From NCBI GenBank assembly GCA_964252035.1, contig CAXUOO010000113.1: a stretch of DNA of 54,943 bases, one strand, 5' to 3'. Below are positions 1 to 54,943 of this stretch, in pieces (within the stretch, counting starts at the first letter, position 1; the number at the start of each line of letters is the position of its first letter). The position numbers and the translations under genes were made by a program. The stretch is from Podarcis erhardii. Taxonomy: Eukaryota. Under the pieces are notes generated by a model. It worked only from the letters and a program-made list of their open reading frames with translations, searched no databases and was not told the DNA's origin.

Positions 1-1940
1 GCTGCATGTCGCATGCCACCCCATCGCTAAATGCTTCTTCTTTCTTCTGCTCGATAAGCCGAAGAATTTGCGAGAGGATATATTTTTGTGTGGAATTCAA
101 CAAAGCTAGGTTGCTATCTGTGTGAGTGAGATTGCTGCGGGATATAGCGGTTGCTATTTCCAGCAATTGTTCCAATTCGTAAAAACGTTGTAGCTGAAGC
201 AGCTGAAACATCTTCACATGTAACGAAGCAGCAGCTTGCGAAACGCGTAGACGTCCACAATGAAGACATGCCTGCATGCAAACACGACATATCAGGAGAA
301 AGATTATGTGAAGAAAATGCAAAGAATCCTATATTGATCGTTTACTTTGTGTCCTCTAATATGTGTAGCAACACATTTACCCTCGATTTCAAAGCCGCGT
401 GTTCGACGCGAAGGCACTCACCAAAACCTATATATTTTTGACGTTGAAAGAGAAAGAGTATGAAGTCATTTGAACTCCTGTAGCTGCTGCATTACGGCTG
501 CTGTTCTAGTTATGCGACTGTGAAAACGCAGCAGCAATTCACGCGGCAGACGAATGCTTGAGATATCAGGGCGAGACAAACTTTTTACGAAGAATATACT
601 ACAAAGCATTCAAAAATCATACTAAGATTGAGGCGTAAAATAAAGAGTCAAAAGAAAAGCCTCTTCTTGCAAAAAAATCAGTGCAAATCAAAAGCACAAG
701 CACATCAACTCGCAGAATGGTAGAGAAAGAACACTTCTGTTGCATGACAAAATCTCAACGCAGCCCACAAAAAAGCACAAGAGACACCCTCATTGATGAA
801 GTTCATACTGAAATCCCAGCACGCCAACGTCGGAGACGGAGTTGAATAATATTTCAAAGAGCTAGCTAAATTCAAAGCATCTATAGATTCTCAACTCGAT
901 GATTCAACAGTGTTACACCAACTCGTTCCCGCATGCTCATCGTAGGATTGGAATAACTAACTTCAGTCATTATCCTCTTTTTGACTTTATGATTCAATCG
1001 TACTCTGGTGCAGACACTAACAACTATCTTCTGGATGGCTCATACCATGCTACTGAATTGCATGATCCACTTGTGTGCAGCTTCTACCAGACGTCGGTCA
1101 AATTCATATATCAACTAACTTCAAGCAACTTGCAAACGACTGCCAAAAAGGACGGCACATATTTCTGGACCAAAATAAGATGGATATTATTGTAACCGCA
1201 CCTGTCAAATCACTTCAGTGAAGTCTGTTGAATATACATAACATCCATTAAGTACAAAATGATGATCTCTACGACCATAAAAGTATAGACTGCAAAAAGC
1301 GGTGCCACCGCAGCAGCTATCAAGACCGAGTTCGTAGATACAGTATTTATAATGAATCTGGCAACTAGCACAGACTAATCAACGATTGACAGTCGCTGCG
1401 CATGTCCGCAAACACAGGAAGGCTGCGTAACATTCTCAACTCCTTAATGCAGCGCGCACCTGAGGTTCTAGGCAAATGCAGTCAAAAGTCACTTCATCTT
1501 TAACTTTTTTGCCTGGTAAGCAGGAGTGCTGTACAGATAACTAAGATTAATGGCAGAAGTTCCTGTCAAGGATATGTTTGAATATAAAGAAGAGCCCACC
1601 ACACACCTTGCGTGATGGGACGGAGCGCCGTACTAACACTGACAAGTGTTCCCCTTCATAATTAGCAACAAATTTACTGCAGTTACAGCACTATGGCTAT
1701 GCTCTGTTTCCAAGACTTCAACAGCATAACCTTATACTTTTTCATCCTTTCCAAAAATATATTGACAGACGGACTTTCCCGTTCAAGAGAGGATTATAAT
1801 CAGTATAGTTATCCCTCATTCACCAACATTTTCAGATCTACGGCCTCTGTTTTTGAACTTCAGACACTACACACACATTTCCCCTATTATCAGCCATTTC
1901 ACTAGGTAATCACATAAGGAAATTATTTTCAGATACCTAC
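1..1940 (-). other. Presumed downstream introns/exons of RPA1 (structure unresolved; gene continues off the left edge)
   Basis: The protein is far longer than exon 1, so it must continue leftwards. Splice-like signals are present (e.g. acceptor ttttggtccag near 1165), but I could not build a reliable exon chain by eye. Confidence 0.45.
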
Positions 1941-2297
1941 CAGCTTGAGCAATTTGACCAAAGAGGGCAAAAATACAGGCTGGAAGACTGGCAGACCAAG
2001 CTGTATGTAGCCCAGATGTCCGGGACAATCACTGCGACACCCACAAGTACCACATAAATCTCTACCGTCAAGGGTACCCAATCTTTTGTCGTAGAGGCCA
2101 CCGGCCACTGGCGGAGGAATACCAATCAAATGTGAAGACGCCTCTGTTGTCGCTGTTGAAGAATCCGTCACTTTTTCAAACACTTGTGCAGCTACGACTT
2201 TGCACGCGGAAATTGCTTGTATTTCCGCCGGGGAGTATACGTCAATACATGCGCTGTGCACTGCCGTGCAAATAACGCCATTTGCGTCATACATCAT
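1941..2297 (-). CDS. RPA1: RNA polymerase I largest subunit, first coding exon (partial gene)
   Basis: Translation MMYDANG...DVYSPAEIQAISACKV...GGLYDKRLGTLDGRDLCGTCGCRSDCPGHLGYIQLGLPVFQPVFLPSLVKLLKL carries the zinc-binding CxxC...CPGHxGxIxL motif of multisubunit RNAP largest subunits. GLYD and PV(F/Y)xP favour Pol I over Pol II/III. It ends at a phase-0 donor CTG|GTAGGT at 1940. The start at 2297 rather than 2393 is inferred from homology. Confidence 0.8.
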
Positions 2298-2589
2298 GCC
2301 GAAAAAGATAAAAGTGCGCAGAAAAAGGCACTCAACATTCGAACGCGATATGTAGTCGGAAAAGTCCAGCAAGGGTCTTTGTTTAGGGTTCAAAAGCTGG
2401 AAGAGTTAAACACAGCGTCGCATCACTCTCCATTAACAAATTGGCGTCGGCACAAAAGAGCATAGATTGAGCCACGGTGTCAATACGTATGCAAAGAAGT
2501 TTAATAAGAAGTTTGATTAAGGAGACACGCCTTCGATAAGGTAGTCCTACCGAGGATATTGAAAGAAGTTGCCGGCGCTTTTCAGCAAA
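2298..2589. promoter_or_regulatory. Candidate divergent (bidirectional) promoter region
   Basis: 292 bp between the RPA1 ATG (2297, minus) and a plus-strand ATG at 2590 in a GCAAAATG context (MSQAEAKATDPQ...). Inferred from layout only. Confidence 0.3.
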
Positions 2590-3280
2590 ATGTCTCAAGC
2601 TGAAGCAAAAGCAACAGATCCTCAGTCAGTCAATGCATGCTTTGCTTCCAAATATATTGTATTCAAATCAAAAGTTTACTTAAATCAGTTACAAATGCTT
2701 ATTCTCAAGAGAAGTCATGTGGCGAGTCACAGAAACTTTTTTCTGACACACATACAGAGAGCACGTGGAAAATAAGTGGTCAAACGTTTTTTTCCGTCTC
2801 AGCCCTATAGTATAACAACGGAAGTGCTTGATAAAACGTGATTCTTCGAAACTATGTCTGTCCGGAAGTGAGTTCATCTTCACCGTGAGAAAGGAACAGT
2901 ATCCTCTCAGACGGCAGCTGTCCGTGAGGTAAGAACGTGAAGAAGAGTTCTACTATTCTACAGTCTCTGAATTTTGAAGAAATTGCAGCTTTGGGTGTAA
3001 TTTTGGAAAGCAAAGTCGTGCCCGTTCCGTACAGTCTCAGGAAGAAAAGGCATAATCAATCCATCTTGTCTCAGCGGTGCACCCGTCACTCAAGGGAAAA
3101 CGCGCCAGACATGCTGGAATGGTGAAGTTCTTTCTATGCGAAAGAGAAAGCAAACCTGCTTCGTCGGATCAACTGCTACAAGGATATACACAACAGATAA
3201 TTAGCTCCATATCGACAATGCCACAGCTGAAAAAAAATTATATACATGTGTATAAACGTAATTTATTCAGATCTAAATAA

Positions 3281-3571
3281 TCTAGAGACACATGTAAGCG
3301 TCCCCGACGGATATTCTGTCGAATCGATGAAGAACGTAGGAAGTTCAAACTAGTACTAAGTAGATTTGATTCCGAAAAAAATTATAGTCGACAAATGCAA
3401 TTTAAGCTTCTGCTCACACACTTCCGAGTTCGAGAGAACGCCATAATACTTTATGCAGTTCTACGTAGTCACAGGTCAGCACTTGCGTCCGACTGGAATT
3501 TGATCACGGACGAGGAAGACTTCTATGAAAATTATTTTAGAGCTTGTAGATTTGCTGAAGGACGCGCGTAG
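3281..3571 (+). CDS. Candidate coding exon, hypothetical protein
   Basis: 96 stop-free codons (SRDTCKRPRRIFCRIDEERRKFKLVLSRF...DWNLITDEEDFYENYFRACRFAEGRA*) ending TAG at 3569-3571. Not in the ORF track because it has no early start codon. No family recognised. Confidence 0.3.
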   Translation, partial: SRDTCKRPRRIFCRIDEERRKFKLVLSRFDSEKNYSRQMQFKLLLTHFRVRENAIILYAVLRSHRSALASDWNLITDEEDFYENYFRACRFAEGRA

Positions 3572-3684
3572 CATCGACGTTTTTTGAGGCGGCCTTGCAT
3601 CACAGCGTGGGTGGGGGGCACGCAGGAAATTCTGCATGCAAAGAACTCGCGTGAAGAATCAGATTGTCCACGTCTGCCAGTTTA

Positions 3685-5122
3685 TCACGTAAGATACAGT
3701 CGTAACTTTTCAGAGTTCGTACGACGGCATTCTTTTCCTAATCTAATCAGGCTTCGAAACTTTGCGGATACTACGCGTTGCGGGCTTGGTGTCGGGGAGA
3801 AGGTGCCAGTACGCTCCTTTGACGATATATGTGTACTGGTATCGATAGCTGATTGTAAAAGATCTTCTCTACCGTTAAACTTCACGAATGTATGTATGCT
3901 TATAGACACGTGGCTGCCGTGATACAAGGAGCGCAAGTGATTCAGCGCAAGATCAAATTCAGACACAGCAAACCCATATCTATGTGGCGAGTCTGTGCAA
4001 CGGTGGTTGGACGATACAGTGCGTGCGGCTCTGCTAAATTCGTACAGGTGCTCACTTAAGTCTAAACATACATATAGAGGTCAGGATTACGCTGTATTTA
4101 GCGTACTGACAACTTTCTCTTAGAAGATACATAGATATTCGATAAGGTTCACAGGTGTTTCTGAGATTTCCTGTCTAACGTTGTGGTCGTCATGTGGACT
4201 TGAGTAAACTTGTAGCCGATTCTGCTGTTGACAACGCGCAGCACATTTCAAAATACTACGTAGCACTCTATCATAATATATATACTAATCGACGCTATCG
4301 ATTAAATCTGTTGCGCGCCTTGATGTAAGTCTCTTTCGAAACATTGGATGATATAGCCTTATTATAATTATGATATGTTTCAACGGTTCAACACGTACAC
4401 ACTTCTGTATCTACATACATGCAATAATCAGTCAAAAAATTTGGGTAAAACATGATCTCTTACTCTCTCGCCAGTAAACCAAGCAAGTTAATTCCTCATT
4501 GAAGAGGCAGATACTGACTTGTATGAAACCCGTGATATATGCTCCGAGCACAACTCGACGCTCATAGGATATTTGCTGAGAAGCGTTCTTTTCCCGGCTG
4601 AACAACAGATCTTTCTCCTGAAGTGAAATTTTATTAATGCTATACATTCTCTCCATTTCGTGGTACTCGTTGAAAGTATCTTGATCTTTATCTGCTATGC
4701 TTCTGTAAACTTCGACAACGCCTACTCAAAGTTCAGCTGTTCCATCTCAAACTAGAATCGAATTAGAGACACTTTTCATGAACTTTATGCGCATTTTTGA
4801 TGCAGTTTTTCGACAGAAGTCCAGATCTGCAACAGTTGTCAAAATGTAAACTATTTCTGGAACAATCATCCGGATGCTAGATTGTGTAAGCGGGAAAGTA
4901 CAAACGTAGATTTGTACGCCTGCTAGCAAGAAATCTTTTGCTTAAGACATAATCCTGCACACTTTCGTTGACAAAAAAATGAATATAAGGCATGTATGAC
5001 AATCCTTATTAGCTCGGTAATGAAAAAAGTGGTGGTGGCATCTAGTAGAATTTGCTCCAGCATTCAGGGAGTATACAAATTATGTACGGTGTACTCATTC
5101 ATACATGAACGTATATCTGGAC

Positions 5123-5159
<37 letters not shown>

Positions 5160-6492
5160 TGTTTCTCTATCTATGTAATCACGTACGTAAATATAAACAC
5201 AGCTCTAAAAAGCATACTGAAAGAAAAATTTTATCGAGCGAACGATGGACTATAATAAGAAGCCTCATAAATATTGACAGTAGAAAGTGCAGTGGTGCGT
5301 TAACGTAAGATCGATCTTTTTGTTTACACGTAGATGATCGTACACACACGTCAAGTACAAAAGAACAAATTGCCTTCTGTGGATGTGTGGAATGTGTCTT
5401 TGTACCGGTCGATTTTACGTAGACAGGCTTGACGCAAGATCAATCTCGCCCCAGTTTGAGTAGAGCTTTTGTAGGCCAGCAATTTCGCAAGAGAAAAGTT
5501 ATTTTTTGTAGCTTTTCTCAAACTCTTAGAGTGCCACAATGCTTTGCAGCTCAAAAATCAAGACTAGAGTGCTTCATGATGAATATCAAATGAGTTCCCC
5601 ATTGAGCATGTTGCACATTGTGTAGGATATTACAAAGGGCTGTACCATGGCGCGTGAAGTAATTGAATGTGAACCCCTTGCGAAACATACTAGGCGAAAA
5701 AAAGTAATCAATTTACCTACCCAGTACATGCAATTTAATTCCTGAATCCTTGGACGAAAGAAAATATACTCCAACCATTGTGCTGAGGCGTTTTCCTTCT
5801 TTTTCATAGCCCATATCCTGCTCTGGGGTTTGAATTAGAAAATGGTGTCCATCAGCGCCACCTTCTTTGCACTATTCGGGTATAACAGTGCCAAGTTGTT
5901 GCTTCTGCGAAAGTTAGTGTGGCTCACATATAAATCATTTGGAAGAGGGACTGTCCCACAAACGGGCGTTGTTCACCGTAAAACCGCATATTTCATAGTC
6001 AATTGCATAAATTAAGCAGCGGCTGATCTTATAACCTTCGGAAAGGTGATGCAGCAGCTCAGAGGGTTTGAGTTTTCACCGATAAGTTGCTGCGTGAGAG
6101 TCACAAGCACATTTTTTTTCAACCATGCGTGGACGTCAGTGTCTTCAAAACCACGCAAATGTACCTAACTAGGGTCACGCAGGACTTTAGTTCATATTGT
6201 TCAATATTCGATCACTATCCGGAAAAGCTCTTGTACCTTTGGGCGCAACAGAACTGTACGCGAAAATTTCAGGTTTGCTGCAATGAAGGTCATAAGGGGT
6301 TCATCACGATAATTGATGAATTGATCTAAAAAGACATGAAGCTATCCAGGAGCGATGAGACTTGGTTTTGTCGACGTGGACGAAAAGGTAACCAAGATGG
6401 CCTTTCTTTTCGATTGCTACCGCCCTATGCATGAAGCCTGTGTATAAACACTAGATGAGGGAAAGGTACCTTAACAGGGCTGCATTGTTATA

Positions 6493-6526
<34 letters not shown>

Positions 6527-9100
6527 CCAGTTAACCTTACTGGTACGCAAAAATGTAATCTACGCTCAAACTTCTAATTATCTGCCGGCACATGCTGACT
6601 GTGATACTCGCTTTAGTACACAGAATACGCTTAAGCCTTGTTTAGAGAATTACTCGCTCAATTTGCTCGTTCGAAACCACACGTCGTAACTCACGGCTGC
6701 AGGTGTGAACATTCAAGGCGAAGCGCAGACGTTTTCTGGAATGCGCATGAAAGTCTAGAATTCATGAAGTGTCGTGTGCAAGGTTGCACGCCTTCGTACT
6801 GTTCCTTGTGTTGCGTCTATTCCTCCTGAAATGAGCGTCTACTTTTCTAGGCAAAAACCTTGAAATGCTTTTTTTTTAGAAGACAATAGAGTCCTTATAT
6901 ACATATATATATATATATATGAAGGGCAAGCGAATTCTCAGACGCTAAGTATGCAGGTCGCAAGTTCTAGAGACGCATCAAAATTACACATTTGAAAAAT
7001 ACTATTTCAGCTGTATAGACACATGGTATAATAGACTATACTGCTAATGTGAATTCTCTGGCAGACAACCCTGCTGGTATGGATTGCATACGCTTGATCA
7101 GTTGCGTCTTATTATTATGCTTTATGTTAGCACTCTGCCCCAAAATCGCAGCAGTTAAAAAAACAATCTACATGGTGGTTGGGCTCTTCGCCTCAAATAT
7201 ATGTGGATTACATGCAGGTACATATATATATATATATGTATATATATCTATCTATATTGAGATATAGAGAGACAGGATGGTCAGGTAGAAAGAGAGAGAT
7301 ACAAAAAGCTAGAACCGGCACTTTTGATTGCGTAAATGCTATCGTGGATTCTTCTGCGGCGCAGCGGGTGCGTCGTGCTTATCTTTGCGTAATGCTGTAC
7401 CCAAACATAGGGGCTTGTCCCTACACGGGGCTCGACCCAGTTGCGCAGTGGGACAAGCAATCTCATTTCCGTGCCATGTGTGCATACGGAAGCTGGTTGT
7501 GAGATTCCAACTGGACGAAAAAGCTTGCAACAGCAATAAATATTTGTTGGAAAAGCAACGTTGATTACACATATTGATATATGTATATATATATATATAT
7601 ATATATGGTATTGTAACTAGCTTCTGACCCTGACAGAACTATATAATTCTACTGATTGTACAGCGCAGTTTCATCTGTAAAGAGCTCCAACAGTTGCTTC
7701 AGTGAACGAGAAACAGTCTGCATTTTTGCAAATATGTTTCTCAAGTACCATAGTTGCTGGCTAGATGCATTGCGAAGACGCCTAATTTGAGAGCAAGAAT
7801 CATCTTTATGGTCTTGATCTGCTGCATACACAAAGTAGACTACTGCCGACTTGAATGTCAGGCTAATTCGCAGAAATCTGACCAGACAGCCCTCTACTAT
7901 TCAAAATTTGTTGTGAAACCTTGCGTCTAATCTTCGAAGTTTATGTGCCATGATAATAACTATTCAGATTTTTATTCCTAATTCCCCCTATATGTAAATG
8001 AAAAAATGATCACCAGGTAAAAAACTGCAGCAATGGCAAGTGGTGCTTGCGTTGTTGTCTAGAATTTTTTCGACTGCCAGTATCGTGCATTGCAACAAAG
8101 ACACTATCGCGCTTTCCTTTCAGACAAGAATTGTTGTGAAGACTGGACACAGGATTCCCGTACTAGACATTGGTCAACTTTCTGAAGTTTGAGCATCGCT
8201 CCTGCAACACGTCCAACAGTATAGAAAACACTTGCCGAACTGGGAGTACCCTTTGGGGTCTGCCAGTGCTTCGGAAATCAATTATAAAACAAAGAATAAG
8301 AGGAAATATATATTTTGTGCACTGATTCGTTTACAGGCGTCAAGCACCCTTAAAAATACTCTCAAACCATTTCAAACACCCCGTGCGAAACAATCGTTGA
8401 CTTAACTTTCTTGCTTCACGTCACCCTATAAACTGAATGACATTCTGTGACGTTTCAAGCGACTGAAGCTGTTCGTAAGCAGTTGCGATTGACGGGGCTA
8501 AACATACAGAAGCATTCAAAGAACCAATTCCAATTTGATTGGAAGATGTTAACAATCCCTCCTATGTTGACGAAGTTTGCAGTTGCCGCCTGCGGAACTA
8601 CAAATCATCCAAGTCCCAGTCCAAATTGAAAGGTTCTATTCCCATCAACATTTTAAGCAAATGGAGCCGCCGCTCACTTGCTTGTACTCTGTAGCTCATA
8701 TGATCATTCACAGTTTGGGAGACGTCGGTACCGTATGGCTCTACAGAACGTGCAGCGTAGCGCTCGAGAAGCAGACAAAAAAAAAAAGAATTGTTTCAAT
8801 TTCCAATTCGCACTCAACGAGAAGGCAATCTTTTCCAAACGAGCCCAAATCTCATTTCACGTAATAAGTTTTTTGATTGAGTAGAACCATGTTTTGAATT
8901 CGATTTTCTCTCGGACTTTCTTTGTTGTCTCGTAACTTCTGTCTCTGTCGTCCTGATTGTCCCAACCAGCATAGCTGAAGCGAATGTGCTGCATGGGAAG
9001 TTCGATGCTTGGTAGTGACATTTTCCGCAGCGGACGCTGTGTGAACACTCAATTCAGGATCTACCATATCTTCTTTTGCCATTAACCGAGTAAGCACCAA
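3685..9100 (-). CDS. Multi-exon protein-coding gene(s), hypothetical; exon chain only partly supported
   Basis: Open segments bounded by AG/GT: 6237-6325 (DQFINYRDEPLMTF...LLRPK), 6036-6164 (VHLRGFEDTDVHAW...ITFPK; in frame across a 72-nt intron), 4519-4721 (VVEVYRSIADKDQ...TGFIQ), and a terminal exon 3685-4061 ending TGA followed by TAA. Further open stretches lie near 7655-7900, 8420-8745 and 8850-9100. May be more than one gene; no domain recognised. Confidence 0.4.
5123..5157. repeat. (TA)n microsatellite with CA interruption
   Basis: Direct reading. Confidence 0.95.
6489..6526. repeat. (TA)n microsatellite, probably filling a short minus-strand intron (6480-6540, GTAAGG...ATGCAG)
   Basis: Direct reading; the flanking splice-like signals are inferred. 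Confidence 0.9.
6897..6920. repeat. (TA)n microsatellite
   Basis: Direct reading. Confidence 0.9.
7219..7257. repeat. (TA)n/(TCTA) microsatellite
   Basis: Direct reading. Confidence 0.9.
7577..7606. repeat. (TA)n microsatellite
   Basis: Direct reading. Confidence 0.9.
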
Positions 9101-12100
9101 AAAGTCTGTTCAACTTCACTGCTGCTTCGGTTCACTTGAGGTGAAACATGCATTATTTGTTCATTCAAGCAGTTCAGGACAAATAATATCAATCCCGGCA
9201 TGACATACGCTTCTCACGTACACTTGCTCTTGAAAAGTACAGTCCACAGCTGAACCTTGCAAGGCACTATATATCGAAGATTCACATATTCAGGTAAGAG
9301 TCGAGGAGAGCACGCAGATGTGTAGCTCCTATACGATTGCGATTCGGATACGCTGCCCGTCAGTCTATGACTAGAAATGAATGTACTTTTAAGTAGTGAA
9401 TAAACAACTTACAGGAGATCTACGCTTTTATCAAACCGCAGGTCAGTTTTCTGCAGGGATTTATGCGTACTTGACGACAGACTTTGACTTTACCGAAGCC
9501 GCGGAACCGGAAATTGCATCACACGGGAGAATCTGTTCCAAATTAACTAGTATCAGCAGCAATTCAACAACAAATCTGTGAACAAGCGCCTCTCGTATCT
9601 CGAGTGTTATCGAGTGTTTACTTCTTGTTTTAGATTGCGCCCAACATTTTATAGTACCCTCGCATTTTGCGAATTGAGATGCGTGCACCTTGTCGTCCTC
9701 TCTCTACTATCTTTAAAGTTCACCAAATAGAAGCTTCTCAACTGTGGAATGTGCACCACTTCTAAGCCGACTGTGAAAATTAGCGTAAGGTGATATCATC
9801 GCCTAGTTGTACTATAACTTTTTGCGATTATGCTTAACATTGCCTCATAATGAGCTGCTTTCACTTTCATGTGTGTTAAATAATGTTATTAGAAGCTGTG
9901 GATCCAGCATGCTGTACGGCGTATACGCATTAGTGAAGCGTGCCTATTTTTTTACAGGGAATTTGATGTAGTTTTGTGTCTCCAGAGGTGAAATAGTGGA
10001 ACAGCAGGCTATCTTTCCCTACTGTGACGTTTGGCATTCACCCACAAGCGTCAAAAAATCATGTGAGAAGTTAGAGAAGAGGAGTGACGGACGAGCAGCT
10101 TCGTAGTAGCACAGAGAGTTCGCGCACTCCAATCTCGACGTGCACATGCTATCAATGATATAAAACTAGAAAAAAGATCGCGGCGAGAGCTATGCGGAGG
10201 GATAAAGTACTGCTGCTCAGAACTTTACGTGTTAGCCAGTCTGAGGAGTGAATCTGGAACATGAAATATTGCGAAGAGTGCGACGTTGTTTACCTGCTGC
10301 CGCACCAGGCATGCAAATTCTGGCTCGTCGCGCACATGTCGACTTGATCTGATGAAGGTAGCGCAAGAACATTTTCGCACTAGTTGAATCAAGTACGCCG
10401 ACAATATTCATTCAGGTTTTCTAATTCAATAATGCGGCCTCATATAACAAACGAACACCCCGCCGTCCTCCAATGCACTTCACTTTCTCTCGTCGCTGTT
10501 CTACCATAAGAAATCGTACACATCTTTGATCACACGACACCAAGCAGATACCTTAAGCAATCGTCCTCAAGTTTTCGCTTGTATCCATTTCTATGTTATC
10601 AGTTTGGGGCATGCATGAAGTTGAAAGCTCTTGAATGTCCTTCAACAAAACTCAATTTCCCCTCCACCTAGGAACAGATCAACTGATTTGTTCAACTTCG
10701 CAATCGTTTTACTTTGCTTTCCTAAATCTGTAGTCTTCGTATAGCGATCAATCATGGTATCTACAATGATAATTTGGCGTAAGGAAGTCTCTTCTGGGCA
10801 AAATAGATAGCTTCGTTGTGCCGCAAGGCGCGAAGATATCTTGATTTGGAATTGCCTACAAACCAAGTAGGTTATTCAAAAGCGACTGAGTTGAAAAAGC
10901 CAGAAAAATTCTCTACCCAGTAAACCGCTTATATATTATGGAAAGAAGCTGTTACGTCTGGTGAAGCTGTTGCAGTATTGATGTTCCAGGTGAGACTCAC
11001 GATAGCGACGTGAGCAGGAACTACTGTTCAACGTGTAATCTCAGAGTCGTCCGAGTTCCTCGGGTTTCTGAGGTACGCAGGCTCTGATACATACACTAAT
11101 AATTTATACAAAACCTGACCCCACAGCCGGCAATAGATAAGTCACTTCTTCACTATCATGAGATGCTTTTAATAGTAGATCATTACACTCTCACAGTTAG
11201 TATCATTCTACCTTTAACGAGCACTAGCGTTGAGCATGCCCTTAGCGACAACAGCTGTAAAGTGTCACACGCTACATCTGCAAAGCTCAATACGAATAAA
11301 GGTATGGAGACTTCTAACCAGGGCTCATGCATCCTCAACAGGGAAGTTTCTACACACTGTATGGTAGAATGTGATGTATGATGCAAAACTGTCCAGAAAG
11401 GTGTATGTTTTCTGCTGTATCACTGTAAATAAAATTACCCACCTATGATGTGTATACTGGGGAGGTTTGCAGTTAGCTCATATATAGAGCGTAAATTGGT
11501 ATGTGACGCATTGAAAGCGTAGTCCACGCTTCATCGCTCCTAAATGTTTTTGTGTGTCTTTCAGCTTCTTTACCTCCTTTTCCTCGGTAGAATCACCATC
11601 TCGAGTGTCTGTGATCTAAGGACACGTATAAGTGCAACTTTGGATCAGATAGCTTTTACACGTGTCTTCAAGGCTCAGTTGAATTACTTGAAAGAATAGC
11701 TTCCAGAATTGCAACAAGTTCGCACATGATTTATAAATGAAGAGGCCATTGAGCAAGCCATGTGTTAGTAGCATCATCCTTTAAACTAGCCAATTATTCT
11801 TATGAAGGTCTAGCCTTGTTTATGAAGCGGCAACGAGTTTTTTCCCGCTTGGTGGGATCAAAATGTCATGTAAAATCAAAGAGCTGACAATTCTTCTGAC
11901 ATTGAATTTATTTTGCTCAAAACAAGCTTCAAGCTTATTGTAACATGAAAACACACAAATATTCGCTTGAGCAAGCCTTAGTTTATTTTCAAATGTAGAT
12001 AATAAGCATATTCCAACACTTCATTATGAAATGACTGCCCACCAACGCATACCGAATGCTGCGAAAAAAAATTTAAGATAAGCGTATAGCACTTCGTGAA

Positions 12101-12220
12101 AAAGTGTATATTCTTTACCGTTCTTTGATCGCAGAGCTGCACGCCATTCTCTATAGGTAGCTCTCATGTACTATTCCAAGTTAAGTTTCAAGAATATGCC
12201 GTTTTCTGTTTTTGCGGCAG

Positions 12221-12453
12221 GATGGATTGCAGCGTTTATTTGAATCGAAGCAGCAAAGAAAAAGGATTGCCGAATTGAAGGAGGAATTTTTTTTTCTCAG
12301 CATTTTAGGTATACGGAGCACGCCGCGCGTATGAAAACAAATCTATATAGCTCCTGATATCGGTACATCCAACCATACTCTGGGAGGTCCAAGCCCACCG
12401 CCAAAAGAGAAAACGCAGTCACCTCTTGTGGAAACGCTTGAAGCAAATGAAAG
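12221..12453 (+). CDS. Candidate coding exon pair, hypothetical protein
   Basis: Strong acceptor tttttgcggcag| (12220) and donor AAG|GTAAGT (12453). One frame reads DGLQRLFESKQQRKRIAELKEEFFFLSIL...APDIGTSNHTLGGPSPPPKEKTQSPLVETLEANE if an in-frame 42-nt GT-AG intron (12309-12350) containing a TGA is removed. Confidence 0.3.
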
Positions 12454-12867
12454 GTAAGTTCTGCAGTTGCCGCTGTTGCGTGGTAGAAACTTCGCGCCTT
12501 ACAATGCTCGTATCTACCTCCTTACGTACGGCAGTATTTCTTCCAATCCAGTATAATAAAAAAAATTTACAACCTACAGCGGATATTTTTATCTCTTCAG
12601 GTAGCGAGAAGCGTTTATCAGACTTCTACTAGAGGAAATGGATTCACTTTGTCAAGTAGTAGCATTCATACACTGCTACTGTCAAGTTATTTATGTGGAT
12701 GTACCCAATAGATTTCATATGTTTTAAGGTATGAATGCTCATACAATTTGAGCTGTGCCGTATGCCGGTACTTGTATTGACGTAAAAGTAAACCACATTA
12801 TGAATCAGCCATTATTTGCATGCTTAATGTATCTAATTATGCAGATTTTTATACATATATGTGGGTG

Positions 12868-12900
<33 letters not shown>

Positions 12901-12905
12901 GTATA
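12868..12905. repeat. (TA)n microsatellite
   Basis: Direct reading. Confidence 0.95.
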
Positions 12906-13506
12906 GCTAAGAATATGCATCTTGTATGGTTCTGCAGTAATCGTTGTTGTGTGTTCTCTAATCACGGCGTGTAGCAGATAAGTGTTGAATTCGTACTTTT
13001 CTGCAAGTAGTAGACATTTCGAATTGCTCACAGTGATTTGTGTGGATAAGCTTGGCAGTGGGCCTGAGATTACAGCTGCATTTCTCTCACTACCTGCTTT
13101 TTCAGGTATATTCACTGTCGACGACGCCAATCAGACAGCAGCAACAAACGTTTTTTCTGTGAGCACACAACTCTCCAGAGCCATTGTGTGCCAGAAGCTC
13201 CACGGAAGATCCTGAACGAAATTCTAGGAAGTGAAGTTGAGGTTTTTGTGGACATTTGAGTACAAGTTCCCATAATGTATAGAGCTATCACTTCGCTGCT
13301 TCAGTGGCAAAGTGGACAGGACGAACAGAAGACTACTTTAAGTGTGCTATGTGATTGCCACTCCCTTGACTATTGCAAAACCTTACGCCACGTCTATATA
13401 GCTGGATATTATACCAAATTTCACACGCTTTCGAAGAAGAAGTAGAACGCACGATAGCTGCGCAAATGCTCAACTTTACCTGTATGCACAGAATTTTGCA
13501 TGCAAG

Positions 13507-13542
13507 TATACATATATATACAATATATATATATATATATAT
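13507..13542. repeat. (TA)n microsatellite
   Basis: Direct reading. Confidence 0.9.
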
Positions 13543-13547
13543 TTTGT

Positions 13548-15130
13548 AGAGGAAGGGAAGAAGAAAGATGTCTACATGGGAGAGGAAGATTATAGAAACG
13601 AACGAAACGGAAGAAAATATTGAAAAAAACGGAAAACGGGGGAAATAGAGGAAAGGAATAGTAGTAAGTGAAGAGGGAAGGTAGAGTGATGGATTGAAGA
13701 ACGTAGAGCAAACAGAATGAGACGGTGTAAGAGGGATAGCAGAATAACGAGACAATGTAAAAAAGGGAGAAAAAAATGGACGAGAAGAAAACATGTTCTC
13801 AAGGAAGAGGCTGTAGAATAAAGAGTAAAAAAAAGGGAAAGAAGTAACCGGTGTATGAGGGAGAGAGTCAGTCGCTTTGTTTGAAACTTAAGCATATTTT
13901 CTTTCTCATGCACATTTAATCTTCACCATTCTGCTGTGTTCTACCACTTCTAAAAAGGGAGAGGAGGAAACGGTGTATGAGGAAAAAAGGAAATGACAGA
14001 ATCAGTGCTGGCGACAAAGAAGAGAACGGGTGAACAAGAGGACGGAACCAAGGATGAAGGCTCTGGGGAAAATAGGACATGAAAGGGAATCAAAGAGGAA
14101 GGGAATGATAAATTTGCGGAAGAGAAACGTGAAAACAATCTAGATTTGAAGGTCAACTAATGAGCTGACCTCGAAAGAAAAATGTCAGAGCGAACACTTG
14201 TAAAGAGAATTCGAGCGAAGTACAAGCTACGAGAGAAAGCATGTGTTGACACGGATATGAGTTAGTCGTCAGGAGAAAGAAAGGTATTTGAAAATCCGAA
14301 AGAAGTAGGAGTAAGAGCTCAAACCGTAATAAATGATGACGGACAAAAATAAGCATGGAGAATATAGTGGTAACAACCTGCTGTGGTACACTACGAACAA
14401 AGAAGCAAATAAACTATATGTGCGGATTTTCTTCATGAATTTTTGCATCTACGTCTGGATTTATATATGAGCCTGTGAATGGAAAATGATATGCTGATCA
14501 GTATTAGCTGAGGAAGCTATGCAGATAAACAGGAGAAAAACAAACCGTGGACAGCTATTGTTTTAGAGAATGCGCTGGACGAAAAAGAGAGACTAGACAA
14601 AGAAAAGCTTATCATGTAGTATACAGAGAAAAAGAGGAAGAAAGAAAAGGTCTTTAACCGAATACAAGAGCTTGTGTTCACGCGAAAATAAGCAGTGCAG
14701 AATCAAAAAGAATGTAGCCGATCGAAACGCAATCAGAATGCAAGAGAATACATATATGTATGTGTTATTTAATTGTATATATATAGCGAGGTTGTAGGTG
14801 GAGAATGATTATAAAAGAGGAAATATAAGTTGATGATTTGAAAATAGAGAAAGGGACGTTTAGGTGAATGTTATGCAGATATGAATATGAGAAGTAGAGA
14901 CAACACAATTCTGAAGAGAAACACCGAGTCAGGAGACTGACGAGGAGATGTGACGAATACTGGAAGGCGGAGCTAAGACGATTTCAATGTCTAGCGACTA
15001 ATTTTTGTTTGAGAGGTGCGCCTGGTATGAAAATGCGAAATTTTTTTCTACACACGAAAGAGAAAATCCAGGTGAGGCAGAAACGAAGGTAACAAGGTAT
15101 GTGGAATAAATAAAAAGTTGATAATGCAAG
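13548..15130. repeat. Purine-rich (GA-biased) low-complexity tract
   Basis: Strong A/G excess on the plus strand. The motif CGGTGTATGAGG recurs near 13849 and 13970. The plus frames I translated (about 13550-13950) contain scattered stops. Confidence 0.75.
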
Positions 15131-17540
15131 GAAAATTGCTTGGGTGCTGACGCAGGAAAGAGAAACATTTTTCGATTGCTCATTCACAAACAATACTCAC
15201 AACTCCTTCCGTACAGGTGTTTAGGCAACACAAGAAAAAAGCAATGATATGGAGGAAAGCGGGTCGAATCAGGCAAAGGGCTAGCGATGCCTGCAAACGC
15301 TTTGAACAGTGTGTGTATAAAGGTAGACAACCAAAAGCAAGTACAGTGGAACAGACCTTTACCTGTTTCTAAGGTTGCATATATACATAAAAATATACAA
15401 ATGCACTCCAACTTTTAATCATCAAGATAATTATGCAAAATACTGATTTTTGCTTTCGTGGACTGCCAGTCGCCTTGAGGATTTTGGCGGGAACATGGCC
15501 TCTTCAGTTAAACCGAGTGCGTACACACAATAGAACAGGTCATGTTCCCATGTTGAGTGCCGTGTGTTACCGAATCTCGCGAATACCCAGCTGTGAGATG
15601 TAGCAGAAATTTTAGCTTGACATGCCCATGCTATCTGTTCAGCTTCGAGTTTGTGAGCGGCCAATCTGATTGTGAATTAGGAGTGCAATGCGAAAGGAGC
15701 AATTTAAAGAGCTGTATTGGAGATGTTTGATACCGGTGAATAAAATATCTGAAATATACTCAAACTACATGAAAGGGGTGGTATAAAAATTTAAGTGCCA
15801 CAACATGGAGCGAAAATCTGTGTAGCGCGGTCCTCAAGTGCCTCCCTGGCAAAAAATGTGAATTAAGGGGATCGTTGCACTTTTCCGGCGAATGTGAGAC
15901 ATTTGTCCTTAGCGCTGGTTTAGAATGCGTCTACCACTTCGGCTACAGCAGCGGCACCGACGACAGAGTGTAACGATTGAAGTGAAGCAGTTTTAGTTGC
16001 TAAAGCGACGATGTTTATCTAAAAAAGTTCTTTCTGGCAACAGGGCATCATTGGAACCACGGCCCATTTGCACATGCGTAAGCACGCAGAGCGTGCGCAT
16101 TTGCTGGAAAGTGTGCGTCAGCACGTTTTTTAAACTAAAGATCCTTACATATGTTTCAACAGGTTGTGCAAGTGGAAAGGCGATATGTATAAAAATTTGC
16201 TAATCTTGTGGCGTCCTGAAAATCGATTTTTTACCGCATTCATGCAACTCAGCGACAATCTCTGGTTCAAGTCATTTGTCCTGGTTCGTGCAGGTTGAAA
16301 GTAAGTGACTAGATGTGTGTAGCGCAACGCCTAGCACGAATAGGGACATATACTAGGCAGATAATATTCTGTATCGAACGAGCGGATACAATCAATTGAG
16401 AACTTAATCTATTGAACCCTGAACGAACAGCCTCTGCTACTGCGCAGATGAAGGGGAAAAAAGCAAGTTTGTAAGTATCGGCAGCGTGGCTCTCTCTAAC
16501 AGCGTGGGACATACCATAATGATAAGTAACTCAACAACCGGGACAGACCTGCTTATGGACCGCCACTTTCATGCAAGGAAAAATATTTGGATAGTAGATC
16601 AAACCTGCCCAGCTTGACAGATCTTCACTATATCGCTTTAGTAACCGCTGACCGCTTGAAACAGATTCTCTAAGTTCATAAGGAAAAAGTGTATACGCCT
16701 ACCGCTGCGTTCGGCATCTCCGTCTTGAACACGAGAGAGAGTTTTTGCCTTTATTTGAAAAAATCTACTATAGACTAAGGTCATGGGCAGTACTGTATGT
16801 AAAGCTCTGTGTATTACGGATCCAGAATGAACCGATAAAGCGCGATATGAAACAAACCTTTCTTAAATGCTGTAACCTATAGAAAGGTTAAAGTCTTTTC
16901 CCCATCAAAGACTAGTGGTTTGCATTGCGGCCGTGAGTGAATATTGGACTTCCTTCATGCATTCCATTACCGTACCTACCCTGCAGCTAGGGTCTAGCGT
17001 TCTTGCTGCAATTTTGATCATAAGCATGACGAGGAATGTTTCCATGTAATGCCTTTTTCATCAACGGTAAATTGATACTTCAACAATACTTCAAGCTTAA
17101 CATTCACGATAATGTTTTGTATTCACAGCTGTTGTTGTAAAGTTACGAAGGTCGTACCGTAAGTCAATCATAACGTCCAAGAAGAGGTAGGACAGCTATA
17201 TTATAGAAAACTGTGCTCCATTAAAAACAAAGAACATGTTCACTTTTGCTGCTACGTGCTCATAGCCGTTGTATTCAAGAATAATATTATAAATATTATG
17301 CTAGGCTCTCAGAACAGCAAATGAATTGTCTGAAATTTCGCTCAGCGTAGATTAGCATACACGTGCCACATTTTAGGAACACTGTATTGTAGTATATATG
17401 TCCACTTTAAATGATTGCTACATCTTCTTGCAGTAGAATCCGGTAGCACTTATGAAGTTGTATGAGTTCCTCACGCCTTGTGAGAAGAAACAATGTGGAA
17501 ACTGTTAATTAGCTTTTGAACTGAAGCTGCAGCGACGAAG

Positions 17541-17732
17541 ATGCCACTTTTTGCTCTTCTGTCGCTATGCTGAAAAATTCGAATGCGAGCGGTCAGAACC
17601 AATTTCTTTCAAGTGGGCGAATCTGGTGCAAAAATGTCACTTTTTGCTCTTCTCTCGCTTTTTTTTTTTTTTTTTTAAAAATTCGAATGCGAGCGGTCAG
17701 AACCTATTTCATTCAAGTGGGCAAATCTGGTG
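17541..17732. repeat. Two-copy tandem duplication (~93 bp unit) with a T-run expansion in copy 2
   Basis: ATGCCACTTTTTGCTCTTCT...AAAATTCGAATGCGAGCGGTCAGAACC...TTCAAGTGGGCGAATCTGGTG at 17541 recurs at 17634 with a few substitutions and a long poly-T. Confidence 0.9.
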
Positions 17733-18646
17733 TATTGGAGACTGACTAGCTGTGGGTGTGACTTCGGCGAATCGATTGTGGAACGACGGCCAATTTGTTT
17801 GGAAAAAATGTGCGTCTGTTTGAAGAAACAAATTGTGGTTGTATTCTTAGCCCCGTGTTCGAGAAAAAATCAGAACAGCGGTCATCGCGGTCTGTAATGT
17901 AAGTTTCCTAAAAAGCACCAGACGCGCCCCATTGTGCTTTAACTTCTGTTCAACAGCGCCTCTCTGCCCCCAAAGTGAAGGTATAATTATGAAAATTTGA
18001 CTCTCAGATTTGGCGAGGAGATTACTTTAACGGTTCTCATTTTGGTAACGATTCCAACTTGGAGTGAGCCATAATACACTGTGCAAACAAAGGGCAGAGC
18101 TGTGTTTCTTGACCTGCAGTTGCGCCTTTTTCCGTTTCCTTCGATTCTGTAAGGTTGAGAATTGTTTGACAATTAAACAAATTCGATGTCTAGCAGTGTT
18201 AGCCTCAATAGATATCGACTGATTGAATTCGGTGTCTAGCATTGTTTAGCGTTGTCTTTTTGATGGAATGCTAAATAGAATTTTGACGTGTGGGATCCTG
18301 TGTCGCATGCTCGTGGAGTTCATGCCGTCGGCAAGTGGCTTCTCTTATTGCGATTTCCCCAATTAAGTGAACAGATTGGAGTACAAAAGAAATAGAACCA
18401 TGCGCGTCGACGGTAGAAACCAGAAAAAGCCTCTTGGTGGTGATGTAGGTTTATGCTTTTTTACACCTAAGCGGGACATTCTGTGAATGTGTCAACGAAT
18501 GCACTATGCCAGATTCACGCAGCAGGATACACAGTCTAACTACGTCAAGCGGGTACGTTTTTAGTTTACTTGCTCGTTCTGGAGATTTTGCCCTCAGGTT
18601 GTTCGCTCATTTGCATTGTTTTCATTACGTTTTTTCATGCTCACAG

Positions 18647-18744
18647 GACTACAAACATGATTACTAACCGGAAAAATTCGAAAATGATATATAAGGGAAG
18701 TTTGATGGTTGCTGTTGGAGGCATCTTATTGCTGGCACTTATAG
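18647..18744 (+). CDS. Candidate exon encoding a hydrophobic (signal-anchor/TM-like) segment
   Basis: Acceptor catgctcacag| and donor ATAG|GTACGC bound TTNMITNRKNSKMIYKGSLMVAVGGILLLALI. Confidence 0.3.
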
Positions 18745-21700
18745 GTACGCTCCGTCGTAAAGAATGTTACATATGTGGGTCAGCAGTAGAGCAGCTTCTG
18801 TAAATGCATGAACCACATATATTGCATAATCATGCTTAAGTCCAAACTTCCAGATTTCAGGCGTTAAAGGCCTGTACCATATGCATTGTCTGCCTTCTTA
18901 AATAAAATAATGTTGCTCTATTCTAAAATATTTGGAGTGCAGTTCCGCCATCACTGGTGACCATGTTGCAGAGCGTACATTCCTAAATACGCACAAGAGT
19001 CATGAATATTATAAAAAAAAAGTAGTTTCAACGCATTCAAAAAGAGAAATAAACAGGTTTTGGTGTATGTATTTGTACACGTATATAAAGCAGTTTGCAT
19101 ATGTGCTTCTTAGAGAGCCTCGCAATTGTTGTTATAGCTATGCTCAATTTTTGTTCTGGGCAATGACTGGGATGTGGTTTGTTTTAAAAAATGTGGGCTA
19201 TTTCATTGACAGAGCATCGCATTTGTTTGTCATTACCTCAGCCGCAGTAAAGTAAGTGTTTTTAATTGAGAGGTTATCGGAAAACTTACGTTGTCTTCAA
19301 TGAATGTAAATTGATGGGCTAGGCATCGGGGATATCCGGCTTATATATAGGTACAAGGTACGTATAACAACGCAGCAGATTCCTTCGAGATTGAGTGGAC
19401 AGATCGAAGACGCATGTTGCTGTTACTACGCTGCAGATCTTCCAAGTTAAATGAACAAATTCTTTTTGCCTAACCTTTGCTGTCGCCGCTGTGCCACAAG
19501 ATCAAAGTAAAAGTATATATTAAAAAAACTGAGTATATTCCTGGCGCGACACTTAGGACAAAAAACACGTTCGTAAATACATTTAGATGTGCAAGTTTTC
19601 GCTCAGTGAACAACTACTCGGACCAGTGTCGAGCCCATACCTTCCCAAGTTATTTCTTAGGATTATCAAACATTTGAATTAGCAAGCCAAGCAGATTAGA
19701 TTGTTGATGTCGTACAATAGCATTATTTGCAGTTACTCCTGTACTCAGGTTCTCCTAGCTATCTCATAAAATGTGAGGCATCCACTGAAGGTACTCTGCC
19801 AAGCAGTGCAGCTGTTAAATAACATGGGAAAAATTGCATCCATGCTCAATAGCGAGCGTCGACCATATGCACTCTGTTTTGTTATTTATCACAATATGCG
19901 GACTTCCTTATTGGGAAATACAGTCTTCTGCGCTGGCTGCGCCGTCCAAAATTAGACTCTATATGACCAGAAAATTCTTTGAAATAGAGAGTAGCACCCC
20001 GTGAAAGTAGAACTTTAACGCCGACTTTTATGACGTTCTCACCATTTGAATAAGATGAGGCCTTTAAAAGACAATCTTTCAAAAAACCCTGCATACACTC
20101 TGAGAGATGATCCCTAATGCCGCAGAATGTGCAGTTCTTATTAACGTGAAGAGGAGGTAAGAATTGACTCTCAACATGTTGTATGATCTCTGTTTGGCAA
20201 AAGCATGCCTCATATGCGCTATTGTATGCTAATATAAAAAATTACACGAAGGATTATCCTTCACTAGAGCACAATATTGTATCGCATTCACATCATATGC
20301 TTCTTAAGTTCGAACTGGCTGCAATACCTCTGCAGTTTTTAGCTGCGTAAATTGAGCTTTAGATCATAACACCTTTTTTAAGTGACTGCATTCTTACGTT
20401 AACAGGAACCGATCACTGCTGACTGTGGCGCAGCACTGAAAGCTCACTCATCAGGATTGCACGCGCTATTGGCGAGTGCTGAAAGCAAATCAAACATATA
20501 CAATTACCTGGTCATTAGTTGACTGTCTTGTACTTGGTCAACTCGAGAGGTTTATTAAGCTCATGATATACATTGACGCAGGCCAAAGGATACGGATCAA
20601 ACGCCCTGCTGTTTTGCTGAAAAATTGGATCAAACGGCATTCTAAGACTCTCTTTGTGTTCCACTGTGTGAATAAAAGCATAAATATATGCGGTCTATCT
20701 TATTCTGTATGATTTGTAGTTCACCAGACCCCCTAGTTGCTGCCTAGACTTACACAATGATGGCTGCTATAGGGCGCAAGACAAACTCCCACCTATACTA
20801 TGGCTAGCCGTAATTGAGCTTATGAAAACGCACATTAACAGACGTGCTTGAAATCCACTTTATATAAAATATATAAAGTGCGAAATGCTGCAGTTGCCTC
20901 TGAGAAAGTCGATTCGGGATGAATTCTCTCGAAGGTGCTGAAAGTACAGGAAATCATTACTCAGTTTGAAACTTTACGAAGACAAGGAACTGATCACATA
21001 CACAATCTCCTTGTATTTCCTAGAATTTGCTGTCGACAACTGCGTGCAAATTATTTTTTTCTGCCATCAGCATGCAGAGACTTTTGTCTCAATAGACGGT
21101 GCTCGGTGGACGCAACGAGGGAAATTGAAGGCTCTGGTCAGGAATTTTCAAGCTCAAGATCGATATGATGCTAGTGTTTTATATTCCAGCCGCTGTCCCA
21201 CCTGCGATATCAAATTCCATTGAGCACTTCAACAGAGAGACGTAAAATAAAGAGGAGCATTATAGGATGTCGTGATAACACATCGTTGAATGAAAGGGCC
21301 ACCTGAGGTTTCCAAAATGGAAATATTTTAAAGTAGCCGGAATGGTTGGAATTTTTCAAGGAGTGACCCGACGGTTGTGTCTTTCATACAGTGTCATGCA
21401 GGGTGTGGTTGAAAAAACCTTTTTTTAAAAGAATCTACTTTCAAGGAACGGATGCTTTTCATAGACTTCCGTGATCTGTGCAACCAATACACGCGCAAGC
21501 AGGAAAATACATGAGCTTCGAGTCAAAAACTGTTTTTTTCTTAACTTGTCAGAAATGTAAACCGAACCGACACTGGAGGTAGATGGCAATATATTGAAAG
21601 CAGCGTCCAACTTTGTTTAATGCTTAGCTGCTGAACAGCATTTATTACGTCGAAGGCGGCTTTTGGGAGCGTGGATGCATTTAAACGTGAAAGAATGCAG

Positions 21701-23167
21701 CAGAGCAAGGAGAAGAAACAATGTACTTTCCCTAGCTGATATCGTCGGCCTGTGTGTACTCAAGGGTTTGCCAGAAACAAATTCCCTTAATCTTTCCATT
21801 TGCTGAGTTTTCTTTTTCGGTGAGGTTCGCATAATTTAATGGGGGTCGCACAGACTTCAAGGCAGCTATTGACGAACTTCATGCACCTGTTCCACCGCAG
21901 AACATGAGGTACTCATAGATAACAGCACAAAGACTCTCAACGTGCTTGAACAAGCAAGTGAGATATTTCTACTGGAAGGAGGGAGCTGTTGCTCTACCGC
22001 CAAATGAAGAATGAACTTGCAGCACTATTTATAGAATCTGTGCACACTGCTCGTTTTCAGGACATAAAACTGATTTTCGGACGATCAGAACAGAACAGAA
22101 CATATAATTGAATTCTCTTACCGTACAACAAGCACTTTTCTTTGTAAGGATGCAAAAAATAGGCTAAGGGCAGCAATTTTTCAAAACTTTTTGAGTTTCA
22201 ATCTAGATGCAAAACAAAAGGAGTTCAATGCTTGAAGATGATACACTTATTAGAAACATTTAATGAGGCCCGGCAAGTACTCTCCAACTTGAAAGTCGTT
22301 AAGTACTCTTCGAAAGGCAGAAGAACCAGCCGACCTCTGCTTTCCGTTGCGCTTTCTTTAAAGTCGTGGGGGTTGCAACGCCACTACGAACTGCGAACCA
22401 TAATCACACATTGAGGAAATGACGAACATGCTGGTCAAGAACCTCAATGTCATTGCTCGTTAAAGCCGTTGTGCTAGTAACATTGTCTTCTTAATGAATA
22501 GGAAGATTACAGGGAAAGAGAATTCAAAGAAGTTACAATTGCCTTTCTAATTTGCATGATTAATCCTGCTTCAATAGGTGTATGACAAACATCAGAACGC
22601 CATTTTAAAGTACGTGCTACGCTGGAAAAAAAGGATCTGTAAGGTCTTTGTTCCAACTACCGTCAATTTTCACTATCTTTTCTAAATATGCTCTTACTTT
22701 TAGGGAGGAATAATAATGAAATTACGAGAATAAGCTACGTCTTTCTATAGGCGAGTGAAAGAATGTCAAACAAGCGCATCTCAATTAGTTTGAACGTTGT
22801 CTTTGCTCTTGGTACAACATGGAACCCCTCAATGGTATAATTCTTCGGCTGATGGTACTTATCAGCAATCCTATCGTCTAGCGCAACAGTGTCTCAAACC
22901 TTTGTGTACCGTTGATCATGCTTATTATGTGATATCAATGCGCGTGCTCTTGTCTCTTTTTCTCTCGCATAGGCTTTGGCTTCTGTGTGTAAATTAATCT
23001 GTGTTTCAGACTAGGCGTTGTATTTGAATGCTCAAGCGAGGAAATCGATCTAATTGCCCCGTGCGCTTGTCACCATTAACGCTGCTGTGTGAAGGGATTA
23101 TTTTAATAACAAAGCTGACTAGAAAATAACCGATTAGAGCTGATCAAGCGAAAACCTGCTGCTTAGA

Positions 23168-23355
23168 GTTCTGTTGGTACAGCAAGATAGCGGCAACTGA
23201 TGACAATTGTGCTCTTACACAATTTTTTTCGAAACGATTGTCCGTGCAAGATCCTCCTGCTAAAAATTTTGTCGGTGCAGCAGGATAGCGCCAACTGGAT
23301 GACAACCGTGCTATTGCCACCATCTGTACGGAAACAATTGTCGGTGCAAGCTCTG
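23168..23355. repeat. Diverged two-copy tandem duplication (~98-100 bp unit)
   Basis: TGTTGGTACAGCAAGATAGCGGCAACTGATGACAATTGTGCT...GAAACGATTGTCCGTGCAAG at 23172 versus TGTCGGTGCAGCAGGATAGCGCCAACTGGATGACAACCGTGCT...GAAACAATTGTCGGTGCAAG at 23270. Confidence 0.8.
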
Positions 23356-24229
23356 TTTTGCTCATACTTCACATCATCAAGTAAGATTGTAATTATACAT
23401 GTAGAGCATCATGTCTAGTAAACTAATCTCTTTGTGGACGTTGAAGTGTGGACATTTGGACGTCTTCATATTCGCATTTGGAGACGTATGAGTGACTCAT
23501 GAAAATTTTCAACAACCCGTCACATCGTGGAGTACAATAAATATAGAGGTATGGGCTTGAATTACAGCGTGATTCTCTGTTAGTAGCGATCATAGTAGTG
23601 AGGCGTGCCAACCTTCTTCGTTGTTCCTCTTTATTGAATTGTGCTGCTTAGTGTCACACGTTTGAACTACTTAGAAACACATATATGAAAAGTAAGTCTC
23701 CAAGTTGCTCACGGTTTTTCGCAATCGCGAGACATATATGCTTATAGTGCATGGTACATCAATAGCCACAATTGTGGGCCAAAGAATTACACTGTATATT
23801 TACATGTATACATATGTAGGTTCAAGTGCTTGAAAAAACATCATGCAGCTCTTTTCGTACATGGGCGTTTATTGAATAGTTGTGCTTACTGATGTCGCCA
23901 CCTACGTCATGATTTCTTTTACAATAAACGACTTCATAAACGGTCGTAATCGAACTAGAAACATGATTGCGCTTTTCTTGCTTATGACACAGATTGAAGG
24001 GCGCAATAGACCAAACTGAGCTGGAGGGACAAGAACCACCAGAGAAGTCGAAGCAACGGTTTTTACATGCAAAACTTTGAATTTTCATTCAGGAATTGTT
24101 TGAAACCGAATTAAAATTAAAGGGACTAGTGGCGGATACTAGGAGTTTTCCTTATTTTGAAAGATATCAGCGCGACAACCACGCCGGTCTGTTTCATAAT
24201 CGCCCCTTGCTCAGTGACGAGAAAGTAGT

Positions 24230-27200
24230 TTTTGCAAGCCGGCGTTCAGTTTGACAGTTTAAGCAGCAAATTTGACTGTCAAACGAGTTGCCATGAGCAG
24301 ACAGAGGTGCTGCTGCAATCGGGTAGTTACAAGGGTTGCACAACAGCAATTTCAAACGTTTGCATTGTATAAAAGAATACGTTGTATTAGGTAGAGGCCA
24401 AACAATCGTGTAGCTGCGCATGGAGGTTACTCATCTCTACTCATTTGTGAGCGGACCTTTGAACTTAAATCAGCAGGTGAGCCGTGCAGCAGGGTCTCAA
24501 TAGTAAATATATCTGTGAAGTCATTACACAGCAGGAATTACTTCGCGTTACGAAGTAACTTTGAATCAAATTGTATACATCTTTATTACGATTATCCTGG
24601 TAAAGTTTGTATGCTAAAAAACATAGCGCTCAGGTACGGTTCAATATTTTTTTTAATCTCGCGTTACGTCCTCTTCAGGCTGCAAATCTGAATAATTTTT
24701 TAAAGGCTTGAGCCGTGCAGCATATTTTCGTTGTTTTTGGGTGTTTGTTAAGAAGCGCAAAACAATTTTTGAAGGCTCGTTCTAAACACCGAAAGGATTT
24801 TATGAGGTGAAAGCCGAAACTTTTTATTTATTTGTGCATGGTTCAATTTGTATGTCAGACTTCATTGTAGCGCTATGTAGAATGACATAGCACATTAGCC
24901 CCAAAGATCGCGAGGTCGAAGGCCCGCTACTATCAAGTAGTGAGAAGTGCACCAAGTTTCCGATGCTAGCGGTGTCTGTGTAGTCTCGTACAACAGCGAC
25001 TTTGAGACTGAGTAGATTGTATTACAAGAAAAAAAGCGGTGTATAATTCTTTGCATAACCTTTCTAATAGACTGTGTTTATCTGCCAGCAACTTGTTAGG
25101 CAGTAATATTATATCGTGTGGTGCATTATGTCCACTGCCTTGTTGAAGACATATCCAAGGTGACGAGCTGCGCCGGGTTTGATGTTTGCTGTATGTGTGA
25201 AGGATTGTGCAGCAGCACCTTAGTAAAGATTATTTTAAGTAAATAGAGTGCATTTATCAAAGCCAAATTTCTTCGTATTTTTGCTCGTTTTTCAGCAGAC
25301 TTCATTCAGTGCAGGTTTCAAAGTTGACGTTGGAAAAGTTTTAGATTTCTCAGAGCGCGTGCAGAGAGCGCTATTCAAGCTTTATTGAAACACTGTGATT
25401 CGTGCACCAGCAGAATTTATGAAAGATTGCACCGAAGCAACTTCAATGGCTCGCGTTGAGTAGGAGATAAATTTTGCTACACCGAACCCAGATGCTCAAC
25501 AACAGTGCGTGATCTGATCAGTTGCGTGTGGTTACAACCGAAGACAAAGCTATTATAAAGAATTATTTTTCTCCGAGCCGCAGCACCTCTATTGCAGGCC
25601 ATGAGGACTATTGTATACTTCAACGAAGTTAGCGGTGCAGTAAATTTCGGTTATCTGTGGACAGTTTCACAGCAACAACCGCAGAAGCTTGGGCTCAAAC
25701 ACATTAGTTAGTAGATCAAATAAGACAGCATATGGTATATCAAAAAGTGCATTATTTAAAAGGGTTTGGTTTTTTTTTTTTCGATCAGCATCAGAGCAAA
25801 GAGAAAGTATTTATCCATTTGGCTCGTTACTCGATCTGCGGGTTGTGCGGTCGATAGTAATCAGAGAGAGTACTTAATCATGGCTCGTTCTGCGGGCTGT
25901 GCGCTCGAATGTAAATTCTCAGAAAGTGAGACGCGCAACACATATATGGACACCCATGCACTCATGAAAGTTTACATAGCAGCAATTTCGACGGCTCAAA
26001 CTGTAAACTACACATTCTGCGTTACATGGAATCAATACGCTTTATATCATGCATTACTTGGCTAGTTGTCTTTTATCACAAGTGAAGACAACATCACAAT
26101 GCACTAAACGTACTGGTCAGTCAAGTTGCATTACCTTCATTTCAGGCTGCGCGGCCGAATTTGTTTATGTTAGGAAGATGAGCATGCAACATATTTTCAA
26201 GCAAAAAAGTGTCTGTGAAGGGTTTGCACAGCTGCCATTTTTACCTTTTTTGTTGTCAAATAGATGTACTGCTCTACATGGAAGTCGGAGTGCTATAGCA
26301 GCGCGTGTTGTGACTGCTTGGCTTGCTTACATATAGCTACAGCGGAAGGTATGAGTAATTATTCTCAATTTATCCCTCGCTTTTTGCAAGCCGCGCTTTT
26401 AAATCACTATTTCACGATAAGCCGCGCAACTAGTTTTCGGTGCCCGAATTAACTCTGAATGGTAGCACAGCAACAATTGTATAGGCTCGGGTCGAAAAGT
26501 CTGTTCCTTGTAGTTCAAAGACGACAGCCTTTGATAAATCAGTATGTTAATCAAATAGTATCGTTGGTTGATTTGAAGATTTTGCATTAGACTAGAGCTG
26601 CAAAACTTATTCTTACGGGGCGCTCTATGTACTGTGCGTTGTGCGGCCGGCCGTGTATTTTCAGAAAATAAGCCGCGAATTACATTTTGACCACCCCCAT
26701 ATCTGTGGAAGGTTGCACCGCAACAACCTCAAAGCGTCACATTGAAAAGTAACTACACTGCGGCACGGAAGTCGGATGCTGTACAACAGTGCATGATCTG
26801 GCTAATTGAATGTGGTTACAAGTGAACAGAGCACTAAGATAAAGTAGATATATTCTTTCCTTGCGCCGCAGCACGTCCATTGCAGGCTGTGCGGTCGAGT
26901 GTATAATTTTAAAATAAAAGGACGCGCAGCACATATTTGAACACCGCGTAATTAGCAGTTTCAAGGACTTGCAGACTACCTATCATTTGTTACATTGAAA
27001 GCATATCCTCTATAACCAGTGCTTAAATCGACAAATTGTATGACTTCACAGGTGACTGCAACATTAGAATATACTGAAAGTCTTTTTATGCAAGTCGCTG
27101 AATCTGTTTTTCTGACTGCGTCGTTGAACATATGTTTAAAGCAGATGATCGTCTTGCACATTTTCAAGCATCATAGTGTCTCATGAGGGTTGCACAGCAG

Positions 27201-29988
27201 CAGTTTTAGAGGACCGCATTGCGAAAAAATTGTGTTACATGAATGTCAGCTCTCTTGTGGCCCCGCGTATTTGTGTTCTGTTTATATATAATCACACCAT
27301 AAGATGGCAAGCATTTTTTTCCACGATGCAGTAGATCTGGTGAAGGCTGCGCCGTCGAGTGTATACTTTTACAAGGTGATTTTTGCAGCAGGTTTCGGCG
27401 CTCAGAGTAGAGGATAATGGTTGCACATCAACGAGTTTACTGGGTCGCGTGAATGCTGTTCGCCTGGTAGTTCATGGAAAAGTCCGTTCGATATATCGTT
27501 GAGTGTTTTATTTAGGAATGTGTGATTCTTTGCATGCACAAAATTGGGCTCAGGAAAAAGACACTTCCCTTACAGCGCGTTACGTGTAATGCAGGCTGTT
27601 CTCTCAATTGTATACAATCAGGAAGTGAGCCATGCTACCAGTTTTCGTTTTAAGAGGTAAATGTGAACGATTGCACAAAACCAAATTTTTATAGGCGCTT
27701 GTCAAAAAGTTTATTGCCAGTAGTTCAAAAAAGACAGCTTTAGATAAATCAATAGGTAGACCCTATAGTGTGTTGTTCTTGAAAGTTTTTTGCACTCGAC
27801 TAGAGAGGGAATATCTATATATCTTACGGTGCGTTACACATGATGTGGGCTGTGCTGTAGAATGTATATACTCAGAAAGAGATTCGCCAAGTATATTCTC
27901 GAATATCGCCCAGTGTATGGAAGGCTGAAAGCAGCAATTTCAAAACGGCACACGTTAAATTTATCTATTGTGTTACACGGCAGTATAAATTGCTGCAGCA
28001 AACCCGTTCTTGACTGCATGATTGTGCCCACATATCATAACAGCATAAATATAAAGTACAAAAATTTTCATTCAAAAGGGAATACATTTTTTGCATGCTG
28101 CCGTCGAGTGTATATGGTCAGGAGGTGAGCCGGTAGCAGGTCTTCGATGCTCAAAGTAGTTGTGAACGGTTGCACAAGGACAGTTGTACAGATGGTATTT
28201 CATGGAAAGTACCTTCTGATGTATTAGTATTGTTTCCAGTTAGAAATATCTCTATGTTTGCAAACAAAGCATCGAATACAGGGTGTAACCTCAAGGCACG
28301 TTACACGTAGTGCAGCTTGTACGGCCGAATGTGTACTTTTAGGAAATTAGCAGATAAGCTTTTTCTCGAACGTCGCCGTATCTACAGAGCGATGCGCAAC
28401 CTCAGTTTCAAATATCAGATTGTACACAAGGTACATGTGCAAATTGGATACCCGCGATGTACAGCAGTACGTGAATTGACGACAAGTGAATACAACGCAA
28501 GAAAAAACTGGGAGTAATCCTCATCGAGTGACAGTCCCTTGATTTTAGGCTGCGCGGACAAATGTAAATTTTTACCCGATATGCATACAGCACATTTTCG
28601 AGCCTCAAAGTAATTACAAGGGGTTGCACTCCAGAATTTTCAAACGCTCCCGTTGCAAACTAGATATACTGTGCTACACGGAAGTCTGAAGTGCTACTGC
28701 AGCACGTCGGTTGACTGCATGATCTTGCTTACATAATATCACATCGTAGAATCACGTTTTCATGGTGAGTACGTTTTTGCAGGCTGGTTTGTCGAGTGGT
28801 GAGCCGTGTTGTAAACGTGGGTGCTCGAAGTACTTGTGAACGGTTGCACAACGACAACTGTACAATCTCGCATTGAGCCCAACTTACCTGCTAGTTCCTG
28901 GAAGATAGAATCTGAATATTAGTATATATTTCATTCAAGAGTGTATCAATGTTTGCAAGCACAGCATCGTAAGAAGTGTGAATCCGTACGGCGCGTTGCA
29001 CGTGGTGCAGACTGTTCGGCGGAATGAGCAGATTCAGGAAGTGAGTCGAGAAGAAGATTCCCAAACCTCGCCTTATCTATTAAGGTTGCATCAGTTTCAA
29101 TGTGTCAGATGGCAAAGTAGATCTACTGTGCTATCTGGTTACCCGCGATATACAGCAGTACATGAATCGACAATTTGTATGTTTTTCCAAACTGAATTCA
29201 AGACAAGGAGACACTAGGTTTTCTTCTCATCATGTCTCAGTTCCTTCATTCAGGCTGCGCGGCAAAATGTATACTTTGAGCAGCTGATCAAGCAGCATTT
29301 TTTCCAAGTATTAATTGCACCAGGAGCTGCACGTCTGCGAATTCAGAGGCGCCCATTGCAAACTAAATATATGTGTTACACATGATTCTGAAGTGCTATC
29401 GCAGCGCGTGCGCTCTCTGTGTAAATTTCCCTGCACATTACCAAGGCATAAAAATAAAGAACGAGTAGATTCTTTAAGGATGCAATAAAATTTTCACAGG
29501 CTGCGCCGTCAAGTGTATGTACGTAGGAGGTGAGCCGTGCAGCAGATTCCCGGTGCTCGATGTATATGTGAACGGATGCACAGCAACAACTGTACGACCT
29601 CGCACTGAACGCTATAATCCTGCTGCTTCATGGATGCAAGCTGTGATTTATCAGTATCTGTTTCATTTGGGATGTATCTATGTTTGCATTCACAGTCATC
29701 AAAAAGTGTGTATTCTTGCGGCGCGTTCCAACTGCAGGTTGTGCGGTCGAATGTGTATTTTTTGGAAGTGAGCCGGGATGATCTTTTCGAACATTCTTCG
29801 TATCTACGAAGGGTTGCACAGCATCGATTGTCAAGTGCTACATTATAAAGTAGATATACTGTGCTACTTAAATACCTATAAACATCTACAGCACTTCATG
29901 TTTGGAAATATTGTGATATTCATAAGCGACGACAACACAAGCTTAAAGTAGGAGTATTTACTTTTCACTAAGCCGCGAAACTCTCATT
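24230..29988. repeat. Left diverged monomeric/trimeric layer of the satellite
   Basis: Monomer heads near 25890, 26143, 26386, 26635, 26883, 27112, 27345, 27593, 27848, 28094, 28313, 28546, 28780, 29015, 29250, 29497 and 29735. Degeneracy increases leftwards. Confidence 0.85.
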
Positions 29989-32407
29989 TCAGGCTGTGCA
30001 ACCAAATGTACATCCTGACCATATGACGTGCAGCACATTGTCGCGCACAACAGTATTTTTTTAGGGCTGCATAGCAGCACATTCAAACGCTTTGTTTTCA
30101 ACCTAGACACACGGTGATACACGAAGTTAAGAACTCTATAGCAGCGCATGCTTTGAGTGTCTGATTATGCTTACTCAGCACAGCATAGAAATGATGTACG
30201 AGTTTTTTGCCTTAAAGTAGGAAAAATACTTCTCAGAGGCTTCTTCGTGGGCTGTACATTTCCAGGACGTAAGCTTCGCAGCCAGTATTTGGTGCCGAAC
30301 CTGTTTGTGGAAGTTTGCACAGCAACAACTGTATAACCTAGATTGAATTCTATTTATCTTATATTACATGGAAAATAGCATTTTATACACGTGTATGTAA
30401 ATCACTCAAGCATGTATATGTGTTCGCAAAAAAGCAATTTACTATAAAAAAGTGTTTTTTGTACGGAGCGTCGAATATAGTGCAGGCTAGGCCATCGATT
30501 GTGTATATGATCAGAAAGGGAGCCACGCAAGAGGGTTTCTGTGTCTGAGGCATCTATGCACAAATGATCGGCAGTTTTACAGCCTCGGTATGAAAGCCTA
30601 TAGACATTGATGACAGCATTTGACACAGCAGAACGTGAACCTTTTGGTAGCGACTGTCTGTGTGTGTGAAATTGCAGCGTGAGATTTACGAGAAAGCGTT
30701 GATTTTCACGGTGCGTTACTAGTAGTGCGAGTTGTGCGGTCGAATGCGCTTTTTAGAAAGTGAATCAGAGGACAAAATCCGTATTCATGAAGAGCTGCAC
30801 AGCAGCATTTTCAAGGCTTCCCATTGCAATGTATTTGTAGTGTGCTACACGGAATTCAAACGTGTTATAGCAGCTCGCATTTGCTAATTGCTTGATTGTG
30901 CCCACGTATAATCACAGCTCAGCAATGAAGTACGAGTATGGTACTTTACAATAAATTTTGTTTTCTTTCAGGCTGCTGTATCGACTGTATACTTCTAGAA
31001 AGTGAGGTTTGCATCAATGTTTTGGTGCTCGAAGTATTTGTGAACGTTTTCACGTGAAAACTTGCATTGGCTTGCGCTGAACTCTGGCTATATGGTAATG
31101 GAAGATCGCTTCAGTATAACAGTATATGTTTCATTCAAAACTGTATTTACGTTTGCAAGCATAGCATCAAAAGAATTGTGTATCGGTATGGCGCGCTTTA
31201 CGTAGATCAGACTGTATGTTCAAATGAGTATATTCAGGAAGTGAGCCGAGAAGCATATCTTCGTACGTCGCCGTATATACGGAGGGTTGCACAGCATCAG
31301 CTTCAAGTGTCAGATTGTAAACAACATATGCTGTGCTACTTGGTAACCAGCAACATACAGCATTACATGGTTTGGAATATTTTATGTTTGCAGAGTTGAA
31401 TAAAGTACAAAGAGGAACTAAGAGTGCTTCTCATCAGGCTGGATCACTTTCGTTTCATGGTGTGCGACAAAATATATGTTTTGAACGGATAAGCGTGCAG
31501 CAATTTCCAATTTTTTAAGTGTTTGTATGGGGATGCACTTCAGCAATTTCAACCGCTCCCATTGCAAATTAGGACTATTGTGTCGTGCGCAAGTCAGAGA
31601 CGTACAGCAGCGCGTGCTTCAGCTGCGTGGCTGAAGTTACATATTTTCACATTATAAGGTTGAAACTCACGATGCAATACGTGTTTTGCAGGCTGCTCCA
31701 TCGAGTGTACAATCTGTAGAAGCAAGCTTTGTAGCAGGGTTTCGGCTGTGGATGTATCGTTGATCAGACGCACCGTAACAATGGTGTAGGCTCCCTTCAA
31801 TCACTGTCCTTCTGATGGTTCCTGGAGGAGACGGCACCTAATATATCAACTTTTGTTTCAAACATGTATTTGTATGTGGTTGCATCAAAACAAATGTGTA
31901 TTCTTACGGTGCGGTACACGTAGTGCAAAGCGTAGGTTCGGATGTATATGTCCAGCACAAGCATATTTTTGATTTTATTTATGAAAGATTGGACAGCAAT
32001 CTCGAAGTGTCACATTGCAAAGTAGATATACTGTGCCATGTGGATGTCAGATGATAAAAAAACAGAGTCTGCTTTGAGTACTCGAATATGTGTACAAGTG
32101 AACCCATACTAGAATGTAGTAGAAGTGACTTTTCTCACGCCGCAGCAGCTTCATTGCAGACTGTGCGATCCAGTGTGTATTCTCAGAACGTGAGCCACGC
32201 AACACGTCCTTGACATCGTCGTACTTATGGAAGGTTGCACAGCAGGAGTCTCAAGAGATTGCCTCGCATAGTAGATTTACTGCGTCACATACAATCCATA
32301 TGCACTAGAGCAGTGCATGAATCAACTAGTTGTCTGTTTTGATCAAAAAATACACACCACTATAACAAACTAAGACGAAGGCTCTTTCAAGTGGCATTAC
32401 TTTCATT
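29989..32407. repeat. Older, diverged copy of the 10-monomer HOR unit
   Basis: Colinear with the HOR unit monomer by monomer (e.g. 30483 corresponds to 32905, 31925 to 34328). Clearly more diverged than the core copies; identity rises near 32290-32350. Confidence 0.85.
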
Positions 32408-35400
32408 CAGGCTGCGTTTTTGATTGTATATTTTGAGCGAATGATAGTCTAGCACGTTTTCGAGCGTCACAGTCTCAGAGGAGAGTTGTCCAGCAGTAAT
32501 TTTAGACGCGCAAACTAGATGTATCGTGCTATGCGAATGTCAGAAGTGCTATAGCAGCGCTTGCTCTGACTGCCTGGTTGTGCTAACGTATATCCATACC
32601 ATGAGAATGAGCTGCCAGTTTTTCTTTCTCAAATGCAATATGTCTTTTGCATGCTGCGCCGTCGGCCTATATTCTAAAGCATTGAGCCGTGCATAGCAGA
32701 TTTTCGGTGCACGAATTCTCTGTGAACGCTTACAAAGCAACAACTGTGTAAGCACTGCTGCAAACTATGTATCTGATATTCCGTCGAAAGTACCTATTTA
32801 TATACAAGTACGTAGATGATTCAAGAATGTCTACGTGTTTGCAAACACAGAAGTTTACTTACAAAAAGTGTTTTTCGTACGGGAAGAGGTCGTCAAATAA
32901 ACTGCAGGCTGTGTGTCATCGAATCTGTATATGACCAGGAAGTGAGCCATGCAGCGGGGTTTCCCTGTTCAAGAAATTTATGAACGGATGCACAACAGCA
33001 GTTGTAGAGCCTTGGGATGAAAATTATATAGCTCATAGTCATTGATGACAGCACTTGATATAGCAGAACGCTAATCGCATAGTAGTGAGTGTCTGTGTGT
33101 GTTTGAAACTGCAGCGTGAGATTAGAGAAAACGCGTGGATTTTCATGGCGCGTTACTAATAATGGGAGTAGTGCGGCCGAATGCACAGTTTTGGAAAGGG
33201 GTTCAGAAAACCAAAGCCGTATTTATGAAGGTCTGCAAGGCAGCATTTTCAAGGCGTCCCATTGCAATATAGGTAGAGTGTGTTCCACGGGATTCAAGCG
33301 TGTTACAGCAGCGCGCGTTTGCTGATTGCTTGATTGTGCCCACGTGTAAACACAGCTCAATAATGAAGTACGAGTATTGTTCTTTACAATGAACTTCGTA
33401 TACTCTCAGGCTGCTTTATCGAATGTATACTGCTAAAAATGAGCCTTGCATCAAAGTTTCGGTGCTTGAAGTATTTGTAAACATTTGCAGGGGAATTCTT
33501 GCCTTGGCGTGCATTGAACTCTGGTTATCTGATAGTTCATATAAATAGCATCTGGTGTATCAGTATATGAATCATACAAAACTGTATTTACGTTTGCAAG
33601 CATAGCATTGAAAGAATTGTGTACCGGTATGGAGCGCTAAATGTAAATCAAACTGGACGGTCGCGTATCTTTGTACGTCGCATATATACGGAGGGTTGCG
33701 CAGCATTAGCTTCAAGTATCAGATTGTAAACAACATATGCTGTGCTATTTGAGTACCAGCAATATACAGCTTATACGGTTAGACAAGTTGTATGTTTTGA
33801 ATGAAACAGTAGGAAAAGCTGAAAGTGCTTCTCATCAGACTGGATTACATTCATCTCGGGCTGCGGGACCAAATGCATATTCCTAACAGAAATGAATGAA
33901 GAAAATTTTGAGTTTCAACATGTTTTCACGGGATGCACTTCAGAAATTTCAGACGCTCTTTTCGCAAGCTAGGTCTACTTTTCTCATAGGTATTAGAACA
34001 GCGCATGCTTAGTTCTGCATCTCGGAGGTTACACATCCGAACAGCGTGAGAATGAAACGTACGATGAAATACGATATTTTTCAGGCTGTTCCGTGGAGTG
34101 TACATTCGCAGGAAGCCAGCCTTGGAGCATGGTGTCGTTCGTCGATGTATTTTCGATTGGCTGTATAGCAACAATTGTATAGGCTCGCTTTGAGCACTGT
34201 TTATCTGGTAGCTCATGGAGGGGATGGCATCGTATATATTACTACTTGTTTCATCTAAAATTGTATATGTTTCTGCAAGCAAAACATCAAAAAGAGCGTG
34301 TACTCTTACGGTGCCTTATGCGTAGTGGAAAGTGTGCGATCGGATGAGTAAATCCAGCACAAGCATATGTTTGATTATAATTGTGGAAGATTGAACAGCA
34401 ATCTCGAAGTGTCACATTGCAAAGAAGTTAACTGTGTCACCTGGATGTCAGATGCTTGAACAAAGTGCCTGTTTTGACTAACTGAATATGCTTACAAGTG
34501 AACCGGGTACTAAGGTGTAAAGCAGAAGTAGTTTTCTTCACGTCGCAGCATGTTCATTGCAGACTCTGCGATCCATTGTGTATTCTCAGGACGTGAGCTG
34601 CTCAGCACGTCTGTGACTCCGCGGTACTTGAGAAAGTTGCACAGCAGGAGTTTCAAGGGTTGCCTTGCATAGTAGATATACTGAGTTACATACAAGCCAT
34701 ACGCATTAGAGCAGTGCATGAATCAACTAATTGTCTCTTTTGATTAAGAAATACACACCACTATAACAAACTAAGACGAAGGCTCTTTCAAGTGGCATTA
34801 CTTTCATTCAGGCTGCGTTTTTGATTGTATATTTTGTGCAAATGATAGTCTAGCACGTTTTCGAGCTTCACAGTCTCAGAGGAGAGTTGTCCAGCAGTAA
34901 TTGTAGACGCGCAAACTAGATGTATCGTGCTATGCGAATGTCAGAAGTGCTATAGCAGCGCTTGCTCTGACTGCCTGGTTGTGCTAACGTATATCCATAC
35001 CATGAGAATGAGCTGCCAGTTTTTCTTTCGCAAATGCAATATGTCTTTTGCATGCTGCGCCGTCGGCCTATATTCTAAAGCATTGAGCCGTGCATAGCAG
35101 ATTTTCGGTGCACGAATTCTCTGTGAACGCTTACAAAGCAACAACTGTGTAAGCACTGCTGCAAACTATGTATCTGGTATTCCGTGGAAGGTACCACCTT
35201 ATATACAAGTACGTAGATCATTCAAGAATGTCTACGTGTTTGCAAACACAGAAGTTTACTAACAAAAAAGTGTTTTTCGAACGGGAAGAGGGCGTCAACT
35301 AAGCTGCAGGCTGTGTGCCGTCGAATCTGTCTATGACCAGCAAGTGAGCCATGCAGCGGGGTTTCCCTGTTCAAGAAATTTATGAACGGATGCACAACAG

Positions 35401-38400
35401 CAGTTGTAGAGCCTTGGGATGAAAACTATATAGCTTATAGTCATTGATGACAGCACTTGATATAGCAGAACGCTAATCGCTTAGTAGTGAGTGTCTGTGT
35501 GTGGTTGAAATTGCAGCGTGAGATTAGAGAGAACGCGTGGATTTTCATGGCGCGTTACTAATAATGGGAGTTGTGCGGCCGAATGCACAGTTTAGAAAGG
35601 GGTTCAGAAAACCAAAGCCGTATTTATGAAGGTCTGCAAAGCAGCATTTTCAAGGCGTCCCATTGCAATATAGGTAGAGTGCGTTCCACGGATTCAAGCG
35701 TGTTACAGCAGCGCGCGTCTGCTGATTGCTTGATTGTGCCCACGTGTAATCACAGCTCAATAATGAAGTACGAGTATTGTTCTTTACAATGAACTTCGTA
35801 TACTCTCAGGCTGCTTTATCGAATGTATACTGCTAGAAAATGAGCCTTGCATCAAAGTTTCGGTGCTTGAAGTATTTGTAAACATTTGCAGGAGAATTCT
35901 TGCATTGGCGTGCATTGAACTCTGGTTATCTGATAGTTCATATAAATAGCATCTGGTGTATCAGTATATGAATCATACAAAACTGTATTTACGTTTGCAA
36001 GCATAGCATTGAAAGAATTGTGTACCGGTATGGAGCGCTAAATGTAAATCAAACTGGACGGTCGCGTATCTTTGTACGTCGCATATATACGGAGGGTTGC
36101 GCAGGCATTAGCTTCAAGTATCAGATTGTAAACAACATATGCTGTGCTATTTGAGTACCAGCAATATACAGCTTATACGGTTAGACAAGTTGTATGTTTT
36201 GAATGAAACAGTAGGAAAAGCTGAAAGTGCTTCTCATCAGACTGGATTACATTCATCTCGGGCTGCGGGACCAAATGCATATTCCTAACAGAAATGAATG
36301 AAGAAAATTTTTAAGTTTCAACATGTTTGCACGGAATGCAGTTCAGAAATTTCAGACGCTCTTTTCGCAAGCTAGGTCTACTTTTCTCAAAGGTATTAGA
36401 GCAGCGCATGCTTAGTTCTGCATCTCGGAGGTTACACATCCGAACAGCGTGAGAATGAAACGTACGATGAAATACGATATTTTGCAGGCTGTTCCGTGGA
36501 GTGTACATTCGCAGGAAGCCAGCCTTGGAGCATGGTGTCGTTCGTCGATGTATTTTCGATTGGCTGTATAGCAACAATTGTATAGGCTCGCTTTGAGCAC
36601 TGTTTATCTGGTAGCTCATGGAGGGGATGGCATCGTATATATTACTACTTGTTTCATCTAAAATTGTATATGTTTCTGCAAGCAAAACATCAAAAAGAGC
36701 GTGTACTCTTACGGCGCCTTATGCGTAGTGGAAAGTGTGCGATCGGATGAGTAAATCCAGCACAAGCATATGTTTGATTATAATTGTGGAAGATTGAACA
36801 GCAATCTCGAAGTGTCACATTGCAAAGAAGTTAACTGTGTCACCTGGATGTCAGATGCTTGAACAAAGTGCCTGTTTTGACTAATTGAATATGCTTACAA
36901 GTGAACCGGGTACTAAGGTGTAAAAGCAGAAGTAGTTTTCTTCACGTCGCAGCATGTTCATTGCAGACTCTGCGATCCATTGTGTATTCTCAGGACGTGA
37001 GCTGCTCAGCACGTCTGTGACTCCGCGGTACTTGAGAAAGTTGCACAGCAGGAGTTTCAAGGGTTGCCTTGCATAGTAGATATACTGAGTTACATACAAG
37101 CCATACGCATTAGAGCAGTGCATGAATCAACTAATTGTCTCTTTTGATTAAGAAATACACACCACTATAACAAACTAAGACGAAGGCTCTTTCAAGTGGC
37201 ATTACTTTCATTCAGGCTGCGTTTTTGATTGTATATTTTGTGCGAATGATAGTCTAGCACGTTTTCGAGCTTCACAGTCTCAGAGGAGAGTTGTCCAGCA
37301 GTAATTGTAGACGCGCAAACTAGATGTATCGAGCTATGCGAATGTCAGAAGTACTAAAGCAGCGCTTGCTCTGACTGCCTGGTTGTGCTAACGTATATCC
37401 ATACCATGAGAATGAGCTGCCAGTTTTTCTTTCGCAAATGCAATATGTCTTTTGCATGCTGCGCCGTCGGCCTATATTCTAAAGCATTGAGCCGTGCATA
37501 GCAGATTTTCGGTGCACGAATTCTCTGTGAACGCTTACAAAGCAACAACTGTGTAAGCACTGCTGCAAACTATGTATCTGGTATTCCGTGGAAGGTACCA
37601 CTTTATATACAAGTACGTAGATGATTCAAGAATGTCTACGTGTTTGCAAACACAGAAGTTTACTAACAAAAAAGTGTTTTTCGAACGGGAAGAGGTCGTC
37701 AACTAAGCTGCAGGCTGTGTGTCATCGAATCTGTCTATGATCAGCAAGTGAGCCATGCAGCGGGGTTTCCCTGTTCAAGAATTTATGAACGGATGCACAA
37801 CAGCAGTTGTAGAGCCTTGGGATGAAAACTATATAGCTTATAGTCATTGATGACAGCACTTGATATAGCAGAACGCTAATCGTTTAGTAGTGAGTGTCTG
37901 TGTGTGTTTGAAATTGCAGCATGAGATTAGAGAGAACGCGTGGATTTTTCATGGCGCGTTACTAATAATGGGAGTTGTGCGGCCGAATGCACAGTTTTAG
38001 AAAGGGGTTCAGAAAACCAAAGCCGTATTTATGAAGGTCTGCAAGGCAGCATTTTCAAGGCGTCCCATTGCAATATAGGTAGAGTGCGTTCCACGGGATT
38101 CAAGCGTGTTACAGCAGCGCGCGTCTGCTGATTGCTTGATTGTGCCCACGTGTAATCACAGCTCAATAATGAAGTACGAGTATTGTTCTTTACAATGAAC
38201 TTCGTATACTCTCAGGCTGCTTTATCAAATGTATACTGCTAAAAAATGAGCCTTGCATCAAAGTTTCGGTGCTTGAAGTATTTGTAAACATTTGCAGGGG
38301 AATTCTTGCATTGGCGTGCATTGAACTCTGGTTATCTGATAGTTCATATAAATAGCATCTGGTGTATCAGTATATGAATCATACAAAACTGTATTTACGT

Positions 38401-41400
38401 TTGCAAGCATAAAATTGAAAGAATTGTGTACCGGTATGGAGCGCTAAATGTAAATCAAACTGGACGGTCGCGTATCTTTGTACGTCGCATATATACGGGA
38501 GGGTTGCGCAGCATTAGCTTCAAGTATCAGATTGTAAACAACATATGCTGTGCTATTTGAGTACCAGCAATATACAGCTTATACGGTTAGACAAGTTGTA
38601 TGTTTTGAATGAAACAGTAGGAAAAGCTGAAAGTGCTTCTCATCAGACTGGATTACATTCATCTCGGGCTGCGGGACCAAATGCATATTCCTAACAGAAA
38701 TGAATGAAGAAAATTTTTAAGTTTCAACATGTTTGCACGGAATGCAGTTCAGAAATTTCAGACGCTCTTTTCGCAAGCTAGGTCTACTTTTCTCAAAGGT
38801 ATTAGAGCAGCGCATGCTTAGTTCTGCATCTCGGAGGTTACACATCCGAACAGCGTGAGAATGAAACGTACGATGAAATACGATATTTTTCAGGCTGTTC
38901 CGTGGAGTGTACATTCGCAGGAAGCCAGCCTTGGAGCATGGTGTCGTTCGTCGATGTATTTCGATTGGCTGTATAGCAACAATTGTATAGGCTCGCTTTG
39001 AGCACTGTTTATCTACTAGCTCATGGAGGGGATGGCATCGTATATATTACTACTTGTTTCATCTAAAATTGTATATGTTTCTGCAAGCAAAACATCAAAA
39101 AGAGCGTGTACTCTTACGGCGCCTTATGCGTAGTGGAAAGTGTGCGATCGGATGAGTAAATCCAGCACAAGCATATGTTTGATTATAATTGTGGAAGATT
39201 GAACAGCAATCTCGAAGTGTCACATTGCAAAGAAGTTAACTGTGTCACCTGGATGTCAGATGCTTGAACAAAGTGCCTGTTTTGACTAACTGAATATGCT
39301 CACAAGTGAACCGGGTACTAAGGTGTAAAGCAGAAGTAGTTTTCTTCACGTCGCAGCATGTTCATTGCAGACTCTGCGACCATTGTGTATTCTCAGGACG
39401 TTAGCTGCTCAGCACGTCTGTGACTCCGCGGTACTTGAGAAAGTTGCACAGCAGGAGTTTCAAGGGTTGCCTTGCATAGTAGATATACTGAGTTACATAC
39501 AAGCCATACGCATTAGAGCAGTGCATGAATCAACTAATTGTATCTTTTGATTAAGAAATACACACCACTATAACAAACTAAGACGAAGGCTCTTTCAAGT
39601 GGCATTACTTTCATTCAGGCTGCGTTTTTGATTGTATATTTTGTGCGAATGATAGTCTAGCACGTTTTCGAGCTTCACAGTCTCAGAGGAGAGTTGTCCA
39701 GCAGTAATTGTAGACGCGCAAACTAGATGTATCGAGCTATGCGAATGTCAGAAGTACTAAAGCAGCGCTTGCTCTGACTGCCTGGTTGTGCTAACATATA
39801 TCCATACCATGAGAATGAGCTGCCAGTTTTTCTTTCGCAAATGCAATATGTCTTTTGCATGCTGCGCCGTCGGCCTATATTCTAAAGCATTGAGCCGTGC
39901 ATAGCAGATTTTCGGTGCACGAATTCTCTGTGAACGCTTACAAAGCAACAACTGTGCAAGCACTGCTGCAAACTATGTATCTGGTATTCCGTGGAAAGTA
40001 CCTATTTATATACAAGTACGTAGATGATTCAAGAATGTCTACGCGTTTGCAAACACAGAAGTTTACTTACAAAAAAGTGTTTTTTCGTACGGGAAGAGGT
40101 CGTCAAATAAACTGCAGGCTGTGTGCCGTCGAATCTGTCTATGACCAGGAAGTGAGCCATGCAGCGGGGTTTCCCTGTTCAAGAAATTTATGAACGGATG
40201 CACAACAGCAGTTGTAGAGCCTTGGGATGAGAACTATATAGCTCATAGTCATTGATGACAGCACTTGATATAGCAGAACGCTAATCGCTTAGTAGTGAGT
40301 GTCTGGGTGTGTTTGAATCTGCAGCGTGAGATTAGAGAAAACGCGTGGATTTTCATGGCGCGTTACTAATAATGGGAGTTGTGCGGTCGAATGCACAGTT
40401 TTAGAAAGGGGGTTCAGAAAACCAAAGCCGTATTTATGAAGGTCTGCAAAGCAGCATTTCCCAGGCGTCCCATTGCAATATAGGTATAATGTGTTCCACG
40501 GGATTCAAGCGTGTTACAGCAGCGCGCGTCTGCTGATTGCTTGATTGTGCCCACGTGTAATCACAGCTCAATAATGAAGTACGAGTATTGTTCTTTACAA
40601 TGAACTTCGTATACTCTCAGGCTGCTTTATCGAATGTATACTGCTAGAAAATGAGCCTTGCATCAAAGTTTCGGTGCTTGAAGTATTTGTAAACATTTGC
40701 AGGGGAATTCTTGCATTGGCGTGCATTGAACTCTGGTTATCTGATAGTTCATATAAATAGCATCTGGTGTATCAGTATATGAATCATACAAAACTGTATT
40801 TACGTTTGCAAGCATAGCATTGAAAGAATTGTGTACCGGTATGGAGCGCTAAATGTAAATCAAACTGGACGGTCGCGTATCTTTGTACGTCGCATACATA
40901 CGGAGGGTTGCGCAGCATTAGCTTCAAGTATCAGATCGTAAACAACATATGCTGTGCTATTTGAGTACCAGCAATATACAGCTTATACGGTTAGACAAGT
41001 TGTATGTTTTGAATGAAACAGTAGGAAAAGCTGAAAGTGCTTCTCATCAGACTGGATTACATTCATCTCGGGCTGCGGGACCAAATGCATATTCCTAACA
41101 GAAATGAATGAAGAAAATTTTTAAGTTTCAACATGTTTGCACGGAATGCAGTTCAGAAATTTCAGACGCTCTTTTCGCAAGCTAGGTCTACTTTTCTCAA
41201 AGGTATTAGAGCAGCGCATGCTTAGTTCTGCATCTCGGAGGTTACACATCCGAACAGCGTGAGAATGAAACGTACGATGAAATACGATATTTTTCAGGCT
41301 GTTCCGTGGAGTGTACATTCGCAGGAAGCCAGCCTTGGAGCATGGTGTCGTTCGTCGATGTATTTTCGATTGGCTGTATAGCAACAATTGTATAGGCTCG

Positions 41401-44400
41401 CTTTGAGCACTGTTTATCTACTAGCTCATGGAGGGGATGGCATCGTATATATTACTACTTGTTTCATCTAAAATTGTATATGTTTCTGCAAGCAAAACAT
41501 CAAAAAGAGCGTGTACTCTTACGGCGCCTTATGCGTAGTGGAAAGGGTGCGATCGGATGAGTAAATCCAGCACAAGCATATGTTTGATTATAATTGTGGA
41601 AGATTGAACAGCAATCTCGAAGTGTCACATTGCAAAGAAGTTAACTGTGTCACCTGGATGTCAGATGCTTGAACAAAGTGCCTGTTTTGACTAATTGAAT
41701 ATGCTTACAAGTGAACCGGGTACTAAGGTGTAAAGCAGAAGTAGTTTTCTTCACGTCGCAGCATGTTCATTGCAGACTCTGCGATCCATTGTGTATTCTC
41801 AGGACGTGAGCTGCTCAGCACGTCTGTGACTCCGCGGTACTTAAGAAAGGTTGCACAGCAGGAGTTTCAAGGGTTGCCTTGCATAGTAGATATACTGAGT
41901 TACATACAAGCCATACGCATTAGAGCAGTGCATGAATCAACTAATTGTCTCTTTTGATTAAGAAATACACACCACTATAACAAACTAAGACGAAGGCTCT
42001 TTCAAGTGGCATTACTTTCATTCAGGCTGCGTTTTTGATTGTATATTTTGTGCGAATGATAGTCTAGCACGTTTTCGAGCTTCACAGTCTCAGAGGAGAG
42101 TTGTCCAGCAGTAATTGTAGACGCGCAAACTAGATGTATCGAGCTATGCGAATGTCAGAAGTACTAAAGCAGCGCTTGCTCTGACTGCCTGGTTGTGCTA
42201 ACATATATCCATACCATGAGAATGAGCTGCCAGTTTTTCTTTCGCAAATGCAATATGTCTTTTGCATGCTGCGCCGTCGGCCTATATTCTAAAGCATTGA
42301 GCCGTGCATAGCAGATTTTCGGTGCACGAATTCTCTGTGAACGCTTACAAAGCAACAACTGTGTAAGCACTGCTGCAAACTATGTATCTGGTATTCCGTG
42401 GAAAGTACCTATTTATATACAAGTACGTAGATGATTCAAGAATGTCTACGCGTTTGCAAACACAGAAGTTTACTTACAAAAAAGTGTTTTTCGTACGGGA
42501 AGAGGTCGTCAAATAAACTGCAGGCTGTGTGCCGTCGAATCTGTCTATGACCAGGAAGTGAGCCATGCAGCGGGGTTTCCCTGTTCAAGAAATTTATGAA
42601 CGGATGCACAACAGCAGTTGTAGAGCCTTGGGATGAAAACTATATAGCTTATAGTCATTGATGACAGCACTTGATATAGCAGAACGCTAATCGCTTAGTA
42701 GTGAGTGTCTGTGTGTGTTTGAAATTGCAGCGTGAGATTAGAGAGAACGCGTGGATTTTCATGGCGCGTTACTAATAATGGGAGTTGTGCGGCCGAATGC
42801 ACAGTTTTAGAAAGGGGTTCAGAAAATCAAAGCCGTATTTATGAAGGTCTGCAAGGCAGCATTTTCAAGGCGTCCCATTGCAATATAGGTAGAGTGCGTT
42901 CCACGGGATTCAAGCGTGTTACAGCAGCGCGCGTCTGCTGATTGCTTGATTGTGTAATCACAGCTCAATAATGAAGTACGAGTATTGTTCTTTACAATGA
43001 ACTTCGTATACTCTCAGGCTGCTTTATCGAATGTATACTGCTAAAAAATGAGCCTTGCATCAAAGTTTCGGTGCTTGAAGTATTTGTAAACATTTGCAGG
43101 GGAATTCTTGCATTGGCGTGCATTGAACTCTGGTTATCTGATAGTTCATATAAATAGCATCTGGTGTATCAGTATATGAATCATACAAAACTGTATTTAC
43201 GTTTGCAAGCATAGCATTGAAAGAATTGTGTACCGGTATGGAGCGCTAAATGTAAATCAAACTGGACGGTCGCGTATCTTTGTACGTCGCATATATACGG
43301 AGGGTTGCGCAGCATTAGCTTCAAGTATCAGATTGTAAACAACATATGCTGTGCTATTTGAGTACCAGCAATATACAGCTTATACGGTTAGACAAGTTGT
43401 ATGTTTTGAATGAAACAGTAGGAAAAGCTGAAAGTGCTTCTCATCAGACTGGATTACATTCATCTCGGGCTGCGGGACCAAATGCATATTCCTAACAGAA
43501 ATGAATGAAGAAAATTTTTAAGTTTCAACATGTTTGCACGGAATGCAGTTCAGAAATTTCAGACGCTCTTTTCGCAAGCTAGGTCTACTTTTCTCAAAGG
43601 TATTAGAGCAGCGCATGCTTAGTCCTGCATCTCGGAGGTTACACATCCGAACAGCGTGAGAATGAAACGTACGATGAAATACGATATTTTTCAGGCTGTT
43701 CCGTGGAGTGTACATTCGCAGGAAGCCAGCCTTGGAGCATGGTGTCGTTCGTCGATGTATTTTCGATTGGCTGTATAGCAACAATTGTATAGGCTCGCTT
43801 TGAGCACTGTTTATCTGGTAGCTCATGGAGGGGATGGCATCGTATATATTACTACTTGTTTCATCTAAAATTGTATACGTTTCTGCAAGCAAAACATCAA
43901 AAAGAGCGTGTACTCTTACGGCGCCTTATGCGTAGTGGAAAGTGTGCGATCGGATGAGTAAATCCAGCACAAGCATATGTTTGATTATAATTGTGGAAGA
44001 TTGAACAGCAATCTCGAAGTGTCACATTGCAAAGAAGTTAACTGTGTCACCTGGATGTCAGATGCTTGAACAAAGTGCCTGTTTTGACTAATTGAATATG
44101 CTTACAAGTGAACCGGGTACTAAGGTGTAAAGCAGAAGTAGTTTTCTTCACGTCGCAGCATGTTCATTGCAGACTCTGCGATCCATTGTGTATTCTCAGG
44201 ACGTGAGCTGCTCAGCACGTCTGTGACTCCGCGGTACTTAAGAAAGGTTGCACAGCAGGAGTTTCAAGGGTTTCCTTGCATAGTAGATATACTGAGTTAC
44301 ATACAAGCCATACGCATTAGAGCAGTGCATGAATCAACTAATTGTCTCTTTTGATTAAGAAATACACACCACTATAACAAACTAAGACGAAGGCTCTTTC

Positions 44401-47400
44401 AAGTGGCATTACTTTCATTCAGGCTGCGTTTTTGATTGTATATTTTGTGCGAATGATAGTCTAGCACGTTTTCGAGCTTCACAGTCTCAGAGGAGAGTTG
44501 TCCAGCAGTAATTGTAGACGCGCAAACTAGATGTATCGAGCTATGCGAATGTCAGAAGTACTAAAGCAGCGCTTGCTCTGACTGCCTGGTTGTGCTAACA
44601 TATATCCATACCATGAGAATGAGCTGCCAGTTTTTCTTTCTCAAATGCAATATGTCTTTTGCATGCTGCGCCGTCGGCCTATATTCTAAAGCATTGAGCC
44701 GTGCATAGCAGATTTTCGGTGCACGAATTCTCTGTGAACGCTTACAAAGCAACAACTGTGTAAGCACTGCTGCAAACTATGTATCTGGTATTCCGTCGAA
44801 AGTACCTATTTATATACAAGTACGTAGATGATTCAAGAATGTCTACGTGTTTGCAAACACAGAAGTTTACTTACAAAAAGTGTTTTTCGTACGGGAAGAG
44901 GTCGTCAAATAAACTGCAGGCTGTGTGCCGTCGAATCTGTCTATGACCAGGAAGTGAGCCATGCAGCGGGGTTTCCCTGTTCAAGAAATTTATGAACGGA
45001 TGCACAACAGCAGTTGTAGAGCCTTGGGATGAAAACTATATAGCTTATAGTCATTGATGACAGCACTTGATATAGCAGAACGCTAATCGCTTAGTAGTGA
45101 GTGTCTGTGTGTGTTTGAAATTGCAGCGTGAGATTAGAGAGAACGCGTGGATTTTCATGGCGCGTTACTAATAATGGGAGTTGTGCGGCCGAATGCACAA
45201 TTTTAGAAAGGGGTTCAGAAAATCAAAGCCGTATTTATGAAGGTCTGCAAGGCAGCATTTTCAAGGCGTCCCATTGCAATATAGGTAGAGTGCGTTCCAC
45301 GGGATTCAAGCGTGTTACAGCAGCGCGCGTCTGCTGATTGCTTGATTGTGCCCACGTGTAATCACAGCTCAATAATGAAGTACGAGTATTGTTCTTTACA
45401 ATGAACTTCGTATACTCTCAGGCTGCTTTATCGAATGTATACTGCTAGAAAATGAGCCTTGCATCAAAGTTTCGGTGCTTGAAGTATTTGTAAACATTTG
45501 CAGGGGAATTCTTGCATTGGCGTGCATTGAACTCTGGTTATCTGATAGTTCATATAAATAGCATCTGGTGTATCAGTATATGAATCATACAAAACTGTAT
45601 TTACGTTTGCAAGCATAGCATTGAAAGAATTGTGTACCGGTATGGAGCGCTAAATGTAAATCAAACTGGACGGTCGCGTATCTTTGTACGTCGCATATAT
45701 ACGGAGGGTTGCGCAGCATTAGCTTCAAGTATCAGATTGTAAACAACATATGCTGTGCTATTTGAGTACCAGCAATATACAGCTTATACGGTTAGACAAG
45801 TTGTATGTTTTGAATGAAACAGTAGGAAAAGCTGAAAGACTGGATTACATTCATCTCGGGCTGCGGGACCAAATGCATATTCCTAACAGAAATGAATGAA
45901 GAAAATTTTTAAGTTTCAACATGTTTGCACGGAATGCAGTTCAGAACTTTCAGACGCTCTTTTCGCAAGCTAGGTCTACTTTTCTCAAAGGTATTAGAGC
46001 AGCGCATGCTTAGTTCTGCATCTCGGAGGTTACACATCCGAACAGCGTGAGAATGAAACGTACGATGAAATACGATATTTTGCAGGCTGTTCCGTGGAGT
46101 GTACATTCGCAGGAAGCCAGCTTTGGAGCATGGTGTCGTTCGCCGATGTATTTTCGATTGGCTGTATAGCAACAATTGTATAGGCTCGCTTTGAGCACTG
46201 TTTATCTGGTAGCTCATGGAGGGGATGGCATCGTATATATTACTACTTGTTTCATCTAAAATTGTATATGTTTCTGCAAGCAAACATCAAAAAGAGCGTG
46301 TACTCTTACGGCGCCTTATGCGTAGTGGAAAGTGTGCGATCGGATGAGTAAATCCAGCACAAGCATATGTTTGATTATAATTGTGGAAGATTGAACAGCA
46401 ATCTCGAAGTGTCACATTGCAAAGAAGTTAACTGTGTCACCTGGATGTCAGATGCTTGAACAAAGTGCCTGTTTTGACTAATTGAATATGCTTATAAGTG
46501 AACCGGGTACTAAGGTGTAAAGCAGAAGTAGTTTTCTTCACGTCGCAGCATGTTCATTGCAGACTCTGCGATCCATTGTGTATTCTCAGAACGTGAGCCA
46601 CGCAGCACGTCTGTGACTCCGCGGTACTTAAGAAAGGTTGCACAGCAGGAGTTTTAAGGGTGCCTTGCATAGTAGATATACTGAGTTACATACAAGCCAT
46701 ACGCATTAGAGCAGTGCATGAATCAACTAATTGTCTCTTTTGATTAAGAAATACACACCACTATAACAAACTAAGACGAAGGCTCTTTTAAGTGGCATTA
46801 CTTTCATTCAGGCTGCGTTTTTGATTGTATATTTTGTGCAAATGATAGTCTAGCACGTTTTCGAGCTTCACAGTCTCAGAGGAGAGTTGTCCAGCAGTAA
46901 TTTTAGACGCGCAAACTAGATGTATCGAGCTATGCGAATGTCAGAAGTACTAAAGCAGCGCTTGCTCTGACTGCCTGGTTGTGCTAACGTATATCCATAC
47001 CATGAGAATGAGCTGCCAGTTTTTCTTTCGCAAATGCAATATGTCTTTTGCATGCTGCGCCGTCGGCCTATATTCTAAAGCATTGAGCCGTGCATAGCAG
47101 ATTTTCGGTGCACGAATTCTCTGTGAACGCTTACAAAGCAACAACTGTGTAAGCACTGCTGCAAACTATGTATCTGGTATTCCGTGGAAAGTACCTATTT
47201 ATATACAAGTACGTAGATGATTCAAGAATGTCTACGTGTTTGCAAACACAGAAGTTTACTTACAAAAAGTGTTTTTCGTACGGGAAGAGGTCGTCAAATA
47301 AACTGCAGGCTGTGTGCCGTCGAATCTGTCTATGACCAGGAAGTGAGCCATGCAGCGGGGTTTCCCTGTTCAAGAAATTTATGAACGGATGCACAACAGC

Positions 47401-50400
47401 AGTTGTAGAGCCTTGGGATGAAAATTATATAGCTTATAGTCATTGATGACAGCACTTGATATAGCAGAACGCTAATCGCTTAGTAGTGAGTGTCTGTGTG
47501 TGTTTGAAATTGCAGCGTGAGATTAGAGAGAACGCGTGGATTTTCATGGCGCGTTACTAATAATGGGAGTTGTGCGGCCGAATGCACAGTTTTAGAAAGG
47601 GTTCAGAAAATCAAAGCCGTATTTATGAAGGTCTGCAAGGCAGCATTTTCAAGGCGTCCCATTGCAATATAGGTAGAGTGCGTTCCACGGGATTCAAGCG
47701 TGTTACAGCAGCGCGCGTCTGCTGATTGCTTGATTGTGCCCACGTGTAATCACAGCTCAATAATGAAGTACGAGTATTGTTCTTTACAATGAACTTCGTA
47801 TACTCTCAGGCTGCTTTATCGAATGTATACTGCTAGAAAATGAGCCTTGCATCAAAGTTTCGGTGCTTGAAGTATTTGTAAACATTTGCAGGGGAATTCT
47901 TGCATTGGCGTGCATTGAACTCTGGTTATCTGATAGTTCATATAAATAGCATCTGGTGTATCAGTATATGAATCATACAAAACTGTATTTACGTTTGCAA
48001 GCATAGCATTGAAAGAATTGTGTACCGGTATGGAGCGCTAAATGTAAATCAAACTGGACGGTCGCGTATCTTTGTACGTCGCATATATACGGAGGGTTGC
48101 GCAGCATTAGCTTCAAGTATCAGATTGTAAACAACATATGCTGTGCTATTTGAGTACCAGCAATATACAGCTTATACGGTTAGACAAGTTGTATGTTTTG
48201 AATGAAACAGTAGGAAAAGCTGAAAGACTGGATTACATTCATCTCGGGCTGCGGGACCAAATGCATATTCCTAACAGAAATGAATGAAGAAAATTTTTAA
48301 GTTTCAACATGTTTGCACGGAATGCAGTTCAGAACTTTCAGACGCTCTTTTCGCAAGCTAGGTCTACTTTTCTCAAAGGTATTAGAGCAGCGCATGCTTA
48401 GTTCTGCATCTCGGAGGTTACACATCCGAACAGCGTGAGAATGAAACGTACGATGAAATACGATATTTTGCAGGCTGTTCCGTGGAGTGTACATTCGCAG
48501 GAAGCCAGCCTTGGAGCATGGTGTCGTTCGTCGATGTATTTTCGATTGGCTGTATAGCAACAATTGTATAGGCTCGCTTTGAGCACTGTTTATCTGGTAG
48601 CTCATGGAGGGGATGGCATCGTATATATTACTACTTGTTTCATCTAAAATTGTATATGTTTCTGCAAGCAAAACATCAAAAAGAGCGTGTACTCTTACGG
48701 CGCCTTATGCGTAGTGGAAAGTGTGCGATCGGATGAGTAAATCCAGCTCAAGCATATGTTTGATTATAATTGTGGAAGATTGAACAGCAATCTCGAAGTG
48801 TCACATTGCAAAGAAGTTAACTGTGTCACCTGGATGTCAGATGCTTGAACAAAGTGCCTGTTTTGACTAATTGAATATGCTTACAAGTGAACCGGGTACT
48901 AAGGTGTAAAGCAGAAGTAGTTTTCTTCACGTCGCAGCATGTTCATTGCAGACTCTGCGATCCATTGTGTATTCTCAGGACGTGAGCTGCTCAGCACGTC
49001 TGTGACTCCGCGGTACTTAAGAAAGGTTGCACAGCAGGAGTTTCAAGGGTTGCCTTGCATAGTAGATATACTGAGTTACATACAAGCCATACGCATTAGA
49101 GCAGTGCATGAATCAACTAATTGTATCTTTTGATTAAGAAATACACACCACTATAACAAACTAAGACGAAGGCTCTTTCAAGTGGCATTACTTTCATTCA
49201 GGCTGCGTTTTTGATTGTATATTTTGTGCAAATGATAGTCTAGCACGTTTTCGAGCTTCACAGTCTCAGAGGAGAGTTGTCCAGCAGTAATTGTAGACGC
49301 GCAAACTAGATGTATCGAGCTATGCGAATGTCAGAAGTACTAAAGCAGCGCTTGCTCTGACTGCCTGGTTGTGCTAACATATATCCATACCATGAGAATG
49401 AGCTGCCAGTTTTTCTTTCGCAAATGCAATATGTCTTTTGCATGCTGCGCCGTCGGCCTATATTCTAAAGCATTGAGCCGTGCATAGCAGATTTTCGGTG
49501 CACGAATTCTCTGTGAACGCTTACAAAGCAACAACTGTGTAAGCACTGCTGCAAACTATGTATCTGGTATTCCGTGGAAAGTACCTATTTATATACAAGT
49601 ACGTAGATGATTCAAGAATGTCTACGCGTTTGCAAACACAGAAGTTTACTTACAAAAAAGTGTTTTTCGTACGGGAAGAGGTCGTCAAATAAACTGCAGG
49701 CTGTGTGCCGTCGAATCTGTCTATGACCAGGAAGTGAGCCATGCAGCGGGGTTTCCCTGTTCAAGAAATTTATGAACGGATGCACAACAGCAGTTGTAGA
49801 GCCTTGGGATGAAAACTATATAGCTCATAGTCATTGATGACAGCACTTGATATAGCAGAACGCTAATCGTTTAGTAGTGAGTGTCTGGGTGTGTTTGAAA
49901 CTGCAGCGTGAGATTAGTGAAAACGCGTGGATTTTCATGGCGCGTTACTAGTAATGGGAGTTGTGCGGTCGAATGCACAGTTTTAGAAAGGGGGTTCAGA
50001 AAACCAAAGCCGTATTTATGAAGGTCTGCAAAGCAGCATTTCCCAGGCGTCCCATTGCAATATAGGTATAATGTGTTCCACGGGATTCAAGCGTGTTACA
50101 GCAGCGCGCGTCTGCTGATTGCTTGATTGTGCCCACGTGTAATCACAGCTCAATAATGAAGTACGAGTATTGTTCTTTACGATGAACTTCGTATACTCTC
50201 AGGCTGCTTTATCGAACGTATACTGTAAAAAATTCAGCCTTGCATCAGCGTTTCGGTGCTTGAAGTATTTGTGAACATTTGCAGGGGAATTCTTGCATTG
50301 GCGTGCGTTGAACTCTGGTTATCTGATAGTTCATATAAACTAGCATCTGATATATCAGTATATGAATCATACAAAACTGTATTTTCGTTTGCAAGCATAG

Positions 50401-53130
50401 CATTGAAAGAATTGTGTACCGGTATGGAGCGCTAAATGTGAATCAAACTGGACGGTCGCGTATCTTTGTACGTCGCATATATACGGAGGGTTGCGCAGCA
50501 TTAGCTTCAAGTATCAGATTGTAAACAACATATGCTGAGCTATTTGAGTACCAGCAATATACAGCTTATACGGTTAGACAAGTTGTATGTTTTGAATGAA
50601 ACAGTAGGAAAAGCTGAAAGTGCTTCTCATCAGACTGGATTACATTCATCTCGGGCTGCGGGACCAAATGCATATTCCTAACAGAAATGAATGAAGAAAA
50701 TTTTTAAGTTTCAACATGTTTGCACGGTATGCAGTTCAGAAATTTCAGACGCTCTTTTCGCAAGCTAGGTCTACTTTTCTCAAAGGTATTAGAGCAGCGC
50801 ATGCTTAGTTCTGCATCTCGGAGGTTACACATCCGAACAGCGTGAGAATGAAACGTACGATGAAATACGATATTTTTCAGGCTGTTCCGTGGAGTGTACA
50901 TTCGCAGGAAGCCAGCCTTGGAGCATGGTGTCCGTTCGCCGATGTATTTTCGATTGGCTGTATAGCAACAATTGTATAGGCTCGCTTTGAGCACTGTTTA
51001 TCTGGTAGCTCATGGAGGGGATGGCATCGTATATATTACTACTTGTTTCATCTAAAATTGTATATGTTTCTGCAAGCAAAACATCAAAAAGAGCGTGTAC
51101 TCTTACGGCGCCTTATGCGTAGTGGAAAGTGTGCGATCGGACGAGTAAATCCAGCACAAGCATATGTTTGATTATAATTGTGGAAGATTGAACAGCAATC
51201 TCGAAGTGTCACATTGCAAAGAAGTTAACTGTGTCACCTGGATGTCAGATGCTTGAACAAAGTGCCTGTTTTGACTAATTGAATATGCTTACAAGTGAAC
51301 CGGGTACTAAGGTGTAAAGCAGAAGTAGTTTTCTTCACGTCGCAGCATGTTCATTGCAGACTCTGCGATCCATTGTGTATTCTCAGGACGTGAGCTGCTC
51401 AGCACGTCTGTGACTCCGCGGTACTTAAGAAAGGTTGCACAGCAGGAGTTTCAAGGGTTGCCTTGCATAGTAGATATACTGAGTTACATACAAGCCATAC
51501 GCATTAGAGCAGTGCATGAATCAACTAATTGTCTCTTTTGATTAAGAAATACACACCACTATAACAAACTAAGACGAAGGCTCTTTCAAGTGGCATTACT
51601 TTCATTCAGGCTGCGTTTTTGATTGTATATTTTGTGCGAATGATAGTCTAGCACGTTTTCGAGCTTCACAGTCTCAGAGGAGAGTTGTCCAGCAGTAATT
51701 TTAGACGCGCAAACTAGATGTATCGTGCTATGCGAATGTCAGAAGTGCTATAGCAGCGCTTGCTCTGACTGCCTGGTTGTGCTAACGTATATCCATACCA
51801 TGAGAATGAGCTGCCAGTTTTTCTTTCGCAAATGCAATATGTCTTTTGCATGCTGCGCCGTCGGCCTATATTCTAAAGCATTGAGCCGTGCATAGCAGAT
51901 TTTCGGTGCACGAATTCTCTGTGAACGCTTACAAAGCAACAACTGTGTAAGCACTGCTGCAAACTATGTATCTGGTATTCCGTGGAAAGTACCTATTTAT
52001 ATACAAGTACGTAGATGATTCAAGAATGTCTACGTGTTTGCAAACACAGAAGTTTACTTACAAAAAGTGTTTTTCGTACGGGAAGAGGTCGTCAAATAAA
52101 CTGCAGGCTGTGTGCCGTCGAATCTGTCTATGACCAGGAAGTGAGCCATGCAGCGGGGTTTCCCTGTTCAAGAAATTTATGAACGGATGCACAACAGCAG
52201 TTGTAGAGCCTTGGGACGAAAACTATATAGCTTATAGTCATTGATGACAGCACTTGATATAGCAGAACGCTAATCGCATAGTAGTGAGTGTCTGTGTGTG
52301 TTTGAAATTGCAGCATGAGATTAGAGAGAACGCGTGGATTTTCATGGCGCGTTACTAATAATGGGAGTTGTGCGGTCGAATGCACAGTTTTAGAAAGGGG
52401 GTTCAGAAAACCAAAGCCGTATTTATGAAGGTCTGCAAAGCAGCATTTCCCAGGCGTCCCATTGCAATATAGGTATAATGTGTTCCACGGGATTCAAGCG
52501 TGTTACAGCAGCGCGCGTCTGCTGATTGCTTGATTGTGCCCACGTGTAATCACAGCTCAATAATAAAGTACGAGTATTGTTCTTTACGATGAACTTCGTA
52601 TACTCTCAGGCTGCTTTATCGAACGTATACTGTAAACAATTCAGCCTTGCATCAAAGTTTCGGTGCTTGAAGTATTTGTAAACATTTGCAGGGGAATTCT
52701 TGCATTGGCGTGCATTGAACTCTGGTTATCTGATAGTTCATATAAATAGCATCTGGTGTATCAGTATATGAATCATACAAAACTGTATTTAAGTTTGCAA
52801 GCATAGCATTAAAGGAATTGTGTACCGGTATGGAGCGCTAAATGTAAATCAAACTGGACGGTCGCGTATCTTTGTACGTCACGTATATACGGAGGGTTGC
52901 GCAGCATTAGCTTCAAGTATCAGATTGTAAACAACATATGCTGTGCTATTTGAATACCAGCAATATACAGCTTATATGGTTAGATAAGTTGTATGTTTTG
53001 AATGAAACAGTAGGAGAAACTAGGATTGCTTCTCATCAGGCTGGATTACATTCATCTTGGGCTGCGCGACCAAATGCAATTTCTAACAGAAATGAATGAA
53101 GAAAATTTTTGAGTTTCAACATGTTTGCAC
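32408..53130. repeat. Homogeneous ~2.4-kb higher-order repeat: 8 complete copies plus 1 partial
   Basis: Unit starts (CAGGCTGCGTTTTTGATTG) at 32408, 34809, 37213, 39616, 42023, 44420, 46809, 49199 and 51607, giving unit lengths 2401, 2404, 2403, 2407, 2397, 2389, 2390 and 2408. The ORF track independently shows the same 68-aa ORF nine times at this spacing. Confidence 0.98.
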
Positions 53131-54943
53131 GGGCTGCACTTAAGCAATTTTTGACGCTCGCATTGCAAGTCCACTGTATTACATGGATATCAGAGGTGCT
53201 ATAGCAGCGTGTGCTTCGACTGCGCGACTGTGCTTACAAAATCATCACAGCATAAGATTGAAATAAGAGTATTTTTTCAACAATGCAATACGTCGTTGCA
53301 CACTGGTCTATCGGATTTATACTTTCGGAACGCAAGCGTTGCAGCAGGGGCTCGGTGCTTAAAGTGTCTGTGAAGGTTGCACAGCAAAAATGGTACTGAC
53401 TCGCGTTGAACACTTTTTTTCGTGTAGTTCATGGTTGCTAGCATGCGTATATGCTTCATTCAGGCGTGTATGTTTGCAAGCACAGCGTCAAAATAAATGT
53501 GTATTTTGTAAGGCGCGTTACACGTGCAGGCTGTGCGGTCGAATGTGTATTTCCAGAAAGTTAATTAAGAATTTTTTTTCGATCATCGCCGTGTTTATGG
53601 CGGGTTGCACAGCATCAATTTTTTTTTTCAAGCGTCACATTTTAAAGTAGATATGTTGTGCTATTTGGATACCTAAGAAATTCTACAGCAGTACATGGTT
53701 TGGATTATTATAAATATTTCATAGGCGACGACAACACAAGCATAAACTAAGATTCCTTTCCTTTAAACTGCCACACTTTCATTTCTCATTAAGCTGAGGT
53801 ACTTTCATATCAGGCTGCGCAGCCAAATGCATATTCTGATCATATGACGTACAGCATATTTTCGAGCCCCAAAGTGTCTGCAAGGAATTGCAGACCAGCA
53901 ATATCCGAGGCTCCCATTGCAAACCAGATACATTGTGCTACGCTGAAGTCAGAGGTGCTATAACAGCTGAATAGGCTTGCGTTGAGCACTTCTCATCTGG
54001 TAGTTCGTGGAGAGGATGGCAACTGATGTAGGAAATATTTGTCTTAGCCAACAATGTATACGTGTTTGCAAGCAAAGCATCAAAAAATGTGTACGCTTAC
54101 GGCGCAATACATGTAGTGCAGGCTGTGCGATCGAATGTGGAACATTAGCATATGAGGCTTGAAGAATATTTTCGAACGTCGACGCATCTATTCGTGTTGT
54201 ACAAATGAAAATGCTACGCTGCAAAGTAGATACACTGTGCTACTTGGAAATCCACGTTATACAGCAGTACATGAATTGACAAATCATATGTTTTCAAAGT
54301 AAGTACAATACAAACATAAATTAGGAGCACTTCTCATCAAGCCGTATCATTTTCATTTCAGGCTGGGCGAATAAATGTGTAGTTTGAGCAAATGAGCATT
54401 CAGCAGCTCTTCAAGCCCTAACGTGTTTGCATGGGGTGGCACAGCCGCAGTTGTAGAACGCTTCCCGTGAAAGCTAGGTATATTGTGCTATATGAAAGTC
54501 ACAGCCGCTATAGCAGCGTGTGGTTTGCCTACGTGACTGTGCTTACATATTGTCACAGCATAAAATAAAGTACGAGTTTTTTTTCAACGATGCGATGCGC
54601 TTTTTGCAAGTTGGTTATTTTAGTTCAAGTTCTCAAGAGGTGAGCCGTGCACCGGGTTTTTAATGCTTGACGTATCTTAACATGACCGGCTGCATAGCAA
54701 AAATTGCACTGGCTCGCGTTGAGCACTATGTACTTGGTAGTTCATGGATGCTAGCATCTGACTTATTGATATGTGTTTGGTTCAGGAGTGTGTATGATAG
54801 CAAGCACAGCATCAAGAAAGTGGTGTATCCGTACGGCGCGTTACACGGAGCAAGCTGTGCAGTCGAATGCGAATATTCAGAAAGTGAGCCATGAAGCATG
54901 TTTTCGAACACCGCCGTCTTTGTGGAAGGTTTCACAACAGCAA
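53131..54943. repeat. Right diverged layer of the satellite (XYZ trimers)
   Basis: HOR identity is lost inside monomer 7 of copy 9. Heads continue near 53290 (Y), 53528 (Z), 53812 (X/Y chimera), 54119 (Z), 54358 (X), 54606 (Y) and 54850. Confidence 0.85.

What the first reader, a model, noticed from the sequence alone, without database searches (positions are those of the whole stretch)
24230..54943. Layered satellite domain: homogeneous HOR core flanked on both sides by older diverged monomers
Seen: a ~21-kb near-identical core sits between two zones of the same monomer family, with the left zone decaying outwards. Established: a HOR core with monomeric flanking layers is the layout of primate alpha-satellite centromeres. 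Toxoplasma centromeres are not satellite-defined, although Toxoplasma has satellite families (e.g. sat350, the 529-bp repeat). Inference: this may be an undescribed satellite-based centromere or heterochromatin organiser in a protist. I do not recognise the monomer.
Basis: partly seen in the sequence, partly recalled or inferred. Interest (0 to 1): 0.8.

Follow-up and report, generated by a model that had tools for sequence, protein, structure and literature searches.

The report
Layered satellite array in a coccidian
A 30-kb-plus block of non-coding tandem DNA, built in age layers around a young core like a primate centromere, sits in the genome of a Toxoplasma-like parasite that was assembled together with a wall lizard; whether it is a centromere, a chromosome-end block or plain heterochromatin cannot be told from sequence.

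Summary
From 24,323 to the window end there is one head-to-tail, same-strand array of ~235-240-bp monomers, and none occurs before it. A 2.39-2.41-kb unit of ten mutually diverged monomers (31-62% alike) is repeated 8.7 times at 97.5-99.5% identity (about 32,280-53,160). One older copy of the same 10-mer (about 81%) lies to its left. Still older layers lie on both sides; they align with each other (66-69% over about 1 kb) and carry an older ~0.7-kb three-monomer period. There is no long ORF, Rfam family, tRNA, excess hairpin potential or telomere repeat.

The DNA is protist, not lizard. The window's left edge holds the first two exons of RNA polymerase I RPA1, whose nearest named relative is Toxoplasma gondii (56-57% identity). 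CpG is not depleted anywhere in the window. Scan notes on other pieces also report a coccidian co-assembled with a wall lizard.

Contig depth puts the core at about 6 times the neighbouring single-copy layer. The assembly is therefore not collapsed, and this higher-order repeat (HOR) is not a high-copy genome-wide satellite.

The centromere reading is untested (about 0.2). A heterochromatic satellite block at a subtelomere or pericentromere, homogenised by in-register unequal exchange, is the better bet. First readers noted two similar arrays on other pieces; I could not read them.

The parts
44..325 (-). RNA polymerase I largest subunit (RPA1), exon 2. The gene runs off the window start.
   Evidence: tblastn of T. 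gondii RPA1 (P0001) residues 101-194: 41% identity, E 3e-12.
1941..2294 (-). RPA1 exon 1, with the start codon at 2294. An intron of about 1.6 kb follows.
   Evidence: Pfam RNA_pol_Rpb1_1, E 8e-13. The best of 1.84 billion proteins is T. gondii RPA1, 57% identity, E 3e-36. tblastn gives 56% over 119 residues.
2295..24322 (.). 22-kb spacer with no recognisable gene, holding several (TA)n microsatellites.
   Evidence: No ORF over 184 aa. No Pfam hit except one below cut-off in 17 ORFs. No monomer hit. The T. gondii upstream neighbour (an ADH-like gene) is absent.
24323..25890 (+). Outermost, most decayed monomers: fragmentary, with gaps of 75-184 bp.
   Evidence: nhmmer hits are partial, E 5e-4 to 2e-26.
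25891..30381 (+). Old monomer layer. It includes an older period of about 674-730 bp (three monomers) at 28.1-29.9 kb, and part-collinear remnants of the 2.4-kb unit at 65-75% identity.
   Evidence: 28,148-29,133 aligns with 28,822-29,866 at 64.7% over 1,072 bp, E 1e-54.
30382..32280 (+). Older copy of the 10-monomer unit, with monomers in the same order and about 81% identity to the core.
   Evidence: Identity is 62-84% per 120-bp bin and rises to 94-99% from about 32,280.
32281..53160 (+). Homogeneous HOR core: 8.7 copies of a 2,389-2,408-bp unit of ten ~240-bp monomers.
   Evidence: Pairwise unit identity is 97.5-99.5%, with the inner units most alike. The monomer order 1-10 repeats without a break. 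Depth is about 6 times that of the neighbouring layer.
53161..54943 (+). Right-hand old layer, cut by the window end. It is collinear with the left old layer, not with the core.
   Evidence: 53,963-54,910 aligns with 28,854-29,793 at 66.5% over 965 bp, E 5e-58. 53,340-53,875 aligns with 29,538-30,054 at 69%, E 1e-59. Nearest-neighbour monomers agree.

Best explanation
This is a non-coding satellite DNA domain in the nuclear genome of a coccidian (Toxoplasma/Eimeria-grade) parasite that was co-assembled with a wall-lizard genome.

How it formed. An ancient array of ~240-bp monomers went through successive local amplifications. First came a three-monomer (~0.7 kb) period, now about 65-70% alike and lying on both sides. 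Then came a ten-monomer 2.4-kb unit, of which one old copy survives at about 81%. A recent burst then made 8-9 copies at 98-99%. Growth happens in the middle, by in-register unequal sister-chromatid exchange or gene conversion between 2.4-kb units, and this pushes older layers outward, where they decay.

Likely role. By analogy with Toxoplasma satellites, the block is most likely packaged as constitutive heterochromatin at a subtelomere or beside a centromere. It need not itself be the kinetochore-forming DNA.

Shown: the anatomy, the layering, the low copy number and the parasite origin. Inferred: the exchange mechanism, the chromatin state and the chromosomal position.
For: - Periodicity and HOR structure.
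- Unit identity is highest among inner units and lower at the array edges.
- There is an older 81% copy, and the flanks are symmetric and collinear with each other.
- There is no coding or RNA signal.
- Core depth is about 12.9 against 2 for the adjacent older copy in run X2, and 7-7.7 in X1 of the same sample. That matches the assembled 8.7 copies.
- In a second host label the core differs more (44 differences in 1,174 bp) than the older layer (7 in 621 bp). Its depth ratio is also lower, as expected for concerted evolution and copy-number change.
- One contig joins 29,798 to 31,272, a six-monomer skip.
- Parasite origin.
- Toxoplasma satellites sat350 and sat240 are subtelomeric, heterochromatic and made of highly variable monomers. 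The 529-bp repeat is a single-locus array on chromosome IV (PMC8092015), called centromeric in PMC9498087.
- T. gondii RPA1 lies about 95 kb from a scaffold end.
Against: - There is no chromatin, Hi-C or CenH3 data.
- The rest of the parasite genome could not be read, so the number and position of related arrays are unknown.
- The window holds no telomere repeat.
- The satellite lies on the 5' side of RPA1, whereas the near scaffold end in T. gondii is on the 3' side, and the T. gondii neighbour gene is absent. The synteny argument for a chromosome end is therefore weak.
- Contig word depth is only a rough proxy for copy number.
- Two loose ends in X2, at 30,781 and 35,408, lead to sequence that is not in the window, so close copies or variants exist elsewhere.
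Confidence: 0.6

Rival explanations
1. The HOR core is the kinetochore-forming regional centromere of one parasite chromosome. Each chromosome would carry its own HOR of the same monomer family, as in primate alpha satellite. CenH3 nucleosomes sit on the young core and the older layers form pericentromeric heterochromatin.
For: - The symmetric age layering around a young homogeneous core is the layout of primate centromeres.
- A locus-specific HOR fits chromosome-specific arrays.
- The region is gene-free for more than 52 kb.
- First-reader notes report two more large layered arrays on other pieces of the same assembly, at least one of them in coccidian-like DNA. These notes are unchecked.
- In Toxoplasma the chromosome IV centromere (2.20-2.23 Mb) and the single-locus 529-bp array lie on the same chromosome (PMC8092015), and PMC9498087 calls that repeat centromeric.
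Against: - Known coccidian (Toxoplasma) centromeres are short CenH3 peaks mapped by ChIP-on-chip, 20-30 kb on chromosome IV (PMC8092015).
- Only about 21 kb is homogeneous.
- There is no AT-rich or dyad-symmetry signature.
- No strongly conserved box stands out: the best 12-mer carries 1.3 bits per position against a mean of 0.76.
- Layering also arises in non-centromeric arrays.
Confidence: 0.22
2. The array is an interstitial tandem array with no chromosomal role. It would be a neutral by-product of replication slippage and unequal exchange, comparable to the Toxoplasma B1 or 529-bp arrays.
For: The array is low-copy and apparently single-locus. It has no conserved motif, no structure and no coding potential. 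Its copy number seems to differ between samples.
Against: The monomer family is old: monomers are only 31-62% alike, yet they still lie head-to-tail over more than 30 kb, with at least three rounds of amplification. Similar large arrays are reported elsewhere in the same assembly. Both points argue for a persistent class of region rather than a one-off event.
Confidence: 0.13
3. The satellite belongs to the lizard host, or the contig is a chimera or a collapsed mis-assembly.
For: The assembly is labelled as a lizard, and other windows carry lizard genes. Lacertids do have abundant satellites (PMC7397244).
Against: - CpG observed/expected is 0.86-0.99 in the gene, the spacer and every satellite layer. 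From my own knowledge, vertebrate bulk DNA is strongly CpG-depleted.
- GC content is uniform across the window.
- Independent short-read contigs of two samples reproduce the 30.0-32.4 kb layer without a mismatch, and the HOR at the expected depth.
- Where PMC7397244 gives a lacertid monomer size it is 187-199 bp; from memory the other families are about 140-200 bp, not 240 bp.
Confidence: 0.03

Closest known systems
Primate alpha-satellite centromere domains (HOR core with flanking older monomeric layers)
   Same: Both have head-to-tail monomers in a single orientation and a multi-monomer unit repeated at 98-99% identity. In both, the monomers within the unit are much more diverged, older layers lie on both sides and are related to each other, and homogeneity is highest in the middle.
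   Different: The monomer here is about 240 bp rather than 171 bp, with no sequence relation to alpha satellite. Monomers are far more diverged (31-62%). The core is only about 21 kb rather than megabases. No CENP-B-like box is seen. No evidence of CenH3 binding exists. The organism is an apicomplexan.
Toxoplasma gondii subtelomeric satellites sat350 and sat240 (PMC9498087; PMC8092015)
   Same: Both come from coccidian genomes and are long non-coding arrays of highly variable monomers in gene-poor regions. One Toxoplasma family has a 240-bp unit. Copy number varies between strains.
   Different: Sequence homology could not be tested, because no Toxoplasma satellite sequence was available to the tools. 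The Toxoplasma families occur at many chromosome ends, whereas this HOR is low-copy. HOR layering was not mentioned in the passages of those papers that I read.
Toxoplasma 529-bp repeat
   Same: It is a single-locus non-coding tandem array of tens of kb whose copy number changes between isolates. It lies on chromosome IV (PMC8092015), and PMC9498087 calls it centromeric.
   Different: It has a simple 529-bp unit in 85-205 copies, without a monomer/HOR hierarchy or age layers.
Lacertid lizard satellites (pLCS, pLHS, pGPS, HindIII, TaqI families; PMC7397244)
   Same: They are tandem satellites that occur in the host species of this assembly.
   Different: Where PMC7397244 gives a monomer size it is 187-199 bp; from memory the other families are about 140-200 bp. 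They make up a few percent of the genome in Iberolacerta (HindIII 5-10%, TaqI 2.5-5%). The present array has a non-vertebrate CpG signature and sits next to an apicomplexan gene.

Membership tests
Satellite DNA with higher-order repeat (HOR) organisation | Head-to-tail monomers of one family in a single orientation | tested here: met
   129-135 plus-strand nhmmer hits at about 240-bp spacing cover 88% of 24,323-54,943. No significant minus-strand hit was found.
Satellite DNA with higher-order repeat (HOR) organisation | A multi-monomer unit whose copies are much more alike than the monomers within it | tested here: met
   Units are 97.5-99.5% alike, against 31-62% for monomers. The monomer order 1-10 is repeated 8.7 times.
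Satellite DNA with higher-order repeat (HOR) organisation | High genomic copy number, i.e. a 'satellite' in the classical sense | tested here: not met
   Core depth is only about 6-7 times that of the adjacent single-copy layer. This is a low-copy, locus-specific array. The genome-wide count of the monomer family is not testable here.
Layered (age-gradient) centromere-type satellite domain | A young core flanked on both sides by older layers that are related to each other | tested here: met
   The right flank is collinear with the left flank at 66-69% identity, E 5e-58 and 1e-59. Identity steps down from 98% to 81%, then to 65-70%, and then to fragments.
Functional centromere | CenH3 (CENP-A) nucleosomes or kinetochore assembly on the sequence, one per chromosome | not testable with these tools
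   There is no chromatin or Hi-C data, and other contigs of the parasite cannot be read. Only unchecked first-reader notes of two further arrays exist.
Subtelomeric satellite (Toxoplasma type) | Position between the telomere repeat and the first euchromatic genes | tested here: inconclusive
   The window holds no TTTAGGG run, and the array runs off the window end. The T. gondii RPA1 orthologue lies about 95 kb from a scaffold end, but orientation and neighbours differ.
Subtelomeric satellite (Toxoplasma type) | Sequence homology to sat350 or sat240 | not testable with these tools
   No Toxoplasma satellite sequence could be fetched. The monomer HMM finds nothing in 21 kb around T. gondii RPA1.
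Apicomplexan (coccidian) nuclear DNA | Linked genes whose nearest relatives are apicomplexan, and a non-vertebrate dinucleotide signature | tested here: met
   The best RPA1 hit is T. gondii (57%), followed by Cryptosporidium and Colpodella. CpG observed/expected is 0.86-0.99 throughout.

The most novel reading that the evidence does not exclude
Coccidian parasites of this lineage have satellite-based regional centromeres. Each chromosome would carry its own higher-order repeat of a shared ~240-bp monomer family, growing from the middle as in primates. This would be a fourth centromere type within Apicomplexa, next to the AT-rich Plasmodium type, the unique-sequence Toxoplasma type and the dispersed Cryptosporidium type.
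Probability: 0.2. Interest if true: 0.75.

Novelty: new member of a known kind. Interest (0 to 1): 0.5.

Why it matters
Centromere DNA differs greatly among apicomplexans. Plasmodium uses short AT-rich elements and Toxoplasma has short single CenH3-bound regions, which as far as I recall are not repetitive. Cryptosporidium was reported in 2025-26 to have dispersed CenH3 sites (PMC13739221).

A coccidian with layered HOR arrays would either add a satellite-based type, or show that primate-like layering arises without centromere function. Either result bears on the question of whether layered expansion is a centromere-specific process.

On the practical side, the window shows that a sizeable parasite genome is hidden inside a lizard assembly. 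That matters to users of the assembly, and it offers free genomic data on a poorly sampled reptile parasite. The HOR could also serve as a sensitive, strain-resolving PCR target, much as the 529-bp repeat does for Toxoplasma.

Tried and rejected
- TRF with default and relaxed settings found neither the 2.4-kb period nor the 240-bp period. Plain base autocorrelation was not decisive.
- A first iterative HMM collapsed to 164 positions. I replaced it with explicit partition of the unit into ten monomers.
- A coding reading is rejected: no open frame over 184 aa on any strand, and under 100 aa inside the unit.
- An RNA-gene array is rejected: no Rfam family and no tRNA.
- A non-B DNA or dyad-symmetry signature is rejected: z = +0.64 against shuffles, and no short inverted repeats.
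- I tried to reach other contigs through spurious ORF products of the satellite. Nothing was found.
- I tried synteny through two Logan contigs of related parasites. Only 2.1-2.6 kb upstream of RPA1 is held, which is too short, and it has no monomer hit.
- Toxoplasma synteny: the upstream ADH-like gene is absent here.
- The first protein-word search with the RPA1 exon failed because of the tool's length window. The exhaustive search solved this.
- The Brooks et al. 2011 centromere paper is not held, so the position of the Toxoplasma centromere relative to RPA1 could not be checked.
- A lookup of our findings by sequence gave nothing.
Full report
**What is in the sequence.** Repeated 16-mers are almost absent up to 32 kb and fill 32-53 kb, with spacings of 2,388-2,408 bp. 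BLAST of one 2,404-bp unit against the window finds eight full copies and one 1.17-kb part copy at 96-98.5% identity. It also finds one further copy at 79% (30,382-32,789) and many weak collinear pieces at 64-77% on both sides. TRF misses all of this because the period exceeds its limits and the sub-repeat is too diverged.

**The monomer.** nhmmer of 300-bp pieces of a unit against the same unit gives significant off-diagonal matches, with E down to 1e-20. Their offsets cluster at about 240, 480, 700, 950, 1,170, 1,405, 1,650, 1,900 and 2,150 bp, which are multiples of about 236-240 bp. Cutting the unit at the implied phase gives ten monomers of 212-260 bp that are only 31-62% alike. They fall into two loose sub-types: monomers 1, 3, 6 and 10 against the rest.

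An HMM of these ten finds 129 head-to-tail plus-strand monomers from 24,323 to 54,942 and nothing before 24,323. A second HMM, built from 51 non-redundant monomers, covers 88% of that span and gives no significant minus-strand hit. The consensus is about 235 bp. Its best-kept stretches are the first about 26 positions and positions 80-94, but conservation there is modest, 1.0-1.3 bits against a mean of 0.76.

**Layers.** Units U1-U8 are 97.5-99.5% alike. The inner units are the most alike (99.1-99.5%) and the outer ones the least. The copy at 30,382 is about 81% alike over its first 1.9 kb, then rises to 94-99% from about 32,280, which is where the homogeneous core starts. On the right, identity falls abruptly from over 90% to about 60% at about 53,160.

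Left of the 81% copy, the monomers show an older period of about 674-730 bp, or three monomers. For example, 28,148-29,133 aligns with 28,822-29,866 at 64.7% over 1,072 bp, E 1e-54. The right flank is collinear with that left layer rather than with the core. 53,963-54,910 aligns with 28,854-29,793 at 66.5%, E 5e-58, and 53,340-53,875 aligns with 29,538-30,054 at 69%. The outermost 1.5 kb on the left is fragmentary.

A young 10-mer HOR has grown inside an older 10-mer layer, which itself lies inside a still older 3-mer layer.

**Not coding, not a known RNA.** No frame is open for more than 184 aa anywhere, or for 100 aa inside the unit. There is no Rfam family and no tRNA. Single-strand folding of three monomers is no better than shuffles (z = +0.64), and there are no short inverted repeats. 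No TTTAGGG run is present.

**Whose DNA it is.** Scan notes describe this assembly as a wall lizard, but several note coccidian pieces. I tested this on the window itself.

- An ORF at 1932-2405 on the minus strand carries Rpb1 domain 1. It is about as distant from human as from yeast polymerases.
- An exhaustive search of 1.84 billion proteins puts T. gondii RNA polymerase I RPA1 first (57% identity over 118 residues, E 3e-36). Unnamed Logan fragments, Cryptosporidium RPA1 and Colpodella follow.
- tblastn maps T. gondii residues 1-119 to 2294-1941 and residues 101-194 to 325-44, with an intron of about 1.6 kb between them.
- CpG observed/expected is 0.86-0.99 in the gene part, the spacer and every satellite layer, and GC content is uniform. 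From my own knowledge, vertebrate DNA is strongly CpG-depleted, so a lizard origin or a chimeric contig is unlikely.

The organism is a coccidian-grade parasite, not Toxoplasma itself, co-assembled with its host.

**Surroundings.** Between RPA1 and the array lie 22 kb with (TA)n microsatellites and no recognisable gene. In T. gondii an ADH-like gene sits 3.7 kb upstream of RPA1. It is absent here. T. gondii RPA1 lies about 95 kb from the end of a 1.95-Mb scaffold and about 75 kb from the end of a 1.26-Mb one. This is only a weak hint of a chromosome-end neighbourhood, since orientation and neighbours differ.

**Copy number and variation.** The unit is held, near-identical, by runs of two organism labels.

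- In run X2, contigs reproduce 30,001-32,377 without a single difference at word depth 2, and the core at 11.5-13.7. In X1, from the same sample, the core is at 7-7.7.
- The ratio of about 6 fits the 8.7 assembled copies, given 1-2.5% differences between copies. The array is therefore not collapsed, and this HOR is not a high-copy genome-wide satellite.
- In runs of the other label the ratio is lower, about 1-3. The core also differs more from the window (44 differences in 1,174 bp) than the older layer does (7 in 621 bp). This fits concerted evolution and copy-number change, but contig depth is a rough measure.
- One X2 contig joins 29,798 directly to 31,272, a skip of about six monomers. Two loose ends lead to sequence that is not in the window. 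Variants or further copies therefore exist.

**How it most likely works.** The anatomy fits repeated rounds of local amplification, followed by homogenisation through in-register unequal exchange or conversion between 2.4-kb units. These processes are most effective in the middle of the array, so the edges decay. This is inference from identity patterns, not observation.

For the chromosomal role I rely on the nearest studied relative. In Toxoplasma, long satellites of highly variable monomers (sat350, and a 240-bp family called sat240) are confined to gene-poor, H3K9me3-marked subtelomeres (PMC9498087). The 529-bp repeat is a single-locus array on chromosome IV whose copy number changes between isolates (PMC8092015), and PMC9498087 calls it centromeric. 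Centromeres there were mapped as single CenH3 ChIP-on-chip peaks, 20-30 kb on chromosome IV (PMC8092015). I therefore rank the readings as follows:

- a heterochromatic block at a subtelomere or pericentromere: 0.6;
- a kinetochore-forming satellite centromere: about 0.2;
- a neutral interstitial array: about 0.13;
- host DNA or an artefact: about 0.03.

**Novelty.** Satellites with HORs and age layers are a known kind. Satellites in coccidia are also known. I found no description of HOR layering in an apicomplexan in the papers searched. No sequence match was found for the monomer, but the searches available to me could not reach eukaryotic satellite databases. I file it as a new member of a known kind.

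Two more large layered arrays were noted by first readers on other pieces of this assembly (s1-241318, s1-224470). I could not read them. If they share this monomer and lie one per chromosome, the centromere reading would gain much weight.

Noticed in passing
window 1-2294 (minus strand): The first two exons of an apicomplexan RNA polymerase I RPA1 gene, separated by an intron of about 1.6 kb. The whole window is therefore parasite DNA inside an assembly labelled as a wall lizard.
   Followed up: yes
window 650-1550: There is strong 3-base periodicity inside the presumed RPA1 intron, as strong as in exon 1. No T. gondii RPA1 match falls there. It could be an unrecognised exon, a nested gene or a repeat.
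   Followed up: no
window 13,300-16,000: The plus strand is purine-rich (GC skew +0.24, AT skew +0.21). This gives long low-complexity Ser/Phe/Leu-rich open frames on the minus strand (184 aa at 13,336-13,887). These are probably non-coding polypyrimidine/polypurine tracts.
   Followed up: no
window 5,123-13,542: Six (TA)n microsatellites of 15-19 units are scattered through the gene-free spacer.
   Followed up: no
window 17,573-17,732: Two copies of a 56-bp sequence lie 104 bp apart at 95% identity. They are an isolated short direct repeat, unrelated to the satellite.
   Followed up: no
window 29,798 / 31,272, and 31,298 / 32,005: Short-read contigs of run X2 carry junctions that skip 1,473 bp (six monomers) and 706 bp (three monomers) within the older layers. 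These may be structural variants from unequal exchange in a mixed parasite population, or graph artefacts.
   Followed up: partly
L003 / L004 (T. gondii scaffolds KL998095.1, ML130747.1): In two T. gondii assemblies RPA1 is annotated as two genes: a 318-aa N-terminal product, and a 2,382-aa product that starts about 600 bp downstream. This is probably a split gene model.
   Followed up: no

What the first reader, a model, noticed from the sequence alone, without database searches (positions are those of the whole stretch)
25890..54943. Constant head plus three interchangeable tail classes with an ordered X-Y-Z grammar
Tails fall into three classes: X (CCCATTGCAAA..TAGAT..GTGCTACACGGAAGTC..AAGTGCTATAGCAGCGC), Y (ACAACTGTA..CTCGCATTGAGC..TCTGGTAGTTCATGG..TTTGCAAGCACAGCATCAAAA..ACGGCGCGTTACACGTAGTG) and Z (GTAGATATACTGTGCTACTTGGATACC..TACAGCAGTACATGAAT..CTTCTCATCA). 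Plain XYZ trimers (~720-730 bp) occur at 28546-29988 and in the right flank. The decamer reads X Y Y X Y Z X Y X' Z. This gives three nested periods (~240, ~725, ~2400 bp). Inference: the shared head acts as the recombination/register point that lets tails be reshuffled, like a cassette array.
Basis: partly seen in the sequence, partly recalled or inferred. Interest (0 to 1): 0.7.

Follow-up and report, generated by a model that had tools for sequence, protein, structure and literature searches.

The report
Nested satellite DNA repeat, probably from a parasite
This is ordinary non-coding satellite DNA, most likely from a single-celled parasite assembled with a lizard: one old ~245-base unit split into three main subtypes that sit in a fixed order, and a ten-unit block of them was recently copied about nine times.

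Summary
The repeat is real. About 128 head-to-tail ~245-bp monomers run from ~24261 to the window end. Eight full 2.4-kb decamer copies (32410-51608) are 97-99% identical, and a ninth is cut at ~53135. Older monomers flank them.

Three details need correcting:
- **The head is not constant.** It is about 70% identical between classes, with two conserved boxes (columns 1-25 and 75-97). It carries class identity almost as well as the tail.
- **The tails are homologous.** They are diverged copies of one ancestral tail, not unrelated cassettes.
- **X' sits with Z, and Y has a subclade.**

Only one head/tail swap lineage exists (Z head on X tail, decamer position 4). All three breakpoints I could resolve touch box 2. 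So conserved segments do look like preferred exchange points, which is already described for other satellites.

Best reading: an old XYZ trimer unit was remodelled by unequal crossing-over into a decamer that was recently amplified. CpG is not depleted and the flanking RNA-polymerase exon is not vertebrate-like, so this is not lizard DNA. The scan had already noted similar satellites on other pieces of this assembly (s1-229644, s1-241318).

It is a new member of a known kind, of low to moderate interest.

The parts
24261..25894 (+). Decayed left edge of the satellite array (monomers L00-L06); classes barely recognisable
   Evidence: Weak nhmmer hits from 24327 onward; low blastn scores to all classes
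26145..28547 (+). Oldest recognisable decamer-pattern block (L08-L17), in rotated register: X Y2 W Z' X Y Y2 ZX Y Z
   Evidence: Class calls; 55% identity to the decamer rotated to start at position 7, against 25-31% for wrong registers
28548..29991 (+). Two plain X-Y-Z trimers (about 722 bp each)
   Evidence: Class calls; the two trimers are 61% identical
29992..32409 (+). Older, diverged copy of the decamer (L24-L33). Identity to the young copies rises from about 55% on the left to about 96% on the right
   Evidence: Position-by-position best blastn partners for H02-H10; 72% overall identity; sliding identity
32410..51608 (+). Eight full copies of the 2.4-kb decamer higher-order repeat (2389-2408 bp each)
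   Evidence: 97.2-99.1% pairwise identity; 12-mer spacing peak at 2380-2409
51609..53135 (+). Partial ninth decamer copy: positions 1-6 plus about the first 75 nt of position 7. Sharp end of the homogenised block
   Evidence: Identity falls from above 90% to about 58% between 53106 and 53136; base-level alignment
53136..54943 (+). Right flank of older monomers in trimer order, running off the window end
   Evidence: Class calls
53813..54120 (+). 308-bp fusion monomer: X columns 1 to ~157 joined out of register to Y column ~97 onward
   Evidence: Diagnostic-site alignment to the X and Y consensuses; equal blastn scores to an X and a Y monomer
35569..35808 (+). Example of the hybrid monomer at decamer position 4 (Z-like head, X-like tail). 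Older versions lie at 30730-30970 and 27848-28093
   Evidence: Z:X diagnostic sites are 15:6, 15:4 and 21:5 in the head, and 8:27, 10:34 and 10:28 in the tail; placed away from X in the head tree and inside X in the tail tree
28548..28572 (+). Example of conserved box 1 (monomer columns 1-25)
   Evidence: Highest between-class identity, 76-84% among X, Y, Z and Z' (56-76% for pairs with W); information profile
28621..28643 (+). Example of conserved box 2 (columns ~75-97), where the three resolved breakpoints fall
   Evidence: 72-88% between-class identity among X, Y, Z and Z' (60-68% for pairs with W); breakpoints

Best explanation
This is non-coding satellite DNA of a non-vertebrate eukaryote, most likely the coccidian parasite co-assembled with the wall lizard.

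One ancestral ~245-bp monomer diverged into whole-monomer subfamilies X, Y and Z. These were fixed in the order X-Y-Z as an old ~725-bp higher-order unit.

Unequal crossing-over then remodelled a run of trimers into a ten-monomer unit, X Y Y2 ZX Y Z X Y W Z'. The events included a duplication of Y, an in-register Z/X exchange at conserved box 2, and the appearance of W. That decamer existed long ago: copies at about 55% and about 72% identity survive in the left flank. It was recently re-amplified to about 8.6 copies at 97-99% identity.

The 'grammar' is inherited order, not active shuffling. The 'head' is simply the slower-diverging third of the monomer. Because it is the most similar part between subfamilies, it is where exchanges between them resolve.

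Shown: the anatomy, the classes, tail homology, head/tail congruence and the breakpoint positions. Inferred: the order of events, unequal crossing-over as the mechanism, and the host organism.
For: - Monomer segmentation and uniform orientation.
- Decamer copies are 97-99% identical, while their monomers are only about 50-65% alike.
- Classes are recovered without supervision.
- Class consensuses align end to end. Tails are 58-65% identical with z = 5.5-10.4.
- Within-class identity is flat along the monomer at 0.52-0.63.
- Head and tail trees are both nearly perfectly sorted by class.
- Lag-3, lag-6, lag-9 and lag-10 periodicities are present.
- Diverged decamer copies lie in the left flank.
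- There is one hybrid lineage and one fusion monomer, both with mapped breakpoints.
- No ORF above 124 aa in the decamer, no tRNA, no Rfam family, no inverted repeat and no excess folding energy.
- CpG observed/expected is 0.88-0.97 across the whole window, including 24 kb of unique DNA.
- The flanking RNA-polymerase largest-subunit exon gives only weak, equal-ranking matches to solved yeast, archaeal and human subunits, and none is vertebrate-close.
Against: - The order of rearrangement events cannot be reconstructed uniquely from one locus.
- Only three breakpoints are resolvable, and the boxes were defined after looking at the data.
- The W type is not a clean hybrid, and its origin is open.
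- The coccidian assignment rests on earlier unchecked notes for other contigs. Here I showed only that the contig is not vertebrate-like.
- Variants among the young copies are no rarer in the head than in the tail (4.8% against 4.2% of sites, p = 0.48). So nothing shows present-day constraint on the boxes, and the reason for their long-term conservation stays open.
Confidence: 0.8

Rival explanations
1. Cassette array. A constant head serves as a dedicated recombination or register site that lets three interchangeable tails be reshuffled.
For: All three resolvable breakpoints touch conserved box 2 at the head/tail border. One monomer lineage really does carry the head of one class on the tail of another.
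Against: - Tails are homologous across classes.
- Heads sort by class almost as well as tails, with 5 against 3 label changes and about 23 for shuffles.
- The single swap is old and inherited at one decamer slot.
- X is followed by Y in 13 of 13 cases, which is conserved order rather than shuffling.
- There is no coding capacity.
Confidence: 0.07
2. Functional (centromeric or heterochromatin-organising) satellite whose two conserved boxes are kept by selection as protein-binding sites. Breakpoints cluster there because a bound protein promotes breakage or exchange. This is compatible with the main reading for the array's history.
For: Two boxes stay 72-88% identical between the X, Y and Z-type subfamilies, which are otherwise 32-80% alike in 25-column windows. 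The layout of a young homogeneous core with older flanks resembles centromeric arrays. Conserved motifs at satellite junctions have been proposed as rearrangement promoters in nematodes (PMC3694981).
Against: - No CENP-B-box core motif occurs anywhere in the window.
- Recent variants are not depleted in the head.
- No dyad symmetry or folding signal is present.
- Chromosomal position is unknown.
- In Toxoplasma, the comparable heterogeneous 240-350-bp arrays are reported as subtelomeric (PMC9498087, PMC4008256).
Confidence: 0.15
3. Satellite of the lizard host rather than of a parasite.
For: According to earlier notes of this scan, the assembly is that of a wall lizard.
Against: CpG observed/expected is 0.88-0.97 throughout, including the unique 24 kb. 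From general knowledge, vertebrate bulk DNA is strongly CpG-depleted. The RNA-polymerase exon has no close match to human RPA1, RPB1 or RPC1. No telomere-type TTAGGG runs are present.
Confidence: 0.03

Closest known systems
Primate alpha-satellite higher-order repeats built from ordered monomer types (from my own knowledge; reviews PMC9859433 and PMC8122249 were listed but not read)
   Same: Tandem monomers of roughly nucleosome scale. Monomer subfamilies sit in fixed order. Multimeric units are nearly identical to each other while their monomers are far apart. A young homogeneous core is flanked by older diverged monomers. Hybrid monomers arise from in-register exchange.
   Different: The monomer is ~245 bp rather than 171 bp, and the sequence is unrelated. 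There is no CENP-B-box core. The host is a non-vertebrate. Chromosomal position is unknown. Monomer divergence is much deeper (about 50-65%).
Meloidogyne satellite arrays with conserved motifs at monomer junctions (PMC3694981, abstract read)
   Same: Highly diverged monomers (32-64% identity) share short conserved motifs. These motifs are found at junctions and are proposed to promote rearrangement. Simple and higher-order arrays coexist.
   Different: In the nematodes, different satellite families are joined and monomers shuffle often between array forms. Here the monomers are subfamilies of one family, and head and tail stay linked.
Toxoplasma gondii subtelomeric satellites: Sat350/Sat680, sat240 and TgTARE2/3 (PMC9498087, PMC4008256, PMC2877743)
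   Same: [quoted passage not shown] They are non-coding and lie next to gene-poor DNA. In Toxoplasma they are heterochromatic and yield small RNAs.
   Different: Sequence relationship was not tested, because no Toxoplasma sequence was available to the tools. No telomere repeats occur in this window. A homogenised 2.4-kb decamer is not mentioned in the passages I read.

Membership tests
Satellite DNA with higher-order repeat organisation | Head-to-tail monomers in one orientation over tens of kilobases | tested here: met
   128 monomers, all on the + strand, from 24261 to 54943
Satellite DNA with higher-order repeat organisation | Multimer copies far more alike than the monomers within a multimer | tested here: met
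   Decamer copies are 97.2-99.1% identical. Monomer classes are 49-73% identical at consensus level
Satellite DNA with higher-order repeat organisation | Non-coding, with no structured-RNA or tRNA origin detectable | tested here: met
   Longest ORF in a decamer is 124 aa and monomer lengths are not in frame. No Rfam match, no tRNA, folding z-score -0.38
Centromeric satellite | Association with centromeric histone, or position at the primary constriction | not testable with these tools
   No chromatin or cytological data are available
Centromeric satellite | CENP-B-box-like core motif (a feature of some, not all, centromeric satellites) | tested here: not met
   0 matches to the core pattern in the window
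Toxoplasma-type subtelomeric satellites (Sat350 / sat240) | Sequence homology to those families | not tested
   No reference sequence was reachable by the tools. Only descriptions were read
Toxoplasma-type subtelomeric satellites (Sat350 / sat240) | Position next to telomere repeats | tested here: inconclusive
   Only three isolated TTTAGGG heptamers and no runs. The array runs off the window end
Recombination cassette array (conserved box plus interchangeable variable cassettes) | Variable parts are alternative, non-homologous or coding cassettes | tested here: not met
   Tails of all classes align significantly. No ORFs
Recombination cassette array (conserved box plus interchangeable variable cassettes) | Constant part assorts independently of the variable part | tested here: not met
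   The head tree is sorted by tail class: 5 changes against a shuffled mean of 23. Segment-wise class calls are concordant except for one lineage

The most novel reading that the evidence does not exclude
Box 2 (about 23 bp at the head/tail border) is a true exchange hotspot, for instance the binding site of a DNA-binding or transposase-derived protein. Under this reading it drives the remodelling of a centromere-like higher-order satellite in a coccidian. That would be notable because, as I recall and did not check here, the model coccidian Toxoplasma has been reported to have non-satellite centromeres.
Probability: 0.1. Interest if true: 0.55.

Novelty: new member of a known kind. Interest (0 to 1): 0.25.

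Why it matters
The finding adds a cleanly resolved example of nested higher-order satellite structure (monomer, trimer, decamer) from what is probably an apicomplexan parasite. Satellite architecture is little described in that group. It gives three mapped exchange points at one conserved box, which could be tested genome-wide. It does not reveal a new kind of element or mechanism. On the practical side, it flags this contig as non-host DNA inside a lizard assembly.

Tried and rejected
- **Tandem Repeats Finder:** returned nothing at score 100 or above. The monomers are too diverged and the 2.4-kb period exceeds its limit. I used k-mer spacing and nhmmer instead.
- **First pairwise identities:** the free-end-gap scoring was unstable and close to shuffled values, so I discarded it in favour of blastn scores and a MAFFT alignment.
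- **Internal sub-repeat within the monomer:** head-against-tail local alignment was not above shuffles.
- **Structured RNA or cruciform idea:** no Rfam match, DNA folding z-score -0.38, no inverted repeats.
- **tRNA or SINE origin:** no tRNA-like sequence.
- **Bacterial promoter and terminator scan:** at chance level.
- **CENP-B-box core:** absent.
- **Taxon of the flanking RNA-polymerase exon:** the atlas search gave only generic polymerase-fragment clusters. The word-based protein search gave no hit in the allowed length range, which says nothing about full-length relatives.
- **The scan's own notes by sequence:** blank.
- **Literature on wall-lizard assemblies and coccidia:** nothing relevant found.
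- **Not tried:**
  - I did not run the large representative protein search, because the polymerase family was not in doubt and only its taxon was.
  - I did not scan the public DNA collections for the satellite, because short conserved boxes would give mostly chance matches and long ones only the same species.
Full report
**What is there**

Spacing of repeated 12-mers shows one dominant period of 2380-2409 bp. It is confined to about 32-53 kb. An iterated nhmmer profile seeded with one monomer finds 128 consecutive hits, all on the + strand. They are spaced 185-308 bp apart, mostly 213-258 bp, from about 24261 to the window end.

Tandem Repeats Finder reports nothing, because neighbouring monomers are too diverged and the long period exceeds its limit.

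**The decamer**

Cutting at every tenth monomer gives eight full copies (32410-51608, 2389-2408 bp each). These are 97.2-99.1% identical to each other. A ninth copy stays above 90% identical up to about 53106-53135 and then drops to about 58%.

Two adjacent copies (44422-46810 and 46811-49200) share a 13-bp deletion in position 6 and are the most similar pair at 99.1%. This points to local duplication inside the array.

**Classes**

I took 52 non-redundant monomers: all flank monomers plus one decamer copy. All-against-all blastn with average-linkage clustering gives three main clusters, plus a few decayed monomers at the left edge.

ML trees add more detail:
- Y contains a well-supported subclade Y2: decamer position 3, its older copy, and three left-flank monomers.
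- Z contains a Z' group (position 10).

In this notation the decamer reads X Y Y2 ZX Y Z X Y W Z'.

**Nested periods**

The third period is real. Mean blastn score between monomers is 36-45 bits at lag 3, against 14-19 at lags 1 and 2. Further peaks occur at lags 6, 9 and 10.
- 28548-29991 is X Y Z X Y Z.
- The right flank is X Y Z, an X/Y fusion, Z, then X Y Z.
- 29992-32409 is an older decamer copy. It is 72% identical overall and matches position by position for H02-H10, rising from about 55% on its left to about 96% on its right.
- 26145-28547 shows the same ten-slot pattern in rotated register at 55% identity. Wrong registers give 25-31%.

The decamer arrangement is therefore old, and only its latest amplification is recent.

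**Is the head constant and are the tails interchangeable?**

No, on both counts.
- **Tails are homologous.** Class consensuses align over their whole length. Between-class identity is 67-73% in columns 1-100. In the tail it is 59-68% for X-Z, 53-60% for X-Y and 42-47% for Y-Z. Global alignment of the tails alone beats all 500 shuffles, with z = 10.4, 6.4 and 5.5.
- **Only two short boxes stand out.** Columns 1-25 and about 75-97 are the conserved segments.
- **The classes are whole-monomer lineages.** Within-class identity is flat along the monomer at 0.52-0.63, so the head/tail contrast comes only from between-class divergence.
- **The head carries class identity.** A head-only ML tree needs 5 changes of class label and a tail-only tree needs 3. 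Three is the minimum for four labels, and shuffled labels need 23 on average and never fewer than 18.

**Breakpoints**

Segment-wise classification and diagnostic-site alignments reveal two kinds of mosaic monomer.

*Hybrid at position 4.* Decamer position 4 and its two older counterparts (30730-30970 and 27848-28093) have a Z-like head and an X-like tail. Z:X diagnostic sites are 15:6, 15:4 and 21:5 in the first 101 alignment columns. They are 8:27, 10:34 and 10:28 afterwards. The switch lies between columns ~77 and ~91, inside box 2. Because all three occupy the same slot, I count them as one old event.

*Fusion monomer.* The 308-bp monomer at 53813-54120 is X up to column ~157, then Y from column ~97 onward. 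This is an out-of-register fusion whose Y side abuts box 2.

*Edge of the homogenised block.* The sharp right edge of the block lies at column ~75-80 of an X monomer.

Three of three resolvable breakpoints therefore touch a 23-bp box in a ~245-bp unit. Under a uniform model this would happen roughly 2 times in 1000 by my own arithmetic. But the sample is three events and the box was defined after looking, so this is only suggestive.

The other class-order changes (Y to Y2, the W insertion, the trimer/decamer joints) fall at monomer borders. That is in or near box 1, where class signal is too weak to place them more finely.

**Function tests**

- No ORF above 124 aa lies in a decamer, and monomer lengths are not in frame.
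- There is no Rfam family, no tRNA and no inverted repeat. DNA folding energy is no better than shuffles, z = -0.38.
- The CENP-B-box core is absent.
- The 107 substitution sites that vary among the eight young copies are spread evenly: 4.8% of head sites against 4.2% of tail sites, p = 0.48. Nothing shows present-day constraint on the head, though the power of this test is low.

**Whose DNA**

Earlier notes of this scan say the assembly is a wall lizard's and also holds contigs of a coccidian parasite. They mention a decayed 246-bp satellite and a nested kilobase satellite on other pieces. I did not verify the coccidian label for this contig. Two results here do argue against lizard DNA:
- CpG observed/expected is 0.88-0.97 in every part of the window, including 24 kb of unique sequence.
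- The only recognisable gene piece is the first exon of an RNA-polymerase largest subunit at 1929-2393 on the minus strand (Pfam PF04997). It matches solved yeast, archaeal and human subunits only weakly (E-values 1e-11 to 1e-5) and about equally, with no close vertebrate match.

**How it most likely works**

One ancestral monomer diverged into subfamilies that were fixed in X-Y-Z order. Unequal crossing-over between misaligned monomers produced a Y duplication, a Z/X hybrid and the W slot. These exchanges resolved in the most similar segments, and together they gave a decamer. The decamer has been amplified more than once, most recently into the present 97-99% identical block. The anatomy is shown directly. 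The mechanism and the order of events are inferred.

**Comparison with known systems**

- **Primate alpha satellite.** From my own knowledge, the layout mirrors the ordered monomer types inside higher-order units there, with a young core and older flanks.
- **Root-knot nematode satellites.** The idea that short conserved motifs mark satellite junctions and promote rearrangement has been published (PMC3694981).
- **Toxoplasma.** Heterogeneous subtelomeric arrays of 240-350 bp units (Sat350/680, sat240, TgTARE2/3) are known. They are heterochromatic and yield small RNAs (PMC9498087, PMC4008256, PMC2877743). Homology to these was not testable here.

**Verdict**

The element is a new member of a well-known kind.

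Noticed in passing
window 1929-2393 (-), and probably 2-328 (-): First exon of an RNA-polymerase largest-subunit gene (Pfam PF04997), with a GGLYD...CPGH zinc-loop motif that looks Pol I-like from memory. A likely second exon with a Cys-rich motif lies about 1.6 kb downstream. No close match to any solved vertebrate subunit.
   Followed up: partly
window 1-54943: CpG observed/expected is 0.88-0.97 everywhere, so the contig is not CpG-depleted and is unlikely to be lizard nuclear DNA.
   Followed up: yes
window ~13540-15200 (+): A purine-rich (A/G) tract of about 1.7 kb with strong GC and AT skew (0.24 and 0.21 in the 14-16 kb bin). It is either low-complexity coding sequence or a non-coding polypurine region. 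Not analysed.
   Followed up: no
window 5133, 6489, 6903, 7222, 7584, 12879, 13523: Several (AT)n microsatellites of 14-24 bp are scattered through the unique flank. No telomere-type repeat runs occur anywhere.
   Followed up: no
window 44422-49200: Two adjacent decamer copies share a 13-bp deletion in monomer position 6 and are the most similar pair (99.1%). This suggests a recent local duplication of a copy within the array.
   Followed up: partly
window 29992-32409 versus 53106-53136: The homogenised block has a graded left border, with identity climbing from about 55% to about 96% over 2.4 kb. Its right border is sharp, falling from above 90% to about 58% within about 30 bp. The asymmetry is unexplained.
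   Followed up: partly

Follow-up and report, generated by a model that had tools for sequence, protein, structure and literature searches.

Textbook accounts of satellite DNA include higher-order repeats (HORs), monomers of A and B types and arrays built in layers; the alpha satellite of primates consists of an AT-rich monomer of ~171 bp, with an identity between the monomers of one unit that is usually quoted as ~50-80%. Satellites are also known in coccidia, and the apicomplexan centromeres that have been studied, those of Plasmodium and Toxoplasma, are short and for the most part are not made of satellite arrays. The T. gondii satellites sat350 and sat240, the monomers of the latter being highly variable, have a mainly subtelomeric location, and close to the centromere of chromosome IV there is a satellite of 529 bp (PMC9498087, PMC8092015). 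PMC9498087, citing Clemente et al. 2004, presents sat240 and sat350/sat680 as subtelomeric satellites. In the account given in PMC8092015, the T. gondii B1 repeat is a 2.2-kb element of ~35 copies for which no internal monomer structure is reported, and both B1 and the 529-bp repeat are described as dynamic in copy number and as high-copy diagnostic targets. In our literature search on HORs in Apicomplexa, a clean coccidian decamer HOR with an intermediate trimer layer was not found described.

In this study, we report the organization of a satellite array present in a stretch of 54,943 nucleotides (the window) from contig CAXUOO010000113.1 of the Podarcis erhardii assembly GCA_964252035.1. 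A first-pass annotation had proposed that a 2.4-kb unit located at 32408-34808 is a decamer of mutually diverged monomers of ~240 bp and forms a HOR. In the histogram of k-mer distances over the window, the dominant period was 2388-2408 bp, and the 2.4-kb periodic zone was confined to ~32.2-53.0 kb. Tiling with nhmmer profiles trained on the monomers of the first copy (32408-34808, 2401 bp) gave 128 monomers of ~240 bp between 24324 and 54942, all of them on the + strand, and no monomer match in the window upstream of 24.3 kb. The array is at least 30.7 kb in length and is cut by the window end. Its homogenised core, delimited by k-mer distances, tiling, identities and tree, occupies 32408-53055 on the + strand and comprises 8.6 units (eight complete 10-mers followed by a ninth represented by m1-m6), with the heads of m1 at 32408, 34809, 37213, 39616, 42023, 44420, 46809, 49199 and 51607. 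The full core units range from 2389 to 2408 bp and are not multiples of 3. The G+C content of the satellite is ~42%, and the GC skew on the + strand is constant at ~+0.1 over the whole array (24.3-54.9 kb), which simply follows from the base composition of monomers sharing one orientation.

The inner structure of the unit escaped the usual repeat detection. With default settings, the only TRF rows in the window were (AT)n tracts at other places, and none had a period of ~240 bp, ~720 bp or 2.4 kb; no row of these periods appeared either when the scores were relaxed and the maximum period was set to 2000. It had been anticipated that a repeat finder would return the 2.4-kb period alone, and the monomer was indeed missed by TRF. 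The peaks of base-level autocorrelation were weak, at 679/755 within the unit and at 244 across the core. A sensitive self-BLAST of 32408-34808 revealed five internal matches of ~60% identity (E 1e-19 to 9e-7) at offsets of ~677, 754, 1173, 1405 and 1432, which are consistent with the heads proposed in the first-pass annotation.

The ten monomers of this first copy, all on the + strand, are m1 (32408-32649), m2 (32650-32904), m3 (32905-33164), m4 (33165-33406), m5 (33407-33649), m6 (33650-33857), m7 (33858-34081), m8 (34082-34327), m9 (34328-34559) and m10 (34560-34808). All the heads given in the first-pass annotation, from 32408 to 34560, were within 5 bp of the boundaries set by nhmmer and the profile HMM, and its lengths held as well (242, 255, 260, 242, 243, 208, 224, 246, 232 and 249 bp, the eighth having been given as 247), so that the monomers measure 208-260 bp. 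It must be considered that such a 2.4-kb unit could be a complex repeat without true monomers, in which the ~240-bp pattern arises from chance or from composition. The mean identity between monomers is just 48%, most pairs of an A-type with a B-type monomer are non-significant in pairwise comparison, TRF gave no 240-bp period and base-level autocorrelation is weak, all of which would agree with such an origin. Absence of significant alignment among the ten segments with respect to shuffled controls would have pointed in the same direction, but in pairwise local alignments against dinucleotide shuffles Z exceeded 3 in 19 of the 45 monomer pairs, with a maximum of 27.8. Two tight groups were formed by m2, m3, m5 and m8 (Z 7-28) and by m1, m4, m9 and m10 (Z 4-14), and m6 and m7 were weakly attached in pairwise comparison (Z 3.5-4.9).

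Profile searches gave a more complete picture. When each monomer was sought with a profile of the other nine, all ten were recovered in register (E 6e-20 to 3.5e-3, calculated for a search space as large as the window). In addition, a profile constructed from 24 flank monomers, which included neither core monomers nor those of the diverged unit next to the core, gave exactly ten in-register matches on the + strand of the first copy (E 5e-29 to 8.5e-9), which started at most 7 bp from the proposed heads except for m6, matched from 33667 at model column 49. The two monomers with weak pairwise attachment were among those recovered by this flank-only profile, m6 with an E-value of 1.7e-14 and m7, the weakest pairwise member, with 8.5e-9 (6e-4 in the leave-one-out search). 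Moreover, the A and B profiles matched each other's monomers in register, and the reversed and block-shuffled controls of the window produced nothing with E<1 (best E=1.2). An origin by chance or composition is refuted by the leave-one-out searches, the controls and the flank-only profile, and we give it practically no credence. The homology of the ten segments and the reality of the ~240-bp monomer structure are therefore confirmed. Comparison of the first and second monomer halves revealed no sub-monomer repeat (mean Z 0.28). Conservation is uneven along the monomer, with 0.75-0.77 bits in the first ~120 columns vs. 0.54 bits in the last ~70.

With respect to divergence, identity between core units at the same monomer position ranged from 97.5 to 99.4%, while that between different positions within a unit was 35-62% (mean of 48%), as measured on the HMM-column alignment, which was used because global pairwise identities with cheap gaps were inflated to ~74%. 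The proposed contrast between near-identical monomers across units and diverged monomers within a unit was thus borne out, the ten monomers being unequally diverged from one another. Whole core units were 96.5-99.5% identical, the central units U5-U7 being the most alike (99.2-99.5%), and the adjacent units U6 and U7 have a private 13-bp deletion in common. The monomer phylogeny that had been suggested as a check was obtained with FastTree for all 128 monomers, and each of the ten positions was monophyletic with support of 0.78-1.0; the m10 clade also includes the monomer immediately to the left of the first copy. The repeat consists of head-to-tail monomers of common origin, is far more alike between units than between monomers, clusters by position and is non-coding. 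In attention to these identities and to the positional monophyly, its interpretation as a genuine decamer HOR satellite is supported, in an array that exceeds the 2.4-kb unit first annotated and extends from ~24.3 kb as far as the end of the window.

The monomers belong to three types (A, B1 and B2). Type A includes m2, m3, m5 and m8, assigned from pairwise Z, profiles and leave-one-out searches. Type B1, which follows an A monomer, includes m9 (pairwise Z, profiles, leave-one-out and tree) and m6, which is truncated at its head, its coverage of the monomer HMM being 35-250 in the tiling and 49-247 with the flank-only profile. Type B2, which precedes an A monomer, includes m1 (profiles, leave-one-out and tree), m4 (these plus pairwise Z) and m7, and m10 is separate, an extra monomer of B type between B1 and B2 that was placed by the same four lines of evidence as m4. 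The order of types in the decamer is B2 A A B2 A B1 B2 A B1 B. In the flanks, type and context agreed in 14 of 15 monomers (Fisher P=0.0014, although flank monomers are perhaps not fully independent of one another), and monomers of type A and of type B2 each formed a clade in the tree of 44 non-redundant monomers. The array reads mostly as A-B1-B2 trimers of ~720 bp, a pattern that explains the offsets of ~680-755 bp found in self-BLAST and autocorrelation. This prevalence of trimers indicates that the decamer is a later rearrangement of an older A-B1-B2 pattern.

The older layers lie on both sides of the core and in the same + orientation. The left flank proper (24324-29989) starts with the first recognisable monomer fragment at ~24324 and holds 23 diverged old monomers of ~240 bp, identified by nhmmer, mostly in A-B1-B2 order and with no 2.4-kb periodicity. 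Between this flank and the core, the next ten monomers (L24-L33, 29990-32407) form an older diverged 10-mer in the order m1 to m10, as indicated by the best core position of each monomer, by a register test (0.739 vs. at most 0.516 at other shifts) and by unit alignment. This unit is 75% identical overall to the core units, and the identity of its monomers increases in the direction of the core, from 0.59 to 0.88. The segment 27115-29496 was examined for another 10-mer of even greater age; the register signal was weak there (0.591 vs. 0.548) and is accounted for by the trimer pattern, and such a unit is therefore not claimed. The right flank (R120-R128, 53060-54943, cut by the window end), recognised from tiling, identities and register, opens with an m7-like monomer of 78% identity, the remainder being A-B1-B2. 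In each of the nine copies in the core, m6 is missing ~34-48 columns at the head of the monomer model, and its counterpart in the older 10-mer (L29, 31208-31456) is full-length, with HMM coverage of 1-247. The presence of this deletion throughout the core and its absence from the older copy at 31208 indicate that it originated a single time and was propagated together with the entire unit.

Regarding coding potential, no ORF of 120 or more amino acids was present in all units. A minus-strand ORF of 124 amino acids was open in four units only, at 36311-36685 (-) and at the corresponding position of three others, and had no Pfam match; it was therefore rejected as a gene and taken as a product of chance. 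Neither Rfam families, at the gathering threshold or at E≤1, nor tRNA genes were found in the repeat. The repeat is non-coding.

The contig provides information on the owner of the array. At 1929-2393 (-) there is a first exon of RPA1 (Pfam PF04997, E 8e-13), transcribed leftwards out of the window, and no further RPA1 exons were recognised in 1-1928 among the ORFs of at least 30 amino acids. In an exhaustive search of 1.84 billion representative proteins, the best match of this exon was the DNA-directed RNA polymerase I subunit RPA1 of T. gondii (57% identity, E 1.3e-36, aligned from residue 1), followed by RPA1 of Cryptosporidium (47-49%) and then by Colpodella. A word-based protein search with a length filter gave a single match, of 35%. 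Compared with vertebrate, yeast and archaeal subunits in the PDB, the exon was only ~40-50% identical, and such a low likeness to the vertebrate subunits indicates that it is not a lizard gene. The best match to T. gondii shows that the contig is apicomplexan and not lizard, and the array would belong to a coccidian-like apicomplexan closest to Toxoplasma, the array and the RPA1 exon being linked through the continuity of one contig.

The assembly is labelled as lizard and satellite arrays are prone to misassembly, so that a host satellite, from the lizard genome, or an artefact of assembly must also be considered. The apicomplexan RPA1 exon on the same contig argues against this, as does the distribution of the repeat among public data. 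The HOR unit was found in eight public runs belonging to five studies and carrying three organism labels, and within one study and under the same host label one run contained 0.76 of the unit words, while two contained 0.00, a value that is not proof of absence. Such patchy presence fits infection better than a host satellite. Contigs from other runs span m5 to m10 followed by m1-m2 across the unit border, as well as m3-m7 at 96% identity, and they also align to segments of the old left copy with ~99% identity; these independent contigs, with four to seven monomers in order, show that the locus is real and reproducible. Furthermore, the copies differ by 0.5-3.5% and carry indels of their own, and hence do not represent one collapsed duplicate. 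A lizard or artefactual origin is consequently very improbable. A parasite is not mentioned in one genome note on a wall lizard. In low-depth contigs of run X3, one join (32247/34442) skips 2194 bp and another (33958/32537) goes back 1422 bp with 27 unrelated letters in between; they could reflect either structural variation within the array or noise in the assembly.

The region that separates the RPA1 exon from the array (2400-24300, ~22 kb) contained no Pfam-recognisable ORF among those tested. Six (AT)n microsatellites were located in it, at 5123, 6489, 7222, 7577, 12868 and 13507. From ~13300 to 16000 the + strand is strongly purine-rich, with a GC skew of 0.24 and an AT skew of 0.21 in 14001-16000, and the minus-strand ORFs of this segment translate into low-complexity peptides rich in S, F, P and L. 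In addition, a 56-nt direct repeat occurs at 17573-17628 and 17677-17732, with copies that are 95% identical and 104 bp apart.

The chromosomal position of the array can be considered in the light of these surroundings. It could be a subtelomeric satellite, the counterpart of sat240 and sat350 of Toxoplasma, acting as filler that forms heterochromatin and separates the first housekeeping genes from the telomere. T. gondii subtelomeres carry the ~240-bp sat240, with highly variable monomers, together with sat350 (PMC9498087), and the monomers described here have the same length and variability; the 22 kb from RPA1 to the array, in which no tested ORF was recognised by Pfam, and the end of the contig inside the array are also in line with such a location. 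Against it, the telomere repeat TTTAGGG was not present in the window, although the contig ends inside the array, and RPA1 is absent from the lists of T. gondii subtelomeric genes (PMC9498087). A subtelomeric location is possible and can be proposed tentatively.

Alternatively, the array could be the centromere, or the centromere core, of a parasite chromosome, in which the HOR core would carry CenH3 nucleosomes and the decayed flanks would be pericentromere, as in primates and many plants. A homogeneous HOR core bordered on both sides by older, diverged monomers of one orientation follows the pattern of satellite centromeres, the greater conservation of the first part of the monomer is compatible with it, and the 529-bp satellite of T. 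gondii does lie in the centromere region of chromosome IV (PMC9498087). However, the array is seen only over at least 30.7 kb, HORs also occur outside centromeres, and the T. gondii centromeres defined by CenH3-ChIP are not otherwise described as satellite arrays, the satellites of this species being mainly subtelomeric (PMC9498087, PMC8092015). It is therefore unlikely that the array is a centromere, and the more specific proposal, that the HOR core marks a regional satellite-based centromere of a coccidian chromosome, layered in the animal or plant style, is equally unlikely. The remaining probability, once the tentative subtelomeric and the unlikely centromeric locations have received their share, corresponds to other heterochromatic or interstitial sites.

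Considering all of the above, the array is very probably non-coding satellite DNA of a coccidian-like apicomplexan, closest to Toxoplasma, which was co-assembled with the wall lizard and was layered by unit-wise exchange. The monomer homology is directly observed, and the ancestral state would have been an ancient array of ~240-bp monomers in one orientation, which diversified into three types and into ~720-bp A-B1-B2 trimers. Later, a block of ten consecutive monomers (2.4 kb) would have become the unit of amplification and homogenisation, the 10-mer register and the positional clustering being likewise seen directly. The mechanism suggested by this pattern is unequal exchange between sister chromatids or homologues, together with gene conversion, in 2.4-kb register. 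Such in-register exchange would spread new mutations unit by unit, as might have happened with the m6 deletion, which is observed as fixed across units, and it would make monomers of the same position ~98% identical while neighbours retain their old divergence of ~50%. The edges of the array would take part less in exchange and would decay, which would result in layered flanks and could have produced the divergence gradient that is observed. We infer that the DNA of the array is heterochromatic.

This locus offers a base-by-base record of a three-level satellite (240-bp monomer, ~720-bp trimer and 2.4-kb decamer) in what would be an uncultured coccidian that came to light solely as a by-product of sequencing a lizard genome. 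The m6 head deletion, fixed in the core and absent in the older copy, indicates that whole units evolve in concert in this group. Both inner layers were missed by standard repeat finders, and such structures are therefore probably under-reported in protist genomes. From a practical point of view, a parasite-specific multi-copy repeat of 2.4 kb is the sort of target used for sensitive PCR detection, as in the case of B1 and the 529-bp repeat of Toxoplasma. If the array were centromeric, the picture of apicomplexan centromeres would change.

In comparison with the known systems, the array resembles the HORs of primate alpha satellite in that homogenisation acts on a multi-monomer unit in its entirety, monomers group according to their position, types alternate in one orientation and homogeneity falls from the core to the edges, beyond which lie older, diverged layers. 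It is not itself alpha satellite, given that its monomer is ~240 bp (208-260 bp) instead of 171 bp, its sequence is unrelated, its G+C content is ~42% and its owner would be an apicomplexan. Moreover, the monomers within a unit are more diverged here (35-62% identical), an intermediate trimer layer is present, the array is seen over tens of kb instead of Mb, and it is a candidate at most for a centromere role. Unlike sat240 and sat350/sat680 of T. gondii, it is accompanied by no telomere repeat in this window. The likeness to sat240, as far as its description goes, consists of a coccidian owner, highly variable ~240-bp monomers, absence of coding function and adjacency to gene-poor DNA. Finally, it shares with the B1 and 529-bp repeats of T. 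gondii, again as far as description goes, the condition of a single-locus, kilobase-scale, non-coding coccidian tandem array.
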